Assembly: GCF_963676685.1 (NCBI RefSeq)
Contig: NC_092353.1
Span: 31,558,001 to 31,622,000, forward strand
Length of the DNA stretch: 64,000 bases
Direction: 5' to 3'
From: Mytilus edulis
Lineage: Eukaryota
Shown: positions 1 through 64,000 of the stretch, piece by piece
Numbering within the stretch: position 1 is the first letter of the stretch
How the letters are laid out: every line of letters begins with the position of its first letter
Notes under the pieces: model-generated
Seen by the model: the letters and a program-made list of their open reading frames with translations, nothing else
What the model was told of the DNA's origin: nothing
Database searches by the model: none
Made by a program: the position numbers and the translations under genes

Positions 1-1869
1 AATCTCATTTGATCGTAATCAAGATATCAAATCAAATATTAACACTGCCTATATGGATAAAAATGCTTTGTCCAAATTTAAAAAAAAAAGTTTGTGCAAT
101 GTTCTTAGTTTTCATATTGTTTTTCTTTTTTTTCTTTAGATATCCTGCTGTTATTTTTTTTTTAATAATTTACAATTTCAAGTTTGAATCATTTTAATAA
201 AAATAACAAAAAATTGATACGCATTCAATGCCATTTCATAATTGTAGTTAAAAACATATAGATAATTTATCATCCATGCAATTGTACACAAAATAGTCTG
301 CTCTACGAAACCTGGTGAAATTGGGGTAATATGATGATGATTGGCAATACTTTCTTAAAGGTTAATTAACAATGAGGTTATAAAAATGATATATGATTTT
401 GTTTGTTCAATCATCAATGAAAGTGAAATAGTGAAATAATAATTCACTTTTTACAGCCAGTAAGATTCAGTTTTGTCTCAAACAGTCAAGAAACATCGCT
501 TATGAATTATTCACTTGTAAGTGAATTATTCAACCTCCTTGAATCCGTATTCATGTATCCCTCAATTCCACCCCTTAGCTAGTGATAGATTACGCATGAG
601 TTATGCTTGTTTCCGTTATTATAAGGAAGATATTGTCAACATTGAAGGTGAAACAAGGGTAAATAAAGGCAACAATATTATACCGCTGTTCGAAAGTCAC
701 AAATCGATTGAGAGAAAACAAATCCATGGAAACACATCAACTATAAGAGGAAAAGAACGAAAGAACAGAAACATTAAAGTACAACAAAAAAACAAACGAC
801 AATGTAACACAAAGAAACACACACACAGAAACTATTTGATTGTCTGAATTGATCCACAAAAACTCATTTCTATACAGGAAAATTTTTATTTAACATATAT
901 TTTAACCTATATTATGAAATCAAACAGACCTAGAAAAATTCAATTACACGAGTTCGCTATCAATTCATTTCTATGTTTATGTTTATATCGGGTAATATGA
1001 CCGTCGGTAGTCGTCGGAGGCCACCTCGACAGTAATTAGTTAATCACAACCATGAATTTGACCAGCGCAAATATGATCCTCTATTTTTTTTTATTAAAAG
1101 AGATATACTTGCTAGACCTTCAATCTATTACATATTGAATATATTAAAGAAATATTTGGAATATTTACATTTTATCTGTAATTATTTATGAACATGGAAA
1201 GATCAGGCCAAATGTAGAATAACAGGCTAAAAATCGACTTACCATTAGCGAAAACATGCATCTTCCGTTTGTTCATAGGTTGTTAATCAACAAAAACTAC
1301 GACCTAGCTAGAACAATAAACATGATCAAATGAAATAACTTTATAAATTTCTCTCTGATAATCAAAGTGTGATTGTTTATCATTGTCATGGTCAGATCTC
1401 ATTTGGAAATTAACTGCCAAAATTAACAAATAAGGTCAAACGGTGTTGTCTAAGAAAAAAATATCTTACATTTTGTAATCCCATTTGCTTTTGGAAATAA
1501 ATGTTGTTAATTCCAGATCATTTAAATATCTTGAAGTTGATAATCGATCTAAGTTATTCTCTGTTAATTTTTTCAAACTGACCTCCCCGATGCAAGTTAC
1601 AAACGGGAAAATGAAGCCCATGAATCAAAGGCAACCAGACAAGACAACAACAGAACAAATAGTGCACAATTCGCAAAACACTTTGTAGACATCTTAAGAT
1701 TATGCTACATATACGTGTATAATTGTTGGATTACTATCTTGTTAACATTTACTACTCACCTCGTGTTGTTTATATAGTAAGGTACTTGATTGACATAAAG
1801 CATGTTATCATATTCATACAAGTCTTAACAAAACGTACAATTATTTCTTAAACTCATTTTATTAATTTT

Positions 1870-2078
1870 TTACATTGGTGCTTCACATAAAAGTTTATAA
1901 CGAGATTCACACACACTGCTATTCCATTTCCGGTTACGTAGATCAAGGCATCGTTTTTCATGTTTCACAGCAAATGACCTCCCACGGTTGTCATCAAGCT
2001 TTATAGAAGCATCGTTTATCCAGCGCCAATGATGGAAGTTAACATTGAAATGTGCACCCAGCCAAACACGTTCAGACC
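1870..2078 (-). CDS. Second terminal C-type lectin exon (candidate alternative last exon 8b of gene B)
   Basis: Acceptor tttttgaag| in phase 1 reads (W)SERVWLGAHFNVNFHHWRWINDASIKLDDNRGRSFAVKHEKRCLDLRNRKWNSSVCESRYKLLCEAPM*. It has the WLG, WxW, C, W..C and LCE CTLD motifs, with AATAAA just after the stop (1863-1858). Confidence 0.75.
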
Positions 2079-2487
2079 CTTCAAAAACCATAATACATTA
2101 ACGTATAACATAAGCAGAATTCATTGTTCAATGCAATGTTTTTATTGACATATCACTCTATGCAATATTTCAATTTTGATCTAAAAAATATCAAAATTAG
2201 TTGATTATTAGTTAATTAACTCTTATCATTATTTTCATTGTTTTTCGAATGACTGCTTTGTCAGCTTAAGACATCATGACTAGAAGATGAACGCGAAATC
2301 GCGGTACAATTAGGCAAGTGTTAATATAAAGAGTTTTAAATTTCACGGACAGTACGTCGACTGAGCATGCGCGAAAGCGTAAAAGTCGGACCGATAATGT
2401 CTCCGAAATTGGATATATTTTCTAAACTTGGCGTATTCTGTGGGAAAAATAGTTTCAAAATCTATGATGAGTTTATTCATATCTTAA

Positions 2488-3208
2488 GGTTCCATTAAAG
2501 TCAAAATATAGGACACCTCATAAACAGCTAAACTTTGCCTGTATTTTTCAACCTATAACGAATAAAGTCATAAACTATGAGAACATATGTTCATTTAAAC
2601 ATACTTAACATATACACACTGTGTAAACTGTAAATAAACTTGCAATTGTTATGTTGTGGCCAAACCGGTTCTTGGGGTGAACACTAAATTTTCAAAAAAA
2701 TCTGGAGGCCTGCAAGACGACTTATTTTGTTTAGAATTGGTATGGACGAATACTGTTATATCTAATACAGGGCAAGCTCATGTTGATTTTTTTATAAAAT
2801 GTATTGATTATCGAGTTTCAGTTAATTTCATGTATCTAAGTGAACGAATATCGAAGGTACAATACAGAAATTGGACAGATATGCCTTTAAAACATATGTA
2901 TGTGACAAATCAACATGAGCTTGCCCAGCATTACATGTAACAGTATTCGTCCATACCAATTTTAAGCAAATTAATTCGTCTCGTAGGCCTCCAGATTTTT
3001 TTGAAAATTTGGTGTTCACCCCAAGAACCGGTTTGGCCACAACATAACAATTTCAAGTTTATTTACAATTTACACAGTGTGTATATGTAAGGTATGTTTA
3101 AATGAACATATGTTCTCATAGTTTATGACTTTATTCATTATAGGTTGACAGATACAGACAACGTTTAGATGTTTATGAAGTGTCTTATATTTTGACTTTA
3201 CTGGAACC
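2488..3208. mobile_element. MITE with ~300-bp TIRs and TTAA target-site duplication (Kolobok-like by termini)
   Basis: TTAA|GGTTCCA...TGGAACC|TTAA. Arms ~2488-2790 and ~2907-3208 are reverse complements, which is why the two ORFs at 2656(+) and 3040(-) have nearly the same translation. Confidence 0.85.
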
Positions 3209-3939
3209 TTAAGATGGTCTTTGCAGAATTAGAAAGTTGAAATGAGTTGTACTTTTTTTATCCGCACAGAAAAGAGTTCGAAATGCCAAAATATATATTA
3301 AAAAGTCTTATCTTTATCCAAATGCACTAGCATTTTTGTGGTTTCATCTAAAAAATGACCATGCATTTTAAATAATCTTATTCATAAATTGGTTGGTCTC
3401 GACTGAGCATTTGCATTTGGTTTTCTTGAATTATTCATTTACTTTTTTTTGTCAGACTGATGATTGTGATTAGAACACAAGTTGGTTGGGTGTTCAATGT
3501 GTCGATGTAGACTTGTCAGTTAGTATATTGAATGTCCAGCAATACCGATTTCCAAGTCTAACTTAACTTGAGACTTGTACTAAATGCATAATATGTTAAA
3601 GTTGCATAGTTTATAGACAATTTTGATACACAATAATAAACCAATTGGAACATCAACGTTTGCTAGACAATACATTTATTAAACTTAATGAATATGTTGT
3701 AGAGCAAAACGTCAATTGTGTTGATTTTAGTTCCGGTGTATATGTTTTTTTGTTTTTTTGTTTTTTTTTTAAATCAATACGATTCTTCACAAAATAAGAT
3801 TTTTCATGACCAACAATTAAAAAAATGTATACTAGTAGCTAAGTTTCCAATGTTTGTAAAACACGCTCTTTTCAATGAAACAATGGAGTCTATTCTATAT
3901 TCAAATACAAAAAAATCCAGTTGTTGATGATTTTGTTCC

Positions 3940-4340
3940 AATTGGTGAAGTTGAAATCATCCCTTCGTGAATTTTACGAACGCTATCACAATTTAGTTGA
4001 CTGTTATGGAATAACCGTTTCACAGATTATATCGGATATGTTCCTTGTGTCGACACTAAAATTCCCTTCCCTTTTCACGAATGTGACCTACCGAATTTGA
4101 CTATTTACCGGATTTGTAATAAAATGAGCAACATGACGGATGCCACACGTGGAGCAGGATATGCTTACCCTTCCGGAGCACCTGAGATCACCCCCAGTTT
4201 TTGGTGGGGTTCGTGTTGCTTAGTGTTTAGTTTTCTATGTTATGTCTTGTGTACTATTATTTGTCTGTTTGTCTTTTTCTTCTTGGCGTTTTCAGTTTAT
4301 TTTCGATCTATGAACTTTGGTATCTTTCGCCCCTCTTTTA
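3940..4340 (+). mobile_element. 3' fragment of Penelope-like retroelement (RT end + 3' UTR)
   Basis: Closely matches the reverse complement of 39804-40215 (ATGGTGAAGTTGAAATCATCCCTTCGT...GGAGCAGGA.TGCTTACCCTTCCGGAGCACCTGA...GGTATCTTTCG). Confidence 0.8.
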
Positions 4341-5153
4341 CACCGATCGGAATATTTGAAATAAAGCATGTGACAAAATTGACAATCTTAAGTTTCTTCA
4401 CAAAATATTGAATGCTAATTTTGAAATTGTTGTTGAATGGCGTCCATAATTAAAACTTAAACATTTCTTTATTTCTTTTAAAACAAGGTTTGTTTTGAGT
4501 TATGCAGAATTGTTCACGTTTTTATTTCCCAGTCATTGTTAAAGTTCACATAAGACATTTGGGAAGCAACTATTTCATTCAAATTTTTAAAGTCTGTTTT
4601 CGAGCTTTTCTTGTAAAATAAGTTATTTACTACTGTTAGGCAGCGCATCGACGAAATGCTTCAAATGCAACACACTGGAAATTATTCAAGGCAATGTAGG
4701 AGTATATCTAGTAGATCTAAAACTATTCACAGATCATTCAGTAGAAAATACGACATAAAAAGTAATGGGAGATTGTACAGCAGCAAAATGATTTAAATGG
4801 AAAGTGGCGTCCGTTCGCTGGCATACAACAGTGGGAGAAGATACAAAAGTGGTTATCAAAAATCATAAGTACAATAAAACACCATGATAAGAAAAAGACG
4901 AAAAAAAAACCCAAACGAACATAACAAAAAAATATAGAAAAAAAGAAGGATGAGTAAAAGCATACACACAAGTTTGTTTCGAAACTGCTTCGATAGACCT
5001 GTATTAAATTTGCCCGGATGCCTCCGAAAAAACAACTGAAAAAATGTAAACCACTAATAAAACGAAGCTACGTGCGCAAACACCGAATTCTATTTAAATC
5101 AAAATCACAAATATGAAAAGAAATTAAAAAAAATGTACTTTCTTTATTTTTAT

Positions 5154-5371
5154 TCAATGACTCCATGTTTCACATAGATGTTTGTACTCAGTACTACAAG
5201 GTCTACTTCTCCATTTGTCGTCGATAAGAGCCATACATTGATGGTAATTGGGTTCCGAATGCGAATGCCAATGAGAGTCATCTCTATGTATATGCCCGTG
5301 GCTGTCGGTAATCCATTGCCATTCATGTTGACCCTGGATGTAAGACCCACCAAGCCAAACAGCATCATGGT
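5154..5371 (-). CDS. Gene B exon 8a (CTLD C-terminal half, EPN)
   Basis: ttttgaag|AC CAT GAT GCT GTT TGG CTT GGT ... GAA CCC AAT ... CTA TGT GAA ... TGA, followed by AATAAA. This frame is not in the ORF track. Confidence 0.88.
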
Positions 5372-8300
5372 CTTCAAAATATAATTCATGTATTTATAAA
5401 TTAATGTATCTTAATCATTCAATGTATTCGTATTTCGTTTACATAATTACTCAAGTTCTGATTTTAACTTCAAAAGGTTTTCTATTCAAATAAAAAAAAT
5501 TAGGGATATCACCGTGATGCGGACTAATCTTTAGTTTCATCAACTTTCATGGAATATAACAGTAAATTTTAACAGATTTTTAGAGAAACAAGTTTTAGTC
5601 CTCCCTGATTTAAATATTTAAACAAATATTTAGTATCTGTAGAAAATGTACTTAAAACGGAATAGGACATTCTAAATTTTACGGTGATGTTGTCAGTGTC
5701 CTTAATTGAATTGATTCATATTTTACATGTCGGGGCAAATTATAGCTGGATTTGAACTTTGGTGGTAGATAGTTATCTCATTGACAATCATATCTCATTC
5801 CTTTTTTTCCATATATTTATAACGTATGCTACTTCTTCTGGTTTGGGTTGACATACACTGATTTGCCGTGACTACCCTGTTTTCAGCCATCCAATTACAA
5901 AAAAAAATATTGTTGGAAAAATGTATCTTATTACACAGAACGTTTACTGATACTGAATTCTGTAATCCGGCCACATATTGATTGTTATAATCTATAAGAA
6001 GCTGTTGGTGTTTCACTTTCGTGGAATTATATTTTATTGAGTTAAGAAAATTGTTTAACGGGTACTAAAGGAACATGTTTCTTATTGTATTATTATCCTT
6101 TGTATTCATACATCGTCCATCAGCGGCTATTTCAGGAAACAATTTTATAGATATCAATATCAAGTTAAGAGTAATTATCGCAACGTACAATAGACTACTG
6201 CTCAAAATAAAAATAAAAATCTTACATTTGTAGATGTTCCGAAGAAATTTAACAAGGGCTACATGTTCTGCGTCGGAACTAAAGACAGCCATATGCATAT
6301 GGTGTTCTTTACACGGATCCTGAAATAAAAATATAACGTTATTTTGTTCTGTATAGATTTTAGATACACATTGTAAAGGAATGTACAAAATGAAGTATTT
6401 ATCAAGAAATTAACTGAAGTAAACTTTTGTTTCTTGTATTTCGTTGGTTTTTCCTGTTTCAATTGTTTAAAACACTAGTCAATTTGAAACCATTTATAGA
6501 TTGATTTTTCGGTGTGTGCCAAGACTCCTTGTCAAAGGTCGTACTCTGAGTTATGATTGTCAACTTTTTATACATGTGACTTGGATAGAGAGTTGTCTCA
6601 ATGGCACTTATATCACATCTTCTTATTTATATTAATTATATTTAGTATTTATTTATCTATTTATTTATTACATAGCTTTGATATAGCGCCTATCTAATAA
6701 ACATACTACTCTAAGCGTTTAACATATAAAATTGAAGGAAAATATATATCACAATGCATACAATAATAGCAATTATATATATATATGAACATAAGAATAA
6801 AACAGAAATTAAATAGAACAAGAATGTGTCCCCAGTACACGGATGCCCCACTCGCACTATCATTTTCTATGTTCAGTGGACCGTGAAATTGGGGGTAAGA
6901 ACTCTAATTTGGCATTAAAATTAGACAAACCATAACATAAGGAACATGTATACTGAGTTTCAGGTTGATTGGACTTCAACTTCATCAAAAAATACCTCGA
7001 CCAAAAACTTTAACCTGAAGCGGGACAGACGAATGAACGAACAGACGGACGGACGGACGAACGAACGGACGAACGGACGCACAGACCAGATAACATAATG
7101 CCCCTCTAATATCTTAGGTGGGGCATAATAATGATGTAAATTAAGAGCATTGAAAGGGGAAATATATATCACAATAAATACCATAAAAACATATTAAATA
7201 TAACAGTCAATCAAAAATTAAATAAAATAATATATTCTTAGGTTTTGTCTGTAATACCGATTTTTTTAAAATTCAATGCTTCAATTGGTTTAATTTTGAT
7301 TGTATGTTGTTCTTGCTTTGTCCTATAAATCAAGCGTTGAGTACTAAATCGCCAAATTCAATTTACCTGTTCAAAGCCAGGAATTTTGTAAGTGGTGTGA
7401 CGATGCCGTCTTCTCATATTTTGTTGTATTATTAAAAAGGAATGCATATATCAAGGGAACACTAAGAAAACCATACAAAGAATAAGATAACACCATGGTT
7501 ATAAAAGATGAATGGATAAACAATAGTCCCCAAAAAACCAAACAGTTCAGTTCAAAGAAAACAGGGTGTGAACCCATTTGAGACAATCAGAGGGTAGTTG
7601 ACTGCTAGCCAAAATCAGACTAAGAGTCGCAATAAAAGAAGACAGAAACAGATTTTGTTATGAAAGAGAAAAGATTCAAAATATCCGTGTCATCTGTAAC
7701 TTTTAATAATGAAAAAAATGAAAACAAAGAAGTAAATAGAAACACTTTAATAATTTCGAGCGTCCTAAACGATTTTCTTGATTGACTTTCTTAATCACGG
7801 TCGTTCAAACCTGAACATTTGAAAACGTGGAATGTATGAACCCATAACATTAATAGGGGCTAAACGACCTGAAGGGGCTTAAAGAAATAGCGGCCCCGGT
7901 AAACTTTGCCTAAGAGATTTTGAATCTTGTTACTAAGTTATTTAATAATTTTCAACAAATATATTCAAAATAACATATATTATAAACCATGCATGATAGC
8001 ACTGTCAACTGAGCTTACGATACACTTCGAGACAAGAAGTGCACTAGCAATACAAGTGGTATCGACACAATACTAGTATATAAAACATTTTCTACACATT
8101 TCATGCGTCTGAATCTCTTTTCTGGATTTACCTTCAGCAGGCTTTAAGCACTCACACACAAATATTTAACTTCCCACGATATATAAATACTTGGCATGTG
8201 TTTATTATTTGTAATTGGTTTTGAACCAATTTTTTTTTTGCTTAGTGTCAAACTGGTGAGTCAAACCATTTTTTAATTATTTCTGAAGTTTGTTCTCATG

Positions 8301-11300
8301 TTTTACTGTGTCATCATTATCTGCGGTTAGATGATGCCTGAGCCAGCACAAAAAGGTTTAACTCCACATAATTATATATGTGCCTCTCTCAAGTAAGAAG
8401 TCTGTATTTCTTGGTTCGGGTCTGATATATCTGGTTTTCGTTTAATTTCACGTAAATCAGGACGTCGATTGTTCGTTGAAAATGTGTCTCATTTTATCAT
8501 ATGGGGCCTTTGATAGTTGACCTTGCTTAAGGGAATGTTATTTATATTATATATTTGTTGATAATTACACTAGTTTCCATAGTTTCCTTCATAGGTTGCA
8601 CTTTGCAAATACAGCTGTTTCTCAAACCACGCATCTTTTGGGGAGATATACAATATTCAATGATAATTTGAATTGTTGACATACTGGTTCCCATATATGA
8701 TCTCTTTGTTTCATCTCATAGAAACATAACTTGAGACAGTTACCAGTATAAAAGCATACTATTGCGGTGAGTAAGTAGGCAAAAAGTAAAGGAAGGGGTG
8801 GTTCACAATTTTAGTGTAAGTTTAAACACTTACAAGTTCTGGGCATTTAATGTTGAAAAAATGCCGTATGTTGTGACATTTGAATAGAATAGTAGTGCAT
8901 ATCAACTTTCTATTCTAGGATATAATTGGTTCCTTTTTCCTTTTTCCTTTTTCGATATTCAAATTTTGAAAAATATTACAAGTCCAAACTAAAAATTTGT
9001 TTTCCTTCAAAAATTTTTTTCCTCAGAATTTTTTTTTCCTCAAATTTTTTTTCCTCAAATTTTTTTTTTTCCTCAAATTTTTTTTTCCTCAAAATTTTTT
9101 TTCCTCAAATTTTTTTTTCTCAAATTTTTTTTCCTCAAAATTTTTTTTCCTCAAATTCTTTTTTCCTCAAAAAGTTTTTCAATTTTTTTTTTTCGTTTCC
9201 TTATTCGGTTTCTTTTTCCTTATTCGGTTTTCATTTCCTTATACAGTTTCTATTTCCTTATTCGATTTCCATTTCCTTATTCGATTTTCATTTCCTTATT
9301 CAGTTTCTTTTTCCTTTTTCAATGTTTATTTCCTTTTTCAGTTTCTATTTCCTTATTCGGTTTCTATTTCCTAATTGGATTTTCATTTCCTTATTCGATT
9401 TCCATTTCCTTATTCGATTTCCATTTCCTTATTCGGTTTCTATTTCCTTATTCGGTTTCTATTTCCTTATTCAGTTTCCATTTCCTTATTGGATTTTCAT
9501 TTCCTTATTGGATTTTCATTTCCTTATTGGATTTTCATTTCCTTATTCGGTTTCTTTTTCCTTATTCGGTTTCTATTTCCTTATTCAGTTTCCATTTCCT
9601 TATTGGATTTTCATTTCCTTATTGGACTTTCATTTCCTTATTCGATTTCCTTTTTCGATATTCAAATTTTGAAAAAAATTACAAGTCCAAACTGAATTTT
9701 TTTTTTCCTTCAAAATTTTTTTCCTCAAATTTTTTTTTCCTCAAAATTTTTTTCCTCAAAATTTTTTTTTCCTCAAAATTTTTTTTTTTCAAAATTTTTG
9801 TTTTCCTCAAATTTTTTTTTCCTCAAAAAGTTTTTCAAATTTTTTTTTTTCGTTTCCTTATTCGGTTTCTCTTTTCTTATTCGATTTTCATTTCCTTATA
9901 CAGTTTCTATTTCCTTATTCGATTTCCATTTCCTTATTCGATTTTCATTTCCTTATTCGGTTTCTTTTTCCTTTTTCAATGTTCATTTCCTTTTTCGGTT
10001 TCTATTTCCTTATTCGGTTTCTATTTCCTTATTTCCTTATTCGGTTTCTATTTCCTTATTTCCTTATTCGGTTTCTATTTCCTTATTGGATTTTCATTTC
10101 CTTATTCGATTTCCATTTCCTTATTCAATTTCCATTTCCTTATTCGGTTTCTTTTTCCTTTTTCAATGTTCATTTCCTTTTTTGGTTTCTATTTCCTTAT
10201 TGGGTTTCTGTTTTCTTATTGGGTTTCTATTTCCTAATTGGGTTTCTATTTCCTTATTGGATTTTCGTTTCCTTATTCGATTTCCTTTTCCTTATTCCAT
10301 TTCCATTTCCTAATTCGGTTTCTTTTTCCTTTTTCAATATTCATTTCCTTTTTCGGTTTCTATTTCCTTATTCAGTTTCTTTTTCCTGATTCAGTTTCCA
10401 TTTCCTTATTGGATTTTCATTTCCTTATTGGATTTTCATTTCCTTATTCGGTTTCTTTTTCCTTATTCGGTTTCTATTTCCTTATTCAGTTTTCATTTCC
10501 TTATTGGATTTTCATTTCCTTATTGGACTTTCATTTCCTTATTCGATTTCCTTTTTCGATATTCAAATTTTGAAAAATATTACAAGTCCAAACTGAATTT
10601 TTTTTTTCCTTCAAAATTTTTTTCCTCAATTTTTTTTTTTCTCAAATTTTTTTTTTCATTAAAAATTTGTTTCCTCAAAATTTTTTTTTTCCTCAAATTT
10701 TTTTTTCCTCAAAAAGTTTTTCAAATTTTTTTCTTCGTTTCCTTATTCGGTTTCTCTTTCCTTATTCGATTTTCATTTCCTTATACAGTTTCTATTTCCT
10801 TATTCGATTTCCATTTCCTTATTCGATTTCCATTTCCTAATTCGGTTTCTTTTTCCTTTTTCAATATTCATTTCCTTTTTCGGTTTCTATTTCCTTATTC
10901 GGTTTCTATTTCCTTATTCAGTTTCTATTTCCTTATTGGATTTTCATTTCCTTATTGGATTTTCATTTCCTTATTCGGTTTCTTTTTCTTATTCGGTTTC
11001 TATTTCCTTATTCAGTTTCCATTTCCTTATTGGATTTTCATTTCCTTATTGGATTTTCATTTCCTTATTCGGTTTCCATTTCCTTTTTCGATATTCAAAT
11101 TTTGAAAAATATTACAAGTCCAAACTGAATTTTTTTTTTCCTTCAAAATTTTTTTCCTCAAAAAGTTTTTCAAATTTTTTTTTTCGTTTCCTTATTCGGT
11201 TTCTTTTTCCATATTCGATTTTCATTTCCTTATTCGGTGTCTATTTCCTTATTCGATTTCTATTTCCTGATTCGATTTTCATTTCCTTATTCGGTTTCTT

Positions 11301-14300
11301 TTTCCTTTTTCAATATTCATTTCTTTTTTCGGTTTCTATTTCCTTATTCGGTTTCTATTTCCTTATTGGATTTTCATTTGCTTATTCGATTTCCATTTCC
11401 TTATTCGATTTCTGTTTCCTTATTCGGTTTCTATTTCCATATTCGGTTTCTATTTCCTTAGGTAGCACTCCACAGTTAAAAAATAAAATTAAAAATGAGC
11501 CACAAAATGTTTTATCATCTCCTATTCCTGGATTTCTAATACATTAACGTAACTGTTTGTGTTGTACATGTGCATATGTATGTAATCAGTATCTTCCATA
11601 GATTTGATTTTCAAAAGTGAAAAGGGTGAAAATTAATTCCTTTTATGTGTATCCATGGCAACATTCTGCATTTATTTCCCATAAAATATTGCAAAAAGGG
11701 GGGTGAACATGTCACATTTCACCCAAAAATTTGGATCAAACTAGAATTTCAATGCCTTTGAGTGATACCTTTTCAGAAACTGTTTCCCTAAATCTTCCTA
11801 ATGATCAAATAAAAAATGGGTGTCTTTCGTCTCATTTTTTCGTAAAATCTAATCACAAAGTTCGTGCGATAAAAAGTTGGAAAAAAAACATTGCAATAAT
11901 TGCCGGACCAGTGTATGGTAGGGACATGCAAATACGGACTGTCATACAGAAACCAGCCTATATTAGATACATTACATAACCTTGATGTTCATATAAACCC
12001 AATACAAAGATTATTTTAATACTCAGCTATCCAAAAATGAATTTTATTGCACACTAGCTCTCATATTTGAAAAATTCACAGGGGCCAAAATGCGAAACTA
12101 CACATCTAACTGTGGAGTGCTACCTTATTCGGTTTCTATTTCCTTATTCGGTTTCTTTTTCCTTATTAGGTTTCTGTTTCCTTATTTGATTTCTTTTTCC
12201 TTATTAAATTTTCATTTCCTTATTCGGTTACTATTTCCTTATATTTACAACTATCAAACATCAACACACACCAAACTGGATGTAATTGAAAGATATCTAG
12301 AGGTCAATATACAGGCTCGAACAAAAGACAAAAAAGGAAAAATATAGCGAGCTTTTGGGGATGAAGATGTAGTAAAGACCAAATGTCAGTTTTAGTCGGA
12401 TATACTTTAATGTTAGTCTTACATGTTGTTCTGGAACTCATTCCTCATTTATTCGTCAAGTGATCATCATTTTATATTGTTAACGTTTCATTGCGTACAT
12501 CGCTTAATGTGCGCCAGTTTTAGAGTTTTATACAGGACAGTGTAGGAATCCATGTTACTTTCCCCTTTCTCTGAATAACGAAAACTGCTCAGCGGGTCAT
12601 GTGCACAACTACAAGGAACATTCAGCGGACAGTCACACGTTCTTCTTCTTCTTCCGGTAAGCGGCCACCGTCAACTGGTTGTCCAAAGGAACAATTCATG
12701 GCTAACCACAGCGTGAGTTACATTTAAAACATTACAAATTTTGTATTTACATCAGCCATGAACTGTTTTAATATCTTTTCTTATGTTATAAAGAAATTAT
12801 GAACATTTTACCGTTCAAACTGTTCGTATCTGAGATGTTACAACTTAATTCCAGACAGAACCCGACGTGTGCAAGAATATTTATCTATTTATTATTATAA
12901 AGAACTTTAACGGCTTTATATATCTACGAACTGTTTATCCGTATATTTTATGGACTTAAATTATCATTGAACACATTGTAAAATTGTATTTATATTTTAT
13001 TTTCAGTTTTTCATCTTTTGGATTGGTAGTAAAATAAAAGTCAGCTCCTGATTGTTTTATCGTTACATTAACCCAGTGATCTGGGTTACACTCACTGGTC
13101 CGGCCAGTACACATGTATAGATGTGTATATATATCATTGATTCAGTGGCGATGGCAAATAGACACTGATAAGTCTTAAATAAAATTTTATAGTTTTGAAT
13201 GTTTCTTCATCAGTTGACTAAAAATAAGTGGAGGTATGTTCTCATTGCCGACAAGAGAGGCGCTCTACCTATATTAATTTGTGCATAAAGCGATTGAAAG
13301 TTGTTAGATACTGAATGCTTTTACCACAAATGCGCCTAAGTTTTAATCTGTGTATATATACTTAAAATACGATGATAAAATTTATGTCTTGTTCAGGATT
13401 TCTGTCAGATCCAACCATGTAGAAGTCATGTTTGTGAGCTATGGTTTTAGTCGATGATGTTCATGAAGGACCTGTAGTACAAAGTATATCACTGGATTGA
13501 GCTCTCTGTCTAAGTGTATCATTAAAGTGCTTTGCTTTGAGCTGAGTTCATTGCGGTGCAATTCATTTTTTGTGAAATAAAGATTTGACAGACAACTCTC
13601 ATGTACAAGGATTTGTCAAAGTAGTATTCATTTTATGTACAATGTATGTAATCACTGTGCTTAAACGGCCGTGGGTAACTTATGTTACTCACAGCCCAAG
13701 ATGTTGAGATGATAGTTGATACGAAATCTACTTTTTGCAACGTTTTTCATGATCGATGTAAATATTGAGAAGACTTTTGAATCAAGAAATCACTTGCCAT
13801 CACTACATATGCGTTAATTTTGACTTCATTTTAGCGCAAGGCCAACTTTTAAAAAAAGCATAAGATGTCCGTAACTTATAAATCAAAAATAATCAGACTG
13901 TCCGTAACTTTATTTTCGGATGTGGGTAACTTTGTTTTCAAAACTGTAAGATTAACAATTTCAACACTTACAGGACAATAAACACTATCAAACCCTTTAA
14001 TTATTACATAGATTTATACAATAACGATATGCTTGAAAAAGCAAACAAGAGTGTCACGGATTTTCCGTTAAATTAAAAAAAAAAATATTCCTGGGATAAA
14101 ACGGGATTTTACGGTACGGCGAAATTGATCTAACATTCTTCTAGCTTTAAAGATTGTTCACTGATGAGTCCTTGGTCGGTGTAGCCGCGGAAACATTGAT
14201 ATCCTTTCCTTTAAATCATGATATTCTGAATTGTTAGTCTCTTCACTATATCTAGTGTGATGTGTTGTTGATTTCGAGAGAAAAAAATGCCAATATCTAG

Positions 14301-17300
14301 GAATAGATGGAAGGCTTTATATTGTTAAACAGGATTTAGTTTATTATAGCAATAAAAGTAGATTTAAAAGCTTCTAAAAGTTTCATTGACCTCAGGGATT
14401 CAATAAGATCGGGTATCAAATCATACATATCTTCTTTAAAGGTTTGGACTGATATATCTATGTATTTCTGCTAAGGATTGTCCTCCGAAATTGTTCTCCT
14501 AATGTCATTTGCATATGTTCACTATTAATTGATTGATCGATTTTTGGTTGCTTAACGTCCAGTGGCAAATATTTCATGCACATCCAGACGGTAACAAGTT
14601 CACAAGACCTACCAAATAATAGAAGCCATCTGGGATGAAGATCGGGGAAATATGGACTGCCACTGGAAATTAATGGTATATCGGATAGGGACAGAAATTT
14701 TGCCTAGCTACAGGCCACCTACGGACCCATCAAAGAAGTGTTGCAAGGGTTCTTAACGTGCCCTCCTTACACGAGGCATCGGATTTAACGTCCCAAATCT
14801 GACCGGACGTGACTGCGTAGTTGATACATCCCGCACAGCCAAACGGACGCCTCACTTCGGCAAGCGTTTTACTGCCGGTCGGGAGAAGACCAAGTGACCA
14901 TATTTCTATTCCCCAGTCACCCTTTGGGGTGTTCACTATTAATGTAATTTCTACAGTTGGAAATGGTGAGATTTATAACCTGCATGTCATGATTTATCAT
15001 CTAAAACTTAAGCAGTAAACAATCTATAAAGTCAGTAGAATGTATAATTATACATTAATTTTGCCGTACAATTTTCTACATAAGAAAATGCCTGTACCTA
15101 GTCAGGAAAATGGCAGTTGTTATCCATTCGGTTAAGTTTTGGATTTTTCCATTTGATAAGGGACTTTCCTTTTTGAATTTTCTTCAGAGTTTAGTATTTT
15201 TGTAATTTTAGTTTTTAATGCCTGTACCAAGGCAGGAATATGGCCGTTGTTTTCTATTCGTTTGGTGTGTTAAATTGAGCTTTTGGCTTTGCACTTCCAT
15301 AAAGGACTTTCCGTTTGAATATTCCTAGGAGTTCGGTATTTTTGTTATTTATCATTTCTTTTTTTTATAATTACATCTACGAATAAAGATTCTTTGAAAA
15401 TTACTGACATCATGCTAAAGTTACGGACAGCCCTATTGGTATAAGGGAAAAAGTTACGGACGAGCTGTTTTGAAGTTACGGACATCATAAGTGTTTTGGA
15501 AAATCGTGCTGTAATCAATTATTTTGTAGTAATAAACCACGTTTTACATTGCAGAGTTTTCTTAAAAGATTTATATAACTTTTTAAGTACTGAACATTTC
15601 TTTTGTATTCATTGTATTATTATCATATAGGAGCAAACTTCCTAACCGAAGCCAGGCGGCTCCATTTTGGGCTGTAGGTAACTTAAGTTACCCACGGCCG
15701 TTTAAGCACAGTGATTACATACATTGTACATAGAATGAATACTACTTTGACAAATCCTTGTACATGAGAGTTGTCTGTCAAATCTTTATTTCACAAAAAA
15801 TGAATTGCACCGCAATGAACTCAGCTCAAAGCAAAGCACTTTAATGATACACTTAGACAGAGAGCTCAATCCAGTGATATACTTTGTACTACAGATCCTT
15901 CATGAACATCATCGACTAAAACCATATCTCACTAACATGACTTACTTCATGGTTGGATCTGACAGAAAACCTGAAAAAGACATGAATTTTATCATCGTAT
16001 TTTAAGTATATATACACAGATTAAAACTTAGGCGCATTTGTGGTAAAAGCATTCAGTATCTAACAACTTTCAATCGCTTTATGCACAAATTAATATAGGT
16101 AGAGTGCCTCTCTTGTCGGCAATAAGAACATACCTCCACTTATTTTTAGTCAACTGATGAAGAAACATTCAAAACTATAAAATTTTATTTAAGACTTATC
16201 AGTGTCTATTTGCCATCGCCACTGAATCAATGATATATATACACATCTATACATGTGTACTGGCCGGACCAGTGAGTGTAACCCAGATGACTGGGTTAAT
16301 GTAAGGATATAACAATCAGGAGCTGACTTTTATTTTACTACCAATCCAAAAGATGAAAAACTGAAAATACAAATATAAATACAATTTTACAATGTGTTCA
16401 ATGATAATTTAAGTCCATAAAATATACGGATAAACAGTTCGTAGATATATAAAGCCGTTAAAGTTCTTTATAATAATAAACAGATAAATATTCTTGCACA
16501 CGTCGGGTTCTGTCTGGAATTAAGTTGTCTCATCGCAGATACGAACAGTTTGAACGGTAAAATGTTCATAATTTCTTTATAACATAAGAAAAGATATTAA
16601 AACAGTTCATGGCTGATGTAAATACAAAATTTGTAATGTTTTAAATGTAACTCACGCTGTGGTTAGCCATGAATTGTTCCTTTGGGCAACGTGTCCGCTG
16701 AATGTTCCTTGTAGTTGTGCACATGACACGCTGAGCAGTTTTCGTTATTCAGAGAAAGGGGAAAGTATCATGGATTCCTACATTGTCCTGTATAAAACTC
16801 CTAAAACTGGCGCACATTAAGCGATGTACGCAATGGAACGTTAACAATATAAAATGATGATCACTTGACGAATAAATGAGGAGTGAGTTCCAGAACAACA
16901 TGTAAGACTAACATTAAAGTATATCCGACTAAAACTGACGTTCGGTCTTTACTACATCTTCATCCCCAAAAACTCGCTATATTTTTCCTTTTTTGTCTTT
17001 TGTTCGAGCCTGTATATTGACCTCTAGATATCTTTCAATTACATCCAGTTTGGTGTGTGCTGATGTTTGATAGTTGAAAATATAAGGAAATAGTAACCGA
17101 ATAAGGAAATGAAAATTTAATAAGGAAAAAGAAATCAAATAAGAGAACAGAAACCGAATAAGGAAAAAGAAACCGAATAAGGAAATAGAAACCGAATAAG
17201 GAAATAGAAACCGAATAAGGAAATAGAAACCGAATAAGGAAACAGAAATCGAAAAAGGAAATGAATATCGAAAAAGGAAAAAAGAAACCAAATAAGGAAA

Positions 17301-20300
17301 TGGAAATCAAATAAGGAAATGGAAATCGAATAAGGAAATGAAAATCCAATAAGGAAATAGAAACCGAATAAGGAAATAGAAACCGAAAAAGGAAATAAAC
17401 ATTGAAAAAGGAAAAAGAAACCGAATAAGGAAATGAAAATCAAATAAGGAAATGGAAATCGAATAAGGAAATAGGAACTGTATAAGGAAATGAAATCGAA
17501 TGAGGAAAAATAAACCGAATAAGGAAACGAAAAAAAAAATTGAAAAACTTTTTGAGGAAAAAAAATATTTTGAGGAAAAAAAATTTTGAGGAAAAAAAAT
17601 TTGAGGAAAAAAATTTTGAAGGAAAAAAAAAATTCAGTTTGGACTTGTAATATTTTTCAAAATTTGAATATCGAAAAAGGAAATGGAAACCGAATAAGGA
17701 AATGAAAATCCAATAAGGAAATGAAAATCCAATAAGGAAATGGAAAATGAATAAGGAAATAGAAACCGAATAAGGAAAAAGAAACCGAATAAGGAAATGA
17801 AAATCCAATAAGGAAATGAAAATCCAATTAGGAAATGGAAACTGAATAAGGAAATAGAAACCGAATAAGGAAAAAGTAACCGAATAAGGAAATGAAAATC
17901 CAATAAGGAAATGAAAATCCAATAAGGAAATGGAAACTGAATAAGGAAATAGAAACCGAATAAGGAAAAAGTAACCGAATAAGGAAATGAAAATCCAATA
18001 AGAAAATGAAAATCTAATAAGGAAATGGAAACTGAATAAGGAAATCGAAACCGAATAAGGAAATAGAAACCGAAAAAGGGAATGAAACCGAATAAGGAAA
18101 TGAAAATCGAATAAGGAAATGGCAATCGAATCAGGAAATAAACTGTATAAGTACATGAAAATCGAATAAGGAAAAAGAAACCGAATAAGGAAATGAAAAT
18201 CAAATAAGGAAATGGAAATCGAATAAGGAAATAGGAACTGTATAAGGAAATGAAATCGAATGAGGAAAAAATAAACCGAATAAGGAAACGAAAAAAAAAA
18301 AAATTGAAAAACTTTTTGAGGAAAAAAAATTTGAGGAAAAAAAAATTTTGAGGAAAAAAAATTTTGAGGAAAAAAAAATTTGAGGAAAAAAATTTTGAAG
18401 GAAAAAAAAAATTCAGTTTGGACTTGTAATATTTTTCAAAATTTGAATATCGAAAAAGGAAATGGAAACCGAATAAGGAAATGAAAATCCAATAAGGAAA
18501 TGAAAATCAATAAGGAAATGGAAACTGAATAGGGAAATAGAAACCAAATAAGGAAATAGAAACCGAAAAAGGAAATGAATATTGAAAAAGGAAAAAGAAA
18601 CCGAATAAGAAATGGAAATCGAATAAGGAAATGGAAATCGAATCAGGAAACGAAAATCCAATAAGGAAATAGAAACCCAATAAGGAAATAGAAACCCAAT
18701 AAGGAAATAGAAACCGAAAAAGGAAATGAACATTGAAAAAGGAAAAAGAAACCGAATAAGGAAATGGAAATTAAATAAGGAAATGGAAATCGAATAAGGA
18801 AATGAAAATCCAATAAGGAAATAGAAACCGAATAAGGAAATAGAAACCCAAAAAGGAAAAAGAAACCAAATAAGGAAATGAAAATCGAATAAGGAAATGG
18901 AAATCGAATAAGGAAATAGAAACTGTATAAGGAAATGAAAATCGAATAAGGAAAAAGAAACCGAATAAGGAAACGAAAAAAAAATTTGAAAAACTTTTTG
19001 AGGAAAAAATATTTTTAGGAAAAAAAATTTGTGAAAAAAAAATTTTTAGGAAAAAAAAAATTTGAGGAAAAAAAATTTTGAGGAGAAAAAAAAATTTGAG
19101 GAAAAAAAATTTGAGGAAAGAAAAATTTTGAGGAAAAAAAATTTGAAGGAAAAAAAAATTTCAGTTTGGACTTGTAATATTTTTCAAAATTTGAATATCG
19201 AAAAAGGAAATGGAAACCGAATAAGGAAAGGAAAATCCAATAAGGAAATGAAAATCCAATAAGGAAATGGAAACTGAATAAGGAAATAGAAACCGAATAA
19301 GGAAAATAGAAACCGAAAAAGGAAATGAATATTGAAAAAGGAAAAAGAAACTGAATTAGGAAATGGAAATCGAATAAGAATGGAATGGAAATCGAATAAG
19401 GAAATGAAAATCCAATAAGGAAATAGAAACGCAATAAGGAAATAGAAACCGAAAAAGGAAATGAACATTGAAAAAGGAAAAAGAAACCGAATAAGGAAAT
19501 GGAAATTGAATAAGGAAATGGAAATCGAATAAGGAAAAGAACATCCAATCAGGAAATAGAAACCGAAAAAGGAAATGAACATTGAAAAAGGAAAAAGAAA
19601 CCGAATAAGGAAATGAAAATCGAATAAGGAAATGGAAATCGAATAAGGAAATAGAAACTGTATAGGGAAATGAAAATCGAATAAGGAAAATGAAACCGAA
19701 TAAGGAAAAAGAAACCGAATAAGGAAAAAGAAACCGAATAAGGAAACGAAAAAAAGAATTTGAAAAAACTTTTTGAGGAAAAAAAAATTTGAGGAAAAAA
19801 TATTTTTAGGAAAAAAAATTTGAGAAAAAAAAATTTTGAGGAAAAAAAATTTTTGAGGGAAAAAAAATTTTGAGGAAAAAAAAAATTTGAGGAAAAAAAA
19901 TTTTGAGGAAAAAAAAATTCTGAGGAAAAAAAATTTTGAAGGAAAAATTTTTTTTAGTTAGGACTTGTAATATTTTTTAAAATTTGAATATCGAAAAAGG
20001 AAAAAGGAAAAAGGAACCAACTTGTGTCTGGTTAATATTTCACGAAACTTCATAGTAAAAGTGTCACAGTTTAAGCCCCAAAGGGAGTTCCTCTGGGAAA
20101 TTGCATTGTCTGTAATAACAGAAATGCAATCTATGGCTGTATGACAAAAAGAGACTGTAAAGAAAAATAAATGCGGTTAATGACAACATTAGAACGTCAG
20201 TTGACCAGATTTTTTTTAAATCTATCAACAGGAAATATTGCATTGCCAAATTTGTACAATTAGACAATTGAACTAGCAACCGTACATTTCAGATTCAATC

Positions 20301-23300
20301 TAATTACTTATAAATTCCTGCTGAAAGTGAGCGTACAATAACCAGAAAGCAGCTTTATTGCACCTATTTGTTTCAAAAAAATTACAGAAAGTATTACATG
20401 GCACAGACAACATACAAATACTGACACTGAACGGAAAAATATATTAATAACTTACTGCATGGTGACCATGTCTCGTTTTATACCACGATGTTTCATGTGT
20501 AGTCAAATAATAACATTTGTGATTCCATAGATAATACCCATGCCCTCTGCAATCATGTTCAACTGAAATATCGAATGACACCCCTTATATATTAATACTA
20601 TACATTTAGAAAGATCTAAAAAGCTACACACAATTTAAGTGATTATACTAATAAAATAATAAAAAAATTGTAAAAATTGTGAAACAATTCGAACGAGAAA
20701 ACTTTAGCCTAAATTAAAGCATTATTACAAAAAAATAAATATGACAATATCAACGACAAACACTGAACTAATAGCTCCTGAATTGGGACAGGCTCATAAA
20801 GAATGTTGAGGGGTTAAACATGTGTGTGATGCACCAAACCCTAACCTGGGATAGTGGTGTTTCAATACAAATAAGAAAGAAAGAGGTAAAAACAACTGGT
20901 AATTTCAATTAACAGTAATTTTTTCTTAGGAGTTTGAACCATATTTTCATAATAATTTTTTAATCTATCAGCGAATTTTAGAAGAAAATATATTATGTTA
21001 GTACCGAACCAATGACCACTTAGCTGATTAAACATCAAGGGATTAACAGTTTACTAGCAGTTGTATCGACCAAGTGCTAGTGATTGAAAAATAACTTTGT
21101 AAATTTCGTGCCTCTTAATGCTTTCCTGGATTAACTTTCTTTAAGGTGAGGGGCGAAAATACCAAAGGAACAGGACAGCCAAAATCATAGATTAAAAATA
21201 AACTGACAACACTATGGCTAAAAAGGTAAAAGACAAACAGACAAGTAATAATACACAAAACACAACATAGAAAACTAAAGACTAAGTAACACGCCCAAAC
21301 CTTAAAAACATTTAAAAGCCATGAATGATCATAAGAGCCATAAAGTAAATATAGAATCCGTCAAATGTTAACTATGTCTGATTAGTGATAGTGTACGAAC
21401 CTTAGTTTTCATCATTTTCTTAATCAAAGCAGAATAAAGAAATAATATTAAAAAATGCATGTCAGTACCAAAGCACTGACTACTGAACTGTTGATTATTG
21501 ATTATTAAATCAAAAAGTTGATTCACAAAAATACTGAACTCCGAGGAAAATTCAAAACGGAAAGTCCCTTATCAAATGGCAAGATCAAAGGATAAAACAC
21601 ATCAAAGGAATGGATAACGACTGTCATATTCCTGACTTGGTACAGGCATTTTCAAATGTAGAAAATGATGGATTGAACCTGGTGTTATATCGCTAAACCT
21701 CTCACTTGTATGGCCGTCGCAATCACATTCCATTATATTTACAATGATGCGTGAACAAAACAGACAGATTAGGTAAAATTGTCATCTCATACTTACATTG
21801 TGGCGGAGCAGCAGTAGCACGTGTTGTTGTTTGTTGTGACGTCAGTGTTGTTTGAGTTGTACGTCTTGCTGTAGGTGATACAGTTGTTGTTGACTGTATC
21901 GTAGAACTTGAAATGTCATATGTGTTGCACAGATCGGTAGAACAGCAAAAATGTCTTAAATTTCTCTTCTTCGTACCATGACAGTACTGGAATACAAAAA
22001 AATGATATGGTAGTATTTCATAACTTAATAATTACTTTAGATGTATGCTTCATTATAATACTTTATTCTGATTGGCCAACTGCACATCTCGCGTTATTCC
22101 TTAATTAATTGCATTTCACAATAAAATATTTCATTCATAATGACACGAGATCCCACAATAAAGTGCACAGGTGAATAAAATAAAAACTTGATAAAAATCA
22201 TGTTTTCATGATCCTAGCTAAGAATGTAATTATAAGTATTGAATGCTTCTTTTTGTAATTTCATAGAGTTGAAAAAGCGTTGACCATGCGCACATTTTTA
22301 GAATGAAGCCCGCGCTTCATATAAAATTTACTTCGGTCAACGCTTTTACACCCCAATGAAGTTACGAAAAGAAGCGTTCAATTCTTAAAATGGTTTTACA
22401 ATATTTAACCTTTTATTAATCGTCACTGATGATTCTTTTGGAGACAAAACGCGCGTCTCGCACAAATGCCAAAGTTCAATCTAAGAATCTAATACTATGA
22501 TGAGTCGATTTAGAAATTAAATTTTGTATAAACAAAAGACACCGCGAGATAGTCTTAACAATGGATTCCAGTGCTTAAGGAAACACTAGGAAAAACTTTG
22601 TTTAACCTTTCCATTTTTCTTATTTTTTCATATATAAGATTCAAATTATTATCAAAAATGGGAATGACGATGATTGTCCTTTCATTTGTCCCGTAAAACA
22701 GACAGAACAAGGCTTTTGGGTAATATGTACAAAGTACAAAAATGTTCCTCTGCACCAGACGCGCGTTTCGTCTACCAAAGACTCATCAGAGACGTTCGAA
22801 TAAAACAAAATTAAAAAAAAATACGAAGTTGAAGTGCATTGAGGACCAAACTTCCTAAATATTTTACAGCTAAATGATGAATTACCTGAGGTAAAAAAGC
22901 CTTACTATTTCAAAAATGTATAGTTTTGTAAACTCTTAATTTATAATTATGATCATCTTAATGATAATTCATGTCTTAAAAGAAGTGCTGACTACTTGGC
23001 TGTTGATACCTTCGGGGATTGACAACAGTAGCTTCGACTAAGTGGTTGTAAATAAACTCATCATTGATATCAGAATTTAAATTTTGTAGTTGCGCCAAAC
23101 AAGTGAAAAAGGCCAATAAATGAACGAAGTTAAAGAGCATTGAGGACCAAACGTTCCTCAAATACTGATGTTAAGTATGGAAAGCCAAGAACAAATTCTA
23201 TGCGTAGCTGTCTTGTTTGTCCTGAATATTCACGAAACACTTATTCGATGAACGCTAGTCAATTCTTTATTCAGACTGAGACGCCACATATGATTAACAT

Positions 23301-26300
23301 ATGATGACAGACTAAATACAATTAATGCCAGAATAGACAAAAAACGAATAACAAAAGAACAGTAGCTAAAGATAACATAACATCTAACCAAATGAGATTA
23401 TATAGTTTCTTGATAAATAAAGATAGATTATGCAATAAATGGCAGTGACATAATCAAAATAACAAACAATCAATCAAAGTATGAAATAATAAATACCTGA
23501 ATTCCACCACAGCCTAACTTGTAGGAAAAACGGAAATCGTCATTCACATTTTCTGCTTGTATACATACCTGTGAAAATAGATCAATGCAGAGTAATTCAA
23601 TACTGTTGAGGTTTAATGTTTGATTTGTTAAAAACAAAGCAATTACAATTTTATTTTATATCTAATTTAAACACCCAAAAAATAAACTAGAGTAAGTGAG
23701 TAATTAAGGAAATTAGTGAGTTATTTTTTATTGAAATAAAGACCAGACATTGAACTATCATCAAATACAACATTTACATATGAACAGATACACATGTTTG
23801 CAAAATTGAATGATTGCGAAAGGTTAAAATCCCTTACATTACATGCACATCTTAAATGTTGGGTTTTTTTTCAAACATAAGAGCAATTATATTGAAATTT
23901 GTCTTCCTTTTAAATAATCTTACTAGAAATCTGATGTTTATTAAGCAAAAAAAAAATTAACAAAAAATATTTAATTAAATATGCATTAACATCATGTTAA
24001 ATTTTGAAACAAAAATTCCTATTTTTGGGTGATGGAGTTGACCATTTATTGGCAATAGAAAAATACTTATATTTGGATAAAGCATGTTGTTGGAAACTGA
24101 TGACAGTTTTGTGCAATGATGCTGGATAAATCTTATTGATTCGAAAATGTGCAGTACAAAGTTGTGCATCAGTTTATTGTTTATATAGGAACCTCAATAA
24201 TAATTGACCTATAAGAGTAACTTATTACCAAAAAGGTATATGATAAAAAGATCGAAAGAAATATTTTTAAGAAAAATCTTTTTTTTCAAACACTGAGGAT
24301 ATTTATTAATTTTGTTTTATATAGAAAGCATCAAAGGGTTCTGCCTTGCATTTTCTGAAAAAAATGTAAAATACCATAAAAACCGAACACCTAGGTAAAT
24401 TCAAAACAGAAAGTCATTTGGTAAAATCAAAAGCTCAAACAATTCAAACGAATTGAAACAACTGTCTTACACCAGATTGGATACAGGCATTGTCTAAAGA
24501 AGAAAATGGTGGTTCAAACCTTGTTTTATAAATATAAAAACCTCTCACTTATATGACACTCGCATAGAATTAAATTATATTGACAACAGTGTCTGAGCAA
24601 AACAACCAATAATTATAGGTAAAAGATATCAAACATTTAGGCAAATCAGTCAACATTAAATGTCAACAAAGAAAAAACAAAATGTCATATGACGAATGAC
24701 CGGAATGAAAATATAGCAATACAATAAAAAAAAAATGCAATATTTCATTTAAAAAAAACATAGCAGACGTCGTACGATTGTACAAAATCTTGACCATGCC
24801 ACGTGTCATACTACTTTTCAACAATTAAAATTATAAAGCATGAAATGAGGGTTATGATTTTTCTATTCAGAGAGGCAATCATCATGCAAACAGATTTTGA
24901 GCTCTTTAGTTTTTAGAAATAAAAAAAAAATCCAATATTCTGGAAACGATCAATCATTGGCGTACTGATAATGATACTCTTAACTATAAAGAGTTTGAAA
25001 GTTTTTAAAGAAAAGAAAAAAAACAACATTGTATGCCATTATATATAAGGGCATATACTATCAGATAACGGTTGTGAATGGATTATTAGCAATATATAGA
25101 ATTCGCTGACAGAAGAAAGTCTTTCTGAGAAACTACTTAATTATCTCAGACGAATAAAAGTCTAAGATGGTTAAAGGGGCAATAGCTGTCAAATTCATGT
25201 TCATCGATTTAAATAAATTCTCATATTTTATTTATAACAATGTAAAACATATATCCAAACTGTCAAAAGTCTAAAATAAATAATAAACAGGACACGAGCA
25301 TGAACATACGTATCTTCTTTTCGTGTGTATTTTAGTCCAGACGACACCTAATTAATTTATCCAGTTGACCTGTAAAGTCATGCAATCACCATAAAAGACC
25401 ATGTAAACATACATATAGATATAAATAGATTAAGCAAACTCGTGCTGTTGGATTATTCTAGGTCTATTTAATTTCATATTATAGATGAAAATAAATGGTT
25501 ATCATCGTTTTTACCTTTATAAGAGTGATTTTTTTGTGGATCGAAACATTCAATCAAATGATTTACCTTTGATCCACTTTGAATGTTGACATTCTTTTTT
25601 TTTAAAATAACTTTACACATACAATTCACGTGTTATCCATCTCAAGCTAAGGGGTTAAATTGAATTGTACATGAATACGCATTCAACGAGGTCGAATTAT
25701 TCACTTGCAATAAAGTATTTTCCTACCTGACCTGGCTGGGAACATACTTGTGAAACATTACATAGAGACGGCTTGGCAACATCATCACAGGTGTAGCATT
25801 TTAAACCTACGGTCAAATAAAAAACTCACTCAAAGTCATAGTTTCGTATATTTATTTAATAGATTTTCAGTAAAATTTGCTAACATCACAATACAAAAAA
25901 TATTTCTTGAATATGATATATTATCCGAAATATTATTAGAATTGATGCAAGTTTGATTAGAATGTTCGTGCAATATGTGAAAAACGTGAGTAACATTTTT
26001 TTTAAATTATCATTGTGAACAAATTGTCATAAGGTTTTCTTAAAAATAAGGGTCTGTGTGAGATTTACAAAAATATAGACAAAATGGGCCAGATTAAGAA
26101 AATAGAGGATAAAAAAAAATAAGAATAATAGAGTGCTAGTATGTAAAGAATACAAGGACAATGAGCCAACCTATGAATCAAAAGTGAGAAAAATGACCTA
26201 ACAAAGTACAGAAATTAGAGACCATTCATCCAGACTCTCATTTATATTAGGGTCACTGGTTTCGGTTTTCATCTTTTATTATATTTATTACAAGGTGCCA

Positions 26301-28588
26301 TCGAAAATAAGGCTTAACAAATTGTAGTTTTATGCTAATTTTCAAGTTTTTTTTATTTACTTCCATAATTCCATTTGAATGATTAGTACACTAAAATGTA
26401 TAGTTTTTTAATAAATGCCTCTGTGATGGTTAAGTAGGTTAACAACGATATATGACTCTATGGGGACGACTATAAGAGTTTAGCTTGATATACTGTAAAT
26501 TTATTGCATTATGTGACTTATACAAACTTAGTTCACAGTTGGTTTCAAAAGAATTCCGCTCAAACCTAAGAGTCTGAAACTTGCAACTGAGGTAAGTGTT
26601 GTTTGTTTTTTTATTTCGTAAGATGAAGAACATCAATAAAAGCGTTGTTTCTTGCTTTTTTTCGCTGTACACATTCTGATTTTGTGTCATTGATAAGTAC
26701 CCGATATTCTTCGTAAATACGTCAATTACCACTTTTCGGTGGGGTTCGTGTTGCTTAGTCTTTAGTTTTCTATTTTATATCTTGTGTACTTTTTTGTCTC
26801 TCTGTCTTTTTCTTTATTTAGCCATGGCATTATTAGTTTATTTTCGATATTTGATTTTGACTTTTCTCTGGTATCTTTCGCTTTTTTTTTATACTAGTGA
26901 AACGTATAACGTGAGGGTACCCAATTTACACCTATTTTGAAAGTTTTTTCACCTACGTTTTTTTATGCTCCAGACTAAAGTTTTCATTCTGGGTTTATTT
27001 TGTAGATGTATCCTTATTTACTATACATTTACACCGATTTAATTTTGATTCCATATTGAATCATAGAAGGATGGGCCTGAATTGACCTCCAAACGGTGCA
27101 TTCTTCTGTAATGGGGACTTCTCAAACTGCATTCATGCATAAATCCACATCCTTAAAAGTCATATAACAGATGTTTTGTTCTAAATATTGAGAAGTCCAT
27201 GATAACTTTTCTTTTCTGAAGAAATGGATGCTTGTAATATATTTTATATGCTGATTTTTAAAAGAGGACCCTTTGTGAACGTCGCATGGCGACTTTCCGT
27301 AGATTTTACTTTTACAGTAAATACTTTATCTGTTGAGATATATTTTGAACGTTTTGTTCATATTTAAACATATTTACTTAGGCTGAAATACGTGTATAAT
27401 GTCAAGTCATACCAAAATAAATTGTTAAGTTTCAAATAAAATAATTTGTTCAGTAGGTGCAATTTGAGTAATCGGTGCAATTTGGGAACTGTGATGGTAT
27501 GTATATATTAATGTTTCTATGTGTTTACCTGTAACACTACCAGATAAGGAACAAAACAACAATATTGAGACTGAAAAGAGAAAAAACAAATATTTAGTTT
27601 GATTTCTGTAGAATATTTGCAAATAATGTGTAACCGATATTCTAAGATATCTGCCAACTAAAGTATTCAAATTTCTAATCAAGTTTTGATTACACTTTAA
27701 TCTCTTACTTTACCAAGGTTAAATCTGCCCACTGACAAAGTGCAGTCAGAGTGCATCAGTGCAAGTTCTCCGTACACATTTCCAGTTTTCAAATTTCACA
27801 ACTGTTCTCAAACTGTAAAGGTTAAAACTCAAGCAAAATGGACAGATACTTTTAGCTGTTCTGTTTACTAGTAATTCGTTTTGCTATTTGCTTCCTCATA
27901 ATAGATTTATAAACATTATCCTATGTATTTTTACAAATGTCTGGTCTTGAGTACACCTGCTGATCTTTATTCCAGAAAAAAAATGATATAGCACAATAAA
28001 ATATATGTGTATGTTCAAAAATGGCGTTTGCACTTGGTATTACGCCTTGTTTTGAGGTAACATCCTTTTCCTATTTGATACTGTAAAATTGGGGCAATGT
28101 ATACTTAATAATAAATGGTAATTTCAGACAGAACACAAAAAATTCATTTCCTCATAAAAGATCCAGTTTATAAACAAGATGTTAAGCTCCAAACTGAGAC
28201 TTAAAAGGACGGGTAAATCATGTATGTCGAAAATACAATTAAATACCACTAGATAAGAAAAAAAGGGGAGGTAGATATATTTAGATATGAATTGCTTGTT
28301 ACACACCTTTTAAATAAAAATGTCTCGATCATTACATCAACAAAATGTTGTGAAAAATCAGTAAAGAAGAAGAAAAAAAACAAAAAACAAAAAAAAAACC
28401 CCAGCTATATCAGTTTCACAGTCGCCAAAAAAAAAAAAAAAACTGTATGCAGCAAAAAGTATGCAACTTGGTATCTATGATGAGTTTATTGAATATAACT
28501 CCTAGCATTAACCGTGGATCGTATTTCTTAAAATCTTCTTAAAATACCAGCATTAAACACAACTCTTACCTATTAGACAACGTTCCAT
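5154..28588 (-). CDS. Gene B: paralogue of gene A (signal peptide, LU domain, Thr-rich linker, His-rich CTLD with EPN), 8 coding exons, 273 aa
   Basis: Exons 28588-28570, 27570-27529, 25806-25727, 23568-23497, 21986-21797, 20562-20456, 6319-6226, 5371-5154. All introns are GT-AG, phases match gene A, total 822 nt. Protein: MERCLIVSILLFCSLSGSVTG-LKCYTCDDVAKPSLCNVSQVCSQPGQVCIQAENVNDDFRFSYKLGCGGIQYCHGTKKRNLRHFCCSTDLCN-TYDISSSTIQSTTTVSPTARRTTQTTLTSQQTTTRATAAPPQ-FEHDCRGHGYYLWNHKCYYLTTHETSWYKTRHGHHADPCKEHHMHMAVFSSDAEHVALVKFLRNIYKYHDAVWLGGSYIQGQHEWQWITDSHGHIHRDDSHWHSHSEPNYHQCMALIDDKWRSRPCSTEYKHLCETWSH*. Confidence 0.85.
6226..6319 (-). CDS. Gene B exon 7 (CTLD helix region)
   Basis: tttcag|DPCKEHHMHMAVFSSDAEHVALVKFLRNIYK+T|gtaag; 94 nt, same length as the gene A exon at 34532-34439. 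Confidence 0.88.
6817..7128 (+). mobile_element. Non-autonomous pearl/MgE-like (Helentron-associated) element
   Basis: Starts AACAAGAATGTGTCC, has a core, an (ACGG/ACGA)n microsatellite and a 3' hairpin TGCCCC...GGGGCA. A near-identical copy lies at 36063-36361. Confidence 0.75.
8926..12240 (+). repeat. Left-arm satellite: 19-bp unit TTTCCTTATTCGGTTTCTA in 4 higher-order blocks
   Basis: Header TTTTCGATATTCAAATTTTGAAAAATATTACAAGTCCAAACT at ~8949, 9653, 10553 and 11085, each followed by (CCTCAAATn) runs and then 19-mer arrays. Interrupted by the MITE at 11461-12124. Confidence 0.9.
11461..12124. mobile_element. 664-bp MITE with TTA TSD (PIF/Harbinger, Tourist-like)
   Basis: TTA|GGTAGCACTCCACAGTTA...TAACTGTGGAGTGCTACC|TTA with perfect 18-bp TIRs. 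Removing it restores the satellite unit CCTTATTC, and it is absent from the mirror arm. Confidence 0.9.
13665..15701. mobile_element. ~2-kb non-autonomous TIR element at the palindrome axis, flanked by TTAA
   Basis: TTAA|ACGGCCGTGGGTAACTTAWGTTAC...GTAACTTAAGTTACCCACGGCCGT|TTAA. Subterminal GTCCGTAACTT repeats at ~13868, 13900 and 13922 are mirrored as AAGTTACGGAC at ~15418, 15452 and 15473. No transposase ORF seen. Confidence 0.7.
14530..14930 (-). mobile_element. SINE fragment with Deu/Nin-like conserved domain and (CAAT)n-type tail
   Basis: Minus strand reads GGGACGTTAAATCCGATGCCTCGTGTAAGGAGGGCACGTTAAGAACCC (Deu/Nin-like) and ends TTGCCACTGGACGTTAAGCAACC...ATCAATCAAT. No tRNA head recognised. 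Family assigned from memory of the motif. Confidence 0.6.
17083..20020 (-). repeat. Right-arm satellite (mirror of left arm), 4 higher-order blocks
   Basis: GAATAAGGAAATAGAAACC 19-mers, with reverse-complement headers at ~17640, 18420, 19165 and 19960. Confidence 0.9.
20456..20562 (-). CDS. Gene B exon 6 (CTLD N-terminus)
   Basis: tttcag|(F)EHDCRGHGYYLWNHKCYYLTTHETSWYKTRHGHHA|gtaagt. Confidence 0.87.
21515..21785 (+). repeat. Abundant interspersed repeat (AAAATACTGAACTCCGAGGAAAATTCAAAACGGAAAGTCC family)
   Basis: Copies at ~15080-15350 (-, twice), 24365-24640, 39085-39275, 42400-42490, 45520-45790 (-) and 46860-47095. Confidence 0.75.
21797..21986 (-). CDS. Gene B exon 5 (LU C-terminus CCxxxxCN + Thr-rich linker)
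   Basis: ttccag|YCHGTKKRNLRHFCCSTDLCNTYDISSSTIQSTTT...AAPPQ+T|gtaagt. Confidence 0.88.
22237..22385. repeat. ~150-bp imperfect hairpin, probably the end of a non-autonomous DNA element (Crypton-like)
   Basis: ATTGAATGCTTCTTTTTGTAATTTCAT...AAAAGCGTTGACC...ATGAAGC ccgc GCTTCAT...GGTCAACGCTTTT...ATGAAGTTACGAAAAGAAGCGTTCAAT. Confidence 0.6.
22752..22796 (-). ncRNA. Type I minimal hammerhead ribozyme motif (retrozyme copy ~22752-23160)
   Basis: Minus strand CTGATGA-GTCT ttggt AGAC-GAAA-CGCGCG-TC: intact catalytic core and palindromic stem III; stem I is imperfect. Confidence 0.75.
23497..23568 (-). CDS. Gene B exon 4 (LU middle)
   Basis: ttcacag|VCIQAENVNDDFRFSYKLGCGGIQ|gtattt; 72 nt, as in gene A. 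Confidence 0.87.
25172..25710 (+). mobile_element. Non-autonomous DNA element fragment starting TTAA-AGGGGCA (Kolobok/T2-like)
   Basis: Related diverged copies at ~62447-63017 (+), ~510-1000 (-) and ~41220-41490 (-) share CTAGGTCT.TT, GTGGATCGAAAC and GAATTATTCACTTG motifs. Confidence 0.55.
25727..25806 (-). CDS. Gene B exon 3 (LU N-terminus LKCYTC)
   Basis: ccgtag|(G)LKCYTCDDVAKPSLCNVSQVCSQPGQ|gtagga; 80 nt, as in gene A. Confidence 0.87.
27529..27570 (-). CDS. Gene B exon 2 (signal peptide)
   Basis: Polypyrimidine tract + cag|(V)SILLFCSLSGSVT+G|gtaaac. Confidence 0.8.
28570..28588 (-). CDS. Gene B exon 1 coding part (MERCLI)
   Basis: ATG GAA CGT TGT CTA ATA G|gtaaga; 19 nt, matching gene A's ATG GAA CAT TTT TGT CTA G|gtaaaa. 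Confidence 0.72.
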
Positions 28589-31029
28589 TGTGCACATACA
28601 CATACACTTATGTCATACCAATAATCTTGTAAGTGTAGGCATTGTCCTTGGCACACTGAGATATAAACATGAAATTTTCAATTTGATAAAGATCAATCTT
28701 TGAGTGTCTTTCGATAGTCCTGACCAATGATGTGTGGAGTCATATTTTACGTTTTTGCACTCTTAATATGTTTTGATACAGGAATAATAAAAAATACTGA
28801 GGCCATAACCAATTTTATCTACGAATAAACGATACTGTTATTGTTGATTATCATCTAAATATGTGTTAATAGATTAGATTATAAAAACTTGAATAGAACC
28901 AAAACATCAACAGAGAAGTAACTTTGAATTATCGTTAACAGTAACCCTATTTGTTACAAAGTTTCATAAGTCTAAAACATATTGTATTTAAAAACGTCCG
29001 CAAGACTGTCTTTGGTTAACTTTTCTCGGGAATGTTCAGACCTAAACATTTGAAAGCCCGGGATGTGCAAATACAATGTATGCTGTAATGTTAAAATATA
29101 CATTACTAAAAAGACAGAAACAAAATAGACAAATTTCCTTTAATGTCACATTTTTTCTGAGAGAATAAAACCTTAGTTGCTTGAAAATTACTTAATCTAT
29201 GAACGGGGGATTTGAAAAATGTATATTCTATAAATCATGTCAGAACAAACTACTGACCTGATTATATCCTAAAACCCCACCACCAACGGTATTGACCTAG
29301 TGCTAGTTATGGCTTAAACACATTGACCATATAAGTTTCGTTCGTCCGAAGCATTTTTCATGGACTTCTAACCAAAAGTGTCTGCCGAGGAGTAAATAGA
29401 TACATGAAACATACATACTTATATTCTTTGTTCCCGGATGTGGGGGGTCTTATCAAGTAGTCAAGTTTCAGGACAGTTCCTTATGTCAGTTTAGGTCTTA
29501 CCTCATTAGGACAGGCTTAACTTGAAGCTAACAGATCATATTCAAAGTTTATTTCAAGATTATCAAAAAGAATTTAAATGGAGATGAGTATAAATGCATC
29601 TATCTATATTTGTAAACTGAAAAGAGGTATGGCCATTTTCCCCTAAATTAAGTTTTGATCGGGTTATTTTCGAGTAGTCTTATTATCTTTCCTTAAATTT
29701 ATAGTATCACAGTCCAATTTGAATTCTTTAATGATTGATGTCATTGTGGCTTATTTTCTAAAAATATAACAAGATAATGACCATCTGCAGATGATCAAAA
29801 TTTAAAAAAAGGTTATTATTGTCTGAAAGAGCTGTGTGGATTTTGTGCTACTCCAACGTTTACATTTTGTCTTTCGAAACTATAAATATTTCTATGGAAG
29901 CCGTCAAAGACTATTCCTTATACACAGCACACGGAAATCATATCACGTTTCTGAAAATGCTTATTTAACTAGCGATTTTGTTTTGTTTTTTATTGATTGT
30001 CTTGTCATAAAACATTTCTTTTCATTTTCTTCATGAAGGTGGATTTTAAAACTTTTGGTAAGTGTTCTTGATAAAAGTTATTCCAAATGCATATGTTGTG
30101 AGGATGTAAATCATTGTTATATCCTCTCAGAAATGTGTAAACGCCATAAGGTTTGAGTGGATGGTATCTTCATGCTCTAAATGACCGTTGGAGGTTTATG
30201 ATATCAACTAAACGGTTTTTCTAGACGTTTCATCTTTCTCTGCGTATATAAAAATCTCTTCATAAAATGACAATAACAATTCGACAGATGTTCCTGCATA
30301 TATGTCACAAATTAGAATATTTATTGTCTTTTGAATTGAAATATCATACACGCCAACACAATAATATGTTGTCGATAAAAAAAAAAAAACCAAGCATTTC
30401 GATAATATCTTTTTTAATTCTTTTTGTAATTGATATCAGTATGATTTCTAAAATACAATTGTACATGAAAAAAATCAACTTCGTCGGAATTTTTGTTTTC
30501 TTTTAAATATACTATTCAGCTTCATTTTTGAATTGGCCTTTACACTGCTTTAAACTGTTAAGCCTCAACATTACAGTTCGCAGGAAATCATGTCACTACC
30601 AGGACACATTTAGCTGACCCCGACCTAACCAATCTTTGGTTTTACCATTAAGTTCACGTGCTGAGCAGAGAATCAGCTAGTACCAATGTTCTAGTGTTTG
30701 GTTTGATCAAGTTGATAATTAAACTTACTTCCTTCGAGGCTAGGCACACTACCATGAGACCACTGAGGCGATGTTTTGTTTATAATTCAAGAAAGTCTAA
30801 AAAGATTTATTCCTATTTTATTGAATTTCCCGTTTAGGTGATTGCTACTAAAGGGTATAAAATGAAGACAATTAAACTAACTATAGTGTACAGAGAATTA
30901 CACAGATACCTGTAATCTGAACAAAATAAACTTCCTTGAAAGATGAATAAACTTAGGTGAAATGGAATGGTTAGAAGATCTGTCACCGTTATTGAAAATT
31001 GTTGTGAAAAGTTGAAATAAGATGATATG

Positions 31030-31612
31030 TACTGTGACAAAACTTATAATTTTTCGAAAAGTAAGGATTTTCTTATCCCAGGAATTGATTTCCTTAGCCG
31101 TATTTGGCATAACATTTTGGAATTTTAGGTCCTTAATACTGTTCAATTCTGTACTTATTTGGCTTTACAACTGTTTTGATTTGAGCGTCACTGATGGGTC
31201 TTATGTAGACGAAATGAGCGTCTGGCGTATTAAATTATAATCCTGGTACCTTTGATAACTATTTACACCACTAGGTCGATGCCACTGCTGGTGGATGTTT
31301 CGTACCCGAGGGTACCACTAGCCCAGTAGTCAGCACTTCGGTGCTGACATGAATATCAATTATATGGTCATTTTTTTAAATTTCCTGTGACAAAATTTGA
31401 ATTTTTCGAAGAAGTAAGGATTTTACTATCTGAGGAATAGATTACCTTAGCCGTATTTGGCACAACTTTTTGGAATTTTTGGTACTCAATGCTCTTCAAC
31501 TTTTTACTTTTTTTTTATAACTATTTGATCTGAGCGTCACTGATAAGTCTTATGTAGACGAAACGCGCGTCTGGCGTCTTAAATTATAATCTTGGTACCT
31601 ATGATAACTATT
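31030..31612 (+). mobile_element. Tandem ~350-nt retrozyme-type repeat (about 1.65 units) with two hammerhead motifs (31185-31228, 31534-31577)
   Basis: Direct repeat with period ~350 nt. GCGTCA-CTGATGG-GTCTtatgtAGAC-GAAA-TGAGCG-TC-TGGCGT and GCGTCA-CTGATAA-GTCTtatgtAGAC-GAAA-CGCGCG-TC-TGGCGT, each with one core mutation. Confidence 0.85.
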
Positions 31613-31764
31613 CAGTGACAATGTATTAACGGTGGTAAAAAGATAATAGTAGTTATAGCTTTTTTTTGACATACAGAACTTCTTAGTATAAGTTCTTCGT
31701 AGTCTATATCACTAAATCGTATGATGGGTAATGCAGACAAAGCAACCTTTCTGCACAAATATAT

Positions 31765-32046
31765 ACCTGTCCTAAGTCAGGAATCTGGTGTACAGTAGTT
31801 GTCGTTTGTTTATGTAATTTATACGTGTTTCTTGTTTCTCGTTTTTCTTATATAGATTAGACCTTTGGGTTTCCCGTTTGAATGATTCAACACTAGTAAT
31901 TTGGGGGCCCTTTATAGCTTGTTGTTCGGAATGAGCCAAGGCTCCGTGTTGAAGGCCGTACATTGACCTATAATAGTTTACTTTTATAAATTGTTATTTG
32001 GATGGAGAGTTGTCTGATTGGGCACTCATACCACATCTTCCTATAT
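31765..32046 (-). repeat. Abundant interspersed repeat (AAGATGTGGTATGAGTGCCAATGAGACAACTCTCC family)
   Basis: Similar copies at ~6480-6625, 38240-38510, 39630-41100 (split), 51555-52700 (split) and 58180-58360. Confidence 0.75.
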
Positions 32047-32519
32047 CGACGACTAGTAAATCCTTACAATCTAATATATATTACATATTAGAGATACTTG
32101 ACCTTTTTCCGTGAACTACATGTGTTTGTTTCAGATAAAGTTGACAGCTATAAAAGTATGACATTTTACCATTTTTTTTAGCAAAATTGCGTGTTTAAAT
32201 GTATTTTTTTACAGGTCTGTTTTCTTCTTTAAAAAATTGCTCACACCCTTCGACAAAAATGAATTTGTTATCAAAAGATTTATATAAGAAACCTTACAAC
32301 CTATCAAAAACATTTATATGAATAAACTCATCATAGATACCAGTTGTATATATGTTTCATTTGTGTTTATTTTGTGTCTCATTTGATGTTAACATTTGTT
32401 CGAATCAGTACTAGTGTATCTATCCTTCAATATTTAAAAAAAAAGTAAAACGTCAAAAGGAATGGCACACTTATAACACAAATCAATTACTGATTTGACT
32501 TCATTTTATGAGTACTGTT

Positions 32520-32734
32520 CTACAAAACTTTTTCACACAAGTGAGGGTAATGCTGAGTACAGTCATCACTTCCCCATTTATCTCCGTGCAATCCTAGGCA
32601 TTGGTGTTCCTGTTCCTCCGTACGTGATTCCCAGTGTTTGTTATGAGCACTTATTCCATGATTATTATAAAGCCAATGCCAGCGAGTATTGTTTTCAGGA
32701 TAAAATTTCGCACCTAGCCATACAGTACCCTGGT
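32520..32734 (-). CDS. Gene A exon 8 (CTLD C-terminal half)
   Basis: atcaag|(Y)QGTVWLGAKFYPENNTRWHW...QCLGLHGDKWGSDDCTQHYPHLCEKVL*. Confidence 0.88.
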
Positions 32735-35700
32735 CTTGATGATAAAATAAAATATCATATTTATATCATTAATGCACTATCCTAAAACGTCTTATTAATA
32801 GATGTTCTTTATTATGGTCAATAACAAACTTATTATGGTATGGGTCTTCCTCGTCGTTGAAGGGTGTAAACTGGCATATGACTGCTTACACCAACTACAT
32901 TTATGCTAAGGGAGACAGTTGTACCTTTGGTTATCATACCACATCTACTTTTCCTTTATTTATTGCATGTACGGCCATTCTGGAGCAAGAAGTATGTTTC
33001 TGTTACCATATAATTTTCAACATAATAAAATGCCTGTGTAGAGACAGTAATTTAAGAGTTGTTATCCGTTCGTTTGATGTGATGGAGCTTTTGAACTTGT
33101 AATTTGATGACGGGCTTCCCGTTTTGAATTTTCTTCGGAGTTTGTCTTTTTGGCTATTTCACTTTCTAATTGCAAGAAGAGTTCTGAATATGTCGTGTTA
33201 AGGAAGGAATTGCTAGAACTTCTTTAGAATCTTCTCTTAAATTTTTTTAACAATTAATCTGGAATTTGACCGATTTGGAAATAAAATTTAGTGTAGAAAT
33301 TTTGCCTATTGGTTAAGCTATGGGGTGATTTTTCTTTTAATCGATTAGTTTTAATTTTAAAGGTGCATACCTGTATCTCTTTTCTTTCAAATCTGCATGT
33401 GTAGGTACTTTAATGTTTTGACTTGATAGTTGTGTCATTGTTTTTTTTTCTCTTAGTAGGGAATATAATTATAAAACTACTAATAACATTAACGGTACCA
33501 ATTTTCCTGCACCAATACAATTCACTCAGGTCGATATTATAAATACAAACTCAAATCTCACAATACGAACTAATTAAAAGTTACATGTTTACATGGCAGT
33601 TTGCTTCTATGTACGTTACAATGGCGTTTGTTTTTGGTGCATTCAGTATTTCTGTTGTTCCGTTGTTGTCCTCATATAGTTGATGTGTTACCCTTTGTTT
33701 TAGTTTGTCACCCGGATTTGTTTTCCCTCAATCGATTTATGACTTTATACAGCGGTATACTACTCTTGCCTTTATTTACCCTGTGATGGGATTCTGATAT
33801 CACTCCAGATTGTGTTGAGTTCTTATTTTCAAAGTTTAAGTCGATCTACATACATATATTTCCAACATAAAGCAAGAAAAGAAACATGCATCAGCTCGGA
33901 AAATTTAGAATCAATCCATGTCAACTTATTGTTCGTCTGACATTTATTCATATATACAAGCCATTGTTTGAATTAAATTATGTAATATTTTTGATGTCTC
34001 CAATAAATGCCTACATTTAAAAAGTAAATACTCAACTTATTCCTACAAACAGGGTACAATTTATTACAGACAAAATATAGTCAATATTTTTAAGCATTTA
34101 AAATAAACTTTGAAATTAGAGAAAAAAAATATAAAACAATACAAAAGACGACCTAATACTTTCAAAAATAGTGTTGTGGTGAAATATATAAACATATAAA
34201 AATAACTGAAAATATCTAAATATATTGAAATGCTAACACGTGAGACCCCCAGTAGCTGTGGGAGATCTGTTATATTTATCTAATTTTTCAAATAGTATTT
34301 AACAAATAAAGTCTTGGCACGGTATGAAAATATATACATATTTAGGTTGATTTTCTAGGCACTTTATATATATATGTATATATTTTATATATATATATAC
34401 TCACATACCATCTCAATATAAAGAGTTGCTGCACTTACATTTATAAATAGCTCTAACAAAATGGACGACTGCATCATGTTCTTGATCAGTTTCCAGAGTT
34501 ATCATTTTCATATGCAGTTGAATACAAGGATCCTGAAATCAAACAAAATCATTTACAGAAATATTGCAAAGTTTTTGATTTAACGCATTTTGCAAGTTTT
34601 TAATCTAGCATTATCCTACAATTACCAATTAAATATATTGAGAAAGTTTGAATTAACAGAAACTTTCATGAGCAATTAAAGATATGCGATACGGTCATTA
34701 ATATGTGCTTTAGTACGAAAACACAAACAAGGTCTAAGAAAGTCTTCAAATATGATTTCTGATTCAATAAAGTTTTAGAAAAGTATCCTATCTTTATTAG
34801 TACAGTAACTACTTTGAATATAATTTATTTCCAGTTAAAACGATATACCGGGCATTCATCTATTGGAAGTTTTTATGGGCATTGTCGTCATGACTTAATT
34901 GGCCGTTATGGAGTTACTATGTCTCATATGACCACGGATACATTACACTTATAAAAGTCGCCATCTTCTTCTTTAACGACAGTATGATATCCCCGATTTC
35001 GACGAATCCCTGGAATTAAACTAATTATGAGCAACAGGTGTATTTTATAGAGCACATATCTTAACCACTGTTTTTTTTTTTAAATAAGTTGCTCAATCCT
35101 TAGTTGTCTATTAAAAATTATGAGGGGTACTGTCTATCTGATCGTTATCTTGTTTCAGTCAATGCGTTGATTTTATAATTGTTGTAAAGCCCTTGTCATC
35201 TTTTCTCCTTTTTCATTTCATACTTTGTAAGCATGGATATTTTCACAAGGTCTGTGATTCATTCAACCTTTGTTTGTCCCTGCCTACGATATCCGATTGA
35301 CGGTCTTCCTGCTTCAATATCTTACAATACCGAAACATCTAGTTTACTATCTTTATAACAAAAACTACATTTCTTGTATTTGTTCGCATTTAAGTATGAT
35401 ATACTTACAACGTCATGTCCATGGCTGTCAACTTTCCATTGGCTTGTATAGGACAAAATACAGTACCCATGACCATTCCATCGGTAGTAATGTTTACCAT
35501 TGCAGTCATAATGATGATTGACTAAAAATGAAATTTAAATAAAAGTAAGCTTAACTAGTGGAAAAAAAAGAGATATTTGAAAATGTATTAAATGTCCTTC
35601 ATTAACACACACACAACGGAAAATCTTTCGATATGTTAATTTACTTCGTAAAATACCTGTAACAAGTCAGGAATTTGGCAGTTATTTATTCCGTTAACTT

Positions 35701-38700
35701 TCTCATCTAGAATTTGCCTTCGAGCTCGATATTTTTGTTTTATTTTTTTAATGAGTCAAAGAAAAAAGTAATTGTTGATAATAGTTGCATAAGCTAATGT
35801 TAGTATAGGGCTAGAGAGAAACAAAAATGATAGGATATGTGAAAAAACATGTGTCCGGAATAGTTAACCAGGCTCGCCCCCTGGTTAAAAAAATGAAAAG
35901 CCAATATAAATGTATCTGGGCTTCAAATTAACAATTGCTTAAACAAAACAGACACCGTCGTCTAAAGAAAAAGAAAAAAGAGAACAGATACAAAGTGGGT
36001 TATGCGCAACCCTTAGTCGAAGAGCAAAGCACAACATCATGGCAAAACACCAACCAAGAAAGAACAAGAATGTGTCCTCAGTACACGAATGCTCCACTCG
36101 CACTTTCATTTTCTATGTTCAGTGGACCGTGACATTGGGATAAAAACTCTAATTTGGCATTAAAATTAGAAAGATCATATCATTGGGAACATGTGTACTA
36201 AGTTTGAAGTCGATTGGACTTCAACTTCATCAAAAACTACCTTGACCAAAAACTTTAACCTGAAGCGGGACAGACGGACGAACGGACGGACGAACGAACG
36301 GACGAACGGACGCACAGACCAGAAAACATAATGCCCCTCTACTATCGTAGGTGGGGCATAAAAACAGTTCACAAAACAACATAGAAAACCAAAGCATAAA
36401 CCCTAACCAAAAACCCTATAGTTGCTATGAAGGGAATTCAATCCTTGCTGCACTAGTTGTACTCAACATATCACTCATGGCAAGAACCCATTACTTGTAT
36501 GAGACAAGGCGCTTTCCGTGATGTCACAACTATCGAAAAAAAGATGAATGGTAGTCTACTACATGTATATCATATCCGTTGTAATATGTGACACAGATCT
36601 TCCTCAACGTTAAAACAAATCATGATAGCGTCCCTATAACTGTCGACAAGAATAATTCCATTTCCCCTTTAAACATTGATTCCATTAATTCCTTCAGCAA
36701 CTCTTAATCAAGAAAAAAGATGATGGAAACTCCTGAACTATTGTATCAACTTGAGATATATTATCCCATGCGCTTCTGAAATGTTAATATAAAAGAGAAA
36801 TGGAAAGTTCACGATAGGAAAATATTTATTTGTTGTCAAGTTTAGTTCACAATCGACCATCACTTGTAATTTCTTGATGTAAGTAAATTTATGAAGCAGA
36901 CTGTAACTGTTTTCATTAGAATATATAGATAATCTTTGTAATTCTCAAACATTGCATTTTTCAATGTGGGCTCGTCATCTCTTTATTGGGTTCCATAGGA
37001 ATGTGGATTGTCATTTTAATTACAAATCTTCAAAACGTATCATCATATATGGTATCATTAAAATATAATTCAAGGATCACAATTTTTTTTTATATCAGAG
37101 AACTATTGGTTTGCATCAGAGTGTATGATAACAGAAGCTTCACGTTTAAAAAATACCTTTGATTGAGATTCGTGTGTCAAAACCCAAAAAAACACGATCC
37201 ACTTTTGAGAATGTGTTAGTGGATGTATTTGTCGTTATGTAACCTCGACAACATATCGATTATTGCCCTCGAGATAATGGAAACAATGTGAGAGATGTCA
37301 TAAAAGATAAAGTTCACTTACTTGTAGTGTGGTGTAAAGGGGTCGTAGCAATTTGAACTGTTGTAGAGGGTTTGATTGTGGACGTTGTTTTACTAGTTAA
37401 CTTGGTTGCAGATGTAGTAATGTCGTATTTGTTGCATAAATTGGAAGAACAACAAAAGTGTCGTAAATTTCGTTTCTTTTGTGTATGGCAGTACTAAAAT
37501 AGAATCAAAATGTAGTCCTAACAAATTATGTTCCTTCCAATTATTGAAGTAAAATACTAGAAGATATATTCACTAATAAAATGATACATTGTGTGCTGAT
37601 TGAAACAAAAGAGAAAAACAGGGGCTACAAAGTGTCACGAATTGAAACGTTAATTGTAAAACTAATACTAAAAAAAAATGGGAACTGTCAAAAAAAAAAA
37701 TCACCGATACCAGTTTAATACATTACAGTCTTCTATACTATTAAACGAGAAGACCTCATTTTGGGTGTCGCTTCTCTTCTTTCCACAATAAATTAATCAA
37801 CACGCCTCTGTTTCCTATAGGTACAGTGCATAGTCGCATTTGTCATCCATTTATATGATTATTCAGATTGAGTTATTTTGGGAGAAAAACGAGAAAAAAG
37901 GCATATGGATATTGTCCCGTCATTGGACGAAATTTTAAGTCAGATTAGACTTCCGATTTGCGTTTTTCTGTATACTTTGAACATACATATACTACGAATA
38001 AAGTGTATTTTAATTCTATCTGCTATCATTTTCAAGTTTACTATCCACGGCGGTCACAGAGTTTATGAAATGGAGAGGGTCTGTATACTATATCAATTGA
38101 CCACCATGCATCGATTAGTAAACTTGGAATTGAAAGTAAATACACTTTATTTATATAGCAATGAATGTTCATAATATACAGATATAAGCGCTAAAATTAT
38201 TCATGTGAACTTTTGATACCTTTTCTGAAATTCTCCAAAAAAAAGATGTGGTATGATTGCCATGTTGAGACAACTCTCCACAAGAGACCAAAATGACACA
38301 GAAATTAATAACTATAGGTCACCGACCGTCCTTCAACAACGAGCTAAGCCCATACCGAATACTCAGCTTTTAAAGGCCCCGAAATGACGATGTAAAACAA
38401 TTCACACGAGAAAACTAGCGGCCATATTTATGTACAAAAAATGAACGAAAAACAAATATGTAACACATAAACAAACGACAACCACTGAATTACAGGTTCC
38501 TTACTTAAATGTTCATAACATACTAAATGTATGTTCATATTGAAATTGATAGAAAACCAAAAATTGGGAATTTTGGAAATGAAGAAGGAGGGATAAAAAA
38601 ACATTTTTCTGTCCCCAATAACCTATGACTTATGATACATTTGCTGAAATTCTCCAGTCATTCAATATTTTACAAAATTCTCCCAACAACACTTTACATA

Positions 38701-41700
38701 CTTTAAACTACGGTCTGAATGCCTGCGATTTCGCGGGTGTGTTCTAGTATTATCTATTTCATAATTTCAGACAACTAGCTGGTTAACAAGTCCAAATTAT
38801 AACACGCTTACATATTCCCCTCAATACTTATTTTTTCATTTGAATTCTAACACCAGAATTATTTTATGTATAAGAACAGTACGTTTTTCTCTTTTTTATG
38901 TGGATTTATGCTGTTTAATCGTCATACATAACATTGGAATGTTTTAATTAATTTCTGAGATTTAAAACACAACATATATGCATTTAAAAATCTACATAAT
39001 GTAGGTTTTAGGTATCTGAAAGAAGAACAAACAATTCGTCTATATCTATATGAGCCATTAATATCTCCTTTCAAAAAGTGAAATAATAAAAATATTGAAC
39101 TCCGAGGAAAATTCTATACGGAAAGTTCATAAGCAAATGGCAAAATCAAAAGCTCAAACAAATCAAATGATAGATAACAACTGTCATACTATGACTTGGT
39201 ACAGACATTTTCTTATGTGGAAAATGGTGGATTCAAGCTGGTTTATTAGCTAGCTAAACCTCTCACTTGTATGTCTGTTACAAATATCAAAGTATTGTTT
39301 TTTGTGTATAAATGTCATGATGTCCATCAAGGACCCTTGATTGGAATAATAATTTTCTTAATCTTATTCTAATAACTAAAAAGAGAGAAAAATTGAAAGG
39401 TCATCTCTCGAGTAAAAATTCACGTTGAAAAGAAGGGCAAAATATATTAAAGATAAAAAAAAAAAAAAACAACATTAGCGTTATCAATTTTACTACACAA
39501 TGCATATTCGATGATGTCTCACTTTATTGATCAAAGGCAGATAGTGATGACTTAGGGGGATTAGCGTACTATGAAAACAACATGTGAAATCGCTTAAACC
39601 CTAAATGCACACAACAGAAATCTGAACATAGTTGTCGTTTGGTGATGAGGTTCATACGTGTTTCTCTGTTCTCATTTTTATATAGATTAGACCGTTGATT
39701 TTCCCGTTTGGATGGTTCAAGGTGGTACCTAACAGTCCAGGGAGATAACTCTGTAAAATCAGCTAAACGTTTTAATTATGTTGTGTTGTAAAGGGAATAT
39801 TAAAAGAGGGACGAAAGATACCAAAGGGACAGTCAAACTCATAAATCTAAAACAAACTGACAACGCCATGGCTAAAAATGAAAAAGACAAACAAAAAACA
39901 GCACACATGACACAACATAGAAAACTAAAGAATAAACAACACGAACCCCCCAAAAAACTAGGGGTGATATCAGGTGCTCCGGAAGGGTAAGCAGATCCTG
40001 CTCCACATGTAGCACCCGTCGTGTTGTTTATGTGATAACAAATCCGGTAAATAGTCTAATTCGGTAGGTCACATTCATGAAAGGGAATGGGATTGTAGTT
40101 ACGACGCAAGGAACATATCCGATATCATTTGTGAAACGGTTATTCCATAACGGTTAACCAACTCGTGATAGCGTCCGTAAAATTTACGAAGGGATGATTT
40201 CAACTTCACCATTTGGAACTCTTGATTTAATAGCTTCCTTGTGAGCAGCAACCCTCTATCAAGAAAATCATGATAGGAAATGCAAGCACGGGAATATCGT
40301 ATCAATTGGGAGATATATACCCCGTATGCAGGTGCTGCTGGAATGTTGCTACTTAGAAATGGAAAGCTGAAAATCATCTCTTTTGTCGTAAAGTTTTGTT
40401 TTCAACCGACCCTCATTGTCAATTTCTAGATGTAAGTCAAGATACGAGGCCGACTTAACTGTATCTGTGGTATTCTTTATCTCTAGCTCGATGGGATAGA
40501 TGCGTTCCATATAGTCACCAAATTTTGCATTATTTAGTGAAAGAACATCATCTATATAGCGGAAAGTAGAGTTAAAAGATATTGCCAACTCCTTATCTTT
40601 CTTCCTAAGAAGTTCCTGCATGAAGCCAGCCTCATAATAATAAAGAGACAAGTCGGCAAGTAGAGGGGCACAGTTTGTTCCCATTGGAATGCCGACAGTC
40701 TGTTGAAAAACACGTCTTCCGAACGTAACAAATATGTTGTCAATCAAGCATTAAGCTTCTCAATGATCAAAATAAGAATTTGTCAAACTGCTATATAACC
40801 AGTGTAATTTTTCTGATAAAACGGTTGGTTCAATTTTTTGAATTTTTTGTATTTTTGTCAAAGGGTCAAAGTAAATATTTTGTCAAAATTTTATGAAAAT
40901 TGAACGAGCCAAATTAATGTTAGTTAAAGTGTTGGGTACCACCTTAACACTAGTAAGTTTTGGGGCTCTTTATATCTTACTGATCGGTGCGAGCCAAGGC
41001 TCCGTGTTGAAGACCGATATTGACCTATATTGGTTCACTTTAATAATTTGTTACTTGAATGGAAAGCTGTCTCATTGGCACTCATACCATATTTTCTTAT
41101 ATATATGGCTTGCGAACCAATTGCTCAACTCATTTGAAACCGAATTCATACAACAAAAATGAAAAAGTTAGCCGTCAGGAAAACCATGTCATTGGCAAGT
41201 AATACGATGATTTAAATTCATTATTAACCTATAAGAATACATCAAACAGACCTACAAAAAACTGATTGGACGTGATTACCATATATTAATATTGATTTTT
41301 ATGTCGGGTCTTGATTGAAAATTATGAGACGTCTGGTCTAAAATAGCGTACGTAAATGGTGATACATTATAGTGAGCCCGTACATTGTTAATTCAATTAT
41401 TTCTTTTGGACCTTTTGTAATTTAGGTATACATTTTAGTAAATTATGATTCAAATATGAGATTTTGGCCAAATCAATGAACATAAAGTTCACAGGTAATG
41501 AATGTTCATCAAATTCTCAAGCAATCATGTTGGTAAATTCACCGACTGATAATAAAGTGAATAAGCTTAATCAAATTGTTGATTCAGTAAAGTTTATAAT
41601 GTTAAATCTCACGCAAGATATGAATTGAAGACGATCTAAAGAACTAAATATTAAAGCATCAATTAAGTTTGGTTCCAAGTTGTCGAAAGAAAATGTATTA

Positions 41701-43990
41701 AAAAATTGGCTTAAAAATATTTCGTTTGACTCATAATTACTTGTTATGTATCACGCTTGATATCAAAGTATTTCTTACATACAACTTCAAGCATAGAAAA
41801 GTTAAAAAAAATAATAATGTTTTAACTAAATATATAATAACTCTGCTTAATCTCTTGTTTGTGAATTTGTAGTCACGGTTGATTCTTTTATATTTGGAAT
41901 ACTTGATTATCGTACAGTCTGTATTTCCCGTTACTGGATTTTGTAAGGGTAAGTTTTAATATTTTTTGGAAAAAAATCATGGTAGCCACAAAGCCACCGA
42001 GCACGTTACACTATGTGACTTTGTGTAATGGTAGACATCTTTGTCTACCGCATAACACTTTTCTATGTACAAATGCCCTATGTTAAAAAAAAACCTTTTA
42101 TGTGGCGATAGAAGAACTCACTTTACAAAGAATTCAAAGTTCTTCAAACCACACATATACAAATATATACATACCACATTATCTGCACAACCCAACTTGT
42201 AGGAAAACTGGAAATTGCTGTTTACATTTTCTGCTGTTATACACACCTAAGTAAGTAAACATAATTCTATAGTACAGATTTATAAGGGTTAACGCTTATT
42301 GAAATCAAATGTGTATTTAACATTTTTCTGTATCATTTCGTAGTTATCGATTTGTTAAAATGTACTGCGAGTCATTTTTGTAAATAATAAAATCCCCCAT
42401 ATATTGAACTCCGAGGAATTTCAAAACGGAAAGTCCAATCAAATTGCAAAATCAAAAGCTCAAACATATCCAACAAGTGCATAACAACATTATTTCTTCG
42501 TTCATTGAATAGTCCGAGTCTTTAATCGCATTATTGGTGGTGCATATAAAGCAGGTGATACTTACGCTTCCGTTAGAAACTCGGTCTCGTGTAGTTTTGA
42601 TTTCACGCGATTTTTGCTTACTTGATTTTTATATGTATTTGTGATATTGGAACATCGGTAAACTACCTTCACCTTTGATTTACTTCAGTTGCTTCAGGTT
42701 TACTGCTGCATTGTGTATTTGTTAGTTCTATAATGAACGTTAAGAAAATAAAACGGTCTAGATAGTTTATAAATAAAATACTAAAATAACATCATACCTT
42801 GTCAGATTGGGAACAGTTTTGAGATACATTACACTGGGAAGGATGTTGAACATCATCACAACTGTAGCACTGTAAGCCTGAGATGAAACCAATAAGACGT
42901 ATGTTAAGACATAAGGAGGATGTGACATTGCTTTACACGAGACAAGCTTACTATGTTTGGAGATAACCATTCACTTAATCTTTTTTGTATTTCTGTTTCT
43001 ATATTTCTGTTTTCTCTCTCCCTTTGAAATTCGTGTGTTTTCCTCGTTGTTTGTTTAACCATTATTTTTATCTCCTGAATATATATTTATGAGATTTAAA
43101 CATTGGTAGACTACTGTTTTTACATTTTACATTTTGTAAACCTGAAATTTTCTTTTCAATGGCGGCTAACATATTAAAATGTTGTTCGTTCACAATATAT
43201 ATATATATATATATTCATGTTATTGGTGTTCAAAATGAAATAGAGATTTCATTTCTTAAGAAACGGAACGATTCTAGAATTTAAAAAAAAAACAAATAAA
43301 GTACGAAGTTTGAGAGCATTGATGACCAAAATTCCTTAAAGTTATGACAAATACAGCTAAGGTAATATATTCCTGAGGTACAAAAGCCTTATTATTTAAA
43401 AAATTCCAAATTTTTGTAAACAGTAAATTTATAGATATGACCATATCAATGATAAGTCATGTCAACACAAAAGCCATGCATTTGAGTAAATAACATGCAC
43501 GTACCTGTCAGCTCCTGGAGAGACACAGAGAGCAATATGACCGCTGTAAAAGAGAAATCAGTTGTTGGTGTTATCATCAATAATGTCATTATTTTCACTA
43601 TTATTATTGATGTTAGTACTAGAGCAGTTTCACGAAAGGGGAAAAATAAACGATCCGACAAGAATTGTTTTATATATTGATACCGTTACAAAGAATAAGT
43701 TTAGAACTGTGTAATTCACATTTCGCAATTCATAAAATAATTTTAACCTGTAAAAACATTAGTTAAAACAAAATAAAATAGTTTTCCTCAGTCTGTTCGA
43801 ATCGCATTTTCGATCACTCGTACCTGATGAGTTTAACTTCAATTAGGGTACTAATGATTTGATGAAAAACTAATAGTCAAATGGAACGTTTCTTTATCAT
43901 TCAGTAGGGTGCTTATTTAATGGTTATGTTATTGTAGTAAATCTACATGATATAGTAAATAAGATTTTTACCTAGACAAAAATGTTCCAT
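32520..43990 (-). CDS. Gene A: secreted three-finger (Ly6/uPAR) domain + Thr-rich linker + His-rich C-type lectin protein, 8 coding exons, 267 aa
   Basis: Exons 43990-43972, 43543-43505, 42877-42798, 42246-42175, 37493-37322, 35521-35409, 34532-34439, 32734-32520. All introns are GT-AG with phases 1,1,0,0,1,0,1 and the exons sum to 804 nt with one stop. Protein: MEHFCLAVILLSVSLQELTG-LQCYSCDDVQHPSQCNVSQNCSQSDKVCITAENVNSNFQFSYKLGCADNVYCHTQKKRNLRHFCCSSNLCN-KYDITTSATKLTSKTTSTIKPSTTVQIATTPLHHTT-INHHYDCNGKHYYRWNGHGYCILSYTSQWKVDSHGHDVDPCIQLHMKMITLETDQEHDAVVHFVRAIYKYQGTVWLGAKFYPENNTRWHWLYNNHGISAHNKHWESRTEEQEHQCLGLHGDKWGSDDCTQHYPHLCEKVL*. Every exon has a counterpart in gene B. Confidence 0.88.
34439..34532 (-). 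CDS. Gene A exon 7
   Basis: tttcag|DPCIQLHMKMITLETDQEHDAVVHFVRAIYK+T|gtaagt. Confidence 0.88.
35409..35521 (-). CDS. Gene A exon 6
   Basis: ttttag|(I)NHHYDCNGKHYYRWNGHGYCILSYTSQWKVDSHGHDV|gtaagt. Confidence 0.87.
36063..36361 (+). mobile_element. pearl/MgE-like (Helentron-associated) non-autonomous element
   Basis: Second copy of 6817-7128, with (GACG/GAAC)n and a terminal hairpin ATGCCCCTCTAC...GTAGGTGGGGCAT. Confidence 0.75.
36430..36960 (-). pseudogene. Decayed Penelope-like RT 3' fragment
   Basis: Aligns by eye with 40100-40480 (TCATGATAGCGTCC, ATCAACTTGAGATATAT, AGAAATGGAAAGTTCACGATAGG = PIVNFPF on the minus strand). Confidence 0.6.
37322..37493 (-). CDS. Gene A exon 5 (LU C-terminus + Thr-rich linker)
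   Basis: ttttag|YCHTQKKRNLRHFCCSSNLCNKYDITTS...LHHTT+A|gtaagt. Confidence 0.88.
37729..38747 (+). mobile_element. Non-autonomous Helitron
   Basis: 5' TCTTCTATACTATTAAA; 3' hairpin CCTGCG attt CGCGGG followed by TTCTAG|T, the canonical CTRR end. Carries an inserted repeat at ~38240-38510. Confidence 0.75.
39721..40943. mobile_element. MITE (TIR GGTGGTACCYAACA) interrupted by a Penelope-like fragment
   Basis: TCAA|GGTGGTACCTAACA...TGTTGGGTACCACC|TTAA. The flanks rejoin into the common repeat seen intact at ~31870 and ~58190. Confidence 0.8.
39804..40749 (-). mobile_element. 5'-truncated Penelope-like retroelement: RT core/thumb (ORFs 40747-40349 and 40377-40099, frameshifted) + 3' UTR
   Basis: Motifs QTVGIPMGTNCAPLLADL, FRYIDD, YLDL, LYDKRDDF and PAYGVYISQLIRY. 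The ORF ends after the thumb with no C-terminal GIY-YIG, consistent with the Naiad-type layout. ATTAA flanks both ends. Confidence 0.88.
42175..42246 (-). CDS. Gene A exon 4
   Basis: acttag|VCITAENVNSNFQFSYKLGCADNV|gtatgt. Confidence 0.87.
42798..42877 (-). CDS. Gene A exon 3 (LQCYSC)
   Basis: tctcag|(G)LQCYSCDDVQHPSQCNVSQNCSQSDK|gtatga. Confidence 0.87.
43505..43543 (-). CDS. Gene A exon 2 (signal peptide)
   Basis: ctcttttacag|(A)VILLSVSLQELT+G|gtacgt. Confidence 0.8.
43972..43990 (-). CDS. Gene A exon 1 coding part (MEHFCL)
   Basis: ATG GAA CAT TTT TGT CTA G|gtaaaa; paralogous to 28588-28570. Confidence 0.72.
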
Positions 43991-46900
43991 ATGCTCAATG
44001 TTTTCCAAATACAGTCCTATCAGTTGTTGTTATAATGGAATACATACTATCTAAACTAGGTGGCCTATTTTTTCGACGTACTTCCACGCAGAGATCATTA
44101 TGATTTTACTAGTCTATATCATTTAAGGATAGTTTTAAATCAGACTTGATCATTTGAAATTAGCATATATATATATATAATACGTTACTATGACGTTACT
44201 TAGTTGAAAAACCTGTTGGTCATCTTTGCACAATGACATATGTTTAAACTAACCAATAAAATCGCGATACAGATAAAATGACATTAATAGAAGTTTTTCT
44301 TGTGCCAACAACATCAGCCGAAAAGAATGTTTGCAATTTAAAGAGAAGAATTACTATCTTTAAAAAGATATATGATATGCACATAGAGATTTAAATGGAC
44401 CCTGGATCATTGACAGGTCTTATCTTATAACAGTTTAAAATAATTCCGCACAATTTGACAGCGAAAGGTTGACGATTCTGAAAGTTGAGTAATTTGTGTT
44501 TTTTCTCTAAATAATTAAAATATACACTGAATGGTACTAAACCAAAAATATATATATCCCGGCCAGGGAAGAGCACAAATGTGCTTCCGAAAATTTATAG
44601 GATATCCTTATTTTTATATTTTATTTCAATGTGTACTTTATTGAGAGGTTGTATGTGTCATTATTTTTTACTAAATTATATGTACAATCAACTACAAACA
44701 CATTTATGTTGGTGTCTTTTTCGAAATCTTCCGAATATTTGTTTAGATTTTTTAAGTCAATTGCCTTGTATGTCTGTGTTGAATGTTTACACAGTCAGTC
44801 TGTTTAGCTTACTCGATCAATGTTGTTAACCGTCATACAAATAATAAGTTTGACTAGCTATTAAACCAGCACTAAGCTACTAATATGACACTTGTCTTTC
44901 TTTTTATCTTTCGTTCCAATAGTTGATACACTAGTAGATTATGTTTCATTTCATTCGTTACTTCAAGGTCTTACTCATTTTTTGACTTCGGTATTTTTGT
45001 TAGATGTTACTTTTTATCCGATTTCCTGGTGTTTTAAAGCATCGAAATGTACGAGTGAGTTCAGTAAAAATGTCATCATTTTGATTATTTGACCCAACTT
45101 TTTTTTCGCCGATTTTATGTCTGCAATTTTTTTTATACAAATGTGCATTCACTTTTAAAGAATGAGTTCATTTTAAAATACTTTAGAAAATAAAGGAGAC
45201 AATGCATTATGTGTATTGATTTGCAATTGAAATTCAACGAACCAAAGTTTTATACCAAATCTGACCAAAAGCTTAGATATAGCGTCATTGTGTTATTATT
45301 CTATGATTATTTTTGTATTCTTGTCATTCATTTTTGCTAATAGGTTTTGTCTATATGCTCTTTTGTGTTTCTTTGTTACATATGACATTCATGACTATGA
45401 ACTTAACATCCCGTCAGCGTGTTATTGTGCGACTGTTAATGTTTGTTTATATATTTGTTTGTTTGTATAGCGATTAACTGATAATAACACAATGTTGACT
45501 GCTGTTCCTGTATTTTTGAAATTTTAACCTGTAATGTCTGTGTTTATTTTGTTCACGATCATTGTCAATATAATGGAATTCCATGCGACTGTCATACAAT
45601 GAGAGGTTAAGCTACCTATAAAACCAGTTTCTATCCACCATTTCGTACATAATAAAATGCCTGTACCAAGTCAGAACTATGTCAGTTGTTGTCCATTTTG
45701 TGTTTGAGCTTTTGATTTTGCCATATTATTAGGGACTTTCCGATTTGAATTTTCCTCGGATTTCAGTATTTTTGTGATTTAATTTTTCACTACATACATT
45801 GACCTTAATTAAAAACATAAAGGTTTTAATAGACATTAAACTATTATATATATTTCAATGTTCTTCATTTTTGTGTAATTACAGTATATTTTAGGGTATT
45901 AGATAATTATACTTTTACTCTGTATGTCGAAATATCAGAAAAAGTTCAATATCTCATTTAACACCAACATTGCTCAGAGAGAATTGGCCACTCGTGGCCA
46001 GGTTGAGGTCAAATATATTTCAATTTTCCATAATGTATTTACTGGCATAAACAATGGAAACGCCTCAAATATCTTGTCAAGAAAACCAAATTCCTTTATC
46101 TACGGTCACTGATATAATCGTAAAGTGAAATTTTTAAAAGGATAAAAAAAAACCTAAATAATTGTTACTTTTCAATACTCGAATTTCCTCAATGCACAAA
46201 AAAGTAAATAGTAATTTTGTAAAGACAGTTTTTTGCCAATTGTTTGTTACTTTTGAAAATTGACATTATTACCATTGATCGAACCTAAATATACATACAC
46301 GGGTTACAAAATTTGATGAAAAATGAAAGAAATTATAAAAAAAATGATTAAAAAATGTCGACATTTTTTAGACGTTCTTTTATTTCAACTTTGATTTTAA
46401 TATTTTTATGATTTGTGAATTTAGAGGTTTGAGGTGAAAAAATATCAAATGCAATGTTTACGTTTATTTAAAGTGACATTAATTATGATAGGCTTTGATC
46501 ATAAAAATACTTATTATACAAGTATAGTGTCCAATTTGACACTTGCAGACAAAGCGACTGGTTAATGCAAGATAACCATCAAGGACATAACTGCGAAAAC
46601 AAAAGTTTCGTTATAACAAGCGTACAATAAATGTTGATTTACGTTGAACATAGAGGGCAGACACAAAAAATGTGTATAGATTAAATAAAAGGGAAAGCAA
46701 ATAATGTCACAGGGGGAATCTTAATCTCGAAGGAGGACCATACAACTAAGACAAACAACCGAATCATGACAAGTTCACAGACTTTATAGAATGATAACAA
46801 TCTATGCTAGGATACAAGCTTCAACATGTTCAAACCCATTAAAAATAAAATATAAAAAAAGTAAAATCACAAAAATAATAACTCCGAAATAAATTCGAAA

Positions 46901-49064
46901 GGAAGTCCCTAATCCAATGGCAAATCAAAAGCTCAAACACGTCAAACTAATGAATAATAACTGTAATATTCCTAACTTGGTACAGGCATTTTCTTTTGTT
47001 GAAAATGGTGGATTAAACCTGGTTTTAAAGATAGCTTAACCTCTTACAACGATGTGTGAACAAAACAAACAGAAATAATATATAAAAATGTCAAACGACA
47101 TACAGTTCACTTGTTATGACTATTCCATCAATCCTCATCAGCAATCAAGTGTTGTATAATATCTACACGGTTGATTGATTGGTTGGAAAGTACAGGAAAA
47201 ACCAAACTAACAATAGTTTTTAGTTTTGCATTTATGGTCTACAAGGAATAAATGCTAGAAATGTGACTATCAATGAAATAAGAGCGAATGTTAAATAAGG
47301 AATAAAAAATAGCAAGAGTACATAATTTAACTAGTTTGAAACATATAATAACCTCTGCATTGACTTTAAACATAAATGTTCATTGTAAATTCTTTAATAT
47401 ACTAGTAATGTGTAATTTAGTCATTTTGGGCGCAATTTCGTGAATGTTGTCACTATTAAGAACCCTCTAGTAGTTATGTTGATCGTAGAAAACGTTGATT
47501 GCGAAAGGCACCTAAATCCGTGTCTTATTTGACATTTGGAGACAAAAAGATTAGTCAATGCTGACAAGATTAATATCGTTGATATTACGACTATTTCCAG
47601 ACTACAATTTCTGTACGATTATCGAACAATTACTGTCGCATTGAGAAAAGAGATAAACTTGCATAATGGAGTATATGCAGTCGTGTACATCAACGCAAAT
47701 ATGTAACCATCTACTAATGTCTCGTGTCGTGATTCCATCCATTGTCTATTATTGGCATAGTTTTTGCAAAACAAAGCAGTTAAATAACGTGTTTAAACCG
47801 GAAATATATGAGTGGATACTGATAGATTAAATATCAACTATCAAAAGTATTCTTACTGAAAACATCTAATAAGAAAACCTGCAAGAAAAAAATAACCAAT
47901 AAATTTTTGTACAGACAGAAAAGGTTGACTAAAAACATATGTGAGACCACTCCAAATTTTATTTATAGTTCTTCGAATTCCCTCGCTTCAATTTTCGAAA
48001 CTAAAAAGAAAATTTACCGCAATAAAATGCAGACATATGGAACGATTGCTCCAAAACTCGTGCAAAATTTGTTATGGTGTTATTTCTTTATTTTCTATTT
48101 GAAAGAATTGCTCTTGGTGATAGGTTTGTTTTAGATAACCAATTTTCTCTAATCATATATTAGAAAATTACCATTAAATTTATCTATAGAACAATAAATA
48201 TGATTTTCTAGTTCTAGATATTTCAAGTTCACTCTTTATTTTATTTTTTATTTTTTGTTTTGGATGGGAATGTTCCTAATGGTCTCTTGATTCGACGTGT
48301 TTAATTCCTATATTTTCGCTATTGTCGTGTTTGTGGTGACTTTTGAGATTTATTCGAACTTATCGCATTATGATGTTTGAAGAGACTTTATATCTTGTGA
48401 TTAAAGAAACGATGCATATTCTTGTTGGTATATTAATTTACCCTATTCTTAATGTTATTTATTTAACATGGTATTAAGATATTTTAATATTGTATTTATT
48501 GGTATTCAAATTTACTTTACTTTTAATTGTTGAATACATAACGAATGTTAAAATGAGGAGATATTTGTGTTTTAGTATCCTGCTCCAATTTCCTATATCC
48601 TACCAATACCATATGTTGGCATTGCACAAGGTCCTGCCTTTTCTCTTACTGCTTATTAATGGCATTTTCAATAAGTCCGTTTAATATGGATCAATCACAT
48701 CAATTATTCGTGTTATTTCTCTTTTATAATTTATTTTTGTGGTTAGTACCGATCTGGCGAGCATACCCATTCCTACTGAAGTTTAATAGGCTGTTTATAT
48801 GTAGTCTATGTATACAACTGTCCCTGTTTAATGAGCGGGGTTGGCACTTACAATCATGCATGTTTAACCCACCACATCCTTTATGTAGCAGGAGTCTATG
48901 ATGAGTTTGTCTTTGGTCATAATTTGTCATAAATGTTGTTTTGACTCCTTTGAATTATTTCACATTTTGTCATACTGGGTGCCATGTAATTGTTCATTAC
49001 ATGGTTGATTGTCTCATTATCAATCATACAATATCTACTTTTCTTCTTCTTATGATTTGAACTT

Positions 49065-50050
49065 CCAATTTGGCATTTTGTGGCGATGGTGATGTATATG
49101 TTTCTTCATTTGGTGTTTTGAACTGCCCCATTGGTATCTTTGTGGCGATGGTGATGTATATGTTTCTTCTTCTGGTGTTTTGAACTGCCCCATTGGTATC
49201 TTTGTGGCGATGGGGATGCATATGTTTCTTCTTTTGGTGTTTTGAACTGCCCCATTGGTATCTTTGTGGCGATGGTGATGTATATGTTTCTTCTTCTGGT
49301 GTTTTGAACTGCCCCATTGGTATCTTTGTGGCGATGGGGATACATATGTTTCTTCTTTTGGTGTTTTGAACTGCCCCATTGGTATCTTTGTGGCGATGGT
49401 GATATATGTGTTTCTTCTTCTGGTGTTTTGAACTGCCCCATTGGTATCTTTGTGGCGATGGTAATGTATATGTTTCTTCTTTTGGTGTTTTGAACTGCCC
49501 CATTTGTATCTTTGTGGCGATGGTGATGTATATGTTTCTTCTTCTGGTGTTTTGAACTGCCCCATTGGTATCTTTGTGGCGATGGTGATGTATATGTTTC
49601 TTCTTCTGGTGTTTTGAACTGCACCATTGGTATCTTTGTGGCGATGGTGATGTATATGTTTCTTCTTCTGGTGTTTTGAACTGGTCCATTGGTATCTTTA
49701 TGGCAATGGTTATGTATACTTTTCTTTTCATGTTTTTAACTGTCTCATTGGTGGGGCGATGGTAATGTTTACTTTTATTCTCATGTTTTAAACTGCCAAA
49801 TTGGTATCTGTATGATGATGGTATTGTGTACTTTTCTTCTTCTCATGTTTTGAACTGCCCTATAGGTATAATTATTGGGATGGTGTTGTATACCTTTCTT
49901 TTTCTAGTGTTTTGAACTGCCCCATTTGGTGTCTTTGTGGCCATGGTGTTGTTACTTGTATACTTTTCTACGTCTTATGTTTTAAACTGCCCATTGATAT
50001 TTTTTTGCTGTTGTATACTTTTATTTTTTTTTTAGTTCTGAAGAACCCCA
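49065..50050. repeat. 62-bp minisatellite, ~10 conserved + ~5 degenerate copies
   Basis: Unit TGGCGATGGTGATGTATATGTTTCTTCTTCTGGTGTTTTGAACTGCCCCATTGGTATCTTTG; copies decay progressively after ~49700. Confidence 0.92.
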
Positions 50051-51623
50051 TTTTCATCTTCTTCCCCTTGTTGTCAAATATCCCACACTTCCTTAATTTT
50101 AAATTTAACGGGATTGACCCTTCCAGAGCAACAGAGTCTCCTCGAAAATTAGTTGGCTATGTCCTTGTTGTATTATCTTTTTAATTTGTAGTCTGTTTCC
50201 GTTTTAGCCATGCTTTTGATTTTTAACAAACAATTATTTTGTTCGAAAATTACTCATAAACATTATAAGATAAAATTGAAAGTATGGTCCTATAAAAATG
50301 ACTAATTGTGGACGTTCGTGTTGGAACATATTGTATTTGACCGGTTGTATTTGAATGTTTCTGAATATTTTACATTTTAAAACGGGTAAATATGTCAATA
50401 AGACAATCTTAATTGATTAGGTTGAAAACATTTGTTTAATGAACCTTAGTTTATGGGACACTATTATTTTTGACTAGAGATGCATCGATGATACACCAAG
50501 TAAAGTTTATGACAGCGAAAAAGGTGTACAATATCTCATCGCACGAAATTTATATTTAGGCCCGAACGATTACAGCATCTAAATGTTAGTGTACTACCTT
50601 TGCTGCATTCGGTAGCTATGTTGTATAAGTGTACTTTTAATACATACACTCAACTCTTAGCATGTGGTGCAAGAATTATAACCTAAAATAATATTTGAGA
50701 ATTCATAAATTATATTGATATAGGAAAGGGGATACATATTTCGATAAGGTAAGAAACGAATGTATTATTTTGGAATTCGTTCTTTACAGTCTGTCAAACA
50801 TATAAAAGTTAGGAGATATTGTATGATTGCCATTAAATCAGCAAAACAAAACTTTTTAACAGCTTTTTTCAATTCTTTTATCTTACTCGATAAACTTTAG
50901 ACCAAAACAATAAAAAAAAATAATCCAGGAATTTTGCAACTAATTAAGTACATTCAGTAATTGAAATTCAAAAGTTGTGAAATGTCTCCATTTTTTTGTG
51001 ATATTGAATAAGCTATTAAACTAGTTTGCACCAATTTTTTTTTACATTATGAAAATATGTAACAGAAAGCCGAGAGAATATTGATTAATTCATGCACCAC
51101 AATTTTAGTTTACATTTGTCTTCTATGTTACAGACCGTAGCAACGTCCGTATGTTACCTTTACCTTTACTATTGATGCAAATGACATTGTAAGCATCTAA
51201 ACTACATTCATTAAGATTTGAAGATAACTTTGGTAATTTAAACTTTTAAAGAGGGTGACAATAGATCCGATAGCATTAAAGACCTGCGTTGTCCTGTGCA
51301 CATATTAACGAGCAGATCAAAATCAGCATTTTATTATTCAGCCTTCATTCTTTTTAAAAGTCACATTAAAAAAAAAACCAACATCCATCTTTTGAGAATA
51401 TATAAACAATGATATTTTTCAAATAGTAAAATATGTGTCTATTTCCATTAATATCCGTCATGTTTGATCATAAAGCAATTTATCATCATCAAAGAAATAG
51501 ATCATTTTTAAATGTCTTGATTTCTTTCTGATATGTTAAAAGTTACTAACCATAATAGATATGAAATGAGTTCCAATGAAACTACTCTCCATCCAAGTCA
51601 AATTTTGCAAAATATACCATGAT

Positions 51624-52422
51624 TACGGGCCGCCGAATGGGACTCTTGTGGTTTTGTACAAAATTCAATTCTGTCATAACAAAATCATTTTTGTCTTACA
51701 AAACTATGTGATACAGACTTGTTTTATGAGAACTTCAATTTTGTGATGACAAAATTCATTTTTGTAGACAAAATGCATTTTTGTCATGACAAAAGTCAAT
51801 TTTGTCAAAAAGGTATACAAATATAAACTTATTTGCATAAAAAATTGAATTTTGTTACCTGATATGGAAATTAAAACACAAAAGTCAATTGTGTGAGACA
51901 AAAGTCAACTTTGTGACGACAAAATTCAATTTTGTGACGACAAAAATTGACTTTTGTGAGACAAAATTCAATGTTGTCAATTTTGTCTCACAAAAGTCAA
52001 TTTTGTCTCACAAATGTCAATTTTGTCTCACAAAGGTCAATTTTGTCTCACAAAAGGCAATTTTGTGTCACAAAAGTCAATTTTGTGTCACAAAAGTCAA
52101 TTTTGTGTCACAAAAGTCGATTTTGTATGCAAATTGGTTCACAGAATCCAAACTAAACTAATTTGCATGCAAAATTGACATTTGTCGCCAAATTTTCAAA
52201 TTAGGTAACAAAAGTAAAGTCTGTGTTACAAAAATGAATTTTGTCATGACAAAAGTAACTTTTGCCCACTGAAAGATAATTTTGTATTACAAAATTTTAA
52301 ATTTGTAGTATGCTACAAATTTTGTTAAACTGAACTCATTTTTGTTGAACAAAACTCACTTTTGTCCGTACAAAATTGAATTTAGAGTACAAAACCACAA
52401 GAGTCCCATTCGGCGCCCCGTA
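51624..52422. mobile_element. 799-bp TIR element with 5-bp TSD (ATGAT) and internal 20-bp palindromic repeats
   Basis: ATGAT|TACGGGCCGCCGAATGGGACTCTTGTGGTTTTGTAC...GTACAAAACCACAAGAGTCCCATTCGGCGCCCCGTA|ATGAT; internal (TTTTGTSTCACAAAAGTCAA)n. Confidence 0.88.
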
Positions 52423-53221
52423 ATGATAGGTCAAAGTACGGTCTTCAACACGGAGCCTTGGCTCACACGGAACAGCCAGCAAAGGCCCCAAAATTGACAA
52501 GTGTAAAATCATTCAAACTGGAAAACCAAGAGTTGTATCTAAATAAAAAAAATAACGAGAAACGAGAAAAAGTTATGAACCACATCAACAAACGACAACT
52601 ACTGAACATCATATTCATGAATTAGGACAGATACAAACAAATGCAGCAGATTTAAACGTTTTGAGACCGATAAGTACCAACTTCACTCTCATTAGAAAAC
52701 AATAGTGTAACATCACAACATAGAAAGACACACTATAAAATATCAATTGAAATAGCTTAACTCATTCAAAAGACATATAAACACAAATGAACATACACTG
52801 AACGAATAAATTTGATCTATTACACAACGTAAATACAAAATCAATAAAATAAAATGAAGGGTGAATAAATAAAGACAACAGTGGTATAACCCTGTGAGAT
52901 GTTGAAGAGTTAAAAAACAATAACCTTGAACAAATAGCCGCCAAATACAATAATATACACAGGTTAATGAAAAGGTATACAGTTTAAATGGAGAATGGAA
53001 ATATTCTTTTACAAAATAAATAATTTTGTTGTTCACAGTACGAAGAAGTGAAAATTAATAGTCATACCAAACACTTTAAAATAAACATTACTAACAGAAT
53101 CAACAGGTCAAATAAACAAGAAAGAACGATTTTAGAGTACTCGCAGTTACTGACAGCTAGGTAAAAGCCGAAAACAATTAATAATAAAAAAAACATGCGT
53201 CAGAGACTAAAATGTTCATTT

Positions 53222-54900
53222 TCAATACATCAGACGGAGACATTGTGAATACATTAAACGAGAACGTTGTGAATACATCAGAAAGAGACAGTGTCAATAC
53301 ATCAGAAATAGACATTGTCAATACGTCAGAAAGAGACATTGTCAATACATCAGAAAGTGACATTGTCAATACATCAGAAAGAGACATTGTCAATACATCA
53401 GAAAGAGACATTGTCAATACATCAGAAAGAGACATTGTCAATACATCAGAGAGAGACATTGTCAATACATCAGAAAGTGACATTGTCAATACATCAGAGA
53501 GACAGTGTCAATACATCAGAAAGAGACATTGTCAATACATCAGAAAGAGACATTGTCAATACATCAGAAAGTGACATTGTCAATACATCAGAAAGAGACA
53601 TTGTCAATACACCAGAAAGAGACATTGTCAATACACCAGAAAGGGACATTGTCAATACATCAGAAAGAGACATTGTCACTACATCAGAAAGAGACATTGT
53701 CAATACATCAGAGAGACAGTGTCAACACATCAGAAAGAGACAGTGTCAATACATCAGAAAGAGACATTGTCAATACATCAGAAAGTGACATTGTCAATAC
53801 ATCAGAAAGAGACATTGTCAATACACCAGTGTCAATACATCAGAAAGAGACATTGTCAATACATCAGAAAGTGACATTGTCAATACATCAGAAAGAGACA
53901 TTGTCAATACATCAGAAAGGGACATTGTCATACATCAGAAAGAGACATTGTCAATACATCAGAAAGAGACTTTGTCAATACATCAGAAAGAGACAGTGTC
54001 AATACATCAGATAGAGACATTGTCAATACATCAGAAAGGGAAATTGTCACTACATCAGAAAGAGACATTGTCAAAACATCAGAAAGAGACATTGTCAATA
54101 CACCAGAAAGGGACCTTGTCAATACATCAGAAAGAGACATTGTAAATACATCAGATAGAGACATTGTCAATACATCAGAAAGAGACATTGTCAATACACC
54201 AGAAAGGGACATTGTCAATACATCAGAAAGTGACCTTGTCAATACATCAGAAAGAGACATTGTCAACACATCAGAAAGAGACATTGTCAATACATCAGAA
54301 AGAGACATTGTCAATACAACAGAAAGAGACATTGTCAATATAACAGAAAGAGACATTGTCAATACATCAGAAAGAGACATTGTCAATACATCAGAAAGAG
54401 ACATTGTCAATACAACAGAAAGAGACAGTGTCAATACACCAGAAAGAGACATTGTCAATACATCAGAAAAAGACATTGTCAATACATCAGAAAGAGACAC
54501 TGTCAATACATCAGAAAGAGACATTGTCAATATATCAGAAAGTGACATTGTCAATACATCAGAAAGAGACATTGTCAATACACCAGAAAGAGACATTGTC
54601 AATACATCAGAAAAGACATTGTCAATACATCAGAAAGAGACATTGTCAATACACCAGAAAGAGACATTGTCAATACATCAGAAAGGGACATTGTCAATAC
54701 ATCAGAAAGAGACATTGTCAATACATCAGAAAGTGACATTGTCAATACATCAGAAAAAGACATTGTCAATACAACAGAAAGGGACATTGTCATACATCAG
54801 AAAGAGACAGTGTCAATACATCAGAAAGAGACATTGTCAATACATCAGAAAGAGACAGTGTCAATACATCAGAAAGATACATTGTCAATACACCAGAAAG
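53222..54900. repeat. 24-bp minisatellite, ~70 copies
   Basis: Unit TTGTCAATACATCAGAAAGAGACA with scattered 1-2 nt indels. Confidence 0.95.
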
Positions 54901-54931
54901 AAACAACACGAAGATCTACTTTAATTTAGAT

Positions 54932-55263
54932 AACTAGTATACCTAGTGAGATTATTACCACACTAGTATACCTAGTTAGATCATTACCACACTAGTATAC
55001 CTAGTTAGATCATTACCACACTAGTATACCTAGTTAGATCATAACCTCACTAGTATAATTAGTTTCATCATAACCACACTAGTATAACTAGATACATCAT
55101 AACCACACTAGTATACCTTAATTAGATCATAACCACATTAGTATACCTAGTTAGATCATAACCACACTAGTATACCTAGTTACATCATAATCACACTAGT
55201 ATACTTAGTTAGATCATCACCACACTAGTATATCTTGTTATATCATAACCATTCTAGTATACC
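54932..55263. repeat. 29-bp minisatellite, ~11 copies
   Basis: Unit ACTAGTATACCTAGTTAGATCATAACCAC with a quasi-palindromic ACTAGTATACCTAGT core. Confidence 0.9.
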
Positions 55264-55465
55264 TATAATATATATATATACAGTATATATATATTATAGG
55301 TATATATAATGCGATGCATGCGATACGTGTGTACATGAGATGGCCTTACAAATGAGGACTGACAAGAATTTCCGGAACATATGATTTCAATGTCCGGAAT
55401 ATAATAGAACTTCAACATTCATCGACTCATTTTTTGTCGAGAACAAATCAAACGCATTACGTACA

Positions 55466-55794
55466 ATAGTTATCAAAAGTACAAGGATGTTAAATTAATA
55501 CGTCAGACGCGCGTTTCGTCTACACAGACTCCTCAGTCACGCTCAGATAAAAAAGTTATTAAGCCAATGCAAACAAGTACAAAGATGAAGAGCATTGGGG
55601 ACCTAAAATTCTAAAAAGTTGTGCCAAATACAGCAAAGCTATCTTTAACTGGGATAAGAAAACCCTTAGTATTTCGAAATATCTATACTTTTGTAACAGA
55701 AAATTTATAATATGACCACACAATTGATATTCATGTCAAAACCGAAGTGCTGACTACTGAGCTGGTGATACCCTCGTGGACGAAACGTCCACCA
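55466..55794 (-). ncRNA. Retrozyme-type monomer with hammerhead motif (55542-55500)
   Basis: Minus strand GCGTGA-CTGAGGA-GTCT gtgt AGAC-GAAA-CGCGCG-TC-TGACGT (CUGANGA and GAAA intact); the body matches 31230-31610. Confidence 0.8.
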
Positions 55795-56399
55795 ATACAG
55801 GCAACGCGCTCGAAAAAACATCAGACTTCGGTCGAGAATGAAATTGAAATTTTAGAGGAAAGTATTATAACAAAAAGTAGGTTGCTATCCGTATAATGTT
55901 ACATGGTCTGCTTACTGTTCTTTTCACTCAGACTCTCAACAGAAGAACCACATCTATGAGAGTTCATACTTGGTTTTTAACATGGTGGGGGAAACTAGCT
56001 GTGTGCAATGCCTTTGATGGTGCATGGCGTTGCTGTCGATGTAAAGGCAGGCCGAGCGTTGTTGCCGATGTAGAGGAAGGTCGGGATCGACTGACAAACT
56101 CAAACTTTGACGTCTCAAAGCAGAATTTCTACTTATATGGCAATCATTCATTAGATGTTATGCCAACATCACTTTCTTTGTCAGCTTAAAATTAGAAATT
56201 ACCAAATATGGCTATTGTCCGAAATAAGGTAAAAATGTTGTATTATTAATTGTCACATACCGCTATATATATAATAGAGAGGTTACTTTGACATTGATGG
56301 TAATAAATAATCTTTAAATGACCTGAGAACTGTTTGCAGCAACCCACGGTATACAAAAGAAATCATTACTTTTCTTATTAATATAAAATTTAATTAAAA

Positions 56400-57450
56400 A
56401 TTGTAACGTCATCTATGTCCAAAATATGTGTCAAAAATATCTGTCAGAATAAAATCACCAAAAAGCACGTTCAATAAGCTCTATGCACAACCATCATCGA
56501 CTTGTAGAAATCTTATCAGTGATAGTGGAAATATAGAACTTCAAAACCTTATTGGAGCCAAAGCAAGGTCAAATATCGTAGTATGGAAAGAATCTGAGCT
56601 GGGAAACACAGTAGACTGTGTGGTAAATTTTGGTTCTCAACCCAGTATCATACCTAATTTCAAGCTTACATTTAAGTTATGAAGCAGATTTATCTGTATC
56701 TGTTGTATTCTTTCTTCAAGTCCTATGAGAAAGATGCATTTGTGAGAGTCCCTTAACCCTGGATTCTTTATAGAGGAAACATTATCTTTATAGCAGATCG
56801 TGAATTTCAAGAAATATAGTAATGCTTGTGTCTTCAAATTTTTACTAAGACGACTCTGTATAAAGTCAATATGAATGAAAGAACAAGCCAAGAAGAAAAG
56901 CACAGTTGGCTTCCTTGGGTATGCCAACTAGTTGTTACGTCCTTCAAAACGGAACATAATTTCCTTTTAAATGGCATTATTGTTTCATATATTATTTTTT
57001 GTATTCATATATTTTGTAGTGTTTTGTAAAGTAAATAGTTATACGTCCATAAAAAACTTATCATGATTGTGTGGCTAAAGTCATGGGACGAGCTGTATAT
57101 AGTTATAATAAATTATTGAACAAATATCAATCACTCTGGCTTTCTTAAAGGTGATTCAACAGTTTACCCACCGGTCAGAGATTATCTACTATGAACAGTT
57201 CTTGCATTTTTGTGATATTAAATGGAATGTGTTTGGGAGACTTTGGCACAATACGAAAATAAGAAATTTCAATATCATGGATTTTTTTGACGATTTGTTG
57301 GATTTTCTTACGGATTATGTAAGCAACTCGAAACAAAATGTTCATGTCATAGTACATTTCTAATTTCAATCTTGTATATAAGGCTTGGGTAGTTCTTGGG
57401 TTTTTTTCTGAGTTGTCTGTTATTCTGTGACACAAAAGTGATATATCTCA
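56400..57450 (-). pseudogene. Old, heavily decayed Penelope-like RT
   Basis: Broken frames read ELPSL (57390), QLVGIPKEANCAFLL (56930), FTICYKDNVSSIKNP (equivalent to FRYIDDVLSLNN) and NTTDTDKSAS..LEI..GLRTKIY, colinear with the 40.1-40.7 kb RT. Confidence 0.7.
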
Positions 57451-57989
57451 TAACCAGGATAACCATATATATCAATAACCTATTGCTCACTTTAGTGGAC
57501 ATAAGGCTGTCATCAGGAGCGGATTCAACAATAAAGAAAGAGGGGAGGGTGTAATTAAGAAATTGGAATATGTACCACAGAGCGAGACGATACTGCAAAA
57601 TATTTTTTAATAATTTTATACTTAATCATAAATAAATCGTGACAATATATATTGTTTTGCTATCAAAGTGTACGCCCTATACACGGCCCCTGATCTATAT
57701 CTATCCAGCGGTGACGTTGCCGGTGCCTTCAGAGAAATTCATTTGGATATGCCTGCTATGGTCTCATTCAATAATGAATCACAAAAAACTGGTTAAAACT
57801 AAGAATTAAATCTAAACACTTGAGCCGGGTGCAGCAAGGTAAAAAAAAAGTCATATATCGTTTTATTATAGGGAAACGTTGGATGTTGGCGCATCGCCAG
57901 GTCTTAAAAATAAAAAAAAAATCACTTTTTAAAGACACGTATAAATTGCCCCAAATATGATCTTAAACATACTAAAATCGAGCTATGTG

Positions 57990-58122
57990 ACAGTCATGTG
58001 TTTTACTGTTAATCACGACAATCATGTGCTTTACTGTTAATCACCACAATCATGTGTTTACTGTTCATCAAGACAATCATGTGTTTTACTGTTAATCACG
58101 ACAATCATAATCATGACAATCA
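57990..58122. repeat. ~28-bp minisatellite, ~4-5 copies
   Basis: CAATCATGTGTTTTACTGTTAATCACGA. Confidence 0.8.
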
Positions 58123-58819
58123 GGTACGGAAGCAGCTGTTAGTATAATCAGTGATTTATTATTATGGAGAAAGGTATAATGTTTTCCCGTTTGAATGGTT
58201 TTACACTAGTAACTTTGGGGCCCTCTATAGCTTGTTGTTCGGTGTGAGCCAAGGCTCCGTGTTGAAGGCCGTACATTGACTTATAATGGTTTACTTTTTT
58301 TAAATTGTTATTTGGATGGAGAGTTGTCTCATTGACACTCACACCACATCTTCCTATATCTATAATTAGAAAATCTTCGAGAATACCTGCAAAAACTAAG
58401 ACATCAAAACATAAGTTCCTGTTATTGCAGTCAGGTTTTCATGTCCAGCTAAACTTATAAGATTCTGATTTAGTGTATTCATAAAATCTATGGATAAAAG
58501 TATTAAAAACATTAGATACCCCTTTATATCGTTCCAAAAAGTGTTCAAGAATCTATCTATCTATGAGCCGTACCTGATTTCTTTCAAGCCTTAGTTAGGT
58601 TATCAAAAATAAGTTTTGGTCGAAATCCTTTTTGGCTGATTTCCAATCTGCTTAGACCATTTTTGCAGCACATAACGTTTTTTTCTTGATACATTTGTAC
58701 ATCATCAGTCCCCCTTTTTATTTTCATGTCTCTGTTATGTTATATGATCAGATATTTTCCATAATAGAATTTCTGAAGGTCATCTTTATATGATTGAATT
58801 TCTAATATCATTTAATTGT

Positions 58820-59265
58820 CCTGAATATACATGAAACATTTGCCACTGGACGTTATTATCATTTCATAGTCTTGAATATACATGAAACATTTGCAACCGT
58901 TTCACGAGCAATTATCATTTCATCGAACTAATATACATGAAACATTTGCCACTGGACGTTATTATCATTTCATTGTCACGGCTGAATATACATGCAATAT
59001 TTGCCACTGGACGTTATTATCATCTTAAATTCTCTAATATACATGAAACATTAGTCACTGGACGTTATTATCATTTCATAGTCATATAAGAAAATTTGCC
59101 ACTGGACGTTATTATCATTTCATAGTCATATAAGAAAATTTGCCACTGGACGTTATTATCATTTCATTGTCTTCAATATACATCATGAAACATTTGCCAC
59201 TGGACGTTATCATTTCATAGTCTTGAATATACATGAATCATTTGCCACTGGATGTTAAGCAATCC
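58820..59265 (+). repeat. ~50-55-bp tandem array of a SINE-tail-like motif, ~8 copies
   Basis: AATATACATGAAACATTTGCCACTGGACGTTATTATCATTTCATAGTC; the last copy ends TTGCCACTGGATGTTAAGCAA, like the 14.55-kb SINE tail. Confidence 0.85.
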
Positions 59266-59454
59266 TAAATTAATCAAGTATTATAATATCAGTTTATTTT
59301 CCAGATGTTCTAGCTCATGTATACAAATTGTCTAATAAACAAACTTTTATTAGCTTTTGAATAATTTACAATGATCTACAGTGTTTGTCGCTTGCTATTT
59401 TCTACACTTGATTTATTCATAGATATTTAGATACATTTTTTTTAATTTAACTTC

Positions 59455-59904
59455 TGTGTGTCTATAAATACGTATCATGACATTGTGTAACTGCATCACT
59501 GTTTAGAGCTTATTGTCCATACTGGATTTTAGCCAATCAAACGCTGGACATTATAAGCTAAATGTAAACAAAAAGCACGTGCTTGGAAATTGTTTATTTG
59601 CACTGACCGATCGGGTTTTGTTATTGACCTGTTCCTCCGTAAAATAAGCTATTAACTTTCTTACACTTAAAGCGTTAACATTTGCTCACAAATATATAAG
59701 AAATTATCATCATGACAATTTAATTTGCAGTAGAATGGACTCGTGAACCTTAGATGACCCCCTTCACAAGGTCGATCTTCCAGCTGGCGGTACTTCGACA
59801 GAGGATAGTGAACTGATTAGAAGTCGATGCCATAATTAGCACGCTTGATTTGTATCATTATTAAGATGTAATATATAAAAAGGACCGTTCCCGAAATGGT
59901 AAGC
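59455..59904 (+). promoter_or_regulatory. Candidate promoter and first exon of a plus-strand gene ending ATG|gtaagc
   Basis: AGCCAATCA (59531), TGTAAACA forkhead site (~59562), CACGTG E-box (~59576), a CpG-richer unique stretch, and ATG 59896-59898 directly followed by donor GTAAG. Motif-level evidence only. Confidence 0.3.
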
Positions 59905-60963
59905 CTTTTAATTTACTTTTGGTAATTGATAATACACGGCTAGTTTTCTGTTCGAATATTTCTTTTGAAGTAATTGCATAATCGATTGACCTCGTAGATT
60001 CATTACATAATGTTTATACCAAAGTGGAAATGAAAAGACACTAAAAAATATATGGTTATAAATTTATATTACATATTTGCACTTCGGTTTTATACAGATT
60101 TAATACTTTGGTTGGACATCTAAAAGGGACTTTTAATTTATTTTCCATTGTTTGATATTTTGTGTGTGAATGGTATCTACAGCTCTATTTATTTTTAACC
60201 TTGCAAACAAAAGTACTGTGTTGATATAGGTTTATGTCAAGGCTACAGTTTCAAGGCCGTTTTAAAAGCTTCATAGTGAAATGAGATTAGTATCTTTTAG
60301 CTGATTTATGCATGAAATTTTAATTTACACAGCAACAAAAATATATTAAGTTTATTTTCGCATAAGTATTTTATTCTTGACATCTTTGTGATTCACCCAG
60401 CTAGAAAAAAAGATATTTGAAAGGCATAATCAAGATAAAAATACATTATTTTTAACATACTACACTCTTAGATCAAAACGGTTTCACAATTTAGGAATTT
60501 TGCTACATGTCTTTCATGAAAAAAGAAAGTAAAATAACTAAGGTAAACAGTGGTTATTTTACAAAAAATGTTTTAAAGTATCATAAATGTATTTCATTAA
60601 ATGTGCAAGAAACTGCAGACATCCTGTGTATTTAAAGGGGAAACAATACATCATTCAATTCAAACAAAAAATAACTATTAAAAGTAGAAATTTTTTTAAA
60701 AGTAGAATTTTTATTATAAAAAGTAGAATTTTTAGTAAAAGTAGAATTTTTATATGAATTATATAGGATTTTTGTCATGTAAAAATATGCTTATAATATG
60801 ATTTATAACAGAATTTAATGCATAAAATTTATAGGCCTCAGTTCTTATACAAAACAATGAATACACAGCTATAAGCTCCCTATTATAAATATAATTTGAA
60901 CTAAACAAATATTTTTTTTAGCTTAAACATTAGTTAAATGATGTAGGTTAACTTTAAAGAATT

Positions 60964-61808
60964 TGTAATACATGTAATATATAAGTACACATAGATTAAG
61001 TAGTTAATACCTGATTAATGAAGAGTTAATTATACAATTAAGAAATTATTATAACATGTGATTTAAAGATTATTAGAACCACAAGATTTAATATATATGT
61101 TAAATGAAATATGATTAATTGTTGATTTTTTGACATGTTAGAAATGAAAGTATAGTTAGTATAGAAAGTCCCTGATAGACGAGAAAGATGAAAATACAAA
61201 TCGTTCATAAAATCAGTGATACATGTGTATCGTTTAATTTATGTAACATTTATATACCTCTTCATTTTCTGCCATCATTTTTTCCCATTTATTGAAACCA
61301 CTTTAATCAGAGGCTGATTTAGGGGGCCCAGAGGGACTGGGCCTCCCTTTTTTTCGGAAAAGTTTGGTTGCTTATAAAGGGAATCACTGAAGTGTGACTG
61401 GAGAGGGCCCCCTCTAAAGCAGTCAGTGGGTCCCCACTTATGAAAATTTCTGGATCCGCCACTGTTAATTCTCATGAGAGAAATAGTTTAATAATTATAT
61501 CTATATATCAACTTTTTATAAAAGAGCCTTCTGTGCAAAATGCTATTTTGGGAATAGGTTTTGGGTACAGATATGCAGTTTGAATCTCCCCACCCCCATT
61601 ATTCTTGTATTGAGATCATGAAAATAAATTACAAGCCATATTTTAAACTTCATGGCAAAATCATTACTCATTCAAATTTCTCATTTCTCACATGCATATA
61701 TATATAAAACTACAGTTTTGACATCTTGATTTACACCCAAGATTAACTCTTCACTAATCAGGTATTAACTACTTAATCTATGTGTACTTATATATTACAT
61801 GTATTACA
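60964..61808. mobile_element. 845-bp element with ~67-bp TIRs, TGT...ACA ends, AATT flanks (Ginger-like by termini)
   Basis: 60964-61030 is the reverse complement of 61742-61808 with one mismatch. Confidence 0.7.
61308..61464. mobile_element. 157-bp GC-rich MITE (CAGTGGCGGAT-type TIR, hAT-like) with TTAAT flanks
   Basis: TTAAT|CAGAGGCTGATTTAG...CTGGATCCGCCACTG|TTAAT; nested within the 60964-61808 element. Confidence 0.7.
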
Positions 61809-63419
61809 AATTAACTGAAATTGGATACCCTGAATTTATCATGCTTTTCAAAAACATATGGTCAAACCCCCCTCTTGAATTGTTGAAAACTATTATTCTG
61901 TATTGACAATAATATTTTGGGGTAAATTAAGTACACCCATTCTGGTTATTGCGCATGCCCTCAAGGTGAATCTAGTATTTAGCTGATGTTTATAAAAGTC
62001 TTAGTAGATAACAGTGTTTATCCTGTAATTGGGTGTCCTACTATACAGATACAGCCCTACAGATATCGCTTTAAAGCTCCGCCCACTGCCGGACTGAGTA
62101 TTGTTTGAACCTGTGTGAACTCAGAATGTGTATTCCAGTTGCATTCCAATGACGATGACAATTGTCGATTTCAAAACTTGAATGTGTATGATTGTGTTAC
62201 AAAATCAACCATGCCAATTTCAGCATGCATGTTTAGTGAATGTCAAGTCTGAAGTGTAGGACAACTCATACACTTCTGTTTCAAATTTGACAATGTTTTG
62301 TTATTTGTTTTTACTGTTGAAAATAGTTGTTATGTTAAAATAGATAATTATTCACCTTGAGCGATGTATTATTGTTGACTATTCGAGATTCTTTTTATGC
62401 GAACCTGTCTTCAGCTTTAAATGTGTGATTTTCTGAGTAAGTCAGTAAAGGGGCATACAGTGTCAAATTCTCATATATATTTGATTTATGACATACTCAA
62501 ATGTATATATATCCAAATTACAATAAGTTTGAAATAAACAACAATGCAAGGACTCAATTATTAATTACAGCATTTTGTTTGTATTAAATTCTTGACCCCA
62601 TATAATTAACCATTGAGATGACTTCCAAGACTGCCAATGGTCACATAACCTGATATAAACATTAACATAAACATGAATATAAGTAGATAGCAACCACGTA
62701 CAAATGGATTTTTCTAGGTCTGTTGGCTCTCATGCTATAAATAGATTAAAAGAATAAGTTAATCATGATTTTTAAAAAAAATACTATTTTGTGGATCGAA
62801 ACAGGCAATGAAATGGTTCACCTTTGTTTTAATTTCAATCAATGTTGACATTCTTATGCCTCTCATGGCTAAACATGTCTAAAACATGCATTTCTGGTTG
62901 TTGTGACTTTGACATATTCCCCATTTCCATTTTCAATTCCTAAACTTCTTTCTAGCTAGAGCGTTTAATTGAAAGGTACGTGAATATACATTTTACAAGG
63001 TTGAATTATTCACTTGCTCTTTTTTGGGGTGATCAATGCATTTGAATGTCAATGGGGACATATGGTTGGAACTAACACCCCTTTAACTTTATCCTGGGTT
63101 GGGCCCCTTTTGAATATGACTGGGTTCATCCCTGCATCCCCACCTTCTAACATCAAATCTTGGCTCCTGACTTGCTTTGATATACATGTACATTGCGCAT
63201 TTTCCTCTACAGAAAAAGACTAACATGTAGCTGTCTTTGTCTGATCTCACAGGTGGCTTTTATTTTATCACTATTAGTGATAGGTACAAGGTAGTTAATC
63301 TGTATGAATAGGTAATTAACCTGTCATCCTGTGCTATTGTTATAATCAATTAGGCAATTATTCTGTCATGTTGTATTATGATATCAAACAATATTATTTG
63401 TAGTGATAACAGGTAAGAA

Positions 63420-63770
63420 TAATGTATATATGTAACTGTAAGATATAAAAATAGGTAGAAAATATCTCTTCCATGGCTCGTGAATGACAATATACAAGGT
63501 GACTGGATGAAATTTGAATAAATGGGGTCTACCTTTTTCCAATTTTGAAAGAGGGGATAGGGTGGGGTCCAGGCAAAATTTGTCTATATTCAATGATAAC
63601 ACGCAGGAGTAATGTATATGTTAATGTTAGATATAAAAAATAGGTAGAAAATATCTCTTCCATGGCTCGTGAATGACAATATACAAGGTGACTGGATAAA
63701 ATTTGAATAAATGGGGTCTACCTTTTTCCAATTTTGAAAGGGGGATAGGGTGGGGTCCAGGCAAAATTTG
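63420..63770 (+). repeat. Direct tandem duplication, period ~190 bp
   Basis: AAATAGGTAGAAAATATCTCTTCCATGGCTCGTGAATGAC...GGGTCCAGGCAAAATTTG occurs twice, nearly identical. Confidence 0.85.
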
Positions 63771-64000
63771 GTTGATATGCTATGTTTTAACAAATATTCT
63801 TGAATATAGACAAAGGTTACTAACTCCAGGAATCATCTCTGCCAGTCATTGTTGTCTGTTGTTTACTGATTGGAAAATCTTTCTTAAGCGAATTCAATTT
63901 GAACCCCCTACATTTTATACTTATGTTCATATTATATAAATACTATTAATCAGGAGGGTTAAAGGTGAAGTCGTCATGATTCTTTTTATTGATGAATACA

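Follow-up and report, generated by a model that had tools for sequence, protein, structure and literature searches.

A 2026 survey of invertebrate LU domains (Acta Naturae, PMC13719153) reported molluscan proteins in which an LU (three-finger) domain is joined to C1q, fibrinogen, Ig or MAM, and, by its account, such fusions are lineage-restricted, depart from the standard architectures and have no known function. The word 'lectin' is absent from that survey. The mussel proteins described here resemble the LU-C1q, LU-fibrinogen-like, LU-Ig and LU-MAM proteins in combining an invertebrate LU domain with a globular extracellular recognition head, but differ in the partner, which is a C-type lectin-like domain (CTLD) instead of a C1q, fibrinogen-like, Ig or MAM module (PMC13719153). 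Either domain is well known by itself, but our literature search returned no description of the LU+CTLD architecture or of these Mytilus proteins, and a search of papers for the accession numbers of the family gave no matches. The novelty that an initial reading of the DNA (the sequence-only reading) had claimed for this combination stands in so far as no paper describing it was found, and is weakened by the molluscan LU fusions with other heads (PMC13719153).

Two paralogous eight-exon genes, A (28603-5154) and B (43990-32520), lie next to each other on the minus strand in Mytilus edulis, within a window (the whole stretch of DNA analysed, 64,000 nucleotides; coordinates refer to it). Both encode secreted proteins with a CD59-like three-finger domain, a mucin-like stalk and an unusual histidine-rich CTLD, an architecture described on the basis of sequence, transcripts and profile matches. 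They are members of a small Mytilus family, of which this chromosome carries at least four loci. Paralogue C is located just beyond the window and paralogue D 4.6 Mb away, and exon order and phases are common to all four paralogues.

Gene structure and transcripts

The coding exons of both genes, with their sizes, and an additional terminal exon are as follows.

28603 or 28588 to 28570, minus strand: gene A exon 1, with ATG at 28588 (MERCLI, 19 nt) or in frame upstream at 28603 (MCMCTMERCLI, 34 nt); GT donor; corresponds to the N-terminus of P0017
27570-27529, minus strand: gene A exon 2, 42 nt, hydrophobic core of the signal peptide, ending in SGSVT/G
25806-25727, minus strand: gene A exon 3, 80 nt, LU part 1 (LKCYTC...CSQPGQ, Cys 1-4); RNA joint 23568/25727 in runs X1 and X2
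23568-23497, minus strand: gene A exon 4, 72 nt, LU part 2 (VCIQAENVNDDFRFSYKLGCGGIQ, Cys 5-6); RNA joints at both ends
21986-21797, minus strand: gene A exon 5, 190 nt, LU part 3 (YCHG...CCSTDLCN, Cys 7-10) and a 42-aa Thr/Ser/Pro linker; RNA joints 21986/23497 and 20562/21797 (runs X1, X2, X8)
20562-20456, minus strand: gene A exon 6, 107 nt, CTLD part 1 (EHDCRGHGYYLWNHKCYY...)
6319-6226, minus strand: gene A exon 7, 94 nt, CTLD part 2 (DPCKEHHMHM...)
5371-5154, minus strand: gene A exon 8, 218 nt with stop, CTLD part 3 (WLGG...LCETWSH*); Pfam Lectin_C 32.6 bits
2078-1870, minus strand: duplicated terminal CTLD exon ('C3b'); Pfam Lectin_C 26.7 bits
43990-43972, minus strand: gene B exon 1, 19 nt (MEHFCL+G); corresponds to the N-terminus of P0010
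43543-43505, minus strand: gene B exon 2, 39 nt, signal peptide core, AVILLSVSLQELT/G
42877-42798, minus strand: gene B exon 3, 80 nt, LU part 1 (LQCYSC...CSQSDK); Toxin_TOLIP positions 1-26, E 6e-4
42246-42175, minus strand: gene B exon 4, 72 nt, LU part 2 (VCITAENVNSNFQFSYKLGCADNV)
37493-37322, minus strand: gene B exon 5, 172 nt, LU part 3 (YCHT...CCSSNLCN) and a 36-aa linker; CD59 profile positions 80-113, E 8e-4
35521-35409, minus strand: gene B exon 6, 113 nt, CTLD part 1
34532-34439, minus strand: gene B exon 7, 94 nt, CTLD part 2
32734-32520, minus strand: gene B exon 8, 215 nt with stop, CTLD part 3 (WLGA...LCEKVL*); Pfam Lectin_C 26.5 bits

The splice sites of A and B are GT..AG throughout, and the two genes agree in all intron phases. 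When compared by a local script, the spliced translation of gene A is identical, residue for residue, to the M. edulis RefSeq protein XP_071136705.1 (P0017), in which the upstream ATG 28603 is the start, and that of gene B to VDI17070.1 (P0010); the proposal of two eight-exon genes with identical phases is borne out by these matches and by the splice sites. Whole-protein analyses were carried out with the public proteins identical to the spliced models, while exons were searched separately. The family had been called hidden, which does not hold because RefSeq and UniProt entries exist for the proteins; they are listed as uncharacterised, and one carries precomputed Pfam assignments (PF00059 and PF00087). 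Likewise, the locus had been placed at 1870-43990: the upper end coincides with the start of gene B, whereas the lower end is that of the duplicated terminal exon, gene A having its annotated end at 5154. An AATAAA signal overlaps the stop codon of gene A exon 8. The intron between exons 6 and 7 of this gene measures 14 kb and contains an 11-kb foldback of satellite arrays.

That LU exons are joined to CTLD exons in real transcripts, as the sequence-only reading had predicted, was found for gene A in RNA contigs of three studies (runs X1, X2, X8). These reproduce the junctions LU1-LU2-LU3/linker-CTLD exon 1 exactly, skipping 20562/21797, 21986/23497 and 23568/25727 with CT..AC on the plus strand, i.e. 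GT..AG on the gene strand. Transcripts are present in runs from seven studies; one deep RNA run (X21) contained zero reads for the gene A exons, which holds for that sample only. Full-length homologues of 283 aa, P0003 among them, occur on contigs with a recorded length of 912 nt, which must therefore be intronless cDNA, and no retrocopy of the LU3 exon was found in the genome. The chance that separate LU and CTLD genes have been wrongly joined by gene modelling is accordingly minute: for gene A it is contradicted by the RNA contigs, which pass from LU3/linker to CTLD exactly where predicted, and the full-length open reading frames on 912-nt contigs and the shared exon order and phases of four paralogues also speak against it. 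A chimaeric model does exist (CAG2253730.1, 387 aa, from an earlier annotation of M. edulis), though it fuses gene B to gene A, an annotation error that the gene models given here correct.

Domain architecture of the encoded proteins

The mature chain opens directly with the CD59-like LU domain. In A and B its cysteines occupy mature positions 3, 6, 15, 21, 28, 46, 52, 64, 65 and 70, followed by N71; the domain of paralogue C is one residue shorter and that of D has an 11th cysteine. The motif frame, with LxCxxC at the N-terminal side, CCxxxxCN at the C-terminal side and ten cysteines, predicts five disulfides; Ly6/uPAR domains have 8-10 cysteines in this spacing. The Toxin_TOLIP profile is matched over positions 1-72 of 72 with 22.8 bits by A (P0017), 29.9 by B (P0010) and 23.6 by C (P0018; cut-off 21.2). 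With the CD59 profile B scores 40.7 bits (cut-off 33.9) and A and C 25.5-27.4, and the UPAR_LY6 profile stays under its cut-off in A, B and C. AlphaFold2 models reached a mean pLDDT of 39.7 for full-length P0010 (7 sequences) and 46.1 for the LU-stalk protein P0014 (15 rows), and are no evidence for a fold because the alignments are too shallow. A Foldseek search of the PDB with the latter model gave 44 rows listed, 41 of them three-finger proteins; CD59 occupies ranks 1, 2 and 6, and the matches are weak (best E 0.2, TM at most 0.61). Since both models are poor, the predicted three-finger fold rests on the sequence profiles together with these weak Foldseek matches.

The stalk that follows comprises 36-83 residues (42 in A, 36 in B) with 43-57% Ser, Thr and Pro (53-57% in A and B), shows a weak match to Pfam Mucin and is probably O-glycosylated. 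Its length differs between paralogues and alleles, a 42-nt repeat having been gained in some transcripts and orthologues.

The C-terminal end is a long-form CTLD with a framework of six cysteines in each protein, four of the core and the N-terminal pair of the long form, and with WLGG or WLGA, a motif of the WIGL type, opening the last exon. With Lectin_C (cut-off 22.6 bits), the full-length proteins score 43.4 for A, 33.5 for B and 35.8 for C, and the last exons alone reach 26.5-32.6 bits. Histidine makes up 11-16% of the domain, and the pI is 6.4-6.8. Among solved CTLDs the family profile matches CD209b (E 1.3e-8) and also KLRB1, CD302 and CLEC4/6. In the profile alignment to CD209b the classical Ca2+/sugar ligands (EPN/QPD, WND), which make up Ca2+ site 2, are absent: EPN falls over residues of the S-E-E type, and WND over W-R-S in A, W-G-S in B, W-V-T in C and W-A-S in D. 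An 'EPN' string in gene A is one position out of register and not conserved, orthologues having ETE or ETQ.

Neither a transmembrane segment nor a GPI tail was found, the latter judged by hydropathy and chain end: the 19-residue hydropathy maximum is at most 1.08 (at most 0.85 for A and B), and the chain ends 3-7 residues past the last CTLD cysteine (3-4 for A and B). Profiles, cysteine counts and hydropathy thus agree with the anchorless arrangement of signal peptide, 10-Cys LU domain, Thr/Ser-rich linker and CTLD that had been proposed from the DNA. Each gene encodes a secreted soluble protein, probably glycosylated, of ca. 250 mature residues after removal of a signal peptide of ca. 20 residues; for the whole explanation, including the bridging mechanism discussed below, we estimate a probability of about 0.6.

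Divergence, isoforms and possible function

Among A, B and C the LU domains share 66-73% identity and the CTLDs 42-43%, with dN values of ca. 0.2 and ca. 0.5, respectively. The suggested pattern of a constant LU and a variable CTLD therefore applies to these three paralogues but is lost against paralogue D, where identities are 38-46% (LU) and 46-48% (CTLD). Divergence is also not confined to the last CTLD exon, on which that suggestion had been based; the whole CTLD has diverged. Between paralogues dS is saturated; where it can be measured, dN/dS lies below 1. No homologues outside Mytilus came up when the family alignment was searched as a profile. An exhaustive search with the last exon of gene B gave five proteins at E ≤ 0.001, namely P0001 of the family and four short or unnamed sequences, and the LU region of P0012, used as query, gave back a single candidate, itself, which is uninformative about wider homologues.

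We tentatively propose that the protein may act as a soluble extracellular bridge or adaptor with two heads, an idea that we consider possible rather than probable. In this scheme a receptor or matrix component of the mussel, itself a conserved protein, would be the docking partner of the three-finger end, which evolves slowly. The lectin-like end, rich in histidine and evolving faster, would take a variable target other than a classical Ca2+-dependent glycan, maybe in a pH- or metal-ion-dependent manner. The stalk would hold the two heads apart. As to the setting, analogy to molluscan LU-C1q and LU-fibrinogen proteins would make recognition, humoral or mucosal, the likeliest. The sequence-only reading had put forward an adaptor as a candidate opsonin, mucus or biomineral/byssal protein.

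The histidine content and pI of the CTLD and its lack of the classical sugar site could also suit a structural protein of byssus, periostracum or shell matrix, in which the CTLD would cross-link by pH or metal upon secretion into sea water, with the glycosylated stalk as spacer and the LU domain as assembly module. Mussel byssal proteins are characterised by coordination of metal through histidine, and shell matrix contains perlucin-type CTLDs. Lithostathine and struthiocalcin, CTLDs associated with mineral, are matched by the family profile too, but more weakly than immune CTLDs, and the best structural relatives are of the immune type (CD209b, KLRB1, CLEC4/6). With no proteomic or tissue support found, the accession search in papers being empty, and nothing relevant in a literature search on byssus, CTLD and histidine, we regard such a biomaterial role as unlikely. 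A function in gamete recognition is more doubtful still. LU proteins (Bouncer, SPACA4) and CTLD proteins (the Mytilus acrosomal lysins) act at fertilisation, and a genus-restricted family with a fast-diverging head fits reproductive proteins: sequence relatives were found in Mytilus species only, and the CTLD diverges faster than the LU domain among A, B and C. Against this, there is no named lysin among the five proteins found with the last exon of gene B, dN/dS stays below 1 wherever measurable, and transcripts occur in runs of seven studies.

Other readings concern which parts of the chain are made. For gene B, RefSeq lists in M. edulis only a 129-aa 'CD59 glycoprotein-like' product, composed of exons 1-5 and read-through into intron 5 past the exon 5 donor, and isoform X2 of M. 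galloprovincialis skips exon 6, which causes a frameshift and an early end. Gene B can also yield lectin-less LU-stalk products, and the lectin head may therefore be optional. That the working product of gene B is mainly a secreted CD59-like LU domain with stalk, the lectin exons being optional or in the course of loss in M. edulis, nevertheless seems distinctly unlikely, as all three CTLD exons are open with canonical splice sites, full-length B is annotated in M. galloprovincialis (the identical VDI17070.1 and isoform X1), and in the M. trossulus model exon 5 is connected to the CTLD exons. Moreover, the form without exon 6 runs into a premature stop and may represent splicing noise. Residues 137-205 of XP_063404579.1 and exon 8 of gene B share 94% identity. 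The gene B model now in RefSeq ends before the lectin exons, a shortfall that the annotation given here amends.

The duplicated terminal exon at 2078-1870 is intact and unannotated. Its acceptor phase is that of exon 8; its frame stays open for 68 codons up to a stop, and it has an AATAAA of its own. It shares 35% amino acid identity with gene A exon 8 (dS ca. 1.4), and the similarity begins ca. 80 nt within the intron. Protein searches found no isoform with this exon among annotated proteins. One could envisage a modular locus in which RNA processing equips one conserved three-finger 'handle' with different lectin heads or none, gene A picking one of two terminal exons, both old and intact, 5371-5154 or 2078-1870, and thereby different CTLD binding halves, gene B toggling between LU-stalk only and LU-stalk-CTLD, and the histidine-rich heads binding in a pH- or metal-switchable way and not via Ca2+ and sugar; we consider this scheme improbable. 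The family offers bivalve immunologists and researchers of LU proteins a concrete, small and easily expressed target, and poses two questions: what is the ligand of an invertebrate CD59-like domain, and what is the target of a histidine-rich CTLD that lacks the sugar site?

Comparison with known systems

The mussel LU domain shares with CD59, Ly6, SLURP and the snake three-finger toxins a length of ca. 71 residues, the L-x-C-Y-x-C motif at the mature N-terminus, the CC-x4-CN end and ten cysteines. It gives full-length profile matches to Toxin_TOLIP, CD59 and, below the cut-off, UPAR_LY6, and aligns with long neurotoxin 1, cardiotoxin V and WTX. Whereas those proteins consist of single or tandem LU domains that are GPI-anchored or free, the mussel domain is an N-terminal module that precedes a stalk and a CTLD, and a GPI signal is absent; such an anchor is typical of Ly6/CD59 proteins, though not required.

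The CTLDs of KLRB1, Ly49 and CD302 (NK-receptor type and CD302 type) are among the best solved-structure matches of the mussel CTLD, with E values of 4e-7 to 1e-5. The ligands of such domains are proteins rather than Ca2+-dependent sugars. KLRB1, Ly49 and CD302 are vertebrate membrane receptors, whereas in the mussel a soluble protein carries the CTLD as its C-terminal head.

Similar to bivalve C-type lectins and CTLD proteins, the mussel proteins are secreted, score above the Lectin_C cut-off and have the six-cysteine long form and the WLG motif (PMC10140915, PMC12842671). Unlike bivalve C-type lectins, they lack EPN/QPD and WND, contain 11-16% histidine in the CTLD and carry an N-terminal LU domain. 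They fall in a class of CTLD proteins with additional domains that is specific to bivalves and uncharacterised; Ly6, uPAR, CD59 and three-finger domains are not mentioned in either of the two papers on bivalve C-type lectins and CTLD proteins (PMC10140915, PMC12842671). The LU+CTLD chain extends the reported molluscan habit of LU fusion, with C1q and fibrinogen as partners, to a transcribed, genus-restricted family.

Gene structure and database identity

Translated self-comparison of the window gave, on the minus strand, two colinear sets of short open segments that resemble each other, and in motif scans LxCYxC, CCxxxxCN and WLG[AG] fell within both sets. On reading the minus strand, all exons of the corresponding paralogues, genes A and B, are preceded by a pyrimidine tract-AG and followed by a GT(A/G)(A/T)G donor, with unambiguous boundaries. 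Exons 3-5 (LU1-LU3) encode the Ly6/uPAR three-finger (LU) domain and exons 6-8 a C-type lectin-like domain (CTLD).

Genes in the window
Gene A, 28603 to 5154, minus strand, 8 coding exons of 19 (or 34)/42/80/72/190/107/94/218 nt
Gene B, 43990 to 32520, minus strand, 8 coding exons of 19/39/80/72/172/113/94/215 nt

The two genes run in the same direction, gene B upstream of gene A; the stop codon of B and the start codon of A are 3.9 kb apart, and the intron phases of the two genes are identical. The sequence-only reading had described two eight-exon genes with matching phases, which agrees in detail with the exon boundaries read here. It had also called these genes hidden; this does not hold, as RefSeq, GenBank and UniProt already contain the proteins as uncharacterised entries, one of them with PF00059 and PF00087. 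Full-length public proteins were retrieved by an exhaustive protein search with the last exon of gene B and by follow-up searches, and spliced translations were compared by a local script. The gene A translation exactly matches XP_071136705.1 (P0017, "uncharacterized protein", Mytilus edulis), and that of gene B exactly matches VDI17070.1 (P0010, M. galloprovincialis; UniProt A0A8B6D9H9). Orthologues are present in M. galloprovincialis, M. trossulus, M. californianus and M. coruscus. The older M. edulis model CAG2253730.1 (P0006, 387 aa) is a chimaera of genes B and A, in which gene B minus LU exon 2 is joined to a piece of gene A that comprises the LU exons, the linker and CTLD exon 1.

Intron 6 of gene A contains a foldback of about 11 kb (8926-20020), composed of inverted satellite arrays with opposite GC and AT skews. 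Its inner arms (12123-12523 / 16801-17201 and 12995-13422 / 15945-16372) are 98% complementary and its outer arms 76-88%. The foldback falls between exons 6 and 7 and divides the CTLD; both splicing and annotation of gene A nonetheless extend across it. Intron 4 of gene B carries a reverse-transcriptase-like ORF fragment (40349-40747, minus strand), and a transposon-derived segment (3918-4280 / 39876-40236), 70-80% identical in translation, is common to the gene A and B regions.

Tandem arrays upstream of gene B
49040-49952, 62 bp x 15
53217-54905, 24 bp x 70
54933-55265, 29 bp x 11
58806-59257, 51 bp x 9

Domain assignment, secretion and the lectin site

In Pfam searches with single exons, each of three last exons matched Lectin_C above cut-off, LU exon 1 matched positions 1-26 of Toxin_TOLIP and LU exon 3 matched positions 80-113 of the CD59 profile. 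The full proteins of A, B and C (the last, P0018, from a paralogue outside the window) scored as follows.

Pfam scores of the full proteins, in bits
Toxin_TOLIP (end-to-end match), cut-off 21.2: A 22.8, B 29.9, C 23.6
Lectin_C, cut-off 22.6: A 43.4, B 33.5, C 35.8
CD59, cut-off 33.9: A 25.5, B 40.7, C 27.4

Ten cysteines occur in the LU domain (mature positions 3, 6, 15, 21, 28, 46, 52, 64, 65 and 70), and Asn follows the last of them. Among solved CTLDs, the family profile matched CD209b (E 1.3e-8) and also KLRB1, CD302, CLEC6A, Ly49 and DC-SIGN. Judged by sequence, the LU domain and the CTLD each belong to their respective families. AlphaFold2 confidence was low in both models (pLDDT 39.7 and 46.1); Foldseek with the second of these low-confidence models listed almost only three-finger proteins, the matches including CD59, PSCA, bucandin, uPAR, Lypd6b, cobratoxin, GPIHBP1 and Lynx2. 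Because the best E value was only 0.2, we count the three-finger fold of the LU domain as supported by its sequence rather than shown by structure.

The N-termini, MERCLIVSILLFCSLSGSVTG in gene A and MEHFCLAVILLSVSLQELTG in gene B, lead straight into L-x-C-Y, the residues with which mature LU domains usually begin. Beyond the signal peptide, 19-residue hydropathy peaks at 1.08 or less, and the chain ends 3-7 residues past the last cysteine; transmembrane segments and GPI-type tails are therefore absent, as had been claimed from the bare sequence. The product is a secreted, anchorless LU-stalk-CTLD protein.

Alignment of the family CTLD with CD209b puts non-ligand residues opposite both the EPN triplet and the WND motif (Ca2+ site 2); the WND equivalents are WRS (gene A), WGS (gene B), WVT (gene C) and WAS (gene D, a further paralogue). 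An "EPN" string is present in gene A, out of register by one position; orthologues have ETE or ETQ in its place. Since the defining site is absent, the CTLDs of this family are excluded from the functional class of Ca2+-dependent sugar-binding lectins.

Transcripts, a second terminal exon and paralogues

Seven studies, under two organism labels, supplied sequencing runs that contain 6-10% of the words sampled from window 20400-25900. About 8% of this stretch is exonic, and such a share is therefore the one expected of spliced RNA. Four runs were aligned to the stretch. The segments skipped by RNA contigs are bounded by CT..AC on the plus strand, equivalent to GT..AG in gene orientation.

Joints in RNA contigs of gene A (X1, X2 and X8 are runs)
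20562 to 21797, CTLD exon 1 + LU3/linker, in X1, X2 and X8
21986 to 23497, LU3 + LU2, in X1, X2 and X8
23568 to 25727, LU2 + LU1, in X1 and X2

Run X8 is recorded as an RNA-Seq library. One contig of 688 nt spans LU2 to CTLD exon 1, linker included, and continues for another 332 nt. No extra genomic copy of the LU3/linker exon (a possible retrocopy) was found in the whole genome. Two family members of 283 aa each, P0003 and P0019, are encoded on contigs with a recorded length of 912 nt, and these must be cDNA without introns. The joining of LU to CTLD exons put forward by the sequence-only reading is thus borne out for gene A, where RNA contigs cross the junctions and the absence of such transcripts is excluded. 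Gene A exons were without cover in the raw-read run X21. The intronic repeats 21504-21687 and 22608-22791 show very high RNA contig depth, which derives from other genomic sites.

Position 1870, the lower limit given earlier for the span, lies outside annotated gene A, the last exon of which is 5371-5154; it belongs to a second terminal exon.

Second terminal CTLD exon
2078-1870, minus strand, 3 kb downstream of the annotated last exon of gene A, with identical acceptor phase

All CTLD landmarks are present in the intact frame of 68 codons, and the exon has an AATAAA of its own. Its identity with exon 8 is 35% (dS ~1.4), and the similarity starts about 80 nt inside the intron. It was found in no annotated protein, although the searches would have picked up an isoform with the same first 215 residues. 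That the frame is still open despite the large divergence suggests that the exon is in use, and it could be an alternative 3' exon of gene A.

Genome searches with single exons revealed two more family members.

Paralogues outside the window (chromosome G000:C10)
Gene C, 31547164-31554337 (L001:9164 to L002:6337), plus strand, equal to XP_071134129.1 except at the start
Gene D, 36235765-36244572 (L003:9765 to L004:8572), plus strand, 4.6 Mb away

Gene C converges on gene A, ending 3.7 kb before the window start, and has seven coding exons because its start codon sits in the signal-peptide exon. Gene D shares exon order, the 80/72/94-nt exons and phases with the other members. Its linker is 83 residues long, and its LU domain contains an 11th cysteine (LRCFCC); no first exon was identified for this gene. 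Among A, B and C, LU identity is 66-73% (dN ~0.2) versus 42-43% for the CTLD (dN ~0.5), and the linkers measure 36, 42 and 57 residues; against D, identity is 38-46% for LU and 46-48% for the CTLD. A constant LU part with a variable lectin part, as read earlier, therefore describes the local trio and is not a rule of the family. With dS saturated or above 1.2 in every comparison, these data allow no verdict on positive selection; dN/dS is below 1 wherever computable. In the gene A linker, 42 nt (21853-21894, minus strand) are repeated in some RNA contigs (X1), and a matching extra 14-residue TTVSPT-type unit is present in the M. galloprovincialis and M. trossulus orthologues, so that the repeat number of the mucin-like stalk varies between alleles or species. 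Profile searches found no relatives outside Mytilus; as a lead only, an ESM Atlas look-up returned two molluscan clusters, of 57 and 70 members, that combine Lectin_C with Toxin_TOLIP/UPAR_LY6.

Possible function and related fusions

We tentatively favour, at a probability of roughly 0.35, a soluble bridge or adaptor, in which a conserved, protein-binding three-finger end would be separated by a glycosylated stalk from a diverging, histidine-rich lectin-like head of the non-sugar type. Humoral or mucosal recognition would be its most likely setting. The CTLDs contain 11-16% histidine and have a domain pI of 6.4-6.8; a biomaterial protein switched by pH or metal is conceivable and seems unlikely, and a protein of gamete recognition appears improbable. 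For gene A, the possibility that the gene model is an artefact is excluded.

Lectin-less products are on record for gene B. The M. edulis RefSeq entry XP_071136959.1 ("CD59 glycoprotein-like", 129 aa) consists of exons 1-5 with read-through into intron 5, where passage through the exon 5 donor (window 37300-37322, minus strand) appends Ser-Lys-stop. In the M. galloprovincialis isoform X2, the 113-nt exon 6 (35409-35521, minus strand) is skipped, the frame is shifted and the chain ends after 15 out-of-frame residues. That gene B makes mainly an LU-only product is rather unlikely, and would be compatible with the adaptor and the other readings.

Bivalve C-type lectin surveys (PMC10140915, PMC12842671) make no mention of Ly6, uPAR, CD59 or three-finger proteins, and an LU survey (PMC13719153) makes none of lectin. 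Literature searches found no description of the LU and CTLD combination or of the family accessions. The finding itself is solid, the proteins are already catalogued, and so far nothing points to an unexpected mechanism. Snake three-finger toxins align with the family LU domain over its whole length. On the side of the partner domain, C1q and fibrinogen-like domains are the other two classic modules of recognition in invertebrates. The 2026 survey (PMC13719153) describes fusions of LU domains with C1q and with fibrinogen-like heads in molluscs. We rate the CTLD as a new partner for the LU domain, inside a theme already reported for molluscs.

Follow-up and report, generated by a model that had tools for sequence, protein, structure and literature searches.

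A non-autonomous foldback copy in a lectin-gene intron of Mytilus edulis, and a 67-kb copy with a predicted NOF-like transposase as its likely parent

The FB elements of Drosophila have a variable centre between modular arms, in which short tandem units are grouped into higher-order blocks, and FB-NOF is said, in the title of a 2013 paper by Badal et al., to be non-autonomous. Rehavkus elements make 9-bp target duplications and have long inverted ends in which the tandem repeats vary (PMC6446971; bioRxiv 10.1101/2024.12.02.626372). Those described in PMC6446971 come only from insects and one annelid, measure 4.9-18.5 kb and have one ORF, and the same source gives a target duplication of 8-11 bp for Mutator/MULE elements. 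Galileo of D. mojavensis, as presented in PMC3573991, belongs to the P superfamily, makes a 7-bp duplication and has arms of up to about 1.25 kb. Tm1 of root-knot nematodes is reported to have a single coding copy per isolate and a Phantom-type helper with FLYWCH, of about 2 kb (PMC3169594), and Tetris of D. virilis is described as a foldback-like element whose helper is missing (PMC4079207). In the literature that we searched, with Repbase and subscription papers outside the scope, there was no description of the foldback family presented here or of a mussel Rehavkus element.

The window, meaning the whole stretch of DNA analysed, comprises 64,000 nt of Mytilus edulis (NC_092353.1:31,558,001-31,622,000) and holds a mirror structure of about 11 kb. 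We conclude, with a probability of about 0.78, that this structure belongs to a foldback family that makes 9-bp duplications and is one of its non-autonomous copies, that it lies in an intron which gene B already had, that 18 bp are missing from its left end, and that it was likely derived by deletion from a giant copy and likely moved by the giant's predicted NOF-like, Mutator-related transposase.

The element in intron 6 of gene B

Self-BLAST of the window paired the outer arms (8926-11459 with 20020-17255) at 78.8% identity and the inner arms (12123-13703 with 17201-15663) at 94.7% identity, in agreement with a sequence-only reading of this DNA that had described mirror arms of more than 4 kb with an outer satellite and a near-identical inner domain. 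That reading had set the ends of the element at 8926 and 20020. The family terminus, ACCAGACACAAGTTGGTTCC, shows that the right end is at 20032, with TAATATTTC directly after it, and that 18 bp are gone at the left end, namely the outermost 13-14 bases of the arm and the greater part of the left target duplication. Nothing beyond these 18 bp was lost there, which rules out that host flank was deleted. The bases AATT and AACT at the two flanks had been taken as a 4-bp duplication with one mismatch, or as an insertion into TT^AA; both interpretations are wrong, because the family makes 9-bp duplications. The element interrupts a high-copy host repeat, which was uninterrupted across the insertion site in 11 of 11 other loci. 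A search for an empty allele at the window locus gave no answer, because contigs from other animals break within this repeat and loose ends arise from its many copies. The parts of the element and of the surrounding genes are listed in Table 1.

Table 1. Features of the window (window coordinates)
Feature	Position	Strand	Remarks
Gene B candidate alternative last exon 8b, Lectin_C	1870..2078	-	E 4.3e-06; in frame with exon 7
Gene B exon 8a, Lectin_C	5154..5371	-	E 4e-08
Gene B exon 7	6226..6319	-	
High-copy host repeat interrupted by the element	left part about 8600-8922; right part 20033..20134		
Left target-duplication remnant (TAAT)	8923..8926		Uninterrupted host-repeat copies connect the left flank straight to the right flank
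Left outer arm	8927..12242		Terminal module (first 13-14 bases gone) and four higher-order units
MITE, 664 bp	11461..12124		Within satellite; TTA duplication; inherited passenger
Left inner arm, 1.4 kb	12243..13652		
Solo LTR in left inner arm	12427..13111	+	TG..CA ends, CATGT duplication
Central non-autonomous element	13653..15713		CACTGTG..CACAGTG ends
Common short repeat inside central element	14530..14929		Missing from free copies, which match 13653-14529 and 14930-15714
Right inner arm	15714..17081		Inverted copy of left inner arm
Solo LTR in right inner arm	16256..16897	-	
Right outer arm	17082..20032		Four higher-order satellite units, intact terminus at end
Right target-duplication copy, TAATATTTC	20033..20041		
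Gene B exon 6, start of C-type lectin domain	20456..20562	-	
Gene B exons 3-5 (21797..25805)	25805-25727, 23568-23497, 21986-21797	-	Cys-rich domain and Thr-rich stalk
Gene A intron 6, 876 nt	34533..35408	-	Matching place in lectin domain

Each higher-order unit of the left outer arm consists of a head followed by 16-bp and 19-bp repeats. The MITE within this satellite is one that we take to be PIF/Harbinger-like. The solo LTR of the left inner arm has a two-LTR relative, L213, which has a DUF1759 match under the cut-off and is presumably BEL/Pao-like. The central element, which we take to be Transib-like, has mirrored flanks in the window, with no direct repeat.

Exon coordinates on the minus strand (exon 6 ending at 20456, exon 7 starting at 6319) bear out the earlier lengths of intron 6, 14,136 nt in gene B versus 876 nt in gene A. 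The element accounts for about 84% of this difference, and gene B intron 6 without it would still measure about 3.0 kb. Because the intron is also present in gene A, the element does not split the lectin domain, contrary to what had been proposed; it occupies a host intron common to both genes. The reading frames on both sides were correctly described as intact, exons 3-7 running in frame into 8a or 8b alike.

It had also been proposed that the palindrome works at the RNA level, where it could shorten the effective intron, attract ADAR or Dicer and influence the choice between exons 8a and 8b. The capacity for pairing fits this proposal: between the inner arms there are 34 substitutions and 48 gap columns in 1,581, perfect runs of at least 25 (the longest 164 bp) take up 1,322 bases, and the computed duplex energy lies at about -670 to -680 kcal/mol for each 400-bp block. 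Molluscs have ADARs, according to PMC6651903, and the element brings a strong cryptic acceptor at 19920 and 11 AATAAA motifs on the transcribed strand. However, copies elsewhere have the identical structure, and since the palindrome is family cargo, alike at other loci, it was not shaped at gene B. The element lies upstream of exon 7, with the 8a and 8b acceptors 3.6-6.8 kb away, and the choice between these exons is made in another intron than the element's; exon 8b is itself only a candidate, no second exon 7 precedes it in the window, and no annotated protein with 8b was found, which is weak evidence. One RNA contig, which may stem from a non-carrier, joins exons 5-6-7 correctly. In two raw RNA runs, of which 6% and 18% were sampled, there were no reads of gene B exon 7 or 8a, and these runs are thus uninformative on editing or on 8a/8b. 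We consider a role as an RNA element improbable. The window element is probably an ordinary passenger at gene B, most likely removed by splicing, and its RNA would form long dsRNA.

A dispersed foldback family

The exact 20-mer terminus occurred 54 times in forward and 56 times in reverse orientation genome-wide (control, 0 and 0). With two mismatches allowed, the search for other genomic copies, a check that the sequence-only reading had called for, gave 107 forward and 109 reverse ends (control, 0 and 1). Dozens of dispersed copies are bounded by satellite arms with this fixed terminus. The 9-bp target duplication was perfect in 49 of 62 copies and had one mismatch in 4 more, and the flanks were unmatched in 7; for shuffled flank pairs the figure was 212 of 119,999. 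The family numbers about a hundred elements, from 0.6 to 67 kb long, with arms of 1-6 kb made of 16-bp and 19-bp units and 0-7 higher-order units per arm (46 copies). These dozens of independent copies with 9-bp duplications uphold the earlier assignment to the foldback class: the family has long inverted arms whose outer domain consists of tandem repeats and varies in length, and its dispersed copies have fixed termini, target duplications and variable centres. The 9-bp duplication, of which the window keeps the right copy and 4 left bases, falls within the 8-11 bp of Mutator/MULE elements, and the family shows the Rehavkus/NOF combination of a 9-bp duplication with a minisatellite in the terminal region.

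The layout recurs at independent sites, each with its own 9-bp duplication, fixed left and right arm variants are common to other loci, and the right end and target in the window are those of the family. An assembly or fold-back read artefact is ruled out for the family as a whole, and its probability for the window structure is negligible. The sequence-only reading had argued against an artefact as well, and the dozens of independent copies agree with it, but the arm-specific MITE and indels that it offered as arguments are not specific to this locus.

MITE copies of 96-99% identity occupy the identical position in other subfamily A elements, and the inner domain is present in other family copies. 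The MITE, which had been called arm-specific, is thus not specific to this locus, and the inner domain is not unique; the window copy inherited the MITE, the inner arms with their solo LTRs and the central Transib-like element as cargo of the family. Transib elements have CAC termini and a 5-bp duplication. Among eight two-ended free copies of the central element, the duplication was exactly 5 bp in five, 6 bp in two and mismatched in one, and by termini and duplication the passenger would fit Transib. The centre was flipped in 1 of 9 family copies.

No stop-to-stop frame of at least 150 aa belonging to the family itself was found in 45 copies and the window copy, the frames seen there being retroelement-like inserts or without assignment. 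Subfamily C elements, of 11-14 kb, carry a single inner-arm copy without the LTR (empty site GTAAT/AGGGAG), which is 94-96% identical to each window arm. The subfamily B core is the major one (36 of 68 stretches), and no host donor for it was found among 40 scored of 1,831 candidates. Neither a host donor locus nor a captured exon was found for the family cargo, which consists of parent interior and other repeats. Two copies of 43 kb and 34 kb were rejected as parents, being B cores enlarged by other inserts.

Of 25 arms compared at 14 diagnostic sites, which had been defined on 15 of those same arms, 10 were mosaic. Six of these were mosaic at two or more sites; the other 4 differ at one site only and could reflect recurrent mutation or shared ancestry. 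One copy, C7:75.33, has the MITE in both arms at 99.7% identity. The pattern shows that the arms of other copies apparently still exchange sequence. The two arms of the window element are unconverted.

The 67-kb copy and its predicted transposase gene

One copy of 67 kb (G000:C4:40419892-40487195), the single such copy in G000, carries the family terminus and satellite arms and encloses an intron-split gene for a predicted DDE transposase-USP-Ulp1 protein. The gene pieces are collinear with a scallop transposase-USP-Ulp1 protein and have AG/GT ends; 2 of the 8 are individually significant, and weak non-fitting matches of like score are also present. In the assembly, a single frame change lies in an A-run of the transposase exon. 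The left terminus of the giant has a 3-bp loss, and there is no clean 9-bp duplication; 6 bases are shared, with a chance of 0.3% for random pairs in a test picked post hoc.

The predicted transposase keeps an invariant set of D, D, CxxH and E, CxxH being a motif of Mutator/MULE DDE transposases. Fold and ESM Atlas results come from the M. coruscus protein P0001, which is 95% identical, and not from the G000 protein. The nearest fold was IS256-family ISCth4 (Z 11.9, rmsd 5.5, 243 aligned), followed by the P element (Z 10.5) and Hermes (9.6). The best structural cluster in the ESM Atlas was Drosophila NOF-FB (TM 0.73 over 485 residues), and the feature search ranked MULE clusters first (0.94). 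Neither a Pfam MULE or Mutator domain nor a THAP domain matched in the giant's frames or P0001. PHD fingers are present in the relatives P0009, P0012 and P0015 and were not found in P0001 or the scanned frames, in which small exons were only partly recovered. These predictions point to a DDE transposase with CxxH and an IS256-like fold between the arms, in the giant copy only. Canonical Mutator/MULE helpers were rejected: among 114 PF20700 and 142 PF10551 matches, the best 50 loci gave terminus and satellite matches at chance level only, and 5 canonical MULE loci fetched to 10 kb were without family arms. Likewise, no family arms occurred within 40-50 kb of five other NOF-like protein loci and two decayed ones.

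The C4 gene could instead be a domesticated gene of the host, or an independent element between two unrelated arms, with the real helper outside the assembly. In favour of this, it has only one close copy in G000, many introns and 95% identity with the M. coruscus protein; the duplication at the giant is degenerate, and the subfamily B core gave no collinear match in the giant's 67 kb. The junctions argue otherwise. Two C copies have satellite joined to giant sequence and stop at different points of it, one arm being cut just past a unit head. An armed copy with an 8/9 duplication, C5:75.36, shares an upstream interior collinear with the giant at 91-94% identity, 4-7 kb upstream of the gene. 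Moreover, there is no second pair of long inverted repeats around the gene, its decayed and diverged relatives are scattered as for a mobile gene, and the protein type fits elements known for such arms. We therefore regard a host gene or separate element as unlikely, and the giant as the likely parent and candidate helper of the family, judging by these junctions. It is a more tentative thought, to which we give somewhat less than even odds, that mussels have a 67-kb autonomous foldback transposon whose intron-split NOF-type transposase, joined in one protein to two proteases, is intact in living animals, and that it recently spread about a hundred non-coding foldbacks.

Building of the palindrome and comparison with known systems

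The junctions suggest that the giant shed its interior to give subfamily C. A solo LTR and the Transib-like element would then have inserted into the C core, in an order that we infer. Gap repair that paired the satellite of the outer arms with the 51-bp ends of the Transib-like element may then have swapped the other flank for an inverted copy, and this flank replacement would have produced the 1.4-kb inner arms of subfamily A. The inner arms thus likely arose by conversion between satellite arms and Transib ends that copied one flank onto the other. A Transib-driven aberrant transposition, using one end per sister chromatid, would account for an inverted duplication that stops exactly at the Transib-like termini, but the central element is complete and keeps its two ends, the far boundary falls within satellite, and arm-to-arm conversion is seen independently; we judge such a transposition improbable. 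The MITE would have inserted into a TTA of one arm and been carried along. The tandem units are putative transposase-binding sites, whose number may shift by slippage or unequal exchange. The window copy appears young; it is probably polymorphic, and the clipping of one end has probably left it immobile.

The family offers a young, countable mollusc foldback system with a candidate helper; for several foldbacks, Tetris and FB among them, the helper is missing or under dispute. The family documents how a palindrome can be built stepwise from unrelated repeats and kept similar by arm-to-arm exchange, and about a hundred long-armed elements of this size range are likely to give rise to structural variation and dsRNA in mussel genomes. 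Should the giant be active, there would be defined ends on which to test NOF-type proteins as transposases. If it is indeed autonomous, NOF-type proteins would be shown directly to be foldback transposases, and the ends of nested transposons would be seen to serve as second homology blocks, from which palindromes of kilobase length grow within genes.

Among the known systems, Pack-TIR and Pack-MULE elements resemble the mussel family as multi-copy elements with non-coding cargo between arms, as described in PMC8277862, and differ from it in that the mussel cargo has yielded no host donor locus or captured exon. Tm1 and Tetris, according to PMC3169594 and PMC4079207, share composite arms, variable repeat number, 8-10-bp duplications and mostly non-coding copies, but are far smaller. 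Galileo, in the account of PMC3573991, also lengthens its arms by recruiting internal sequence via opposite-arm repair and has chimeric copies with core swapping, whereas the mussel extension stops at the ends of an unrelated transposon nested in the element; membership of Galileo, and so of the P superfamily, is ruled out by the 9-bp duplication and the lack of a THAP match. FB and FB-NOF share modular higher-order arms, a variable centre and a NOF-like protein between the arms; the mussel protein keeps the invariant D, D, CxxH, E set and long protease extensions. Rehavkus, compared by description, has in common the 9-bp duplication and long inverted ends that hold variable tandem repeats, and a further likeness is the PHD fingers in relatives of the giant's protein. 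The mussel family differs from the Rehavkus elements described in its mollusc host, its 1-6-kb arms, its intron-split gene with USP and Ulp1 and its 67-kb element, which, if autonomous, would be several times larger than any Rehavkus element listed in that description.

The element family, its ends and its layout

The family terminus, read from other copies, is ACCAGACACAAGTTGGTTCC. Searching the 1.37-Gb mussel assembly (G000) for the exact terminus returned 54 forward and 56 reverse ends (control, 0/0), and allowing two mismatches returned 107 and 109 (control, 0/1), the additional ends including a subfamily with one altered base. Among 62 copies examined with their flanks, the 9-bp target duplication was perfect in 49, had one mismatch in four, two in one and four or more in seven, and one copy was without an end; shuffled flank pairs agreed at one mismatch or fewer in 212 of 119,999 cases. 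Two of the 49 (L036-L037 and L222-L223, contig C2, C2:100.87 and C2:100.96 Mb) are a single insertion, present in opposite orientations with identical flanks in a local inverted duplication. Copy lengths ranged from 596 to 67,304 bp. The target-site proposals of the sequence-only reading, a 4-bp duplication or insertion into TT^AA, give way to these 9-bp duplications and to a right end at 20032, followed by TAATATTTC.

The insertion site is a high-copy host repeat (708 candidates). The left junction is short by 18 bp: the element has lost its first 13-14 bases, and the left duplication the greater part of its length. With one end clipped, the window copy is probably immobile. Because the left flank joins the right flank directly in 11/11 other host-repeat loci, and likewise in contig loose ends from three DNA runs, no host DNA was lost. 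In other animals, alleles of the flanks diverge by 0.6-1.2% (4/673, 12/1450, 15/1419, 8/663), which compares with the 0.9-2.1% between each window arm and the same arm in other copies, suggesting that the age of the insertion is close to that of allelic variation.

Self-BLAST of the window recovered the mirror structure of the sequence-only reading, with a satellite outer domain and a near-identical inner domain (Table). The outer arms consist of 19-bp units (~120 and 142 copies) and blocks of 16-bp units, each arm forming four higher-order units of 532-901 bp. The inner arms differ from each other by 2.0% substitutions and carry a 685-bp solo LTR, whose two-LTR relative (L213), presumably BEL/Pao, has a DUF1759 match below the cut-off. 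The centre is a separate element, which we take to be a Transib; free copies occur elsewhere in the genome, five of eight with exact 5-bp duplications. The MITE, presumably PIF/Harbinger, had been regarded as arm-specific to the window; it recurs at the identical position in other type A copies at 96-99% identity. From these comparisons, the anatomy of the window element is inherited from the family. At C1:81.72 Mb (L024) the satellite, which has TTA every 19 bp, contains a 71% relative of this MITE twice.

Table. Positions of features in the window and of the giant copy
Feature	Position	Description
Outer inverted arms	8926-11459 vs 20020-17255	78.8% identity
Inner inverted arms	12123-13703 vs 17201-15663	94.7% identity
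MITE	11461-12124	TTA duplication
Central element	13653-15713	CACTGTG..CACAGTG ends
Gene B intron 6	20456 (exon 6 end) to 6319 (exon 7 start)	minus strand
Cryptic acceptor	19920, minus strand	strong polypyrimidine + CAG, right arm, 535 nt past exon 6 donor
Self-palindromic element	2481-3215	735 bp (86%), TTAA-containing ends, between 8a and candidate 8b
Lectin genes B; A	21797-25805; 37314-37493	Cys-rich N-terminal domain (presumably three-finger-like), Thr-rich stalk, C-terminal C-type lectin domain
Other repeats	49040-49952, 53217-54905, 51619-52427, 60960-61812	tandem arrays (62-bp and 24-bp) containing long open frames; palindromic 20-bp satellite element; MITE with 71-bp ends
Giant copy	G000:C4:40419892-40487195	type C, 67.3 kb

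Subfamilies and the origin of the inner arms

We classified 68 stretches as type A (the window's type, n=16), B (n=36), C (n=3) or other (n=13, partly chance 14-mer matches). No family-encoded long frame was found in 45 copies and the window. Type B has a different, non-coding core of 4.9 kb. In B copies (e.g. L071-L072, L051-L052, L053-L054) a nested palindromic MITE stack of 0.3-4 kb sits at one fixed spot in one satellite arm, and parts of it were copied into the opposite arm in C6:85.42 and C2:10.91. The inner arm occurs once in type C, where it lacks the LTR, has an empty Transib site (GTAAT|AGGGAG) and is 94-96% identical to each window inner arm. Loci L318-L325 (C9:35.55, C1:122.76 Mb) are 82% relatives of the C core with no satellite arms within 20 kb; either they represent an older lineage or the C core came from them.

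In type A copies, ATGTAAT and its mirror ATTACAT border the Transib-like element, so that the inversion stops exactly at the element's termini. The simplest account of the inner arms would be gap repair: of two nested inverted-repeat pairs, satellite arms outside and 51-bp Transib ends inside, repair of a gap between them would overwrite one flank with the other. The window arms are pure left-type and pure right-type at 14 diagnostic sites. Exchange between arms is visible in other copies: 10 of 25 arms scored are mosaic, six at two or more sites; 15 of the 25 had served to define the sites, and the four single-site mosaics are weak. C7:75.33 carries the MITE in both arms (99.7%), and one of its arms reads as left-type on the outer side and right-type on the inner; the centre of C4:86.45 is flipped (1/9 informative copies); and C12:8.03 (L095), a type A copy without spacer, forms an almost uninterrupted palindrome of 9.1 kb and has a perfect 9-bp duplication.

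Lectin gene B

The intron measured 14,136 nt, and the intron at this position in gene A 876 nt, as the sequence-only reading had claimed, and exons 3-7 are indeed in frame, into either 8a or 8b, both Lectin_C. The element had also been said to split the lectin domain; it is the intron that does so, since gene A has it too and ~3.0 kb of it would be left in gene B without the element. An RNA contig from another animal, carrier or not, contains exon 6 and continues into exons 5 and 7. The element lies upstream of exon 7, and exons 7 and 8a had 0 reads in two raw RNA runs (6% and 18% sampled). Between the inner arms, perfect runs of at least 25 bases add up to 1,322 bases (longest, 164), and for each 400-bp block the predicted duplex energy lies near -670 to -680 kcal/mol; by this prediction, their RNA can form long dsRNA. 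The transcribed strand holds one strong cryptic acceptor and 11 AATAAA. The element in gene B is most likely an ordinary passenger of its intron. The 735-bp palindrome is nearer to the 8a/8b choice than the large element.

A giant copy, its gene and known foldbacks

Canonical Mutator loci were considered as helper, and the best 50 PF20700 and PF10551 loci (of 114 and 142 matches) had no link to the arms. Tandem Mutator-like transposase frames also occur (C72, C520, C740, C1273, C1542, C2000, C477 and others; C12:58.93-58.95 Mb): one of 670 aa recurs every 4.4 kb on many unplaced contigs, another of 666 aa every 4.8 kb.

The giant copy has the family terminus and satellite at both ends and holds a minus-strand gene, whose overlapping frames of 756 and 451 aa change within an A-run. 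The second part is 95% identical to a M. coruscus protein (P0001) that reads through this point. D498, D573, C620, H623 and E797 are invariant in fourteen relatives; a scallop relative has an added USP-like part and a Ulp1 protease (Peptidase_C48, E 5e-22). Eight pieces spread across 35 kb of the giant match the scallop C-terminal half collinearly; two are significant on their own, and the rest are weak and mixed with non-fitting matches of similar score. Among seven inspected, six have AG and GT ends and one has an AG within the stretch inspected. Fold comparisons used a model of the M. coruscus protein (mean pLDDT 62.6, core mostly >80), not of the giant's own. The best match was IS256-family ISCth4 (Foldseek E 4.9e-04; Z 11.9, rmsd 5.5, 243 aligned), with Z 10.5 for P element and 9.6 for Hermes; the nearest Atlas structure, at TM 0.73 over 485, was the cluster "120.7 kDa protein in NOF-FB transposable element", with Peptidase_C48 in 45% and PHD in 34% of members.

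Two C copies pass from satellite into the giant's sequence, each at its own breakpoint, and C5:75.36, armed and with an 8-of-9 duplication, is collinear with the giant's upstream interior at 91-94%. Both findings support the gene as part of the element; other genomic matches to this interior reach at most 80% over that length, except one C2 locus. The giant is likely both the parent of the window copy and its helper. Against the gene being part of the element are its single copy with a frame change, a 3-bp loss in the left terminus, flanks with just 6 bases in common, and the lack of any link found to the B core. Other NOF-like transposase genes (L298-L313; C6:78.83, C1:47.75, C2338, C6:11.27 Mb), most of them with USP and Ulp1 parts spread over one or two long frames, each adjoin a long satellite array (345, 186, 347 or 179 bp). 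Decayed pieces of the giant's transposase (39-68% identity), armless where checked, cluster at C11:26-38 Mb.

No account of the mussel family was found in the literature searched (Repbase being outside it), and the main text of a bivalve survey, as available, mentions neither Rehavkus nor foldback (PMC10294476). The family has a palindrome of traceable origin and a giant, NOF-like candidate helper. With inverted satellite arms and 9-bp duplications, the mussel element belongs, as first proposed, with the foldbacks and works like the Drosophila type. Galileo shows arm growth alike in kind (PMC3573991), and Tm1 and Tetris have composite arms and 8-10-bp target duplications (PMC3169594; PMC4079207). 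Structure and target site also agree with the Mutator-related class, described with 8-11-bp duplications (PMC6446971); Pfam MULE models had no match in the giant's frames or the M. coruscus protein. By description, the nearest named group, to which the family may belong, is Rehavkus; it has a 9-bp duplication and tandem repeats in its ends, and the six members tabulated, found in insects and a leech, measure 4.9-18.5 kb (PMC6446971; see also the Tribolium preprint, bioRxiv 10.1101/2024.12.02.626372).
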